Assembly (NCBI GenBank): GCA_051294375.1
Contig: CM119268.1
Span: 7,526,632-7,590,631 of the forward strand
Origin: Paraspadella gotoi
Taxonomy: Eukaryota > Animalia > Chaetognatha
Direction: 5' to 3'
Length of the DNA: 64,000 nt
Shown one piece after another: positions 1 through 64,000 of this stretch (its first letter is position 1; each line of letters begins with the position of its first letter). A model generated the notes under the pieces. That model did not search any database and was not told the origin of the DNA. It saw only the letters and a list, made by a program, of their open reading frames with translations. A program made the translations under genes and the position numbers.

Positions 1-40
1 TAAATTTCTCGCCAAATTATATGGATAAAAAGGTCTTTAA

Positions 41-42
<2 letters not shown>

Positions 43-92
<50 letters not shown>

Positions 93-120
93 TTAATAAT
101 AATAATAAAAATAATAATAA
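43..120. repeat. (ATA)n trinucleotide microsatellite
   Basis: Visible ataataata... run; it explains the spurious poly-Ile ORF at 21-410. Confidence 0.9.
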
Positions 121-178
121 ACAACCTTTACACCTCCGATTCCACCTCCCCCCCAAACCCCACCCCCTTATCCTCCTT

Positions 179-2267
179 TCATTTCATAAAGAAAGACTTG
201 AAGGATTCCTTCACGTTATCGATCCCGTGCTGCGTCAGCACCTCCCCGCTGCTCCGCCGACTCCGCGCCGTCGTACAGTTGCATGTGAGATCGTGCTCCA
301 GCACGATTTGCTGGAGTTTTCGCTTCTCCGCCTCGAGATTCTTCACCAGATTGAGCTTCTCCTCGTATTCCTTCTCCAGCCTGTCGCAGCGGGCCTCCAG
401 CGAGACCTGATGCGCCTGCTTCCGCTGTCGGCAGCGGTTGGCGGCGATGCGGTTCTTCTCGCGTCGATTCTTCAGCTCCGAGTCGTCGATCTCGGATTCG
501 GACTTGGAGTGTTGACGCTTTAGAGGCCTTTGGGGAGGGGGGGGGTGAAGAGTGGCAGGAATGGGTGGATGGAGGAAGTAAAATGGTTACTGCTTAGTAG
601 TAGTAAAACTTCGTTGACAAGAGTTTTCAGTATCCGTCAATCACTCTTTGTTAATCGGTTTTTATCGACGCAGTATAGGTTTTTGGTCGCTGTACGGCTT
701 ATATATCGCGAGTACTCGCGGAGCAACTTTATAAGTCACTTTTCGGTCGGTCTGTCGGTCGGTCTGTCCCACTTACGTGAAAAACGCTTGAAATTTGCAT
801 ATATTTGTTTGTTCATTTGTTAAGTCAGGAAAAAACATCAAATCTAAGTGACTGCTAGCGCCGCCTTCAGGAAATCCTAAAAGTATAAAAAACAAAAGAC
901 GGAATTCCGATGCAGTGCTTGTCATGAATACACAGGCTAAAAAAGTTATTGTCGTTATTTAGACATGTCATGTCACATAATGTCATGTCACGTGTTAAGG
1001 CAGTCACTGCGGCGCATTTGAATTACCGTTCTTGTTATATTTAATATTTTTTTTTAATTCTCTAAATTAATTTTTATTAAATTAAATACAAAACTAAGAA
1101 AGAATTTTAATAATTTTTACATAACAATTTTTAAAAATTATTTTTAAATTTTTTTTTTTTTTTTACCTGGACCTCTTCTCGTCTGAGATGGAAACCGAAG
1201 TCGCCGAACTGAGATTAGTCGAAGGAGTTGAGACGGTCTTGTCTCTCGACGAAGAAGTTGAGGAGAATGTTAGGTAGGAGGAGGAGGAAGAGGAGGAGGA
1301 GGAGGGCGAGAAGATGGAGAGCGATGGAGTCAGAGGTGTAGTGGGAGATCTGGCCGCCAGCTTTTCCCTAAACCGATTAAAAAAATCGATCAAAATGACA
1401 ACCAATCAACAATAAATTGCTCGATCGATCAGTTTGATCAATCAATCAATTACAAAATCCAGAATCAATTCCATCAATATACCTCAACGCCTGTTTGACG
1501 GTCGGCGAAACCGGACTATTAATTTTGCGCGCTTCTTTCATTTTCTCGGCGACGCCGGTTACGTTTCCCTTCGGCCACGCCCCTTTCGGAAGCAGCTCGT
1601 CGAAGCCGACGTCGACGCGATCGACGCGAAGCGTGCCCGGTCGGCGCGGCCGCAAGTCTGGCAGGCTCGAGGGACCTCTGACGGTCTTTTCCAACGTCAC
1701 GGACGGCGCCGCTACTAAGCCCGAGGACGAAGTCGCCTCGAAAGAGGTCTGCGAATCGTCCGATTGGCTCTGCGATTCCAGGGAGAAAAAGGTGAAGTCG
1801 GAAGAGGTCGTCGACGAAGGCAGAGAGTCCAGAATTCTGTCGGGTGGGTCGAAGGTCGTCGCTGCGACGGCGGTCGAGTCAGCGACGGCTACCGAGGCGA
1901 TGTTGACGGAAGGATCGGCGGCGGGAAGAAGCCAACCTCCGTCGGCGAAGGAGGAATAAGCGCCGGGCGTCGACAGAGCCGGCGAGTCGAAGGATGATGT
2001 GGACGAGAGGCTGGAGAAAGAAGACGCGAGGGAAAAGTAGGAGGAGAGAGACGAAGAAGATTCGGCGCCGGAGCGAAATTGAGAATCGAAACCCGGAGAC
2101 GGCGGCGCCTCGAGTAAAAAGGTGTTTATCGTCAGCGCCGCGGAGGCATCAAGCGTAGAGGCGGCGTCGGTTCCGTCGGTGGATGGAATCGCGGCGTCGA
2201 CGACCATCGAGGATATGCGGCGCTGAAAGGATCGGGCCGCGGCGGCGGCGTCGAGGGCGCTCATCAT
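179..2267 (-). CDS. Fos/ATF3/JDP2-family bZIP transcription factor, 3 coding exons (2267-1483, 1367-1167, 527-179)
   Basis: The last exon is not in the ORF track. Read by hand on the minus strand it gives ...ELKNRREKNRIAANRCRQRKQAHQVSLEARCDRLEKEYEEKLNLVKNLEAEKRKLQQIVLEHDLTC...FFMK*, i.e. a basic region, a zipper and the terminal H-x-x-x-C typical of Fos/ATF3. The exon1/2 junction gives SPTVKQALREKLAARS, resembling the ATF3 PFVKEELRFAI motif. Both GT-AG junctions are phase-2 and keep the frame. Confidence 0.82.
707..1033 (+). mobile_element. Dispersed ~320 bp non-autonomous repeat (copy 1), in intron 2 of the bZIP gene
   Basis: Colinear similarity to 35757-36069 (cgcggagcaac...aagtcacttt...gtcggtctgtc...ctagcgccgccttcaggaaatc...gaattaccgttctt). 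It has a short GTCG/GTCT repeat near one end, as in DINE-1/Helentron-associated elements. Confidence 0.7.
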
Positions 2268-2899
2268 CGTTTGATTGTCGTAGTTAATGTTTTTGTTTTT
2301 ATTTATGTTGCGAATGACCAAATTTAGAAAAGAAGATGCGGACCACAAACTTAAATCGGTTCGAAACGAAAAACCGAGTCGAAAATTTGGTGAAGCGATT
2401 CCAAACCTCGTCTGGTTTTTCCAAGAAATATTCAAACTCGACAAAATCGGGTCTGGTCTGTGGAAGGGACGAAGAGAAAACAGTTATTCGATCATTTGAT
2501 TTGTTTTGTTTAACGATAAAAAGTTTCAATGTCAACGTTTTTTTTTCCTCTTCGTAGGCGGGAGTATCGGCCGGTTCGGCGGACGAATTATCGTGCCGGT
2601 TGTTATCGAGATAAACAATAATCGCCCCACCTCCTTCCACAACCCCAACGACCCCTTTTCGCAAAAGCAGCGACGGAAAAAAAAGTTTGCTCCAGATACC
2701 GAAACAGGCGGGTTGCATCCGGGGAAAGAGACGAAAACTCCGTATCAAGGGGGTTAAAGCTAAGGGGAAAGAAAACGTTGGCAACTTGTTCTCTGCCCAC
2801 GTTGAAAAGGGGACTTTACGCTCTCCCTTTTCTCAGTTATCTCGCTCTTCCCCTTCCCACCATTTCTGCCGGGTTTACTTCCTGCTCTTCCATCGGGAA

Positions 2900-3370
2900 T
2901 CCCTTCGTCGTGTTTCCCGAAAAAGAGGCGGAGCTTGTCGACGTCACGGGATCGTACGAGGTTCCTATGTCGTCATTTTTCGCCAATCAGCGTCGAGAAC
3001 GAAGGCTCGTCGGCCGATCTGGTAAGAGCGACGATAATTCGGACGACGCGACCGGTCCAATCGTGGCCTCGCGTGGACGAACTCGTCCAATGGCGTCGCC
3101 GCGATATGACTTCATCCGCGGATTAGAGGAGATTGAGTCACGGGAGTATAAAACCAGACTACGGGAAAAAGGTTTTACTTCAAAGTAGAAAATTGTCCAT
3201 CGAAAGACCAAAAGTTCGCTACGGGCGGTTGATAATTTTAACCAATGTTACTTCGAGCGATGTTTATAAAAAAAATAAACAACACTTTCTAAACATAAAC
3301 AAAAAGCCACCAAAGTAAACAAACAAAACTTCCCGCGTGAGAAGAAAAAAAAAACAAAAGACTATAAAAC
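2900..3370. promoter_or_regulatory. Shared divergent promoter region of the bZIP gene and jun
   Basis: GACGTCA (~2940), CCAAT (~2983), TGACTTCA (3107-3114), a perfect AP-1 site TGAGTCA (3134-3140), and TATAAAA at 3147 and 3363 on the jun strand. Confidence 0.55.
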
Positions 3371-4180
3371 TCTCAACGACGCGAATCTTTTCTTTCAAAA
3401 CCAAAAAAAGCGACATTTTCCGCCGCCGTCGCAATTTTCCACTCGACGAATCTCACTTGCCCCGAAGGAGCCAGGCCCTTCTATCGCGAAAACAGCCAAC
3501 CCTTCCTCCTCCTCCTCCTCCTCCTCCTCCTCCTCACCAACTCTCTTAACTCTTGTGCCAGCGAAAAAGAGAGAGAAGCTAACGCAGACAACACACACAC
3601 ACACTCTCTTTCTCTCTCAAACCTCCCCGTCTCGCTCTCGCTCTCCTCTCTCTCTCTCGCTCGCCCCGAGAGAGAGCCGCACAACCAAATAAGACTCTTC
3701 CTCCCTCTTTGTCTGCCACGGGGCCTCCTCCTCCTGCCACGACAAGCAGGGGCCCATCCCTCGATGAAATAAAGAGAAGTAAAATAAAATACAAGAGAAA
3801 AAAAAGAAGAAAAATTCGTAACTTCCTCGACTCTCCTTGAATGCCTTTTACTCCCCGTCTTCACGAAATACTAAACAATAAATTATAAAAGAAAAAAAAC
3901 TCGCTAATTTCCGTGAACGCCGTCGATTCTCTATAGGAAAAATATATGCGTGCCTCAGCGACGCTTTTTCCTCCCTATTTTTGCGACTAAAACGCCTTAA
4001 AAAAGATACATTAAGAAACAAATCTGCTATATATAACAAACTAAGCATTATATCGAACTCTCCTCGAGCCCGTCTTCAACGGACGGCCTCCTTCATAATC
4101 GCCTTTGAAAAGACTTCGAAGAAAGAAAGACGCCCCTTCCGAATCTTCCTCCTCCTTCAACCCCCCAACCGCCCGTCACA

Positions 4181-5485
4181 ATGATGGAAACGATCAATTC
4201 GCCGACGGTTTTCGAGCCGAGCTTCCGGTCCTCATCCTCTGACGTCTCCCGCCTCAAAAACTCGATGAAATTGGACTTTAGCCCCGCGGCCGCATCGACA
4301 AGCAAGACGAAGAAGGCGGCGCAGGCCAACTGTGCTGCGCTGCTGGCCTCGCCCGACTTGGCGATGCTGAAGATGGCTTCGCCCGAGCTGGAGAAGATGA
4401 TCATGGCGCAGCAGCAGAACTTCTCTGGCTCTGGAACGACGCCGACGCCCACCCAGTTCATCTTCCCGAAAAACGTGACGGAAGAGCAGGAGCAATACGC
4501 CAAAGGCTTCATCCAGGCGCTGGAGCAACTCCACCGGAACGGACAGATGGCAGCATCGGGCGGCGCGACGGGATCGTCGACGACGCTGGTGACGGTCGTG
4601 GACAGCGCCAAGGCGGGACCTTTGCCCTCGGCCGATTCCGGCTACAACCTGACGACCCTTTCCTCCGCGGGATCCTCCTCCGGCAGCAGCAACAGCAGCG
4701 GTGCCTCCAGCGTCCACTCATTCAACCTCTCGCCGCCCCATCACCTCGCGGCGCCGTCATCCTCCGCGGCGCAGACGCATCCGCAGCAGCACCACTCGCT
4801 CGGACTCCCTCGTCCGGTCGACTTGACTCAGTCGCACGCCTCCGTCCCTCACGTCCAACTCCACGCTGCCGCCGCTCCCGCCGCCACTCTCGTCACCTCC
4901 CTTCCCGGTTCCAATCGATCGTTGCCCGGCTCCATCTACTCTCAGTCGGGCACCAATCACTCTCTGTCCGTCGCCAATCACTCTTTGGCGTCGCAGTTCG
5001 CCGCCTATTCGATTGCGTCCTCAACTCAGCCCGCCGGCGTCGTCGTCGGCGCTCGCCATCCCAACGCCGCCACCGTCGTCGTCGTCAACAACAACAAGAC
5101 GGAACCGACGACGACAGCTTCCATGATTCCGCAGCCGGTCTTCGCTCACGATCGCGTCTTCCAACTCAAGGGCGACCCGGATGTAACCTCCTCCTCCCCT
5201 TGCTCCTCTCCGCCCGTTAGCCCCATCAACATGGAAGCGCAGGAGCGAATCAAGCTGGAGCGGAAGCGGGCGAGGAACCGGCTTGCGGCGACCAAATGCC
5301 GCAAGCGGAAGCTGGACCGGATCGCGCATCTCGAAGGAAGAGTGAGCGACCTAAAAGAAACTAACGTCGACCTGGGCAAAGCGGCTCAGGAGCTTCGGCA
5401 TCAAGTATCAGAACTTAAGAAACAAATCATGCAGCACTGCAAGAGCGGTTGTTCGATGCCCTTCTTCGGCGAGGATTCCTTGTGA
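4181..5485 (+). CDS. jun: Transcription factor Jun (AP-1 subunit), intronless, 434 aa
   Basis: Delta/JNK-docking-like LKNSMKLDF; [21 protein letters not shown] (S63/S73 equivalents); TTPTPTQF; [20 protein letters not shown]; [43 protein letters not shown] followed by a leucine zipper ending MQHCKSGC. Confidence 0.97.
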
Positions 5486-6132
5486 TACTTTCGAAACGGC
5501 GAGTGTCAACGAACGCGGAAAAAATAAACAAACAAACAAACAAAACGCTGGTGTTTCCAAGTTCCGCACCGTCGATCCGAATTTCGAGTTTTATTATCGT
5601 TTGTTTGGAACCTAATTCGTTTGTTCTGTCGAAAGTTTAGAGAAAACATTGATGACGATAAATATATTTTTTATGAATTTACATTGTTGAACTACTACTT
5701 TAAAAAGGTTATCTGAGTATGAAACTAAAGTTACTTTACTTCAATTACATTAATTATTGCGGTGTTTAAAGTTAAACTTTTTTTAAGTTATCGATGTTAA
5801 CTTTGATGAAATTTATTGTAAAGATGACCTTGTGTCTTGTCATAGAAATTTTAACATTTCTCAACTCATTTTTTAAAGAGAACAAAGTTCAAGAAAATGC
5901 AATATTTTTAGTTAACTGTAAATTGTAAAAACTGAAACATTTTTTTAATAAATATTATTAAATTACGAGTGTTTCGACGAATTTTCTTGAAACTTTGTCA
6001 ACAATGTCCACTGTGATTCTAATGAACAGGAAGAGGATGAAAACTCGTATTTTAAGTTCATCAGGATAGTGAAAGGCTTTTTCTTTCTCGCCCTCTTCTT
6101 TCATTTAGTAGCCTTTTCTGGTTCCCATTATT

Positions 6133-6216
6133 TCGACAACATGTCCGCTCATGTCGATAACATGCTCGTTCATGGGAATAACATGTCTCTTCGTGTTGAT
6201 AACATGTTCGTTCATC
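6133..6216. repeat. Degenerate 21-bp tandem repeat, 4 copies, each with AACATG
   Basis: tcgacaacatgtccgctcatg / tcgataacatgctcgttcatg / ggaataacatgtctcttcgtg / ttgataacatgttcgttcatc. Confidence 0.75.
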
Positions 6217-7875
6217 TCTCATTAATTTATTTCGCGTAGTAGTCATTGTTTTTTGTTTTCTTTTATTTTTTTTTTAATTTCGGAAATTCATTTTTTTTAC
6301 ACAACGCGTCTTTTTTCTCCTTTGCCATATTTTTGCTTTCGCTTGTTAAAAACAAACACTTATTGTCAAATAGGTTGGCAATTGTCTAAAAGTTAATTAA
6401 AAAGCCTTATGCGTGTATGCTGAAGCTTCGAAAAGTTAAAGGAAACACTAACTGCTCAATATGAGTGGGCCTTTTTACCACTAATAAGCTATCTTGTCAA
6501 TGGTGTTTCTTTCGTTCCTTTTTTTTTTTCGCTTTCGACAAAGGAAAAAGCACTACGCATTGTAGTTTTTCAGTGCCATTTTCTCACTTATAATTTGTAC
6601 GCAATAAACAAAATTTCATACTTCCACTTCATGATTATTTCTGATCGTTTGGGCCATTGTAAATCTCTTGTTGCAATAAAATAAAAGGTTTTGGTGATAT
6701 TTCTCAAACAGCGAATTACTCATTTACCTTGAAATAGCGAAAGTCAGTCAAGTGCTTAAGAGAAGAACGAGTTAATTGGGAGTCATTGCGTGGATCGTTG
6801 CATGAACGATGAGTCATGCTTGTATTTCCTGTCTTCGAACTAAAAAAACCTTTCTAACGCCGGATGACTCTGACGAATAATCAATTGCCAAATTCAAGAG
6901 TTCAAAGAGTTCATATTAGAAAGTTTGAATTTAAGTTAAAACTATTTTAAAAAGAGGTTTATTTTACATTTATCATATTCTGAGGCTAGTTTTACATGGT
7001 CGGCGATTAAAACAAAAACAATTATTTAGCCGTTACTGTAACATGGCCATTTTATTTAGCGCCAAACTTGTATTCGTAGCAGGAGGAAGAAGTTACAGGA
7101 GAAACTCCCTAATCGCCGCATGCGGGCTTTTCTCTATTTCGATTAAGATTTCTCTGTACTTTTTCTTTTCATCTATTCTGTATTCGTTCTTTTTCGGTAT
7201 GCATAATATTCAACAACCCAGTTCTTGGCCGTTGGAATAATCTCACGCACGCTGGAGGTGTTTTCTTCTTACCTATTTGTCCTGATCTGAATTTACTGGT
7301 TTTAATCCTTCCAAGATATTGGCAGACAAGAAGATTATCTTTGTTCTCTCTCGCTCTATTCCTTTAAAAAAAAGCATAGTTGTCCTTCTTTCTCTCTCTC
7401 TCTCCCTCTCTCCTCCAGTAAGAATCTGGAAAATTTGTCGCATTCTCTTTGGGTTTAAATCAAGAGATTCTGCTTTGGGCGTCAGGAAAGAAGCTTCTTA
7501 TCTCGGCGGGAAGGAAAGGTGGAGGGGCGCCTCACCAAAGATAAGTGTCGGGGATGCGTGTTAAAATACATAATTTGTAGAGAGCCAATCGTTTCAAGGA
7601 CACTGACAGAAAAAAAAACAATTATCGCAGCCCGAAATGTCAAAAGTTTAAAATAGCCTAATTAATGTGATCAATGCTTAGAATAATCATAATAATTAAT
7701 AAGACTAAGTTTATCCGTTTCTTCGAATACTCAAAACAAGGTTGAATCTACTCTGACCTCAAAACGGATTTAATTTTTTTTTCTGGAACGAAAACACTTT
7801 TTCTTTTCAAACGAAAGGTTTTTTCCAAGCCCATTCCATCCTATTTCTAAATCCTATAAATCCATTTTGACAGCC

Positions 7876-7994
<119 letters not shown>

Positions 7995-8196
7995 GTCACT
8001 AGTAGAAGGCTTGGCTCCGACCATTCGAGAAAGCCGCCGAACAGACAGAAGTTCAAGCATAAAAAATTGTCTTTCAGTGTATTTTCAAGCCCAATTACTT
8101 CCGAAATTAGGTTTGAAGAGTTTAATCTTTTTCGTATCATATAAAGACAGGCGCATATTAATACTTGGTTTTTAAAAAAAATATTTTTTACAAAAA

Positions 8197-8227
<31 letters not shown>

Positions 8228-9238
8228 NNNNNNNNNNTTTTATCTCTCTCTTTTATCTTCTATTATTTCATTCTCTCTATCTCTCATACAGGATGCAGGA
8301 TATTTTCAACAACCGGGATCAAGCTTAACCGCAAATATTTTCCTTTAGCCATCTCATGATGCTTTCAAAAATTAGCTCATGCTTTTTACGTATTTATCAT
8401 CAGTCAGAGCATAATAGAATTTACGTTTATAAAACACTGCAGTGTTTAATTAACATAAAATTCAATTTTCACAAGATAGCTTCAAGTCCTCTCGGTCCCT
8501 GTTTATGCCGATTTTCATTTTCATATTGCTTTTGACCCGCATGTTTGGTTCCCACTCCACCAGCAGTTCCCTATCAGAGTTACTCTTGACGAGCTTTTTC
8601 CTACTCCCTTTTCCCATTGATCATTTTGCATATTTACCTGAGGTGTATTTTTTGTATGTGTTTTTGGTAAAATATATTAAAATAAAAAAAAATTGGTGAA
8701 CCAATTTAGTAATTATAATGACAAGATTACGACCTAATGTCAGTGACATTGTCACAACGAGGAACTTAATTATCATTTGTTCTCTGAATCGTTTCCCTTC
8801 ATATTGTAAGAGATGTCGCCCCATCCTCTTCAGTATTAACAAAAGACTCTCGTTGTCTGCACTCTCTCATTTTCCTACCATCGATGCGATCGATTTCTTC
8901 CTCTTCCTTCTCTTTCGCCAGATTTCTCTCCCTCCTCCTCTTCCTCTTCTCCTTCTCTCCGCTTAAATTCCTTCCTCTCCTTCTCCCTCGATTCTCCTTC
9001 TTCTCCTTCCTCCATCGGCCCACGTGTTTCGTCGAAATAAAAGGAAGATTCTCTGAGTCTTATTCTCTTTTTCGCCGCCCGACCACGCCGGTTTCTCCTC
9101 ACACGTGGCGATTGTACCCGCAATCCTGATAAAAATTAGCGACGATAACTCGATATCGTTATTGTTTAGCTCGGACCCGGGATTGGGACATTCTCTTTCT
9201 TCTATTTTTCTCGTGTTAAATGTCCCTTTCCCCTCGCG

Positions 9239-12200
9239 ATGTTGGGCGCGCGCTACATCACGATTGTTTTACCGATGATCGTCGGCGGTATTTTCTTGTG
9301 GTACAAAAGACGGAAAATTGGAAAGAGACGAATGGTCCGTGACGTCGACGACGATGACGCCGCCGTCCTTGACGGGGGCGTCGATCGAGAAATGCCGGAA
9401 GCGACACCGACGGCCACACCGGAAACGGAAAAAACTCAAATAATCGACGAAACAGACGTCGATCTCGGATCGACGCTGATTTGCGTTAGCGTAAAAACCT
9501 CACCGGAAGTGGCGGAGCCGGATGTCGCGGCACTAGATGTCGCGACATCGGCCGACAACGAGAGAGACGATAAAAAGGACGACATCGTCGACGATGACAG
9601 AATCAAGGTAGACTATGACTCTGACGCGGAACTGGAGAGTTTGTCCTCGGTCCCCGTCGCGGATTGGGCCGAGGAGGACGTAAACATCTCCAAAGAGGAT
9701 CTCGACGAAGATCTAAAGACGATGCTGAAGAAGTCGCTGACGCTCAGCGACGAGTCGCCCAACACGCGGCTTAACCGGATTCGAAAGGCGTCGCCGAGGA
9801 GCGGCTCCAGCGACGCCGGATCCGATCACGATTGGCGCCACCGCAGCGGCGACGATCTCGGCTGCCGGCGTCTTCCGCCGGACTCGCTCGCCGCCACGCC
9901 CACCAAAAATGACGCCATCAGCCAGAGTCCGTGGAGTTCGGTACACAACACTCCGGAGAGGAGAACGCCGAATAGAAGGTGGGGAAAACTTTCATGATAA
10001 TTTGAAAAAAAGTGAAATGAATTTGGTAAAAAGAAAAATGGAAAAACGAAAAAGATACTAAGCAAGGAAAAAAAAATAAAAAAGACTTAGGAATTGTTTG
10101 TGCGGCATCAATGACTATAAGAACTTCTTTTCGTTTGAAGTTTTTAAAAATGGTTACTGAGCTTTGTGATTTAATCATTTATTTTATTTTATTTTGTTAT
10201 TGTTATTAGCATTTGTTTCCTTTCTGCACTCCAGTTATGAAATCATACTTTTTACTGATTAAATTAATTAGAAATTAAATATGACAACACCAAAGTAGAC
10301 ACGTGGTTCGTCTTAACCGTCCCTTAAAAGTTAAAATCAAAAGTTTTCTCTGAGACTGATAAGAAGTTCACTTGTTTAATCTCCTGTCAGTTTAAAAGAC
10401 GCGAACTTTTAATTCGGTAAATAATGGTGGCAACGAAATCCGAAAGTCGCTTCCAACCCCCCCCCCCGGGAAATCCGCCAGGTTCTCTTTTACTTTTCGA
10501 TATCTCCGCCGATCAAATCGCCCTTAATAATATCGAGAGCCTCGCACCGAATTTGAAATAATTTATAAAAGTTAAAACTCGGAATCTCTTGTAATCTTAT
10601 CTCCTCTCTGGATTTAAAATCCGAACAATCCCCGACTCTTTCTCTTTTTTAACTCGGACTATTAAAAACTCTTTTTTTTTTCTTTTATTACTAATAAAAA
10701 CGTTAAAACGTCGTTGTTAAAAATCCTCAAACCGTGCATTAAATGCCATGGATTCGTACGCTTCCAGGTATAGGATAATAAAATAGAAGCGACTCGATTT
10801 TTCTCGAGACAGAAACTGTGTTTAAATCGTCATCTTGTTAAACGGGATCCTCGACTGGTAGTCTCGAATAAATATGCCGCCCCCCCCCAAGATTTCCCTA
10901 GCACCAGCTCTAATCTTGCAACGACCCCACCCCTCGTTCCCAGACTCTTGCGGGGGATCGATTCCGACCCCGTCTCTTCGCCCACGACGACGGGATCGGA
11001 GAGGGCGTGTCCCGTCATCTCCTGCGTAGACTCCACGCCCTCATCGATGAGACGCAACGCAAGCGACTGTGACAATTGGCGCGAAAACATGGCTCAGTGG
11101 GATGCGTTAGGACCCAGGTGCATGTCGAGAAAGAATAGAAACAGAAATGGGGAATGGGGAGGTGTCTTGGCATTCATGGACTTGAAAAATGTATTTACAA
11201 CTCCCCTTCTCGCCCTTCATTTTAAAAAAGGTCAATACACAACTCGCCCTCGGACCGCTGCAGTACAACCTCTGGCGACAGCGGACGAGGCGGTTCGGAG
11301 GGCGTGCCCTCGATTTCCGGCCTTCCTGGCGAAATCGTTGTTTACGAATTCGAGTTTCCGTCGGAACTTTGCGGAAGGTGGGTGGATTTTACTAAGATCG
11401 AAATAAAATATTTCTGTAAAATTTTTTTGGCATAATGAGTTGCAATGAACTGATTGAAATGATAATAATGATAATTCAGGAAGGCTGAAGGGGTATGAAT
11501 TTAAGAAATAAGATAATACTGTCACGTGATATGAATAGTAGAATGCAAACAATTATTATCAACAAATTAATATCAAACGACGATAAATGATTATTAATTA
11601 AAGTTTTATTGATCGAGAAATACGCGGAAATAAATATTAAACGGATCCAAATGTTTATCGAAAGTTTGTGTCCAACACTGAGGAGCAATATTAACTTTGA
11701 CCACAATGCTATTAAACAAATAATAATTAACATGGCGATCTTCGACCTTCCAGGGGCCGATTCAATGATTAATCGTATCTTTAAATCTAGATTAACGTAT
11801 CGATTCTTCTCTTCCCAGGTTGATCGGACGCGGAGGCAAGAACCTCCACTTCATGATGCACGAGACGATGACGAGAATCATGTTGCGAAAGCAGCCCTTC
11901 GACGAAACCCATCAGGTCGTCAGCGTCACCGGCCGGCAGGAGGACGTCCAGGTGAGCGTCGACCGATGGGCGGAATGGATGACACTGAGTCTATCGGTTT
12001 CTTTCTTTAAAAATAAATTGTCAGCGTAAATCTGGAAATGATCAAACGCTAGAAAAAAAGTAATTAATAACAACAACCAAAGTTCTGGGTCGATGACCCG
12101 TTTCACTCTTTCTCCTTGACTCTTTCAGTCTTTGTAGGTATTTCTTTTGCGTCTCGACTTTTTAAACGATCAAGTCGAGATTATAAAAAAAATGATAAAA

Positions 12201-13438
12201 CTTTTTTTTCCTGTTTAAATTGGGGCGAGCGATTATGCCTGGCGGGCGTTGGCTTTCATTAAATCAGAGTAATGGGTTTGGGCTTCGTCTTTTGCCAGAT
12301 CGGTTGGCCTTTCTTTCTTTTCTTAACTTACTTTCTTTCTTTCTTTTTTCCTTTCTTCCTTCCTTTCTTTCTTTCTTTCTTTCTTTTTATTTTACTAATT
12401 TTTTTTCTTTTCCATGTTCTTTCCTTCTTCAATTGTATTTTACAGTTTCTCGACAATAACAAGCTTCTTTCTCTTTTCTTTACGCCCACTCAGTCCGTCC
12501 TCCAATTCGTTCGTAGCAAGTTCCCCAAACAGCGGCATCCCGAGGTCGACCTCGGCCCGGTCCAACTTCCTCTGCCCCCGGAGCTGGTGGCGCCGGACCT
12601 CCTTCCCCTCTATCTCCCCGAAGGGGTGCAGGAAGATGTTATCGTTTCGGCTGTTGTGACGGCCGGACAACTCTTCCTGCAGATGCCCAATCACCGCACC
12701 TTTCCTAACCTCCCCCGTCTGGACGCCTGCATGCTGTCCTGCTACTCGCAGCACGGCGCCCCGCCGCTGCCATTGCCCACCAAGCCCGACATCATCTGCG
12801 CGGCGCCACAGTCGGGCGGCTGGTACCGCGCCGCCCTAGTCGAGCTGCTGCCGGCCGAGGATCCCTACGACGACGAAGTCGGTGGCCACGAATTCGACGC
12901 TACCATCCGCTACGTGGACTACGGCGGCTACTCGCAGATACCTATCTCGTCTCTGCGCCAGATCCGGTCGGACTTTGTCTCTCTTCCCTTCCAGGCCGTG
13001 GAGTGTTATTTGGCCAATGTGTGTCCTCCCGACAACTCCTACGTCTTTGCTCCCGAGGGCGCCTACTTCCTCGAGCGGCTCGTCAAGGGCTCGTCGCTGC
13101 GAGCGGAGGTCGTCACCTACGCCGAGGATGGCATCCCCTTCGTGAATTTGTACCGAATCGAGGGGGAAGAGCAGACGCTGATCAATTCGGAACTGGCCGA
13201 GGCAGGAGTCGTAAAGTGGATCGAAGACTTTCACGAATATTACACCGTATCGGAAGTGGAGGCTTTGGAAGCGCCTTCGGAAGGATTCGACGGATGGTTG
13301 GAATCCGCGACTGAGACGCAAGAAGTCGTCGAAGATCGATTCTCTGGGTCGACGACAATGGAGGCGACGGCCACGACCGAGATGGTAGAGGCGACGAGGA
13401 CGGCGACATCTGAAGGAGCTACGACGAGCGATCAGTGA
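9239..13438 (+). CDS. AKAP1: A-kinase anchor protein 1 (AKAP1/spoonbill-like): N-terminal mitochondrial membrane anchor, KH domain, Tudor domain
   Basis: N-terminal YITIVLPMIVGGIFLWYKRRK anchor. The KH domain is spliced across 11377/11819 (VVYEFEFPSELCGRLIGRGGKNLHFMMHETMTRI...VSVTGRQEDVQ). The final exon 12494-13438 encodes a Tudor domain (VIVSAVVTAGQLFLQ...GGWYRA...IRYVDYGGY...LRQIRSDFVSLPFQAVECYLANV). Internal exons at 10.9-11.2 kb were not fully resolved. Confidence 0.9.
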
Positions 13439-15402
13439 ATTGACACAAAATACTATATGCGCTCGTGCAAAAAACTCTTTATCCAAATTTTTTTGACGTA
13501 CATGTAGATATACCTTTTTTTTTTTCGTTTTTTAACGGGTTTTCATTAATTTGAATCGGAGCTATACAACCAATTATAATAATAATCCATTCAAAATTTG
13601 CTACGCGGTTAGTTAGAGTAGTTGAAAGAATTCTGACTCCTAATCGGAATTGCGCGCGTAGCAAATTTAAAGGAAATATCGAGCTTATTATTTCTTCATT
13701 ACAACTCAGCATATAGTCTCGTTTTCATTTTTTTTACCATACGTTTTGCCGTTCTTGATTGTTTAGAAGTTTATCCTTCAGCATATGTCGCGTGATTGTG
13801 TAGTTGGATGGTCGACCGATAGAACCATCAATTGTTTCCAGTTTTTACTCTGCAGTTATACTTTTTGGCCTGCTCATTTTATCATTATAAAGTTGTTTCC
13901 CATTAATAAATAAAAAAAATTAACCAATTAGACATATATAAATTGATCGGATGCGGAAAAAGACTTTGAACGCGTTTCACATTCCTCGTTGCTTTTTGGT
14001 TTTAAATGTTGTTTTTTTTTAATCGGCAACTTTCGGAAAAATAGCATTGACGTAAACAGCTTTTGGTTCTGATTTATCCCTGTTATTATCTTAAGTTGTT
14101 GATTCATTTCATTTACAATTCCATTGTGCAATCCGGAGGTTAGGTTCATAGTCTACATCCATTAATTGTCCCACCACCAGAAAAAAAAACATAAAAGCTA
14201 AACAAAAACAAAAAAATACAAAATTACCTGCTTTTTGGCAAATAAAAATTGAAAAAAGAGTGAAAAATTTCGTCCTTTGCCGTTGATGAATTTGTGAGAC
14301 TTTTTTGTTTGTTTTAATGGTTTTAGTTTGTTTATTTGTAAACATCGTGTAAATGATATGATTTTTCTAATAAAAAGTGTACATCGTAAGTTCAAAGCTT
14401 TAATGTAATTTAATAATTAATATTTTTTTAGGGTTCTGAAATCGTAGTTAGACTAAACGCTTTAATCAATTATAAATGTCGATTTTTTATATTAGTCTCG
14501 GTATTAATACTAATTGGTAGGAGAAGAGTTCTGCTTGAAAAATAACTTTAATTGCAGTCATAGTATTTTATTAAAGCATTCGATTACCAGAACGAAGTTA
14601 TCGGGGAAGAGCAAATAAAAGGAAACGGGGGGGGGGAAACGGAATAAAAAAGAAGGGAAAAGAAAAGGGGGGAAAGGTGTGGAAAGAGTAGCAAAAAAAG
14701 GTAGGCGATGAAAAATGGTTAGTGACGGCGTGAGAAGGGAGGAAAGATGGAGAGAAAAATAGAAAGACAAAAGAAAAGAGGTGAATATAAAGAATCAGGG
14801 GAAAAAATGTATATTAAAAAAATCAAAATGTGGCATCTCTCTTGAGAAGTTTTGTGTTAATAAAAGCCGCAAAAAATAATGAACTTGAATAAAAATATTT
14901 TTTTAAAAATTAGGATCGTTACTATCTCCTCTGGTTTCAGTTAAAATATTTTTATTACAAGGATTCCTCATAGTAAACAGTGATTCTCGGCGCGAAAAGG
15001 GCTTCGAACGTTAATCCCCATCAAATTTAGTGGCCGAGTTTTTCCGGTGTGGATATACTGTAGATAAGGAAGAGAGCTTCAAAAGCTGATCCCCATGAAA
15101 AATAGTAGAAGGTATTCCTCAGGGACAAGATAGCTTATTTATTAAATGAATGGATAATTTTTATATTGGTTCTACCAATTTCATACAGTTTTCGTGAACC
15201 CGTTCAAGCCCGTTCAAACTGCGCCATTTTGGACGGTGTAAAACGTTAATCGGTGACATAGTTACTAGTATCATATTTTATTATATTTTAAATGAATGGA
15301 TAATTTTTATATTGGTTGTACCAATTTCATAGTATCAAATTCAGCTCCTTGTATTTTGATGCTAGTTCGGAGTACAACATTCCCCGATCTAATACTTAAG
15401 GG

Positions 15403-15636
15403 AGTAGTCTTTTCATACAATTGAAACATTCTTTGAAATATTACACCACTTCATTGATAGGGAAGCCAGGTACTCTGGGAGTGAATAAATAAGACAGTCT
15501 TAATTGAAAGCTTGCTATGTCATTATCTTGTAAGAGTGATGAAGGCCTTAAACCAAAGCCTGTCCAAAGTCAGGGACAAGGTAGCTTATTTATTAAATGA
15601 ATGGATAATTTTTATATTGGTTGTACCAATTTCATA
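15403..15636 (+). mobile_element. Dispersed ~240 bp repeat family (SINE/MITE-like)
   Basis: A similar copy lies at 17234-17487. 3'-end fragments (aaatgaatggataatttttatattggttgtaccaatttcata) lie at ~15121-15185 and ~15288-15331, and a reverse-complement copy at ~37020-37130. Confidence 0.75.
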
Positions 15637-15989
15637 AAATTTTTATGACAACTGCTGTCTTTTTTCTTTACATATTTTTTTCAAACATAAGCCACTACAT
15701 TCCGTAAGCTCTCACATTCTCTTTTGATTTGAATTAGACTGATGGTAATTCCCGCTCAGTACTACTGACACTAGCGATCGATATGCACAGTAGGGTGGAG
15801 CGATGAAAAGATTAAATGATTCAACATTATTAGAGCCAAACTTCGTCAATGGGGTGGGTCATAAGTTTGATTTGGGAACCTTTCTAAATGAAACTTCATA
15901 CATTTCTGAGAAAACTTTCAATGGAGCAAAATTTTCTAAAATGGCAAGAAGCATTAGTAATTAATTTTTTAATATTTTTTTATAGATAG

Positions 15990-16290
15990 GAAATATCAAA
16001 AATTTTTTTGGAATTTTTTATTTTTAAAAACAGATTCAAATAGTTTATGAAAAGTTATTTACGCAAAGTATAATTCTTTTTTCAATATTTTGATGATAAG
16101 TGGGTTAAAATTGAGAAAAACCTTAAAAAATCATCATCATCATCATCATCCGATGATTTTAACAATTTTACTAATTTTTAGTAATAAAACATCAAAATCT
16201 TAAAAAGTTGTAATTATATTTTTTGCTTAACTTTTTAAGCTCTATCAGAATCAATTAAAAAAACTTAAAATATCTAAAAAAAATTATATA
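15990..16290 (+). mobile_element. AT-rich dispersed repeat containing (ATC)n; inverted copy at ~58770-59060
   Basis: ggttaaaa...ttaaaaaatcatcatcatcatc...aagctctatcagaatc here matches the reverse complement of gattctgatagagcttt...gatgatgatgatttttaaag...tttttaacc at 58.8-58.95 kb. Confidence 0.6.
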
Positions 16291-17233
16291 GTAATATAAT
16301 AATATTAATTAGCGAATTACTCATGGTTCGGAACATTTTTGCAAAAAAATATTTTAACACAATAATTAATACCAATAATGGATTAGTTTAATGCTGTTCC
16401 CATTAAAATTTGAATTTGGTCGGCTACTGCTAATATTTTTTTTTTATACTTTTGTACATATAATTAACCAATTTTAAATTAATTTTACTTTCACCAACTG
16501 GTATTAAAAAAGGTTTAAAGGTAGTTTAGGGTTTAAGGTTTAAGGTTAAAATAATTAAATAATAATTTTATAAAATTTTTTTAAAAAATAAATATTTTTA
16601 AATAGTTTTTTAAAAAACGCTTAATCACTGGTCGAAAAAATAAAATTTTATCAAAATTTTAAAACCGTTAAATTTTTTTTTATATAATAATATATTAAAT
16701 TGTATTATTTATATAATAATATCTTTATAAAATTATTAACGAAAAACAAAAAGTTTTATTAAGTAATACAATTTTTTTATTTAATAGCTTATATAATAAT
16801 TATTATTATAAAAAATAAAGTTTAACATATTTACCTTTTCTTATTTTTATTAATAATTTTTAATAATATATTTTATATTTTTAATTAAACTTTTTATAAA
16901 AAATTTAAATTTAATAAAAAATCTTTAAAAAATTTTTAAATTTTATTTTATAAGGATATTACTATGAATATATTGTATTTTACTATTCTATTCCTTAAAC
17001 AATTTGAATGAAATAATTTTTTTACTTGTTAATCATACTTTCTTACATCTAATTATCCTTATTTGATCATTTAAATATTTTTTTTGTTCTTTAGAGCTCC
17101 ACTCTAATGAACAGTTTGTCGAAACCAATTGGATAACTCTTAAACGCTTTATATCAAGCGACTGTTTGTGAAGGTCGCTGGCTCTACGCCCAATCTCCAA
17201 CCTTAATGTTATTAAGACCAATAAAAATTGATA

Positions 17234-17487
17234 GTATAGTCTTTATACAATTGGGACATTCTTTGAGATATTATACCACTTCATTGATAGAGAGGCCAGG
17301 TACTCTGGGAGTGAATAAACGAGACTGTGAGAGAGTCTTGATTGAAACCTTGCAGGGACCTGCTGTGTCATTGTCTTGTAAGAGTGATGGAGGCCTTAAA
17401 CCACCAAGGCCTGTCCAAAGTCGGGGGCAAGATGGCTTGTTTGTTAAGTGAATGGATAATTTTTATATTGGTTGTGCCAAATTCATA
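17234..17487 (+). mobile_element. Second full copy of the ~240 bp dispersed repeat
   Basis: Colinear with 15403-15636 (accacttcattgatag...gccaggtactctgggagtgaataaa...cttgtaagagtgat...gcctgtccaaagtc). Confidence 0.75.
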
Positions 17488-17807
17488 AACACGTATGAAA
17501 TATCTCCATCATAGCTGGCAAGAATAAACTAATGTAGTACATTTCTGGCTCTCTAGATTTCGTTAGCGCAAACAAAAGACAACATAGAGCGTCGAAAATT
17601 TTTGTGTATTTAGCAATAATAGATTGTCTTCGAATTTGCTTTTCTTATACCAGAATTTAACACTATGAAATCACCAATATAGTTCTAAGTTAAAATAAGT
17701 TATTAACTGAGAGTAACATTAAGACTAAAAAAATATTTATTCCTTTCGGATGTCGGATAAGATATGACGGTCTAAAGTACGAGACCTGGGGAAATCATTA
17801 TTTAATA

Positions 17808-17838
<31 letters not shown>

Positions 17839-20800
17839 TAATCTGGCTATCTTTTACTTTCGCCGACCGGGATTTTGCGGTCGGTGATTTGTTTTTCGCT
17901 TCTTATGAGCGACGTATAAAAATCTTTTTGTACAAATATAAAAAAAATAACATTGGTAAGGGTAGAAAAACTTTTTTATTATAAATTTTATTTCGAAAAC
18001 TATATTGGATAAAAATAAGAAATAACCAGCCTAAATCCCTAATTGCCGCTATCCGTTTAAAAATATAACACAGAAATAGCAAAATAAATTCAAAATAAAT
18101 TCAAAATAATTATTCAAACTTGAAAATTTTATTTTTTTTACCAATTACGAAGAACGTATGAAAAATATAATAAAGAAATATCTTTTTTTTCATTAACGAA
18201 AGGAAGAAAGGAAAAACAAAAATATATTACTGCGCAAAAAAAGTGTGTTTTCCTGCGAAAACTGAGACTTGATGCAAGAGGGAAAACAAAAGTCAATGGA
18301 TTAACAAAGGACCGACCGTAGGGCGTAGGTAGCTAAGGTCGCTTGCGGACGTCGCATAGTAAAGTAACCCGTTTTATCTTTAATGGCCGATATACGCGTA
18401 CAATACCGTAATTTCCATTCATTAGCCAAATGTACGATAAAGTTTAAATTTTACTTATTATTAATCTTACGATAAACCGACAATCGAGTTATTTTTGAGA
18501 CGCTAAATCCAACCATCGATTTAATAGCTCGGTGCATAGCTAATAATAACAGCAAATACTTTCCCTTTTCGTGCTACAGTGTTAATGAGAAAAGGTTAAC
18601 TTCGAATAATTCTTAAACGGGCAAGTCGTATTAACTTACATAATCCCAGTCGATTAAACTGAATCTTTTAAAAAAGGACTTAAAAACCTAAACTTCACGC
18701 CCCCTTCGCCCCCCTCCCAAGTACCTGGTCGCAAAATGAGCCGAGCGTCCTCGATTGTACCATGAATGTCTCTCTCACTTTAATCCCTGAAAGGGAAAGC
18801 GACGTCGGTTGTCACCAAAGGCTAAAAAGCGCGTCACGCATGGAGTCACGTGAGTTGCGTGGCTTTTCTCACGCGAAACAATAAATAAAAGAATGAGGAA
18901 CTGCACCACTTCTTGAATGGATTGAAAAGAAGCAAAGTGAATGGGTAAAAGTTGTAGCCGAGATATTTTCTCTTTCTCCTGCACTTTTTTTAAAATCTCC
19001 TCCCGATTGTACTCTTCCATTCTTTTGTGTCGATGGGTACAAAATAGGGGAGATGGCCTCGTTGTGGCAAGGAGAGGAAAGGCGCTAGGGGGGAAATCTG
19101 GTGAGTGGTGAGAGTGAACGGCAGAAAATAACCCTAAAGCGACTCGAAATTAGGGGGAGCAACTCAAGGTTTTGTGGGGGTTAAATAACGAGGTCGCTCC
19201 GAGAGTGTGTCAGAGAGAGAGAGAGAAATTTTTTTATGACATTGACCGAAAAAAAAAGATTTTATCAGTTATTTTTATTTGAGTATCGTCTGAGAAATTT
19301 CTGTTGGATTTTTGTTTCCAACTATTTAGATCCGAGTATTAATCAGTCTAGCTTTTATCGTTTCGTCCTATAGCTCGTTTAAATAAAGGAATGTAAAACA
19401 ATTGTAATTCGTAAATTGAATTTTACTAGAGCCAATTTGCACGACTTTAGAATATTTATACCATAAAAAACGACGATATCAATGATAATATGAAAAATAG
19501 TTTTTTTTTTCCTGGGAATGATATCCTGCTACCCATCACAGGTTTGCGACACGTTTGAGGTCTGTTTCCCAGATTGACAGAAAAAGAGAAAAAAATAGAG
19601 AGAGAGAGAGAAAAAAGAGAGAGAGAGAGAGAGATTAGAAAAGAATAACACGAGAAATAAAAAAGTTAAAAGATAAGAAAGAGATTCATCCAAAATTTCA
19701 GGTTTTGTTCGCTTCGACCACATATCCCTAATATTTGCAAAGGTACAAAGTTTTAAAAACTTACCTAAGGGCAACCAGACGACAAATGTGTGCAGCATCA
19801 TCATCATCATCCCGCCCAGAAAAAAGGGGGAAAATCTGCCGAATATGTTTTCTTTTATATTAGTACGTGATAATTCAATTTGACTTCGTGAAATAATGAA
19901 ACTGTACAATAATGTGCACAAACATGTATGAGATGAAGTCTTTGATCAGAAAATTTTAAGTTCATTTTTACGCGGTTTCGTCACTCAGCAATGGTTATAA
20001 ATTAGTTTTCGCGAGAGCGATTTTACATTATAATCTGAGCGTTACGATAATTACTTCAGAGTTTTAAATTTTTTTTTAACGAGATTATAAAAAAAATCAT
20101 TACACGATTACAAATCGTAGTCAATAAATTTTGATCGTTAAAATTAAAAAGATATATCCGAATAGTTACTACATCAACGGAAAAGATAAAACATTCGATT
20201 ATACGATTCGATCCTATAAATTTGACTTTAGATTTCTGATTGTTTGTTTAGAGGCAGACGAATTAAAAACATAACAAAATGAAGAGGGTCGGGCGGGGCA
20301 TGCATCAAAATTCTAGAAAAAAAAAGAAAATGTAGAATTCTGGAAGGGTGTAATTCTAAAGAATTTTTTAAGAATGTTAATTGTACATACTTGAATGCTT
20401 GCGGGTATAAATGATAGAACAATTTGGAATTTTAGAAAGTTCATCTGGTTAGGTGGGGGAGGGAAAGTGTCGAAAAAAATAATGCAAATCCAGAAATCCG
20501 CTTGAATGTTAAGTAAAAAAAAACGACTAATGTCGTAGCTAATACAAAGTTGAATTCGTGACAAAATGGATATCTATTTTCTACTGTTGAGGTAACGCTT
20601 TTTTCATACGATAAGAAAACTGAAAAAAAAATCAAGCAAAATTTACCCGGGTCGTATTTTATTTTAAAACTTTCCGGAAGCCCGTATCTGGAAAATCGAC
20701 AGCGAGACAACTGGAAAAAAATTGTTTTGATATTTCGTCTCGTTTTTTATAACAAACAAAATAGCAAGTTATAAAAAAAACACGGTAGACTAAAGAATAT

Positions 20801-21924
20801 TTTTCCTTTTGCATAATAAAACCTAAATTCTCGTATTCGTCTCAGTGAGAATAAAAATGACTGATGCAACTGAGAAGAACCGAGGATATCTGGGTCACGA
20901 TAATTAAGATTATGTCGTTAAAGGGCTTTATTATCTTTCAGTGATTTCAAGCGTAGCTTTTTTTTTCTCTAAGTAAACTATCATGACTACGGTACATGAA
21001 TTTAACAAAAATATTTTTGTTAAATCACCAACATTAACAAAATTGCACGGGACAAAAAAAGTGGGCATAAGGAATAATAGTACCTAAAACCGATAACAAA
21101 ATATAAAAGTTTCGGATGCAATATAGAGTGCCAATGCTTTTATTAATGTTAATGTTATACGTATTTTGTTACGTATTATATCTCTTATCTTAACCATTTT
21201 GATTATAAATTTTGAAAACAAAAATCTGGATAGAATACGAACGAATGCAGAATACCAAAAAGGACTAAAATGTTACTATAAATGGCTACGACCAATTGAT
21301 TCAGCAAGAAATCTCCTAAATCGTTTTCAAAAAAAAATTTACAAAAAAAAAACGCTATATAAATTAGGTGCCTAAACACATTTCTGGAAACCCTTATTTG
21401 ACGCGTTAAATTCGACAGACTTGACTTACGGCATATATCATCTCCCTTGTATAGTTATTCGTAGTTGAGAAAATGAAACCGGTAAAATAAAATTAATTAA
21501 AGATTCATGAAAGATTATAAATCAAACCTTTCAATTAATAGCTAAAAAAAAAAAAAAAATTGGTTTCGTATAATTGTTATCCATTCTACGGTATGAAGTT
21601 AAATTTTAAGGTGAAGTAACCAATTTCAATTTCTCGCTACTTAAATTTAAAGTACGTTCCATAAATAGTAATTGCATCGCGAATAAAGAAGTAAAGTGAC
21701 ACCATTACGCAACGTCTTTGTCGGCGTTGGCAATTTTAAGGTGGGGGGGGGGGTAAAAGGCGAAGTTCAGGTGGATACAAGACGATGTAAAACAAGCGAA
21801 GTCTCTGTCTTCAATTTTTTTTTTCGCCACTCCAGTTTGGCGCCTCGCCTCGCGAAAGATTGGCGCGATCGATAAAACGATGACAACGAAATCATCTTCG
21901 ATAACGCGCTCCTTATTATATTTT

Positions 21925-24900
21925 TCAGTCCGTCATGGCGGCCGTGTGTATGGCCGTCGGGGAAACGGCGGGTGGAGGGTTGGCTCCGGCGTCCTCGATC
22001 TCCATCGTGCCGATATTTACGGCCGTGGCGTCGATGGCATCGAAGCGACGAAACGGCAGCGCCGACGACCCACTTCCGGTCTCCTTGGGAGCAGAAGCCG
22101 TTGCGCGGGCCTTGGCCTTACGCTGTTCTCGCTTCCGCTTTCGCTCTTCCAGCGCTAACTGCAAAAGCGCCATTTTGGACTTGGTCCTGAAGTTCTCCTG
22201 CGACGTCTGCTGCATGAGCGCCAATTGCTGTGGCGTTGCTGGAGTAGCGGCTGCCGCTGCCGCCTGCCTTGCCGCCTCTCGTTCTCGGCGCGCCAACTCG
22301 CGAGCTTCCCGAGAGTGGCGGTGGTGACGATGATGACGACGATGCGAGGACGACGACGACGACGAGGCGTGGAGGTGCTGTGAAAGGGAGACGGCGGAGG
22401 TGGAGGAGGTGATGCTGTGAACGCGACCGTAGGGGCAATGGCCGACTGTGGCCGAAGCGATGGAGCTGAACTGCGGAGAGGCTTTGAGCAGATCGTTAAG
22501 AATGTGAACGATGGTGTTAATCGAGCGTTTGGGGCGCCCGTCCTTGTCCTGAAGGTCCGGACGAAGTCGGCCTGGAAAAGAAAAATTTAATTATTTACTT
22601 AATTTCAGACACTAATCATTAAGTAATCAATATCGGCACATTTCGGATGAAATGAATAATTTTCGTGAACCTACCTGAAAAGGTTCCGCTGAAGATTCCC
22701 CTTCCGTGGCTGTGCATGCTCTCGATGATAGCGCCGTCGCGTGACTTTCCGTCTTCGCGGTGACGATGACGATGATGTCGGCTTCGCTCCTTGTGGTGAT
22801 GGTGGTGGCCGTGATGGTGGGCTTGTTGGCTAAAAAGTATTAAAGATTTGTTAACATTGTGGTATAATCCTTTCTTTTCGTTGTGTAATAATTATTAGAA
22901 AAGTTTGAAATGAATTTTCAACAACGATTTTATTTGATAAAAACGGACATGTTTCGGCTTAACTACAAGCCTTCATCAGCATTAAAAAAGTTAGTGAATT
23001 TGAAACATGTCCGTTTTTATCAAATAAAATCGTTGTTGAAAATTCATTTCAAACTTTTCTAATAAGATTTGTTAACAAAAAGAATAGAACAGCTCATTGA
23101 GGCTAAATTTAAATTTTATTACAATCAGTTAAGTAATTAAAAAGATGATTTTTTATACTTAAATATTATTAAACAAAAGAAAATCAATTTTTATCAAAAA
23201 ACATCAGAATCATAAACCTGTCTTACTTTATATATTTCAAAAACCTCAAAATAATTATTTATCCAGTATATATTTTTTATATTTTTAATCTACTATAAGG
23301 TATCATTATAAAATATGCAAAGTATTAAAATAAAAAAATAATTTTAAATATATTAGATTACATTCAGCTTTATAATAAAGTACTTCATTTTCAAAAATTA
23401 CAGCTCTTAAATGGATAGCCTAATTTTAATAAAATTTATACCAAACTAATTATTTTTCGATAAACTTTAATTAATTTTAAAATTTTATTTAAAAATTAAA
23501 ATATAAAAAGTAATTTTAAAATTTGCTCATGACTACACTTCTCGCGTCAATAATCACTTTGGAAGACAAGTACCTAGGCAACTGGTTGGAAGACGTAGTG
23601 GTCGTCGCGCTGTTTGCTCCACTGACGAAGGCGGCCTGACTGACGGCGTGCTCCGTCCGCGGCGGAATCGACTGACTGGAAAACTGGGCATTTGACGGCG
23701 TGGCCGGCAGCCCAGCCGCAACCGTCGACTGCGCCTGCGCAGGATCCTGCTGCGACGATTTCGAATAACATTGCGTATAGTCCGACGCCGTAACTTTGGG
23801 CGTCTCGAGAGATGCAGCCGACGAGTCCGCAGGAGCATCTCTCGCCGGCGTTTCCATGGTTCTTCGCCTCTTATCTCGCGCGCTGCGAGCCGCTTCAGGA
23901 GAAGCGAATTCGGTGACTACCTCCACCAAAGGCGCGTGGCGCCGCTGTTGAATCCGCTCGACGACGTCTCGAACAGATCGTGAGGAGGAAGAGGCTGCGG
24001 CGTCGCCGGGCGTCGTCTCCCCATTACCTTGGTCGCCATGGTGATGACGTCGACCCTTGAAAGCTCCCGACGATGTACGCTTAAAGGCGTGATGATGATG
24101 ATGGTGGTGGTGATGGTGATGTTGGGAATGATGCTGAGACGACGACGAACTTGAAGAAGGGTCTGCGAAGCAAGATTGGTGGAAGAATTGCGAGGGGAGG
24201 AAGACTGGAGGAATGACCCCCGAGGATCTGCGAGAGGTTGAACCGGTGGAGGAAGAAGTAGAAGAGGTTGTGGCGGAGGACGTGGAGGAGGATGTGGCGG
24301 AGGATGTGGTGGAGGAAGATGTGGCGGACGAATTTGGAAGGTTTTTGACTGTGGAAGTGGACCACGCATAATGACTGTAAGGGATCGTAAAGTAGTGAGG
24401 AAAGAGGAAGGGATGCGGTGGGTAGTGGTGGTGAGGTTGAGAGTGGTGAGTCTGACCCGTAGACGGCACGACCGGCTGCGGGTGATAAAGCGTCTCTGGA
24501 TTCGACTTGACCGTCGCGGACTCTGTTGGGGATAAGTTGGATTCACCGGAGGAGGAGGGTTTGACCGAAGGGGCCGATGAGAGCGGTGACTCGGTAGAGG
24601 AAGACGAAGACGAGCAATGAAGCGCTTCGACAGAGTCCGGCGTCGGAGAATTAGGTTGGGAAGAGGAGGACGATGAGGAAGGCGCGGCCGCTGCGGCGAC
24701 GTCGGAGGCGGGAGGGGGAATGGTGAACGCTGGATGGTAAATGTGTTGCAAGGAGGAAATCGGGTGAATGGGAAAGTACTGCAGCTGAGGATGAGACGAA
24801 GAGGAAGATGAAGAGTTAGTAAGAGTCGATTGCGGCGGGGGTGCAAAAAAGAAGGGATTTCTTTGAGTCTGGATCGGGATTGAAGAGAAGTCGGAGAGAG

Positions 24901-26497
24901 AGGGAAGCGCGTTGTCGACGGACGCCGCCCCTTGGTGGTTTGAAGGAGCGGAGGACGAGGGCGACGCCGACGAATCTCCAGAGACTAACGATGATGGACC
25001 AGCTGCGATCTCTGCCACAGTCTCCGTAGACTTGGAAGCTGCGGTGGCCGCGTCAACTTCGTTCTCTGCGGATGTGGGCATTGTAGATCGATCGAGAGTT
25101 CGACGGGAGGCTCGGTGGAGGGCGGCATCCAAAAATGGCGACGACAACGATGCCGATGAGGTAGATGCGTTGCCGACTTTGGCGCCCTCTTGCTGCGACG
25201 CCGTCGATGTTTTTGCGCCCGATGTAGACGCGCCGGCCGACGCCGGGTCTTGGTTGACGCCGAGGGAAGAATCGGCGAAGGGGTGAAGAAAAGGCGAGGC
25301 CGACGTCAAGCCGGGCAACAATGGCCACATAGGGCTGAAACGAAAAGAGGAGGAAGAGGAGTGGATGTCAGCAGCGCTGGTACCGTCGAGGTATGGCGTC
25401 AACGCCATCGAGGATCTCGTGGCGTCATTAGGGTCGGGGACCGAGGCGGTCGGTGGCGCAGTAGACGACGCTGCCGCCGAAGCAGCAGCAGCAGCCGCCG
25501 CCGCAGAAGCAGCAGCCGCCGCCGCCGCCGCAGCGCAAGGCTGTGCCGAGCAATTGTTTTTTTGAGTCCGGCTACTCTTGTGCTTTGAACGCGAAGATCG
25601 TTTCGTCACGGAACTGAGTTCGAGTTGGACCAACATCATGTGGTTGCCGATGCGCAGTGCCAGGGTGAGTGGCACTTGTCCCATGAGGAAGCTGTTTATT
25701 TGATCGTCGGAGAGCGTCTCCAGAGCTTGCATAATGCTCTCGGTCGGCGAGGGATGGTGCAGTGCCAAACCGGTTTCCACGTTTGGCACCAGGGTCACCT
25801 TGGCGCCGTCGTACAGTGCTGGGTAGTCGGAAAGGACGCCGGTACTTAATTCTCGCTCCCTGGCTAGCAGGCGGATTCGCTCCTTTGGCAGCTTGAGTCT
25901 CTTGGCGATCTGCCGTTTGAAGTCCTCCACGGTGCTTGATCGGGAGATGGAGATTTCGAACTGACCGCTGGTCGTCGGGCAAACCTTAAGACGGACGAGG
26001 TCCTGCTGCTCTTCGGCCGGCGTCGATGTCGACGCCGAATTTTCCGGCGTTGTTTCCGAGTTCGTAGGACGTCGAGATGACGATCCAGATGGACATGACA
26101 CTTCCGGCGTCGACGAGAGGATTCCGTTGAGCGTCAACGCAGCCGCGGGGGATGCCGTCGTGGTGGCAGTCGGTTGTACGCCCGTCTCACCGCCAAGGCT
26201 GTAGCCGGCCAGGAAAGGGCTGTCTACGACGAGCGGCTCAATGGCGGAGGCGACTTCTATGAGTTTGTCGCCGCGGCCTGGTTCAACACCGTGCGAGGAG
26301 GTGGAGCTCGGTTTTGCCGCCTCTGGCCAACGCGGCGGCGGCAAAGCTCCTGACGCCGATATCGGGGGGACGGGAGGCGCCGACGAAGACGTAGCCGGAC
26401 GATCCACTTCCGAGGTAGTGTCGGAGGAGGAATCCCGAGGATGGAAGGGGATGGAGGAGGAGGAAGAGGAGGGAACGTCTTCCGGTTTTTCGTCCAT
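21925..26497 (-). CDS. MIDN: Midnolin (ubiquitin-like domain, split Catch domain, C-terminal proteasome-binding helix); coding exons 26497-23574, 22829-22675, 22571-21925
   Basis: UBL: [15 protein letters not shown]...[23 protein letters not shown]...[15 protein letters not shown]. Catch1: [42 protein letters not shown]. Catch2 across splice junctions: [52 protein letters not shown]-terminal helix: [31 protein letters not shown]. The junction phases are consistent. Confidence 0.93.
22892..23065. repeat. Perfect 64-bp inverted repeat (22892-22955 / 23002-23065) with a 46-bp spacer
   Basis: ttattagaaaagtttgaaatgaattttcaacaacgattttatttgataaaaacggacatgtttc is mirrored exactly by gaaacatgtccgtttttatcaaataaaatcgttgttgaaaattcatttcaaacttttctaataa. 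Confidence 0.92.
22942..22983 (-). ncRNA. Minimal type I hammerhead ribozyme (Penelope-like-element type)
   Basis: The minus strand reads AAUG-CUGAUGA-A-GGCUU-guaguu-AAGCC-GAAA-CAUG-UC-CGUU. This gives core CUGAUGA and GAAA, stem II GGCUU/AAGCC, a palindromic minimal stem III (ACAUGU), a GUC cleavage triplet and stem I AAUG/CGUU. Confidence 0.8.
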
Positions 26498-26970
26498 GGT
26501 TTCCAGAAAATTGTTCTAACACTGTAGAAAAAAATAAATTAATGATAAGTTAATGAAAAAAAAAAAAAAGAAAAGGGGAAAAGAAAAACGAGAAAAAAAG
26601 GGGGAGAAAAGTAATCAATAAATCATGTATAGGTTAGAAACGAATTTCAATCTTTAAAAAGCTTTAAAAAAATTGTTCTCGAAATATATTGATAATTACT
26701 GGTAAAAAAAAAAAGTTTGATTACAGAAAGCGAGGGCATTGGCTAACCGACGAAACCAAAACCCCAAACCTTTTATTCATTCGCTTCCCAGCGACCCATA
26801 ATTCTGAGGAGAAATTCACCGATTTTTTTTTCTCATGAAAAGAAAAAAAAGAAAAAAAAAATCCAACAGCCGAGACGTGAATGCCACGATGGAGCGAGGT
26901 TGTCCTCTTTGAGAGCCCCTGGCCGACACTCACATGGCGAGAGCAGCAACCGCACAGAAAAGCAACTAGC

Positions 26971-27034
<64 letters not shown>

Positions 27035-27779
27035 GCTGAGAGGCCGGCGACGAAGTGGAGAACGAATTGCGCTTCCACCTTGCAAGCTACGTAACTTGAA
27101 CAAGTCGGCACATTAGTTACGTAGTTAGAGCCTCGTACGAGACTGGCTAAAGAGAAGCCAACAGGCAAAATGATGAGTTCCATCAGTTAAAGCAGCCAGA
27201 GAGAGAGAGAGAGAGAGAGAATTTGGCAAGATCGACAGTCTAATGCATTTTGCCAATGGACCCGCAGTCAGTTTCCTTGTCACTGAGCCAATGTTAAGCT
27301 GCCAAATGTTTCGGACCGCGGGTAATATTTTCTATTACACTCCAAAAAAGAAATTTAAAGAATAGAGAGAGCAAGAGAGACAGAGCGACATCCACGAAAG
27401 ATAAGATTAAGATACAAATTTAGTATGTAGAGCACGGATGATAGAGACCAGATAAAATTGGACAAAATTATATAAATATTTAAAAAATTGTTTCGCAATT
27501 AAGAAAGGAAAGCAACTTTCTCAAATTCTACAGATGACTAAATTTGTAGGGCGCACATTTCACATGACAAGCCAACTACAAGTCGCCATAATCGCGGTTG
27601 GCGAAAGTAAAATTTAGCTAAATAACTTCCGAGTTGTGCTTTGTTTTTGGGAGATATTTGTTTTAGTATCGTTAATATTCGTGAAACAACTTAATATTCG
27701 AGGATTCATTTGAAAATTGTGTAAAAACACGTACTGTTTTTACCAATCAGATTTTCTTCAGAGGGTAATATGTTAATAA

Positions 27780-29810
27780 ACTTGAATGACGTAAGTATTA
27801 GTTGCCAAGAAAAACACGCCCGTCCAACCACTTGTTTCAAAGACTAATGACGTAAGCAGCACTACTTGGGTGAAAGTGCATTATTCAAAAGTAAATTTCC
27901 CGAAATGTAGAAAGTATTATAATAATATTGTCAGTGTTAGATACAAAGACTCGCGAATCGATCGCTCGAAATAGTATTATTTGCTTATGATTAGTCAATA
28001 ATATACGTAATAAATAAATTCGAGATAAACTTGGATAAATTGCTGAAAAAAGGCATATGGATTTATTCAAATACTGTTAACCCAATTGAGCAAAAACTTT
28101 TTTTTTCGAAAATTTTAGAAATTAGTTAATCTATCGAGCAATAATTTTAGTTGAAAAGCAGGTTTGCAGGGTTATTCCTCTAAAAACGCAGAAAAAAGTT
28201 TAAAAATTAAAGAAATTTTCGTTGGTCAGTTAATATTACATCGATGACATTCGTCGAAACCATCGCCATCCCCCGAAAAATCGCCGTCTGTTAAAGAAAA
28301 AAAAAATGAATTCCTCCACGGAAGAACGGGGCCTTCCTTCTCCAGCCGAGAAAATGCAGGCGATCCCACCGACGAGATAAAGGGGCGCGTCCGGCGAGGA
28401 GGAGGGAAGAGAGAGAGGGACCGCCACGCCGGGCAGAAGGGGAAGAGGAAGAAAAGGCATCTATTCATCTCTCTCTCTCTCTCGAAACGACTGCAGAGAG
28501 TGTAGGCTAGGCGAGGGCACTCCTGCTGTTGCGGAGAGAGAGTCAGAGTGAGGAGAGAAAAAAGGGTCTAACAAAAGAAATTATGTCGGTGACGATTTCG
28601 GGACGGCAGAAAAAGGGTAAACCGAGGGAGAGAAAAGAAAGGACGGAAAGAGAATTGGCGAATGTAGAAAGGAAATAAAGGAAAGAGTCGTTAAAAAAAA
28701 TGAAAGTGACCCCGAAAAAAGGAAAGTTTTTTATTCGTCCGAGATGAAAAAAAAGGGGGACGTAGGATGAGGCAGGACCAGAGAGACGAAAGGATAGAGA
28801 GAAGGAACGATCGAGGAGATTTAGTGCGTGACGTCGAGGGGACCACTCGACCAAACTCTAAATCCTCGTCGAATATTCGATAGAGGGCCGAGATTGTCGT
28901 GAGACGCGACGCGGTCCTTCTGGGGACTGGTATATTTTTTGCCTAGCTATAGATGTTTTCAGAAGTTAATAATTAGACAAAAACAGCAACGACTTTAGCA
29001 CGTTGTGGTTAACGAAATTTCGAGATTGTACCAGACAGTGCCAAAGACCTCCTCACTTATTCCCGCCACGACGTCGTTCTTTTCCCGCCAGCTTATCTCT
29101 TCTCCGCATATTGCGCAACCCGGCCCTAAATCTGGGCAACCGAAACGAAACTCTGACCGTCACTGGTCTTACTTTCAACGTCGAAGCTCATCCAGTCAAG
29201 TCGACGGGGGACTTTATCATTATTTACTTTCATTTTACACGATAATTTTGATGTTTTTTTGTTTTCTTTTTTTTTGTGTGTGCGTTTCCCTCTGCAGTCG
29301 CGGCAGAGCCGCTTCAGGGTACTCCTATGCATTGCAATGGGAGAAAATCTTTCTCTCTCTCTCTCTCGGAATTTAAAAAAAAATACTTGTGATACATCCG
29401 TATTCTCTTCACGGGCGTCGTGTATTCAAAAAAGTTGGGCGATTCTCGGCTTTGGCCGTGACGTCATTTCCGGTATTTTTTCTCATGAGCGGAAGACAAA
29501 AACGCCGAAATGCCGGCTTTTCGTGGTGTCTGGAGCACAGTGGTAATTTGATTAGCAGCGAACATTGCCCCCGTCAGCACAAGACTGAAACTCGACAGCT
29601 TCGACCACGTCAAAAGCAATCGACCGGCTTATTCGCTGGGTTTTTTTTTTCAGCCAATGTTGAATCCTTTTCCTTAACAACCTGAACCACCCCTAACAAT
29701 TTAAAAGAGTAATAACTCCTTCCAGGAGTGGCGATGCATTATTTTTAACTGAGTCACTTGCTCGTCTTGGAGGCTTCCACATTTTTAATGTGACTCATTC
29801 GTGAATCATT
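27780..29810. promoter_or_regulatory. Divergent midnolin/myc intergenic regulatory region with CRE, ETS-CRE and AP-1 sites
   Basis: TGACGTAA twice (~27787, ~27848); TGACGTCA at 29459-29466 abutting TTTCCGG (ETS core on the minus strand); TGAGTCA at 29750-29756; TGACTCA at 29791-29797. Confidence 0.5.
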
Positions 29811-30607
29811 TGAATGTTTAAAGCGGAAAAAATGCGCAATGCTTTATTCGTTTAAGCTTTTACAATTTAGGTCCTGGGTCATATTATTATATTGATTTAT
29901 TTTTAGGTGGAAAGCTTTAGGGGCTAGGATTATGCCATTCAATGGACTCAATCTGTCAATTTAGCAACCGCTTTTGAAACTTTTTGCTGGCTTCTGGGGG
30001 CTTGCAGTCGTCAAAGCTAGCAATTAAAAGCAATAAAGGACTATTACATAACGCTTACCATTTCAATATTTCTAAAGTGAGTTAAAATTTTTGTTTTGAA
30101 CGCCAAAACTACGAAAAACAAGTTTAACTTTAATCTATTTGCTACTTCATACTCCCCACAGGCCGCTTTCTAGAACCTGTCCTGCTCGATAAAACAAATG
30201 CCACTTTGCCAGATTCCCACCATTTCTTTCTTTCCTTGCAATCGGTAAGTCGATACATTTCCAAACGTTTTATTAACTTCAATAGACGGGTATTAATCTA
30301 AAAAAAATATTTTCTTTATTGTCTATCGCATAGTTCGAATTATGCACTTGACGTATTCAACTCGACCACATCTACACCGAATCGCAATATCAATTTCAAC
30401 TTTCGATTGGAAATTCAGACAGTTCGCACCTTGATCCCTTTGGCACGACTCTGCCTCCCGATACAGCGGAGGCTAGGAGCCGCAGTTCCCATCAGGTGAC
30501 CAGCCGTGGTCATCTCCGCGAAAAAGGAAAAAAGAGCACGTACGCACGAATCGGGGCGAATAAGAACGACAATAATAACTTCTGCGTTCAACGGTGAGAA
30601 AAGAACC

Positions 30608-33560
30608 ATGTTTATGTGTCGCGTCGAGGAGTTGATGCCGACGGCGGCCAAGGTTTCCCTGGAGATGCCGATGAGAACCGACGTTTCGTCGTGGGCTTGC
30701 CTGCTGGAGGAGTTGGTGGAAGGAGAATCACCTGATGTGCGGTGTCGCCCTTCTCACGAAGACCGACAAATCAACGAAAGACCTCGGCGGAGAAGGGGCA
30801 GCTTACGAGATCTGTTTCGTCTAACTCCGCCTCGCTCTCCGACTGCCGAATCGAGCGGCGTGGTCGTCGGCGGCGGATTGGACGAGGCATTCCAGATTCT
30901 TGACGCTTTGGAGGGTGAGGTTTAATTATTAAATTACAAAAACCTTTTTTGTCAAGGTTAATGTTTTGTTTTTTTTTAGGTCGAAGTAGGAAAGACAGCT
31001 TAGATTCTCTCTACGACCGTAGTCTGCAAGTTGGCCTTACGTGAGTAATGCTTATAATTATCATTAATCTATATTAAGACAATTTTTATATCATTACCAT
31101 ATCTGTTGTTGTACACCATCATCTGATTGTAAGGGATATTGTTTGACTCGATCATCACCTGCTGATACCCAATAAAATAGTAGTTCCCCTTTTGAGCAAA
31201 AGTTATCGGTCTTTCTTAGTTCTTTTTTACTATAAAATTAATATCTCAGACCCTTGCCTTGAATACTCTTCGCTTTTTCGTGAAGTATCATTTGTTATTC
31301 TGCGATGCCATCTTTTATTTCACCCAGGAAATTCGAAGATAAAATGAACATCAACGAGGATCCAATGTGGTTCGACGAGCATCTGGTCCCTCAAGTAAGA
31401 TAATAATATTATTATTATATTACTATTATATTATATTGGTTCTATTATTATATATTATTATATTTGTTGTACCAATTTCACTAATAATGATGTAAGTAAT
31501 ACATAATATAATGATATAAGTACGGTAATAATAACGATATCATCATCGTTGTTATAAATATGTCGTACAATTCAGATCGACAACGATGTAAACTTGGACG
31601 CCAACTGCTTCGAATCACCCGGCGATCTGTGCTCTAACCAGGTACACGAGTGAGCTCAGAAATAACTTTTCGCTAAAAAATAATTTGATTCAAGAAATAA
31701 AAACATTTGTCTTTGTAGGACACAACATCGGACGACATTTTGTCGCTATTCCCATACCCGCTGAGCATTTCCATAAGTCAACCATCAATTCCGATCCAAG
31801 ACGATGACTCCGTAACAGGATCTAGTGAAAGATGTCACACGCCTTTCGCTTCGATCTTGCGACCCGAATGCGGTTCTTCCGACCCTAAAATCTTATCCGC
31901 GGGCGAGAGCGACTTAGCCAAAGAAGACGAGCCTTCTCTCGACCATGACGGACTAGATATGTCGGTGGTGTTCCTTCGAGTAGCCAGTGGCGTCGAATCC
32001 AGCCTGACGGAACAACTTCCAGCAACGGACGCCAGGACGCAGGTGTCACGCTCAGACACGTCTTCGTCGCCGGCAAGCGAATCCCCACCCTCAAAACTCC
32101 ATCTGTCTGGCACGACTACCAAAACGACCAAGATCTCGACCGATGCCCGTCGAAGATCGCGGACGAACTCTTCGACTTTTGCCCGCAGCCGACGAAGGCG
32201 GCGAGCCTCGATCACCCTCGTCAAGCCCAAGATCTTCCGTCGTGGCGCCGGAAAAACCGGCAAGTCTCCAACGAGAACGTTTTTCTCCGGCGCCGGCAAG
32301 AACGGCCATTTCGCCAAAAGGAGGAGGAAAGAATCGGAGTCGAAGAGTCCGACGAACACGTTGCCCGTCGATCATCAGGTTAACGAGGGGGTTACCGGTT
32401 AGGGCGTGGCTGGGTATGGAAATTGGATTTTACATTTGGGGATTATCTATAATTTAATTCGCCTTCCATCTGCCGTAAACTAGGTAAGTTGAGCTACTCA
32501 ATTTCTTCAGTGCGTTTTTTTTTTTTATTACGTCATATAAAAATTTTCTTTGTTTGAATTTCTATCGAGTTGTTTGACAGCATTTTTGGAACGCGTCCTA
32601 TCATTAGTGGTTAGGTTAAGAAGAACTAGTGGAACTTTAAAAATAGAATTAAAGCGAATGTCATTGAGGGAAAAACTAAAAGCCAATTATAGCTCTGCGC
32701 CCAAACATTTATTTACTAAATGTATGTAAGCCTTTTTACATCTCTCCTATAACCACGGACCTTTTTTGTATTCAGTAACAATAGTTGATCCGACTGAGGC
32801 CAAGCTACCTCGACTCTCTCTCTCTCTCTTTTCCCCCCAGTTTCCTTCAGATTTTATCTAAGAATTCGAAAAAAAGCAGTGTTATCAGTAATCACGATAG
32901 TAACCCCGTGAATGCCTGAAAAGACTAATTAATAGTCAAATTATAAATCTGTTCTGTAGAGCTTGTGCAAGTTCGTCGGTGAACCTGGGTCAAAGCCAAA
33001 ACATCCTCAGCGGTCTTTAACATTTAAAAGCCTCGATCACGTGGAATTTCCGGAGGTGAGATTGGATGTCATATGCTGGTTCTAAACCAGCCAAACGTAT
33101 ATAACCCCCTGTCCATTGCCCTGTAGAAGCACGTAACATCTGCTTCGAAGACGGCGAAGGGACGCGCCCATCTCAACATCATCGAGAGGCAAAGGAGATT
33201 AGTTTTAGCCCAAGCGATGGAGCGGTTGAGGGAAGAGCTGCCTATGGAAACGGTAAGACAAATACGCAACTTTTCACTATGGCTAATAGTATAATAGTAT
33301 GGCTATTATGGCCAACGCTTCAGTTAAAAATGTTCCCCGTTCTATCTTTTAAGGCTTCCGAGGAGGAAAGGAAGAAACTGTCCAAACTAGAGATTTTGCG
33401 CGGAGCCACGGAGTTCGTGCTTCGTCTGCGAGACGAGGAGAGCGCTCTGGTGGAGGAAAAGAAAAAGCTGAGAGAAGAACAGAAACAATTGGCCAAACGG
33501 CTGAACTTATTAAAGCATAAAAACGGAATGGCGAGAAACAGATTCGCGAGAATCGTGTGA
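30608..33560 (+). CDS. myc: Myc-family bHLH-leucine zipper transcription factor (divergent), 8 coding exons: 30608-30914, 30980-31040, 31328-31394, 31576-31641, 31719-32378, 32960-33055, 33127-33252, 33354-33560
   Basis: All seven GT-AG junctions keep the frame. MBI-like DLFRLTPPRSP, MBII-like INEDPMWF, MBIIIa-like ILSLFPYPL. C-terminal GRAHLNIIERQRRLVLAQAMERLREELP...KKLSKLEILRGATEFVLRLRDEESALVEEKKKLREEQKQLAKRLNLLK. Confidence 0.8.
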
Positions 33561-34272
33561 CAAGACCCTCCCCGAGTAGTTGTCGTTTCTTCTTCGTTCG
33601 TTTTTTCGCCCGTTTCGTAAGCTACGTGCGTAGCTTATCTAGGCAATGTTGCATTTACAAAAGTTCATCGATTTTCCCCCGCCTCATTGCTCCCTTTTGA
33701 AATGTACCTCTAAGATTGTGATAATATCACGCCTATGTTTAGATAATTACAGCGGCTTTAGCTATAGAGTACTTTCTTTTAATATAGATTTTAGAAAGAG
33801 ATATAAATCAGCAAAACGAAGAAGTCACTTTCCAAATTTCATCAGAACTTAAATTTTGGATAATAAACTCTGTAGCGCGAACTAAATTTATACCATATTA
33901 GAAAAGTATAATTGAGGGGGAATCAAAATTCATAATTTTAAAATATATCAGTATATTGTAGAAAATAAAATTGAAAGATGCGTGGCCCTAAACTCCTCTT
34001 CCTGCTTCAACAAGTAAGTGTCGCATTGGTTCTCAACTCGCCCCCTCGCAATTCTAAACCGCGACTCCGAAATTCTGGAATCCGTTGCCAAACTCAGAGA
34101 TTCGCATCTCTGTCTCTCTCTCTCTTTCCAACACTCATTTTCAATTCTTCTGCAATTCGCCGACCGAATATTAGGAGACGAAACCCGAGTTTTTTTCCCC
34201 ACAACTAAGCGCGTAATTTTCTATTTTGCACAACGAGACGAGAACCTCTGATAACGACACAAAATCAAAACA

Positions 34273-37200
34273 ATGTTCTCTCACAGTATTGTTAATTTTC
34301 ATCTATTTTTTGCGCTTTTGTCAGGTAATGTACCTATTTTAAACTTTCGGCATTATAAAAAATATTTTTTCACCTTTTTTATTTTTATTTTATTTTTTTA
34401 TTTTTATTTTGTTTGATTTTTAACAATGTTATGATTGGAGAGATTGTATCAAAAATATCAAAAGACATTAAATAGCGATCGTGTCCAACACTTGAGCTAT
34501 GTATCTTTCCGGGAGATTTTTCGTCCTTCACACTTCCGCTGAAAAGGTCACGTAATTTCTTCTAAATTTAAAATGTCTTTTTTTCGCTTTTAACTCAAAC
34601 ATTTTTTAAATAAGAAATTTGTAATTAGTAGGTTAAAATGAATCCATTGAGGGTGAAAAAGCAAAACCATTATATGATACTGATATATGAAGTGATAGTC
34701 TACCAGACCTATGTCATATATCTTATGAGATCTTTTCCATCCATTAATTATATATTCAACACAAAAGGGTCCAAAAGAACAAAATAATATATATAATTCA
34801 ACTAGAGACAAAACATAATTATAATAAAAAAAGATAGTTAAACAAGTTATTTTGTAACTTTCATAATTATTTTTCTATGAACACTAAAATTTTTTTATAT
34901 CTGCGATAAAAGTTTTGAGGCGAATCCTAAATTCGGCTCCCGTATAGCTTTATAAAACTCAGCTCGTCCCATTGGCTTAGACAGCTAAGTAGTCGTTTAC
35001 CAACCATGAGTTCCGGGTTCAACCCCCTAACGGTCACGCATAAACACGCCAGTAACATGTGGTGGTCACTGCAGATGCAAACCCCTGAGCACCAGCTGTC
35101 GGGAGATTCTTCACACCCCGGGCATCACACATGTTTCCCCGTTGCCATAGTTTATTAAAAGTAAAACTTACAAAAAAAGATTATAAACTAAAAAAATCGT
35201 TTTCAGCTGTCCCTAATATCGATGGTTTAACCTTTACTTGCCCGGGAGATGGTCACTTTGGAGATCCTGATGACTGCAACTCTTATTATTTGTGCAGGTT
35301 ACTTTATTATTTTTTTTCCGTATATATTTTATAAACCGCTGACCCAGCAATGTAATTTTTTGAGTGAAAAACCAGACCGTTAAGCCTCAAATTATTAATT
35401 AGCGATTAAATTCTTGATCAGTTCTGGGCAACCGACCGCCCTAAAGTACAAATGCGGAGAAGGGCTCCTGTGGGACCGCAAAAGAAATCTCTGCGATTGG
35501 GCAGCCAACGTCAATTGTGGCATTGAGGTTTGTCTCTTAATTTCTGACTCGTTTGGTCATAAACTACTAGTTTTGGCCAATAAAAAATATTAATAAATAT
35601 TATTATTCATCAGTCCTCCGAAACGGTCACCGAATCGAAAGAGCAGGATGACAGTCCTCCTCCAGTCGTGAGCATCAGTGAAAATCAAGATGGTATCCTG
35701 CTTCCGATCCATGCACCAATGAATCATTACCTCAATTTAAATTATTTATTAGTTGCGCCGAGAGTATTCGCGGAGCAACAACAAGTCACTTTTCAGTCGG
35801 TCTGTCGTTCTGTCCCATTTACGTTAAAAATGCTCATAACTTGCATATAGTTGGTTGTTCATTTGTTAAGACAGGAAAAAACCTCAAATCCAAGAGACTT
35901 CTAGCGCCGCCTTCAGGAAATCTTAAACTATAAAGAATAAAATTCACATGGAGTTCGTGTCATAAATACACGGACTAAAGAGTTATTGTAGTCCTGTCAT
36001 ATCATCTCACGACAAATACACGTGATAAGGCATTCACTGCGGCGCAACACATTTGAATTACCGTTCTTCTTTTTGACCATATTTGCAATCGTTGTAGATG
36101 AGGACTTCGATCCGGACATATATCCTCCTATACGACCATCTACGCAGGAGCCAATTCCTAACTATTGTAAGTTTGATTTAACAGTTGTTCAAAAAAAAAC
36201 GCGCCACTTTATATCAGACTAAAAATCACCCAACAAACTTATTTTTATTTTTTTTTAAATTAAAAAACAAGTTTGAACAAACAATGCCGGATCTGCCCAC
36301 CAAAATTAGCCGTAATTATATAATTAAGCAATAATCGATAATTGATAAGAGATCAATGATGCGAGAGAGAGAGAGGCATAACAAATTATAACAGATTCTT
36401 TAACAAATCAATGAAAGAATCAATCAATCATTCAATCAACTGATCAATCAGCCAATCAATCATTTTAACAAAGAGAGAGAGAAAGAAACTCTAAAAACTA
36501 AAAAAAAATTTTAAAAAATTGTGACTCGAGTTTTTTCCATTTAAACGAGGACGATTCCACTGAAACTTTATATCAAGCTCAATCATGTACTTTCCTACCA
36601 TCACATAAAATTTTATTTAAATCCATCAATCCAATTATAAATAATTAAACGAAGTCAAGTAGATATGACTTGTTTTTTTCCATTTCCACTTGCACGATTC
36701 TATCGAAACTCATATCCAGCTCAATCATAAACTTACCTACCCACAATCGCCCTATCCACTAATAATAGTAATTAGCGTTCAAAGCTAAGGGGGGACGGAT
36801 AGACGGACATCGATTTTTTTGCATAATTTATCATAATTCGAGATTATGGAGAGATTGTGGTATATACTAAAATGATTCTGAAGCTTTTAAGTGAAATTCG
36901 ATTTTCCCTTCTTGTTTTGGAACACTTAGTTTAAAAAATCATATCTCTTAAGCCCTTTGACCGATTGTAATAAAATTTTTACACATTATTTCCTTTTTAA
37001 AGAAAATTTATTTTTCTTATATGAAATTGGTACAACCAATATAAATTTATCCATTCATTTAATAACTAAGCTATCTTGCCCCTGACTTTGGTGGTTTAAG
37101 CACTCCGTCACTCTTACAAGATAATGACATTGCCCAATATTCTTATATAGTTTTGAATATAAAGTTATAAAGTGGCGCGTTTTTTTTATAGTTTTTTGGC

Positions 37201-37737
37201 ACATGATTATATTAACTATTTTTATTCAAGCATGATTAATTTCCTCCTTTACAGGTCAACAAAAGGAAGACGGAAAATACCCGAACCTAAGAAAAAAGTG
37301 CAGACAATATTACGCCTGCAGCGACGGGGAGATGATACAGCTGAAAATGTGCGACGAAGGAACAGTCTTTGACGGCCAGCGGTAACATATAATTTTAATT
37401 TACATATCTTTTGCGTATATGTATCATTTAAGGAAAAACTATATCTATATTTTATATAATAACGGATATTTGAGAATGAACAAATCCCTTTTAGATTGTC
37501 CTGCGAACGTCCCGTTTACGTTGCTCCTCCTTGCGGTAGCGCACTTTATTCTTTAACAGACTATACTAAAGGTATGTCTACCTCGTCAATTATTATTTGA
37601 AACGGAAATAAATTATGATTATCCAAAACAGGAAGAAACGGGGCAACGGTCGGACGAATATCGACGCTTCTCCCTGGGTTGTTTATGTCATTGGCATTTT
37701 TGTGCTATTAAATCTCAAATCAAAAGAGAAGCCTTAA
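34273..37737 (+). CDS. Secreted/membrane-anchored protein with two CBM14 (peritrophin-A) chitin-binding domains
   Basis: Signal-peptide exon MFSHSIVNFHLFFALLS. Domain 1: FTCPGDGHFGDPDDCNSYYLCS...YKCGEGLLWDRKRNLCDWAANVNC. Domain 2: YCQQKEDGKYPNLRKKCRQYYACSDG...MCDEGTVFDGQRLSCE...PPC. Hydrophobic C-terminus LLPWVVYVIGIFVLL. Confidence 0.82.
34962..35132 (+). mobile_element. tRNA-derived SINE-like element in intron 1 of the chitin-binding gene
   Basis: A-box-like TGGCTTAGACAG and B-box GGTTCAACCCC at tRNA-like spacing, followed by a GC-richer body within an AT-rich intron. Confidence 0.5.
35757..36069 (+). mobile_element. Dispersed ~320 bp repeat (copy 2 of 707-1033)
   Basis: Colinear similarity with 707-1033. 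Confidence 0.7.
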
Positions 37738-38994
37738 AATAGTAGAATTCGTCTAGTCAGAATAATCTTCCTTGATCCGGCTTTTTTAATATTTATAATT
37801 CATTTTTCTTCATATTGTAAATACTAACATTGTTTTTCACCACCAATTAAATAAATATACTATATGTATCCTGTAAGTTTTTTACGTCACCACCAGAATA
37901 ACTTGTCTGAAACATACTTGGGATTGAATCTACACATACTTATGAAGAATTTACAATTAGGCCAATAGCTATCCTTTGTTGGGGCAGAATTAAGAAAAAC
38001 CCAAGATGACCTTCTATTTTGATTAAACGAAAGAATTCGAGTGATAAGAAGTAAGTATTCCGCTAAAAAGAGAAAAAAAAAACATTACAACGGAAACAAC
38101 TTTATTACATCTAATCTCAAAGAAATTTTAGCCTCTTCCTTTAACTTTACTATTTAGGATACGCTATTTCAATGTTAAAGGTTTACTCTTTTAACCACAG
38201 AAGTGACGTCACCCCCGTCTTTTCGACTTTCGAGCCTTAGTGAGAACGGTCCTCTGGTTTTTCTTCCCTTCTCCACCCTTCAACTGCGATGACGCGAACG
38301 GGGGCAAACCGAAATCCCAATGGAATCCGCTAATCCTTCACCCAATCACTTCCCTCGTTCCATTCTGCTCCGAAAACACCCATCGTTCGTCTCTTTCCGC
38401 CATCGGCAATGCTTCTTCTCTCTATCCCTCTTTCCGTCAACCCTCATTTAAAACCTTCGCTCTCTCCCTCCCTCCCCAGAATTTTTTTTTTTACCTTGAC
38501 AACTTTCTCTTCGTGACTTAACATCCTCCGCTGCTGAGCAGAATCTTTTGTTTGCGAAAGGAGCAAGACTCGAGTTAGTGCGCGATCCTCGTTAAGAAAC
38601 AGACGCGTCGGGGACATCGAATCATTAACATTAAATCTTTGTACTAATCTCAGAAATTCTTGATAACAAAATCAAAAAATAACGAGTATATACGCCGCAA
38701 ACGCAATAACAATAATTGACAACATGGACGTATGTGTATAAAAATATTGAAATTATTCTGATTGATGCATAATTGCATCATTGCATATGCTGTGGTCTAA
38801 CTTGCATCTTTATGCCCAGTTGTTTTAATTCTCCGACAAGTTCCAAAGTATAAAACCCAAAGAATAAATAACATTTTTCAAGCTCACTAGCAACTAACAC
38901 AGACGTCCATTTCCCGACCAAAAGCAACCATTCCCATCCAATAAAGTGATAAACACAAAATGAGCACCATTTTTTGAGTCAGTTTATTAGGAAT

Positions 38995-41900
38995 CTACTT
39001 GAGCAAAGTCAAAGAGCAGGAGCCAGATTTTGGAGATTTTCTCGGCGACACGGTATCCAGTTCCTCGATCTTATCATTAAGATGTCGCTTTCGAGCCCCA
39101 ACGATGCGACTTGCATTTTCACGCTCGGCGAAGCGCAACTTGATGGACGACGCTTGTGACTGTGGTTCTTCTCGAAGGTTCGTATTATCTTTTAATGTGA
39201 CGTCTTTCACGGGCGACTGAAATTTTCGCGAATAATGGGGGATCGACGAAGGCTTGGACGCTGAATTAGTTGAACGCTTTTTTACTGAAGGCACAGAAGG
39301 GAAGAGAGGTTTGGCGGAGTTGTTTGTTGTTGTTGCTAGCGAATCCACTCTTGACTTGTCTTCGACCACACGATTGACTGCCGACCGTGGCTGACTACTT
39401 CGTTGGTAAGAGGTGCCAATTGTCGATTCGCCCGTCAACGCCTTGACTCGTAGAGAAGCAGCGGAAGGACGAGACTTCAAAGGGGAGGGCCGAGGTTTTC
39501 CATGAATGCGGGGAAGGTTCTGTTCTTGAGAATGCATCGTGGTAATTGTAGATCTGGAACGAAATCATATGTTGAATTAAATGGAAAATTTCGACGGAAT
39601 CTTTTAAGGCAAAGTTCAATTTACTTTTTTATGTTTTTTTCAGTGCTGCTGGCAGAGATCTCTTGAAATCTGGCCACGCGCTGGGAGACTTTTCCGCTGC
39701 CATGAAGATTACTCACAGATCCACGCTTCAGACTGTTTATTTCATCTGTAACAAAAATTATTTATCAGCAGATTTTAAAAAGAAAAATAGAGATAGTTTG
39801 TCTCTCTTTTTTTCCTTATTTTCATTATTTCTTACTTTCTTTGTTTCGCTCTTTTTTTCTAAAAATGAGAGATACTTACGTAATCCATCCAAATTATGAC
39901 CACAGCGAAGTGACGATGCCATTTTTTTAGTTTTAGGAGAAAATGATTGTAGCCGCGCGTCTGAAATCTGTTGAATGTGGTGATAGATCTTATTTTTTTT
40001 TCTTTAATTAATCAAAAGCCAATTAAGTGATTTACCTTGAAGTTGTTATTTTGACTCATGGTGACTAGCTTATTTTCGGCACACGATTCGATTGGGTAGA
40101 TTCCTTCAATTTCCCGGGGAGATTCATCCTCATCCTCATTTGTTATCGTCGTCGTTTTTGCCTGAACTATTTGAGCTTCCAAAAAGGAAACTTTTTTCTC
40201 TTCCTCGTTGAGAGCTTTACCCGGTGGCGAATCGTGTTCGGAAAAGACCATGGTGGCATCAACAATTGTGACGGTATCACTCTTGGACTCTGGCCGCGAC
40301 GCCTCGCCGCCCTCTTGTTCCTCAATCACCTCTACATTAGCAATTACGTCCTCACTGTTCATTAAACGATTTGCTCTGAGATGAGACTCGATGGCGTGAA
40401 GAAGCGACAAGTCATTGCCGCATTCCAAAGTTATTTCTGTTTCAGACTCGGGTCCATCGTTCGTCATCACATCCGCCGAATCAAAAGAAGTTGAAACTGA
40501 CAAGTCCGACGCCCCAGAAGTATCGCTGCTGCGGCAATGGCTTTTAGAGCATGAGCTCTCGTGACTGCAAACGCTTTGCAGGCTGTTTTTGCTAGAGCAG
40601 CTTTTAAAACTGCCATAGCTGCTGTTTGAGCCGTTTAATTCCTGAGGAGGCTCAACGATGTAGTCATGCGATTGATTTCCTTTACTTTCTTCCTTTGTAT
40701 AAGACTTCTGCATCGACTTTTCCCCAAATGTCTCCATTTGATAATAACGGTCGGCCAATTCCTTCATTCCATGACAAAAGCGCGAGGATATTCCATGAGA
40801 ATAATTTGACTGAGGAGATACCTCAACGCCATCTTTTTTAACAAAATCAACGATCATTTCGTGATCATCAACGTCATGTTCATTATTTCTTGTAAAAGCT
40901 TCTGTTTTGTTGTTTTCTGACAAGCTGCTTCTCCAGCTTCGCCGCTTCTCAGTTACGGTCAAGGGGGACATGAGACCAACTTGCTGCGAGTTGGGTTTGC
41001 CACGCCTGAGACCAGACACCCTGGCAAATGTGAAAATGGCGTCTCTGTCGCCCTCGCTGAGACTGCGGCGACGAGTCACCCCAGAAGGAGAACCTTCGGA
41101 GCTGCTCGGAGTGTCCGCGAGCAAATACTGGCCGAAACCCAGAGGTGATGCCTGGGAATTAAAACAAGTAAGTATGAGTTTGAAGAAAATTCGTTTGAAA
41201 TTTTTGTAGCTATTAACTCACCATGTCTTCAGCTGTCGTCGATGTTTGCTGTTGTGGAGATTGATCATCCGTGAGTCCTAGTCGAGAGGTAAGGGAAAAA
41301 ATAAAATTTTACGAGTAAAGAAAATATCTAAAATGGTGTGAAGGACGATGCCGCGATGACCGTCCGTTGCACACAAGGTCCCGAACTTCGGATCGGGCTG
41401 TAGTCCGTCACTATAGGTGGGTAAGACGCCCCGTCCCGCTTTTACTTGTGTGAATCAGCAGGGCGCGAACCCGAGTCCTTCAGTATTATTTGTTAACAAA
41501 AATATATTCATAAAGTTGTAATATAAGTTTATAACTCGTATTGTTTAAATATTATGAAAAATTAAAAGTAAACTACATACACCTCATATCACTACGTATT
41601 ACCTGTTGATTCCGACATTTTTGTGAGATAAGACAAGATTTGTCCCTTGCCAGGTGTTTGAATGGAACCGGGAATGGATTGTTTGACGTCGAAAAGGGCA
41701 GGTGACAATGATATGGAATCTTCCATATCTTCCAAACCGATGTTGAACCTGCGTTTTAAATTTAAAATTGTTTTCAATGATTTAAACATACCGTTTGATG
41801 CACTTACAAGAAATACGATTTCACAGCAACCAATTAAAATGTTAAAATGTTAAATTAGTAAAAAAAACCGTTAATATATTTTGTTAAAATGTATATAGAA

Positions 41901-44900
41901 TTCATATTCTAACATCAACAAAAATATTAAATTTCTAAACTAGGTATTTATCAGAAAACTGGATCAAGTTGAATTTACCCAGTGTTTTGAGAGCTGCCAA
42001 TGAGAAATGATATTAAAATGATTTATTAGGTTATTATAAATATATTATATAACTTAACTTTATATCACAAATTTACCTGTTAACCAGACTGATTTCTTCC
42101 GGTGCTGACATGGGCGCCATTGCTACTGAATTGCCCACAAATGACTTCGCCATGTCATCATTATTGGAGGAAAAAGATCCGGAAGAAAAGTTGGTTCCCC
42201 CATCAAAACACGATTCCTCTGATAGCGAAGAATTGTTATCGTCCATGGATATTATATCTGATCGAAGAAATACGGTCAGAGAGAAGTGAGCAATGGGCAT
42301 TGCGCAAACATTATTTTATGTAACATCTGCTTCACTAAGAAGTTATTCAAAATTTATCCCGTGTAAAAAAAAAGAATATCATAATAAGAATTGCAGGGGG
42401 GCACGACCCATGAAATTACCTGAACTTTTATCTTCCTCGGTTAAATCGTCACTGCTCTTGGTCGCTCTTAGTTCAGCGACTAAAGAAGTAAAAGTTAATC
42501 AATTACTTTATGCTTAAATAATTACTTATTTTCGCTAAAGGTTTCACCGAGACTAACCATTTTTTCTTCTTTCCTCCAAGTTGCTTCCTGCTGGTGAGGA
42601 CGGGTGCTTGTGTCTACGGCTGGAAATGACAGCACCTTTTTTTTTAACCTTCGATTCATCAATGTTCATAGAATCTAGCGAATTGTCGTTAACGTTGTAA
42701 TCGCTTTTCGAAGTCATTACGCTTTCCTATATATGGTAGATAATTAAAAATTAAATTAAAAATTAAAAAATCAAAAATTACAGAAAAACTATGTAGAGAA
42801 ATTGAACTTTGGAGCTAACCAGTACTTAATCTGATATAGACCAAACACTATTATATTATTATTACCTCTGAATTAAAACTGTTACTAAGCTTCTTGATCA
42901 AAGACATGGCACGCCTGTGTCCGCCAGTCACGTCCGAAACAGTGTCTGGACTTCTAGGCCTTGACTTTACACCCTCGATACGACCACAAGAGGAGTTTCG
43001 CTTGTGTTTGATGACATCATCAATGGGCAATTCTCCGGAAGCTTCTTGATTATGGCCCCGATGACGGGCTCTGTGAAAATATTAATAAATAATAAATATA
43101 TACTATATAATAATATATATAATAGAGTATTCTTCTTCGATTCAACGAGGTACAGACCTGGATTGTCTGGAATGCAAAATAGGAGAGGCATTAATCATAT
43201 AGGATTGACTTTTCATTGATGGCGTCAAAGGTAAAAAAGGCGAATTTGCTATATTGGCGTTGAGGGCTGCCCGCCTGCAAAGTTTATAAGTATAACTTAG
43301 TTTATTTTCATTACTCAATTCATTACATCTCTACCTTTTCGTCGATCCGCAGTTGTAAGTATTGGCGTGATTTGAAATTATCTTGGGCGTGTAAGGCTCC
43401 ATTTTGTAGAGGCTACGTGGAGTGGCGGGTGGTAACCCAGCTGGGTCATAGTTTTGATGATGAGCGGGACGTTGCACAACTTCACAGGTCACATTGTAAT
43501 TGGCATTGAGGTTACTTCTCGAACCTTTTAGCCAGGCAAATCCCTCGCTCAATCCGCTTACCAAACCTAAGTGCGAGCATATGCCTTATTTTGCGACTGT
43601 AAGTATAAACACTACAATTTGCATCTTCTGCTAAGTAGCTAAGGCAAGCTTGTTAATTAATTTAACCATAGCAAAGCTTCAATGATTCAAATAGCCCAAA
43701 ACAAAAGATTGAAAGTGAGAAGAAATAAGGAAAATATTGAGTTCCCCGGTAAACTAAGAATAGTGCATGCAATACGTCTACAAAACCATAAACTTTATTA
43801 CTTATATTAATTTATTATTTTAGATTACTTGAATTTTTTTCGAGTTTTTAAAAAAAATTTACTCGTCTGCTCAGACACAGTTTTACAGTAGTAAATTACC
43901 GTAATATTGTGGTCGACCACAACAACAAAACCAATTACACACACAGCAACAATGCGTCACTCTACAAGGTAAACAAATAAAAAATTGTGCTAAAAGCGAC
44001 GTCTCAGGATGCTCCTTGTCATTTTCGACCTACCATCAGCAACGTCCTCCGCCACATGAGCCAAACCATTGCTCAGCCTCTTGCGCATTTCTTATGACAA
44101 AACAACGGAGGCAAAACGTTTAAAACTTTCATCAATGTGAACAAGTTAAATTGTGACCTGAACCACAACTCACCCGAAAACGATGCGCTCCTTTTCTTCC
44201 GTTTAATCTTGGGTTTGTCATCTTCACGCTGCGTTCTGTCATCTCCGCCTCGGCTGTTGTCACCGAAATCGTTTTTGTTCGTCGAAGGAAACAACGTGGA
44301 CATCATTCGGGATCGCTCGAACACCGATAAGGGAACAGATCCGATTCTGAAACAAGTCAATGCTTAGAAATTAGCAGATATGTAAAATAATAACAGACCA
44401 TGGGCGTCAGGCGTCAATCTTTCTACAAACTTTTCAGTCATCCCGATCAGCATGATAACAACTTCTGTCCGCCTGTTGAGAGCCTTGGATTCCTCGCCCT
44501 GCGTGCCAAGATGTTTGACATCACGTTCGTCCTTTGGCGCCGGCATGAAATTCGGCGTCATGATCAACGCCAAATTTGTTACGTCCATTTTATTCTCCTG
44601 AATAGAAGAAAGCCTAGTTAATTTGTTGTCTACTTTTACTGTCATAATTTATTTTCAATTTCATAAAAAATTATGACCTTATTTTTCAGCCACAAAAATT
44701 TAGAGGACAACTAACCTCGGCCATCGAAATTTTGTTGAGCTCGCAGAGAACGAACCGAAGAGTCGTGAGGTGAGACATCGGCAAGAGACAACACAATAAT
44801 GTCATCGCATCCTCTTTCGTTAGCGAGGTCGATGGGTCGATCACCTCATCGGAAAACGACATCACCTTTGAGAATGAATAAATAACAATTCATAACTCAA

Positions 44901-45745
44901 TCGTTATCTTATAATATAAATGATGCCGAGTTAATATGTATCTTTAACGATAATTATTTTTCCCTCTAAAAGCTTGGCAGTAACACAAAATTGATCTGGA
45001 TTAGATGAACAAAATAACTCTGACCTTAAGAAAAGCGTCATGGAAGTGAAACGGGAGAAGTGGTTCCGGCAAATTTCGAAAAAACTCCTTGACAACGGAA
45101 GTCACGTCATTCGGTTGAGCGTCCGCAAAGTCCAAGCAGCCAATCTCGATTCTACCCTGTTGAAGGTAAACTCATATTTTGTAGACATATTACAGATTAT
45201 AAAGATATTCAATTCCAGACTAATAAAAAAAGCAAATCTACGAACTTTTAATTCTTTCTGTCGCTGTACTGATCCGCTCTTTCTAAAAATTCCTTCTAAA
45301 CTGTAGTGACTACGGAGGTAGTAAAAGGCTTCGACGAGAAAGGAAGGAACGAACATGTGGCCCAACAGTTCGTCGTCCGCGATGCTTGAGGGAACTTCGT
45401 CCAAAGGTCGGTGGAATATTGACGATGTCGTTGTCGATGATTGAGATGAAGAGGTTTGCTTTTCCTTAAAATTCCAACCACGAAACACATTTTATAATTA
45501 ATATCATATAAAATTTTATTCGGTGCGTTACGTAAACGTAAAATTTTGCCATGAGGAAAGAATCTCAAATGAGAACAATACAAAATTAGACTGGATAAGA
45601 ATAGTATTTTTTTCATGCTCACCTTGGCCATGTGGGATGCGCTTCTCCGCCTAGCTTTGTTAATTTTAACGCCAACATTTTGCAAATCCGACAGTACGAC
45701 GCTCCTGAAGCTTATCTTGTCCTCGATCTGTCCAATGTGATGCAT
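38995..45745 (-). CDS. ARHGAP11: Rho GTPase-activating protein 11-like (N-terminal RhoGAP domain, long Ser-rich tail), multi-exon
   Basis: IFHRPLDEVP...VPSFLVEAFYYLRSHYSLEGIFRKSGSVQRQKELK (arginine finger), ENKMDVTNLALIMTPNFM, downstream KRKKRSASFSG, and a short N-terminal exon preceding the GAP domain as in ARHGAP11A. The 3' exon boundaries are approximate. Confidence 0.78.
41334..41485 (-). mobile_element. Probable truncated tRNA-derived SINE in an intron
   Basis: GC-rich island in an AT-rich intron. The minus strand begins with a B-box-like GGGTTCGCGCCC. Confidence 0.35.
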
Positions 45746-45839
45746 CGTGTATCGTTAGCGTATCACAATGTGGGTGTCATAATCGCATGAGTCTCTTTGA
45801 AAACAGTCCAGGTGAGTTTTTCCCTCGAGCTCAACTGAA

Positions 45840-45960
45840 AAGAAATTTTGAAATCCGCCAAGTGACGTCACTAGAATCGAAACGTGATTGGTCGAAGAAA
45901 GGATTTTATTAGTGACGTTAATTCGCTACAAGCCGATTGGCGAATCGTTGATTGGCTCAG
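45840..45960 (-). promoter_or_regulatory. Cell-cycle-type promoter: three CCAAT boxes, CRE and CHR-like TTTGAA
   Basis: ATTGG at 45887, 45936 and 45951; TGACGTCA at 45863-45870; TTTGAA at ~45847 next to CCGCC. All lie ~100-200 bp upstream of the ARHGAP11 ATG. Confidence 0.5.
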
Positions 45961-46328
45961 CTGGAGGAGAAATATTTTTTCTTTTTAATCGGGGCCGACG
46001 CGACTTGCTAAATTAATTTCGATTTGAAAACCCTACGTTTTTAAGAAAATAACACATATTTATGCCAAATTTTCAAATATCAAGTCGAAACGTTTCGATA
46101 TTATCATCTCATATGAATATGAACCAAGAAATATCAATACAGCTGTTTTAACAGTATTATCGCTGCTCTGCTGCTTTTTAATAAATGGGCGTAAACTATC
46201 GCATGATACACTCATGTGATCAATCTCAACAAGTTCTTTCAAATTCCATTGTTAATGTTACCATTCATAATTCTTTTTAATTTATTTCGTATTAAATCCC
46301 GAATTATATTTAGATCTTGAAACTGAAA

Positions 46329-46904
46329 ATGGCCCGTTTCCTCTCGACAATTTCGCTTTTGTTGGTTGTTTCTTCTGTTTTGTCATATGAAATTGCCAAA
46401 CAAAACGGGTTAGTTCGTACAATCGTAAATTTTTTTCGAAGAACGAAACATTAAAAATTATTTAAATTTGTAGAAGTCCTGATGAAAACGACGTCATCTG
46501 CCCAGATGGCCAGAGTGCATGTCCCGACGGAAATACCTGTTGCTTGTTGTCCACAGGAGAATACGGTTGCTGTCCATTGCCAAATGCCGTTTGCTGCCCC
46601 GACAAAATCCATTGTTGCCCAAACGGATACTCGTGTAATTATGACACTTGCATTCGTGTGAGTAAAACATATCCTAAATAAATTTATAAAAACATTAAAC
46701 ATAAACATGAATAAAATTAATTTTTAAAAACCACAGGGGCAGCACTCAATTCCTTGGGTCAAAAAAGAAAAAGCCAAAAATGTAACCTCATCAAACTCTG
46801 TGCGATGTGATGCATTTAGCACCTGTCCTGATCGCACGACATGTTGCAAAACCATCTCGGGTGAAATTTTTTTTTATTCCTTTTTCTTTCTCTTCTTTCT
46901 CTTT

Positions 46905-46955
<51 letters not shown>

Positions 46956-47699
46956 ATTTCCTATCTCTTAATGTTACCGAAAGCTTTTAAAATTACTTCT
47001 CTCAACAAATCGTATAGGCCAGTGGGGATGCTGCCCCATCCCTAATGCTGTCTGCTGCAAGGATGGACTTCACTGTTGTCCTTCGGGAACCATATGCGAC
47101 GCGGCCCACTCGAGATGTTTGAAAAGGGAAGGGCTGCGGATTGGCGAAGAATTTACGGCAAAGGTTGGAAAATGAAAAGGAAAGAAAACCTCAGGTCTAA
47201 GAGACATTTTTGTTTTGTTCTGTTTTCCTCAGGTTCACCTAGTAACGAAGACAAAAGAAGAAACTTACACTGTAAAGGTATGCCCGGATAAAAAGTCTTA
47301 CTGCCCGGACGGATCGACCTGCTGCCTGCTCTCCGGAGGTAGTTACGGCTGCTGCCCTTATCGCCGAGCGACCTGCTGCATCGATCACATCCATTGCTGC
47401 CCTGAAGGCTCTTCTTGCGATCTTCTGCATTCCCGCTGCAATTCTCATAAGGCGTCGGATGATGGTGAGCAACTATTGAATCTCAATGAGATTCTCATGA
47501 TTTTTTGTTGTTGTTAGTTAGCTTGTGAAATTGATTCTTTACAGGAAAGAACCTCGTCCCCCTTTCCACAAAATCACCGGCGTTGACTTGGAATGCTGCG
47601 TCTTCGTCGGATTTTTGCAGAGACGAAGAAACGGCGTGTTTGCACGGCCGTAAATGCTGCATTACAGTAAAAGGCGAGTGGGGATGCTGCGCGTTCTAG
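46329..47699 (+). CDS. GRN: Progranulin (three full granulin repeats plus a C-terminal half repeat)
   Basis: Signal peptide [19 protein letters not shown]. Repeats: [48 protein letters not shown]; [14 protein letters not shown]...[25 protein letters not shown]; [47 protein letters not shown]. The terminal half repeat ends [15 protein letters not shown]. Confidence 0.93.
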
Positions 47700-48733
47700 G
47701 ATTGGTCATTGGGCTAATCCAAACGAATCAGTTTCGCGTTTTGCTGTGATGAATTCTAAAAAAAAATTCTTCGAATCGTTTCTTTGGCTCCGGGTGATAA
47801 TTTTTGTTTTGTTTCCTCAATTTCACTCCTCTGTGATTTATCAAAATTATGCTACACATTATTCCGAACATTTTACCATTAGTTCATAATTTGTGATAAT
47901 ATATGTTATTTAGTGTGACTTTCGTTAGATTTTGTTAAATTTTGAAGTTTCACATGTTTTTTTTAAATTCTAAATGAAGTCTAACCATATTGTATCAATT
48001 TTTCCTATGTTGTATGGTATGGAGCGTGGTGCAGTACATTGTTTGTTTGTGTTTACCAAACTTCACTGAGATTTTCCCATTATTATGACGGCATTACTTA
48101 AGAAAAAGATTTCATCTCGCTCAATTCAGCTTCCGTCGCTATTTTCCCACCGATCATAAAGGAGGTTGTTGTTGGGCTTTATTTTTTATTTTGAAATTGT
48201 TCACTGCGGGGGTATTATTAAATGTTAAAGAGAAATAGGTACAAAAAAATTTTTTTTCGGTCTAATGTAGTTATTAGTTGATCATTATGTAAAAAAAATA
48301 CTACCTTTTTGGAGTAGGTGTTTCTTGGTACTTCTTGATTTGTTAGCAGTTATAATAGATATGTATTAGCGAATAATTTTCGTTCTTTTTTTTATCCTAT
48401 GAATTCAAGAGTAAGAAAACATATTTATTCTAATCTCGTCAAATAAACTTAGCAGTACTTACTTATGAAGTACACGTACCTACTTCGCCAGTTTTCCTAA
48501 CTGCACTTAAAATTTTCATCATAATCATATTTAAAATTTTTAAATAATTTATCAATTTTATTGCGCGGACATCAATTGTTGCATATCATTTGGTGAATAC
48601 TGAGCGACAAATTATTTTGGCGGAGCGACAACAAAAAAATTCAGTAAGAATCACTAAAATAAAGACATATGCGACATTAATAAATAAAGTGGACGAATCA
48701 CGAGTTAATGGATTTTATCTTCTGAAAACCGTC

Positions 48734-49922
48734 TCACCACCATCTGGCGTATTTTCCCCAATGACCGGGCTTTTTCTTGGGGCACGTAAAACCCGTCTGA
48801 GGAAGAAAAAATGCAAGATGAATTTTCTATTTGCCGAAGCATGCGTGCAAACAAACAAATAATTGATCAATACCTTGACCCAGAGTCCGCTGCTGAATTC
48901 GTCGTCTTCAGCAGTGTGACAAGCGATCACCTTCACTTCACCCGGGCCAGAGAAAGATGATTGAAAGTTGAAATCCATCACCTTAAGGAATAATTTCAAT
49001 AATTATTATAGTCATTAACACATAACAATAATTACTGTCTCTTCAAAGGTTACTTTCAAAACAAAATGATACCCTTACAATTATACATGGAAAGATGAAA
49101 GATAATGACTTTTTTTTTATAAAGTTTGTACCTCACGGGACTCCATGCAACATTTCTGGTCACGCTGACATTCGGCATCTCGTCTGCATGACACGGAGGC
49201 ACCTTGCCTCTGATTTTGCATGATATGCTTCGCGGTAGAGTAGTCCAGATGCGTCACTGGCTGGGTTCCCCGAGGGCAAAAGCCTGATGGTGTCAATTGA
49301 TGTTTTATCACAAAATGTACGAAATGGAAGGATAGTCGTCGTCGACTCCTACGTACCCCTGTGTTGCTGCGTGTTGGTCAGGCAAAAAAAGTCCGAAGAT
49401 GACCTTACTTTACCCGATATGGGGCAGCAGACGTGCTCCCTTCCAGTACATCTGAGTTTCACAAATTTAAGAATATTTAAATATTTATAGTTATATTTTT
49501 AATTTGAAGAAATTAATTAGTTCTTTTTCACTACAATATCTATTGACTTACTTTTGCATTCCGCAAGCCAGCGTTGCGTTTCTCTCGAATTCCACGAAAC
49601 CATTCCTGTTATGCTTGGTGATGCACCGAAGATTTTTGAGGTCGCAGAACGCTTCAAAAAAAAAAAAAATTTTTTTAGTTAAACCTTTTTTCAATACATT
49701 TTTATATCGCGCGCTTACCAAACATTTTTTCCATCAGCGTCATCTTCGCCACCAACTGTGAGGGATGATGAACTGTATGGAAAAAAAAAGGTTATTTTTA
49801 GGACTTCGATTCAAAAAAAGGACTTTACCTCACTTACTTTTTTCCCCTCGATTTCCTCTCCCATGGCGCTGTCCCGAGCTGAGGGCCAGCAGGGAAAGAA
49901 AGAGGAGAGCCCAAGATGTCAT
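48734..49922 (-). CDS. Small secreted Cys-rich protein with a WAP/four-disulfide-core-like domain, multi-exon
   Basis: Signal peptide MTSWALLFLSLLALSSG; GFCPRG...SCRRDAECQRDQKCC WAP-like motif; last exons VMDFNFQ...GLWVK / TGFTCPKKKPGHWGKYARWW*. Confidence 0.6.
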
Positions 49923-50019
49923 CTCGATTAAGGACACCAGACCTTCCGAAGGAAGTTAAATGAAAATTAACTTATATTAAATTAAATGAAACTGTGAACA
50001 ATATATTAAGAAAGACGGC

Positions 50020-53000
50020 AAAATTATGTATTTTTTTAATGTAAAAAAATACTTTATAGACCAAGGAAAAATACTCCCCGACTCTCCCAACAATGAAGGG
50101 AAAAAACATCCTGAGATTTGAAGGAATACGTGGCGAATGGAAGACGTCAGTTGGACCTTGGTTGGCTCAGTTGGTTCGGTCGTGTTCACCTTCTTTCGGA
50201 AGGTTTCGAGTTCAAATCGAGACCAATGCAACGAGAGGAAAACCTTACCAGATTTTTTCTCATTTTAATTTAATACAATTTCAACGTGGAGCCATCGACT
50301 GTGGTTATGACCACAGTTGTCCCAAGAATTCATCGACGAATCGAATTCATTCTGTTAATTTTGTTTTCTTAGTTTGCGGAATAACAACAACAACACAATA
50401 AACGAACGTGAGCTGATCGCGGTTTTCTATGACGTCCGTTCTTTTTTTACAATCAAAAGCCTTTTTTGAGTCCCCCTCCTTTGATTTGGTTTTCCCTTTA
50501 TTGTTTCTGCTTATCTTTTTCGCTGATCAACATTAATTGTTTTACCTGATTCGGTCCTATTCAAAAAAACACACAGATGTTTTTTTTAATCAAGAGTGTT
50601 AAAATGTAAAATCAACTGGCAAAAACGTATTAATTGGATAAAATAATTTATTTCCAACGCTGACTTGCCGAAACAAGGCATGCAAAATAAACAAATTTTT
50701 AAGATTCCATAAAAAGAATTCTTTCCCTAATTGTTTCTCCTTGAGATCGTCAACGCTTCAGCAATCAGCAGACACCTCCCCATTCCGCCCAGGCAAACGT
50801 ATTTGACGTCCAAGTATTCTTCAATGCCATTTTGGATGATTCCTTGCCAATACCGCTTTCCTTTGAGGGAAAGAACATTGAGAGACGTTTATTCTTGTTA
50901 CCGTTTTCAGGATTAAAAATATTATTGCAGAGTGCAGATGGAGCAGGGAGTAGTGAGGAACTGGGCTTTTTATTTTATCTGGCCTGAGGTTTTGTTCTAG
51001 CTCTGTTAGGCTCAATGAGAGTTCGATTTTTACCTTGAGTCCGCGAAAAGACGCTTCGACAGTCGAGAGTGCGCCCTCGTTAACTCCAACCATTCCGAAG
51101 TCGAGAGCGGGACGCCACGCGCCAAATTTGCGCGAAAATCCTGGAAAACGAAATGCTCAAATCAAAAAGTAATTTTGAAACATTGTAAACTTTTAATTTT
51201 TTTACTGCTACGCAAATATACGTAACTTTCGAGGTTATATAATAGTTAAAGATCGTTTTAATGAAAGTTATTAAAGTGACAAAGTAGTAAGATATTTTTA
51301 TTTGTATTAAACAACGAGTTTGCAAATAGTTTCGGACAAAATACAATATAAAAATCTTCAGAACTTTGTAACTCTATTCACTATAACAACGAAAAAGAAA
51401 AAACGATACAAAAAGTTATTTAAAATATTTTAAAAATTACTTGCCTGAGAATAAAAGTAAGCGGCGAGACCGTAGGGAGTCGCGTTGCGAAACCGACGAC
51501 TTCGTTCTCCGATTTGAATTTGTAAATCGCGACACCGACCGAAAATTCTTCGTTGGCGATCTCCATATCGAGAGTCACGTTTTCTGAATAAGGACTGAAG
51601 TCGTCATTAAACGATTTACAAACTGGTTATTAATTGGTAAATGGTAAGTGACTATTTACTTGTAAATGAAAAACTGGGGACTGAACGTCATAAAGGGATA
51701 CGAAAACGATACTAACGTCAACAAGGTTGGTTCGTAGTGGTTTGGCCCAGTATCCGAAATCCTTCCTCCTCTATGTAGCTTCGCCCCTCTCTTGACGGCG
51801 TCCTGCGAGAGGATAAATATTAATATTTAATAATACTTGTGCTAATCCTCCACGAACTAACAATTTAATAATTTACCTTGACGAGACGATCGACCTTTTC
51901 TAATCCTCGTCGGTTAATCAGTGGGCCTTGGCTTACATTAGGATCGAAAGAGAGAGATAAAATTATGTATTTTTTTAATGTAAAAAAATACTTTATAGAC
52001 AAGGAAAAATACTCCCACTCTCCCAACAATGAAGGGAAAAAACTATCCTGAGATTTGAAGGAATACGTGGCGAATGGAAGACGTCATTTGACCTTGGTTG
52101 GCTCAGTTGGTTCGGTTCGTTGTCTCACCGTCTTTCGCGAAGGTTTCGAGTTCAAATCGAGACCAATGCAACGAGAGGAAAACCTACCAGATTTTTTCTC
52201 ATTTTTAATTTATATTACAATTTCAACGTGGAGCCCATCGACTGTGGTATGACCAACAGTTGTCCAGAATTCATCGACGAATCGAATTCATTCTGTAATT
52301 TTGTTTTCTTAGTTTGCGGAATAAACAACAACAACACAAATAAACGAACGTGAGCTGATCGCGTTTTCTATGACGTCCGTTCTTTTTTTACAATCAAAAG
52401 CCTTTTGTTAGTCCCCCTCCTTTGATTTTGGTTTCCTCTTATTGTTTCTGCTTATCTTTTTCGCTGATCTAACATTAATTTGTTTACCTGATTCCGGTCC
52501 TATTCAAAAAAACCACAAGATTTTTTTAATCAGAGTGTAAAATGTAAAATCAACTGGCAAAAACGTATTAATTGGTAAAATAATTTATTTTCAACGCTGA
52601 CTTGCCGAAACAAGGCATGCAAAATAAACAAATTTTGTAAGATTCCATAAAAAGAATTCTTTCCCCTAATTGTTTCTCCTTGAGATCGTCCAACGCTTCA
52701 GCAATCAGCAGACACCTCCGCGCATTCCGCCCAGGCAAACGTATTTGACGTCCAAGTATTCTTCAATGCCATATTGGATGATTCCTTGCCAATACCGCTT
52801 CCTTTGAGGAAAGAAACATTTGAGGAGACGTTTATTCTTGTTACCGTTTTCAGGATTAAAAATATTATTGCAGAGTGCAGATGGAGCAGGGAGTAGGTGA
52901 GGAACTGGGCTTTTTATTTTATCTCGGCCTGAGGTTTTGTTCTCAAGCTCTGTTAGGCTCAATGAAGTTCGAATTTTTACCTTGAGTCCCGCGAAAAGAC

Positions 53001-53884
53001 GCTTCGACAGTCGAGAAGTGCGCCCTCGTTAACTCCAACCATTCCGAAGTGAGCGGGACGCCACGCGCCAAATTTGCGCTAATCCTGGAAAACGAAATGC
53101 CTCAAATCAAAAAAGTAATTTTGAAACATTGTAAACTTTTGAATTTTTTTACTGCTACGCAAATATACGTAAATTTCGAGGTTATATAAAAGTTAAAGAT
53201 CGTTTAAATGAAAGTTGTATTAAAGTGACAAGTAGTTAGATATTTTATTTTGTATTAAACAACGAGTTGCAAAATAGTATCGGACAAAATACAAAATAAA
53301 AATCTTCAGAACTTTGTAACTCTATCACTATAACAACGAAAAAGAAAAAGAAACGATACAACGAAAGTTATTTAAAAATATTTTTAAAAATTACTTGCCT
53401 GAGAATAAAAGTAAGCGGCGAGACCGTAGGGAGTCGCGTTGCGAAACCGAACGACTTCGTCTTCCGATTTGAATTTGTAATCGCGACACCGACCGAAAAT
53501 TTCTTCGTTGGCGATCTCCATATAGCGAAGTCTTCTGAAGAAGGACTGAAGTCGTCATTAAACGATTTACAAACTGGTTATTAATTGGTAAAGTAGTGAC
53601 TGTATAATGAAAAACTGGGGACTGAACGTCATAAAGGGATACGAAAACGATACTAACGTCAACAAGGTTGGTTCGTAGTGGTTTGGCCCAATCCGAAATC
53701 CTTCCTCCTCTAGTGTAGCTTCGCCCTCTCTTGACGGCGTCCTGAGAGGATAAATATTAATATTTAATAATACTTGTGCTTAATCCTCCACGACTAAAGA
53801 ATTTAATAATTTACCTTGACAGACGATCGACCTTTTCTAATCCTCGTCGGTTAATCAGTGGGCCTTGCTTTACATTAGGATCGA
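50020..53884. repeat. Tandem ~1.93 kb duplication (50020-51945 / 51958-53884) covering the 3' part of SSADH
   Basis: Both copies start at aaaattatgtatttttttaatg and end at cattaggatcga. The second copy has many 1-bp indels. Confidence 0.93.
50155..50230 (+). pseudogene. Degenerate tRNA-Gly-like sequence (pseudo-tRNA or SINE head)
   Basis: A-box TGGCTCAGTTGG, B-box GAGTTCAAATC, TTGGT/ACCAA acceptor pairing, and a 3' end CCAATGCA as in eukaryotic tRNA-Gly. The anticodon arm is degenerate. Confidence 0.5.
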
Positions 53885-56002
53885 GACCATTTCCTGGAAA
53901 ATTATTGAAAAAATGAAGCAAGACGTTGAATTGTAAGTTATGAATTATTTAAATTAAGAGATAAAGAATGAAATGGATGTTAAGATAATTAATGAGAAAG
54001 AAAGAAAGAAATAGAAGGCAAGAAATAATTAATAGATTGGAATAGAATTAATAGATACAGCCTCCATCTATGTAACTTTTTTACCCAATTAATTCCGTTC
54101 ATGGGCTTTGTCGACGCCGTTAACAAATTCGTCGTAGACCGACTCGTGAACTAAGAATCTGTTGGATGTGACGCAAGTTTGTCCGGCGTTGCGCCATTTT
54201 GACGTCCCCGCACCTGAAGGCGAGACGCTCAAGTTTGATTAATTCAAGTAATTATTTCATCCGTGTTAATCTACGTGCAATTGGTCTCACATTTTGCGGG
54301 TTCTAATGACAACATTTCAGTGTATACCCAAGTTGATCCTTTAACGACATCCTTTTAATGCATCTTCCATCTTCGCCGACTCGAAAACGGATGAATGGAG
54401 CATTTCCTCCGAGCTCAAGGGAAATCTTTTCACTCCTTTTGTTAAAGATGGAATAGATTTTAATAAATCACCAAAGAAGTTGTGATTCTATTTTTTATTC
54501 CTCACAATTAACTTAAGCAGCTTAGCAAAATAAGGCTTGGGTTTTTAAAAATCACACATAATTGTTATTAATTGTCATATATTTTAGATTTAATATTTCC
54601 TACTAATACAAAAATATTTACAAAAATTAAAAATTAATTCATTTTCGCCCCATAGGCTTTTCCTGGCTCCCTAAGAGCCGGGCCCCTCGGCTTTGTGGGG
54701 NNNNNNNNNNNNNNNNNNNNNNNNNATGAGACATTTCCTGGAAGGAATAATTTTAAAAAATGAAGCAAGACGTTGAATTGTAAGTATTTGTGTAATGAAT
54801 TATTTAAATTAAGAGATAAAGAATGAAATGGATGTAAGATAAATTAATGAGAAAGAAAGAAAGAAAAAGAAGAAGGCAAGAAATAATTAATTAGAATTGA
54901 ATAGAATTAATTAGATACAGCTCCATCTATGTACTTTTTTACCCAATTTAATTCCGTTCATGGGCTTTGTCGACGCCGTTAACAAATTGCGTCGTAGAGT
55001 GTCTATCCCTCTACACAATAACAACGATAAAAACAAGCACATCCAATAAGACCTTCAGCGCACTGTCTCATCAACTGCTTCCCGACGGCCGTTGATCCCG
55101 TGAAGGAGATTTTAGCGACGCGCTCGTCTCGACACAGGGCCAATCCGACTTCCGGAGCACGAGCTCGAGCGCAAGTGACGACGTTGAAGACGCCGGGAGG
55201 AAATCCGGCGTCGTGGACGAGACGCGCCAACGCCAGCGCCGAGAACGGAGTGTCTTCAGCGGGTTTGAGAACGACGGTGCAGCCTTTGGAGGAAAAGGAG
55301 GGTGGGGTCCGTCATTAAAATTTAAAGATTGAAATTTAAGAAGAGTGTCTTTCTTTTTTTTTCTTTTTTTTCTTTTTTTCTTTTTTTCTTTCTTTCTTTC
55401 TTTCTTTCATTTATTTCTTCTTTTGATGTTTTAGATAATCTTCCCGCTGCTATTTTTTTTTTCTTTCTTCTTCTTGTTTCCTTTTCCTGCCTCTTATTCT
55501 TCTCTTTTCTCTCTTTGTCCTTTCTTTATTCAAAATAAAAACAAAGCCCCCTAAAAACAGCCAACCGGCTGCCAACGCCCGCGCCGCTTTTCTCGTAAAC
55601 CACGCGGACGGAAAGTTCCACGGTGTTACTAGACCGCAGACGCCCACGGGCTGTTTGAAGTGCAGGATGCGCTTAGAGGGATGAGGAGACGCCACCAAGT
55701 CGCCGTAAATTCGCCGCCCTTCTTCCGCGAACCTGGTGGTCGGCAAGAAAGCAAATTGCGTGCGAACAAAGATTATTTCGGTTTTAGAAAACTGCTTCCT
55801 TCAGAATTGGCATTGATTTAAGAAATTATTTAATGATATAACACAGTCTACTTGCCATTCAACGAATTGCGCTGAGAATCCAACCTCTGCCTTGGCCTCC
55901 GCCAGCGGCTTCCCCTGTTCAAGCGTCATCAACCGCGCAAGATCCTCGGCGTTGTCGCGAATGAGGGTGTGCAGTTTCTGGGAGAGAAAAAGAGGGATGG
56001 AT

Positions 56003-56072
<70 letters not shown>

Positions 56073-56316
56073 AAGAACTGACCCACCATCTTACTTTGAG
56101 CAGATCGCTCCTACTTTTCGCCGTCGTTTCGCGCCACCCGACAAAGGCATCGGCTGCAGCGTCGACGGCGGCGCGGACGTCGACGGCGCTCATGTCAGGA
56201 ACGGCGCCGAGACGATTTCCGGTCGCCGGATCGAAGACCTCGAACGTGGCGCCGGAAATGGCCGGGACGAAAACGCCGCCGACGAAGGACAACTCATGGA
56301 GCAACGGGACGGACAT
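50765..56316 (-). CDS. ALDH5A1: Succinate-semialdehyde dehydrogenase (ALDH5A1/GabD family), multi-exon; interrupted by an N gap and a duplication
   Basis: [43 protein letters not shown]...[49 protein letters not shown] (catalytic Cys), [15 protein letters not shown]. The intact 3' exons are in the distal copy (50765-51945). Confidence 0.88.
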
Positions 56317-57106
56317 TTCGATGACGTGGAGGAAATGGCAAGGAGAAAACGGAAAGGTGGAGACGGCGTTTAGGACGTAATGGTAGGAGAAATGGCAAGA
56401 AGGCAAGCAGAGATACAATTGTCGTAGAAGGGTCCAAGACTAGTTGGGCAGATTGTCCGTTAATGAGATGTATGTTCTTTGGCAAAATGGAGTCAATTTT
56501 TTGAATTCTTTTGGACGATGCTTAACTTCTTAAACATCTCTGAAACTGAAAATCTAACAGATGGAAACCTACATATTTAAAACAGTAAATTTTAAAGCAA
56601 TGAGTCCAGAATTATTTAATAATTCAAATACTTATAAAGCTATAGCTATACTAAGAGTTTTTGTATATTTTTTCCGTTTATAAATTTACAAAAAATCAAA
56701 GAAATTCGATTCTCTTTGATTGGCGATTGGCGAACATAAACAAAATGCCACAGTTGTACAATTCATGATGAAGTTAAACAAAAATAACCTTTGCCCAACA
56801 AATAACTCAGGAATTGTTTTTATGTTTGACGTCTCAGGCTTTGTTCACTATAAATTTATTTTTAAAGTAAGCAAAGCCCTTCTAAACTTAGAACAGCCTG
56901 TTCTTTACCGCACAATTTAAGACATACCAGACGTCTAAACACTGTTAATAAAGAATGAACCGAAACGAAACTATTGAAACCATTTTTTTTTTGGGCGTTT
57001 TAGCGTCGAAATGACTCAAATTAGACATAAAAATATTAATTAGGTAAAGTTACACTTATTTTCAAAAACGTCTTGACTTCGGTAAACGGTTTTGAATTTG
57101 AGTCAA

Positions 57107-58568
57107 TCATTTCAACAGATACGAAGTTGGTGGCAAAAAGTTGACGAACTCCTGGAAGCCAATCTGTTCGTCTCCCGTTGTGTCGAATTGAATCAAAACA
57201 CTAGCTGCTTGGTCTCCGGGAATACCCAGTTCGGAAGTAAGCAGCTTGCTCAACTCCTCCTTGGACAGTTTTCCTGAAAACATACGACGCATACTTTATA
57301 TAAAAAAATGTTCTAAAAAATTATGGGGAAAAACCTTCATCGGGCATGGAAGTGAGTTTTTGTGGAACTTTTTAAGCAGCATACGTACCCGAATCATCGT
57401 CGTCGTGTTGTTTGAAAATCCTCAACGCTTCCGTCAAAAGTCTGTAAGATTGATTGTCCTTCACAACGGTCACGATGTTCTCTTGTTTCATGAAATCCTA
57501 TGACGTCGGAAATTCAATGAAAGTTTTTTACGGCTGCTTCATAGTGGCTTTTTCACACTGATTTAAGTAACTCGAATGACCGAAGATCGATCAAAACAAC
57601 GTTTAACGCCTAATAGATATCCTATAGATATCCTATAGATATCCTATTAGATATCCGTATAGTATTTCCGCCACATCCTTTCCCAATCCACCTGAAACTC
57701 TTCCAAAGTGACGTCCTTGGACGCATCCTTGTCGACGAGCGCCTGCACCAGCTTCGACTCTTCCGCATCCAACCCCAACTCTTCCGTCAGCAATTTGCGC
57801 ATCTCGCTCCGCTTGAGGGCGCCGGTCCCGTCCTTGTCGTACTTATTAAAGAGAGCCTTGATGACTTTGGTTTTGTGGGCGTCGCCGAGCGAGAGGACGC
57901 CGTCCGTCGCGTCGTTTTTGTCGTCGTCCTTTTTGTCGGCGTCGTCAGGCGCCTTATCCGCTTCTTCTTCTTTCTTCGCCTCCTCTTCCTCCGCTTCTCC
58001 CGCGTCCTCTTTCGCTTCTTCCTCGACTTTTTCCGCTTTATCCTCGGTCTCTTCCCCGTCATTGTCCTCGTTTTCTTTTTCAGCTTTTTCGGTGGCGGCG
58101 TCGTCGACGGCCACCTCGGCAATGTCGGCAGCTGCTTCGGCAGCGGCGTCGGCAGTGGCAGCGTCAGCGTCAGCCTCGGCAGCGTCGTCAGCGACGTGCG
58201 TTTCCACCTCAGCCACGGACGCCACCTCTTCGCCCCCGGAGGCATCTCCCACTTCCTCCACCGCTACTCCAACGCCACCTTCGGGAACTTCGACGCCTCT
58301 ATCTCGCGCTTTGGATTTCTTGAAGGGTTTAGAGATGCTCTTCCTCGCCGCCCGCAGACTCTTGCGAATGTCGATGTTCTTCACGAAGCTGGAACCGGCG
58401 GCGCCATTTTCGGCGGCGTCGCCCGCTGCGGAGTGGGGGGGGGAGGTGCGGCGTCGGCTGCGACGGATTCCGTTCGGGGTTTGTCGATCGGTCGATCGAT
58501 TGGAGCTTTGGTTTTGGGGGTCTGTCTTCCTTGTTGCCGGAAGTACAGGAGGTAAGGGTGTTGCCCAT
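57107..58568 (-). CDS. N-myristoylation-motif, acidic Ala/Glu-rich protein with four C-terminal EF-hands (frameshift near the 5' end)
   Basis: Starts MGNTLTSCTSG; basic segment NIDIRKSLRAARKSISKPFKKSK; acidic linker; EF loops DKDGTGALKRSE, DKDASKDVTLEE, DDDDSGKLSKEE (spliced) and DTTGDEQIGFQE. The frame changes around the G-run at ~58435. Confidence 0.72.
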
Positions 58569-59855
58569 TGCGATGTTTCTTTCGAGCGAAATTGAGGTAA
58601 AGGTCGGCAGGTAATGTTTAATAGGCCGGAACAGGTTGAAAACTAGAAGTTCTCTCAAATAAATAATGGTAAAGTGACTGTTAGAGAATATGAAAATAAA
58701 AATAATTTAAAAAAATTATTTCATTAATAAGTGCACGGAAGCCTTTAAAGATTATTTTACTTACTATATAAAGTTAAAAATTTTTTTTTAATTTTTCAAT
58801 TTTTTTTATAGATTCTGATAGAGCTTTAAAAGTTAGATAAAGGTTATTAATACAAATTTTTAAAATTTTTTGTTTTGTATTTTAATTTAAAAACCATAAA
58901 TCGCATGATGATGATGATGATGATTTTTTAAAGTTTTTTTGGTTTTTAACCAATTTCTTGTCAAAATTTTAAAAAATTGTAGTACTAACTTTCATTTAAC
59001 TTTTCAAGCTCTATAAGAATCCGTTCTTAAAAATTAATTTTTTTAAAAAAAATTTTGTCATTTGTTATATATTAATAAATATTTAAAAGCTTCAGTGCAA
59101 CAACCCAATGAACTTATTCAAAAAGTTGCATTGAAATCGATTAGGTAATAGAAGGAAAAAAGAAATTTTTTGAGAGAATTAGAAGTTATAAAAAGTGTTC
59201 AATTTTGGCCCGCCTTAATGTTTAATCCAAATCGATAGTTGAATAATAAATCATTTTTCGTTTGAAATCTTACGCCGCAATGTGATGATTGTTAAAATTG
59301 CACATTTTAGTCTGAATAGCAAAACAACGAAAAAGCAATCGCGTATAAACAATCCGTAAAAAAAATTACGCAATATAACATATCACCACCGAGGCAAAAA
59401 GACTTGTATGTATTATGTAAAATAATTACAAAATGATACTATTTACAATTTTAATTTGAGATCTTTGAAGAACAAACCAAAATCTATGTTTTTTAAACTT
59501 ATAAATTAGTTGACATGAAACAGGATTCCTATTTTTGAAAAACTAACAGTAACTTACGTTGAAAAAATTCTTTAGAAGACTAGTTAATGGTTAATACATA
59601 ATTTTACATCATACAAAAGCTTTGTTGGAATATCTAAAAGTAAAAAAATCTTTTATTTTTTTAAAACTTTTTTGTAATTACAAATTAATGCACTTTTAAC
59701 ATGAAAAGATATCAATAAATGAATAATATATGTATGGAGCTAAAACAAAAGCGCATAATTTTATAAGATTCAAAGGTAAGTTTTTTTTTGTTCGTTGTTG
59801 TTGTCGTCGTCTTCGTCGTCGTCGTCTTCGTCGTCATCGTCATCATACTTTTTCT

Positions 59856-61162
59856 TTATGAGATCTCAAGTCCGGTCACCAAATTCTTCGCTTCGTTCAA
59901 GTTCATGTTGACGTCGGGCAGCTCGACTTTCGCTTCCGCGTTGACGTCCGCTGCTGCCGATAACGCCGCGCCCGCCTCGGCCTCCGCCGTCGACCCGGCC
60001 TTCGCCAACGCGTCCGCCCCCGCCTCCAATCCTTCTCCCGCCGCCGCCTCCAGTCCCTCACCTGCAGCCGTCAATTTCTCCGCGGCCGCATTGGCTCCTT
60101 CCTCCGCGACCGCGTTGAGGGCGCCTTCGCCCGCTTCCACCGCTCCGTCGACGGCCTTAGTCGCCTGTGCCTCCACATTTCCTGCAGCGTCGGTGGCGGC
60201 GCCAACTGCGGCGTCGACTCCCTCGTTTACGACGGCGTCGATCTTACCGCTGGCGTCGGTGGTGCCCGATTCCAGAGCTTTAGTTCCCTTTTCGGCGGCG
60301 TCGGCAACGGTGTCGGCGGCTGATTCTGTAGCGTCGGCGGCGAATTTTTCAACGCCGCTTTCGACTTTCGCCGCCGCCGATTCAGCGCCGGCCGACGCCT
60401 CGGCGAAGACAGAGTCTTGGGCGTTGGCGGCGGCGTCTTTAGCGGCGTCCATCGTTCCGACCAAAGAGGCGGCGGCGTCCTCGATTCCGCCCACTACTTT
60501 GGCGCTTTCCTCGGCTGTCTCGTTAATGGCGTCATTGGCGGCGTCGATCTTTCCGGTTCCAACGGCGACGGCGTCCTTGGCAGCGTCGGCGGCGCCACTC
60601 GCCGCATCATCGAACTGACTAACGCTGGCCTTCTTTTCCTTGACGTACTCGCTGAGACTGTTCATGATTCCGGCCCGGCTTCCGACGCCGTCGGGTTTCG
60701 CGGGCGGGTTCCGCCCTCTTCCGACTTGGCGGCGTCGATGAAGGGAATGTCGACGCCGGCGGCGTCCGTTGTGATTCGATCGACGACGCCTTTGCTGCCG
60801 TCTTGATCTTCTCGTCGACGAATTCAGTGGCGGCGGTGATGACGTCCTCTTGACGCGCCAACCGCCGCCGTCGCCGACTCGACCAATGAGTTGCCGGCTT
60901 CGTTGCCAGTCGCGGCTGCTGAGGAGGCGGTGGCGGCGGCCGCAGAGGCGGAGCCAGCTGTGTCAGCAGCGACGGCTTCGGCGACGGCTGCGGCGTCTGC
61001 TGCCGACTTTTTTCCGGACTTGAAGCTCTTGCGAATGTCGAGCCCGCGAAGGAGGGAGCCGCCCTCGCCGCCCGACGATGGCTTTGCTCCCGGCGCCGAA
61101 GCCTCGTTGCCCGGCCGGTCGTCGGCCGATCTGCCCGACACGCACGAGGCTAAGTTTCCCAT
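59856..61162 (-). CDS. Paralogous N-myristoylation-motif, acidic Ala-rich low-complexity protein without EF-hands (apparent frameshifts)
   Basis: Starts MGNLASCVSG, contains GLDIRKSFKSGKKS, then long A/E/D/G-rich sequence. The sequence is spread over three reading frames (61162-60824, 60861-60619, 60665-59856). Confidence 0.6.
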
Positions 61163-61699
61163 TTTTAGTTTGTTTTCTTTCTCTCGGGTTTAAAGCGGGA
61201 TTTATCCTCTCTGTTTCTCCCAAGCTCGTCCTTTTCTGATTCAGGTCAACTTTAAAAGAAATCAAGCGTCAAAACATAACAATTTGAATTAGGCAGATGT
61301 AAATAATTTCATTTGATGTAAAAACGTATTGTAAAACTATTTTATAAAATCAATAAATAAAAAAAAAAAAAAAATTAATGTCGATTTAGTTTCAAGACCG
61401 GATCGTTTCCAACGCCCCCACTGTTCTTTTCTTTCCTAATCCAAATCCCAGTTTCCTCGCTTGGTGTCTCCCCACAAGGACGACAACGACGACGCAACCG
61501 CTGCCGACCACGGATGCGACGACGACCGTTTTCCAGTTCCGTCGCCACCAACGAGCGAAGGGCGAAACGTCCTCTCCGTCGCTAACGTCGGTGGGGACGG
61601 GGGCGCAGTCGCGGGAGGTGACACTGGACGGCGGATGAAGAGGTAATTAACGTACTTTAAAAATACTATTATTAAAAACCGGTTGATCAAAGTTAATCC

Positions 61700-62116
61700 G
61701 TTCTTTACGCGGGTAAATCTTTCGGCGCGCGCGAGTAAATGTCGGCGCAGCAATAGAGATTTCTCGGCCAGCCGCAGCAAAACGAACTGTCACCTCTGAA
61801 GGTTAAAAAGATTAATTTTTACTCGAAAGCGAACGTACACGGTTCAATTGTACAACCCACATTGTTATTTTAATAATTGCCTTTCTCTGCAACTGAATGC
61901 TTCGACGTATTTGCTTTCGAAGTTGCAGTGGGCCGGGCATTCGACGAAGGTGACGCCGTCGACGACGCCATTTTGTTTTCGCGTCTCTCGTCTCGATTCC
62001 GTTTCGCGCGACGTCTTTGATTTGACGCTTTCCCTCGAGGTGGTCGTCGTTAGAGAGTAATCCATAAAAATTGTGATCAACGCGCCGATGAGTACGAAAC
62101 TGGCAGGGAGCTTCAT
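61700..62116 (-). CDS. Shisa-like Cys-rich secreted/membrane protein (frameshifted or partial)
   Basis: Signal peptide MKLPASFVLIGALITIF; ECPAHCNFESKYVEAFSC; a downstream segment SSFCCGWPRNLYCC matching the Shisa C...FxC...CCG...YCC pattern. Confidence 0.4.
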
Positions 62117-62569
62117 TGTCTAATTCGATGATATTTTTTTTTAGTTTATTTTCAGTCAACTCAATTCGCAGATAATATGAATACAATTTTTTTTTATGTG
62201 TAACGGAAACCTCTCGTTCGAGACACCTTTTTAATGGATCCGGTTTTGTCTTAGATTAAATTTCAAGTCACGAGTACTTTCCTTTTTCTCTTTTTTGAGA
62301 ACATGTTCAATGCTGGCGAAAATGTAAATATCAATTAATAAAAAAAGATAAATTAAATATTATTAAAAAGAATAGACGATGAACTAATTTTCTGCCCCCC
62401 TGCCACCGAAAAAAGCCGAGAAAGAGAGACAGAAAATGAAAAAGAAAAGGAAAGAAGAGGAGATTTCTGCTTCAAAAGGATAACACTGAATTCTAAAACT
62501 TTGATGAAGTGTTACCAAAAGTAGAAAAAAGCTTATCAAAACTATTTAATAATGAGCTATGGACCTCTG

Positions 62570-62647
<78 letters not shown>

Positions 62648-63289
62648 GAAGAATTCGAAGCGCTCTCTCGGATCGCGTAACCTGCTTTCCCAGATTTTCC
62701 CCCGAACTCGAATAAACCTGTCCGAGTTTAAGGGTTTAAAAGTCTCTAAATGCAAAAAAAGAACTATTCGAGTCAGAGCGTTTTAACTTTTTTAGAGTCG
62801 CGCAAGGTGAGCTCAGAAAGAACTTTGCTGTTTCAAGAAGAACGACTGGTGAAGTTAACGAATTCCGCTCACGATTGAGTTTGTTGTAATAAATATTGTT
62901 CCTTTAAATTTAAAATGATAAAAAAAAGGAAGAAAAAAATCTTTATAAAAAAAAAAGATATATTATCTCGTTTTCGGATTTAAGATAAGAGAAAATAAAC
63001 TACAACGGACAAATATTTTTTCCCTCCGAATTATAAATTAAGGCGTGAAGCTTTACAGCGGTTGAGACGGGTGTGTCGAACTCCGCTTGCCAAATCTCTA
63101 CTTTATACATCGAAAAAATAATTTATACATAAAGGGTCTGTCAGTGAGCGCACATCAGTCGGGGTCTTTTGTGAAATTTAAAATACCGTTAACGGAGTCT
63201 GAATAAACCTTAAGAAGTTCAGTCCTATCACGACTCGAAGCAGCAATCCACACCGATATTTCTAATCGCGAGGATTTCGCGAGCTTAGG

Positions 63290-63356
<67 letters not shown>

Positions 63357-63491
63357 CTTCTTCCCTCTCTTTCTCCTCCAACAATAAAACCTGTTGCGCT
63401 GACGCTGGCCCCGTTGGGTGATAATCAACCACATAAATCGGAATTCAAATTTTGTTTCATGGAAGTTAAAAGTTTTTGGGTGAGGGCAGCG

Positions 63492-63548
<57 letters not shown>

Positions 63549-63860
63549 AGCAGACTTACAGTTTTATCAGTTAAAAGAGCGAATCAAATGTTATCGCAAT
63601 AATGTCAAATAGCTAACCGCAAATCGAAAGGTTTTCTTATAACTTCTCTTATCTCCTTTTTGACAATTTTTTGTAGAATAAAACAAGTACATTTAAATTT
63701 TAAGTAATACACTACAAAAAATGATTCATTCTTAAATATAAATTCGCTTCCACAATCATTTTTTATATCTTTTACACCGTGGCGAGAATTCGAGATTTGG
63801 CGAAAAGCTAAAATCAGGACGACCCCGAAATCTTTGATAGTCTAGAGTCATCGAGGGCAC

Positions 63861-63861
<1 letters not shown>

Positions 63862-63902
<41 letters not shown>

Positions 63903-63903
63903 T
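63862..63903. repeat. (GAC)n trinucleotide microsatellite
   Basis: gacgacgac... run. Confidence 0.9.
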
Positions 63904-64000
63904 TGAATGAAGGGCGGCAGTTGTCAATGAACACGAATTAATAGTGAAGCTACACGAGTTTTTCTAGTCGAACTTTTTTGTTTTGCTTTTAATTCTTTTT

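Follow-up and report, generated by a model that had tools for sequence, protein, structure and literature searches.

A 33.4-kb grouping of jun, midnolin, a Fos/ATF3-family bZIP gene and a divergent Myc-like gene in Paraspadella gotoi

A 33.4 kb region of contig CM119268.1, in the compact genome of Paraspadella gotoi, holds a Fos/ATF3-family bZIP gene (minus strand), jun (plus), an AKAP1 gene (plus), a complete midnolin gene (minus) and a spliced, divergent Myc-like gene (plus). It lies in a 64,000-nucleotide stretch of DNA that was analysed as a whole and is called the window here. The vertebrate counterparts of bZIP, jun, midnolin and myc switch on minutes after a stimulus, and by analogy with these orthologues the four may be immediate-early genes; AKAP1, the fifth gene of the block, is not one. 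Our tentative reading, to which we give a probability of about 0.45, is that these four stimulus-response-type genes, already linked on an old common chromosome, were brought together in the animal's own lineage and have been held together by shared AP-1/CRE-driven regulation. The features of the block are:

179-2267, minus strand: Fos/ATF3-family bZIP gene, coding exons 2267-1483, 1367-1167 and 527-179 (splicing predicted), 444 aa
3057-3153, plus strand: likely jun proximal promoter, with CCAAT at 3057 and 3087, TGACTTCA at 3107, AP-1 at 3134 and TATA at 3147 (putative function)
4181-5485, plus strand: jun, one coding exon, 434 aa
8228-8237, no strand: 10-N scaffold gap after a TC microsatellite, the sole link between the bZIP-jun pair and the AKAP1-midnolin-myc block
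9239-13438, plus strand: AKAP1/spoonbill-like gene with a hydrophobic N-terminus, KH and Tudor domains, between the two pairs and convergent with midnolin
21925-26497, minus strand: midnolin, three coding exons (26497-23574, 22829-22675, 22571-21925), 1241 aa
26498-30607, no strand: stretch from the midnolin start codon to that of myc, holding five AP-1/CRE-like sites (27787, 27848, 29459, 29750, 29791)
30608-33560, plus strand: divergent Myc-like bHLH-zipper gene, 8 coding exons, 529 aa
Exons of the Myc-like gene model, plus strand: 30608-30914, 30980-31040, 31328-31394, 31576-31641, 31719-32378, 32960-33055, 33127-33252, 33354-33560

Both pairs are head to head and individually free of gaps, with start codons spaced by 1.9 kb (bZIP and jun) and 4.1 kb (midnolin and myc). 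The initial annotation had described two such divergent pairs within ~34 kb, and we recovered the same order and strands. It had also counted these genes as four of the first five; the four identities stand, and "first five" merely reflects where the window begins. The fifth gene presumably belongs to the AKAP1/spoonbill family, given its domain order. Inspection by eye revealed no further coding gene between 13.4 and 21.9 kb. Rfam gave no match at gathering score; a single weak snoRNA-like match was seen.

The identities proposed for bZIP, jun and midnolin held, and Myc is the weakest identification. The jun product scored above cut-off with both Pfam Jun (102.6 bits) and bZIP_1 (57.4 bits), its named matches are Jun/AP-1 and the tree places it in a long-branched clade of four rows. 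The bZIP gene model has three exons with GT-AG introns and a frame that is open throughout, and it encodes a protein with a long, Ser-rich N-terminus and a bZIP_1 domain above cut-off. Among its eight PDB matches the top four are c-Fos/FosB and one more is c-Fos; Atlas rows for this protein are generic bZIP clusters. The five-leucine zipper ending in His was not found intact in this protein, which has Lys at the third leucine of Fos and retains the other four leucines and the terminal His. At the end of exon 1 is a short motif that we take to resemble ATF3/JDP2. The midnolin product contains, in order, the Ubl, Catch1, a linker of ~700 aa, Catch2 and the C-terminal helix. Its Ubl and Catch1 match human midnolin at E 3e-31 and its Catch2 at E 3e-5, the C-terminal helix was aligned by HMM, and the protein falls among protostome midnolins with support of 99/98. 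For midnolin, a word search yielded 3 matches and a HMMER search 408 at E ≤0.001, and 17 clusters of the latter were checked by name.

The Myc-like protein has a C-terminal bHLH-leucine zipper of the Myc/Max group, with Pfam HLH on both halves, each below cut-off (E 0.003 and 0.001). The best PDB matches of the last exon are Myc (E 0.017), and all 14 matches of exon 7 are Myc or Max chains (E 0.2-2.6). The gene is intron-rich; introns 5-7 appear as spliced GT..AG joints in assembled RNA contigs from run X9, whose source assignment is a guess, and intron 4 is supported by the loose end of a contig from that run. Toward the N-terminus, Pfam Myc_N gave no match up to E 1 on exons 1, 3 or 5, each searched alone, and in the PDB neither exon 1 nor the first part of exon 5 matched Myc. 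Short look-alikes of Myc boxes I, II, IIIa and IIIb occur at residues ~73, 134, 178 and 247 when judged with degenerate patterns. The His-Glu-Arg E-box contacts are incomplete in the basic region, where Glu and Arg are retained and His is replaced by Leu; the letters at this position are the same in all four runs compared. A search for homologues considered 210 candidates, none of which scored, and the Atlas returned generic HLH clusters. The bZIP and Myc-like proteins are both altered at conserved positions and may be diverged paralogues, which counts against our preferred reading.

The initial annotation had placed AP-1/CRE motifs in both shared intergenic regions. They exceed chance in just one of the two, the interval between midnolin and myc, where five sites were counted with a CRE-like pattern that was defined after the sequence had been read. 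The expectation was 0.68 in shuffles (p 0.0002) and 1.5 when based on the rate in the window itself (p 0.02), and the count exceeds that of all 103 intervals of equal size elsewhere (maximum 4). The window as a whole has an excess of CRE-like words (15 versus 6 expected), so the local p for these sites is just ~0.01-0.02. At least 1.5 kb of this interval is myc leader (run X9, record 7), and three of the five sites are probably inside the leader or a leader intron. Between bZIP and jun, the motif scan found one AP-1 site (p 0.2), adjoining the jun TATA box, and no full CRE. This arrangement of AP-1 followed by TATA is the only one in the window and was present in 5 of 5000 shuffles.

The main alternative is a neutral neighbourhood, in which an old linkage group was shuffled, the genome was compacted and each gene kept its own promoter, the adjacency having no function. 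We regard this as unlikely. The initial annotation had called for an estimate of chance, and the grouping does prove improbable under random order (1e-5 to 2e-3 for a class of 50-200 genes), with the qualification that the class was chosen post hoc. With 15,000 genes in random order, at least four of five neighbours from one class are expected 8e-6 times per genome for a class of 50 genes, 2e-3 for 200 and 0.09 for 500, the class having been picked after looking, and the window being one of a great many that were scanned. The expectation stays ≤2e-4 if 15 class members sit on one 1000-gene chromosome. Four of five neighbours is thus rare at any reasonable class size, and the peak of motifs coincides with the midnolin-myc interval; both weigh against a neutral origin. 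In its favor, AKAP1 sits between the pairs, and if only three genes are counted, a broad class of 200 gives 0.34 runs per genome.

Other genomes supply evidence for this alternative as well as for old linkage. In three of the four molluscs having both records (Babylonia, Crassostrea virginica and Argopecten), jun shares one chromosome-length contig with midnolin, as judged by the identical size of the contigs carrying each; in the fourth, Lymnaea, they are on separate scaffolds. Oyster NC_035781.1 carries jun as well as Myc-A-like, 33.6 Mb and 2,216 genes apart (PMC8917759 supplement). Fly Atf3 and stx, the midnolin orthologue, are both on chrX at a distance of 9.5 Mb, and jun is on 2R, apart from stx; tumour discs of the fly show increased Jra and Atf3 and decreased stx (log2 +0.71, +1.68 and -0.68; PMC5987561 supplement). 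The position of fly jun and these opposite changes both speak against our preferred reading. A metagenome scan yielded 80 jun loci, most of them short, and none of the 13 longer than 5.6 kb, which represent about four distinct jun types, had a linked second bZIP or midnolin in flanks of ≤10 kb. Viral and prokaryote contigs scanned with jun and midnolin alignments contained no locus, and the terms sought were absent from the supplements of PMC9977687 and PMC5550008. RefSeq XP numbers, which differ by 586-1107 between jun and midnolin, were not accepted as a proxy for distance because the numbering is non-positional within the oyster chromosome. The microsynteny comparison proposed in the initial annotation showed no tight linkage in the other genomes compared: adjacency was absent from oyster, fly, Lymnaea and the 13 jun loci, and what other genomes share is subsets of these genes on one chromosome. 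The wide distances, the separate Lymnaea scaffolds and the jun loci without linked partners fit a neutral neighbourhood. The same-chromosome linkage in molluscs and fly supports old chromosomal linkage of these genes.

Old linkage could also mean that the genes were close in a protostome or bilaterian ancestor, were dispersed along the chromosome in most lineages and stayed together in this one, which we consider quite improbable. Distant groups do retain different subsets on one chromosome (jun and midnolin in three molluscs, jun and myc in oyster, Atf3 and midnolin in fly), human 19p13 carries JUNB, JUND and MIDN, and in fly both Myc and spoon belong to the X. However, tight linkage occurs in no second genome examined, and a long-branched lineage with an intron-rich myc does not suggest a conservative genome. 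The oyster case is weak evidence, given that oyster has few chromosomes and several myc genes, and vertebrate MYC and FOS/ATF3 paralogues are in paralogons other than those of JUN. Very doubtful, too, is the bolder idea that the block is what remains here of an immediate-early cluster of ancestral animals, whose AP-1 and Myc genes and midnolin off-switch for Fos/ATF3 proteins would be co-regulated from shared AP-1/CRE enhancers and of which the mollusc and fly linkage would be remnants. A mis-join of two separate loci is highly unlikely: the 10-N gap directly follows the microsatellite and is spanned by no read or contig examined, but each pair is gap-free and a random mis-join would seldom reproduce the chromosome sharing of jun and midnolin in three of four molluscs.

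If the four genes were gathered and held by shared regulation, a stimulus would reach the locus by way of the AP-1 site next to the TATA box of jun and the AP-1/CRE sites grouped in the midnolin-myc interval, and Jun, together with the adjacent Fos/ATF3-type product, would act back on these sites. Midnolin, induced along with them, would clear the Fos/ATF3-type protein independently of ubiquitin, which is how human midnolin acts on proteins of the Fos family. In humans, MIDN mRNA has induction kinetics like those of immediate-early genes. The same Ubl, Catch1, Catch2 and C-terminal helix are known from the midnolin-proteasome pathway (Gu et al., 2023, PMC10617673; fly Stuxnet), with a linker between the Catch regions of 111 aa in human versus ~700 aa here. 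The known substrate class is Fos/ATF3, and a Fos/ATF3-family protein is encoded nearby; clustering of midnolin with substrate genes was not found in that literature. FOS, FOSB, ATF3 and BATF2 are in the substrate list (Data S4 of PMC10617673), which has no JUN or MYC row, though EGR1 is also missing so that absence is no proof; human c-Myc is apparently no substrate (Gu et al., 2023). The initial proposal that the locus packages activators with their degrader thus agrees with the data for the Fos/ATF3 gene alone. Other routes would dispose of Jun and Myc in our preferred explanation, so the midnolin loop would be narrower than first proposed. Complex prediction for three midnolin Catch pieces with the first exon of the bZIP, run without alignments, gave no answer (score 0.03).

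Immediate-early genes are usually viewed as scattered and as sharing a common promoter logic. The vertebrate FOS-JDP2-BATF and ATF3-BATF3 arrays also have adjacent AP-1-type genes, but these are tandem duplicates of one family, whereas here four unrelated families are involved and the bZIP is partnered with jun. The deuterostome pharyngeal cluster similarly combines unrelated regulators and a bystander (here AKAP1) in a short block; it is kept across phyla and serves tissue patterning, whereas the present block is known from a single genome and relates to stimulus response. Ancestral microsyntenic pairs such as Hspe1-Hspd1 (Irimia et al., 2012, PMC3514665) resemble it in having related genes head to head with short intergenic DNA, but they are defined by cross-phylum conservation, which was not found here, and the main text of that paper mentions none of the genes discussed here.

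What is new is the same-chromosome linkage of gene subsets, namely jun and midnolin in molluscs, jun and myc in oyster, and Atf3 and the midnolin orthologue in fly. With this signal, public chromosome-scale genomes allow a direct test of how old the linkage is. The four-family cluster would provide a single 34-kb locus for asking whether linkage aids fast co-induction, and the same locus would bear on whether midnolin feedback on Fos/ATF3 proteins predates vertebrates.

The cluster is genuine, and its layout is unusual; its five genes are as follows.

Genes of the cluster (window positions)
Exons 2267-1483, 1367-1167 and 527-179, minus strand: bZIP gene, 444 aa
4181-5485, plus strand: jun, one exon
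9239-13438, plus strand: AKAP1/spoonbill-like gene, KH and Tudor domains
Exons 26497-23574, 22829-22675 and 22571-21925, minus strand: midnolin, 1241 aa
30608-33560, plus strand: Myc-like gene, eight exons, 529 aa

The three spliced models (bZIP, midnolin and Myc-like) have open frames and GT-AG introns. The strand order (- + + - +) means that both head-to-head pairs are real, which bears out the two divergent pairs (bZIP/jun and midnolin/myc) described in the initial annotation. Start codons are 1.9 kb apart between bZIP and jun and 4.1 kb apart between midnolin and myc. At 38995-47517, RhoGAP (-) and granulin (+) genes form another head-to-head pair, so this layout is common in the window. 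Inspection by eye revealed no additional coding gene in the stretch between AKAP1 and midnolin. This gene-free stretch holds a GC-richer island at 18700-19200 with an E-box at 18847, a possible distal element.

The identities of jun and midnolin are secure. Ubl plus Catch1 of midnolin matched human midnolin at E 3e-31 and Catch2 at E 3e-5, and the C-terminal helix was aligned by an HMM built on 20 relatives. Catch1 and Catch2 are separated by a linker of ~700 aa; in P0123, a protein of a relative, Catch1 is 96% identical and is followed by a low-complexity stretch of similar length. The linker (23574-25600) is Ser-, Ala- and His-rich and has short aromatic motifs; by eye, these are also present in P0123. 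Intron 1 of midnolin carries a 74-base inverted repeat (22892-23065). In a tree of 29 rows the midnolin fell within protostomes (support 99/98) and in neither the arthropod nor the mollusc clade, and in a tree of 45 rows jun fell in a long-branched clade with three metagenome proteins. The animal is putatively a spiralian whose genome is compact. On its matches, the bZIP gene is a member of the FOS-ATF3 family, a family whose split is placed on the bilaterian stem in the part of PMC4736632 covered. The top four of its eight PDB matches are c-Fos or FosB, and the third leucine position of the zipper is Lys.

The Myc-like assignment is putative and the weakest of the gene calls. Each half of the bHLH matched Pfam HLH below the cut-off, the PDB match of the last exon was Myc (E 0.017), and the PDB rows for exon 7 were Myc or Max in 14 of 14 cases (E 0.2-2.6). 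The protein had no match to Pfam Myc_N; short look-alikes of boxes I, II, IIIa and IIIb, matched with degenerate patterns, occur in the correct order. In the basic region (33127-33252), Leu stands at the conserved E-box-contacting His position of Myc/Max. The Leu codon had zero differing letters across four runs and is therefore not an assembly error, and the protein may bind DNA with a changed specificity. The gene is transcribed, and its transcript is spliced: joints in X9, a sequencing run aligned to this locus and treated as RNA by guess, skip 581, 71 and 101 bases, which match the modelled introns to the base, and an X9 loose end coincides with the exon 4 end. The three DNA runs showed no such joints. 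A minor X9 contig keeps part of intron 5. One intron interrupts the bHLH of this gene with eight coding exons; vertebrate myc has two.

Elsewhere in the window, a chitin-binding gene of small exons (peritrophin-A, CBM_14; 34900-37700, +) adjoins myc, and an aldehyde dehydrogenase gene, which we take to be of the succinate-semialdehyde type, lies at 55000-56440 (-), near a 25-N gap (54701-54725). Two adjacent Ala/Glu-rich genes (57647-61270, -) are probably tandem paralogues; their similar N-termini (Met-Gly-Asn) are possible lipid anchors, and the first has an EF-hand pair. Repeats comprise a local duplication within 50060-53030 (50060-50401 resembles 52033-52353, and 50821-51156 resembles 52705-53028, in similar frames), a dispersed 135-base pair of 86% identity (747-881, in the second bZIP intron, and 35793-35927), and four copies of an 87-base repeat (15101-17489). 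A weak Rfam SNORD91 match at 13995-14085 (33 bits vs a gathering score of 51) is probably due to chance. Of 32 two-kb bins (CpG observed/expected 0.88-1.73), 31 had a ratio of ~1 or higher; this lack of overall depletion across the window suggests little or no CpG methylation.

AP-1/CRE motifs had been reported in both intergenic regions, and the claim holds best for midnolin/myc. There we found five AP-1/CRE-like sites where shuffles gave 0.68 (p 0.0002); the highest count among 103 overlapping same-size windows elsewhere was 4. Across the whole window, CRE-like words number 15 vs 6 expected, and judged at the window's own word rate the sites gave p 0.01-0.02. Record 7 of X9 implies that the leader and exon 1 of the Myc-like gene together span 1,840 bases; three of the five sites are therefore probably inside the myc leader or a leader intron. 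The bZIP/jun interval contained a single AP-1 site, with 0.23 expected (p 0.2), and lacked any full CRE. This AP-1 site sits 13 bases ahead of a TATA box and downstream of two CCAAT boxes, a cassette that is the sole one in the 64-kb window and appeared in 5 of 5000 shuffles. It reads as a putative autoregulatory promoter of jun itself rather than a shared element.

Midnolin was also proposed to degrade the activators beside it. In Gu et al. 2023 (PMC10617673; coverage was section 6, Data S3 and Data S4), MIDN mRNA has immediate-early-like induction kinetics, c-Fos and FosB are midnolin targets, and Data S4 contains ATF3 and BATF2. The same portions state that c-Myc "does not appear to be a midnolin substrate"; JUN is absent from their text and from Data S4, where EGR1 is likewise missing. 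Jun and Myc are not named among midnolin substrates in the parts of PMC12088389 and PMC11852108 covered. Because Fos-type proteins are targets, c-Myc is a reported non-substrate and JUN is unlisted, the feedback idea would fit the Fos/ATF3 neighbour only. In fly tumour discs, stx (the midnolin orthologue) is down and Jra (jun) and Atf3 are up (PMC5987561, in part), a pattern from a chronic state in another animal that nonetheless speaks against obligatory co-induction.

For linkage in other genomes, we looked up 17 of ~100 midnolin clusters. Four mollusc species had both jun and midnolin records; for twelve other named species with midnolin, the matches listed contained no jun. The two genes were on contigs matching exactly in size in three of the four, Babylonia areolata (65,222,639; its second jun lies on a different contig), Crassostrea virginica (48,412,105) and Argopecten irradians (48,145,685), and on separate scaffolds (0.63 and 1.98 Mb) in Lymnaea stagnalis. 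On oyster NC_035781.1, jun is at 8.58 Mb and Myc-A-like at 42.14 Mb, with 2,216 genes between (PMC8917759, supplement files 4, 5 and 11). One of two oyster midnolin accessions appears to fit the NC_035781.1 number range at constant offset, and the other another chromosome. In the fly, chrX carries both Atf3 (1.27 Mb) and stx (10.74 Mb), and Jra is on 2R (PMC5987561, part of the supplement). Among 80 metagenome jun loci, 13 exceeded 5.6 kb in length and represent about four jun types, and 8 of these 13 had >3 kb upstream; the 13 had no second bZIP or midnolin within flanks of ≤10 kb, beyond which larger genomes may hide a jun neighbour. Together, these data support linkage of gene subsets at chromosome scale, and tight clustering is so far seen only in this window.

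We modelled chance as 15,000 genes in random order, counting runs of five with at least four members of a gene class. Expected runs per genome were 8e-6 and 2e-3 for classes of 50 and 200, and 0.09 for a class of 500. With 15 class members on one 1000-gene chromosome the expectation was 2e-4, and with three genes counted only (200-gene class) it was 0.34. Because the class was defined after the genes had been seen and the scan spanned very many windows, a chance origin is at most disfavoured. Neutral adjacency, though unlikely, is the best placed of the alternatives. Descent of the whole group as a relic of an ancestral cluster seems rather improbable. An assembly mis-join is the least probable, since jun-midnolin linkage in molluscs argues against a random join, although the only connection between the pairs is a 10-N gap (8228-8237) immediately after a TC repeat; words of 1-10000 were 75-98% present in eight DNA runs (five samples, four of the runs possibly from the source sample), which shows presence and not contiguity.

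As had been supposed, such a cluster is undescribed in the literature searched, which included few subscription papers; the microsyntenic pairs listed by Irimia et al. 2012 (PMC3514665, in part) may bear on it. The most likely reading, tentatively held at roughly 45%, is a lineage-specific tightening: an old linkage group would have been drawn tight in this animal's own lineage, and shared AP-1/CRE regulation would maintain the cluster.
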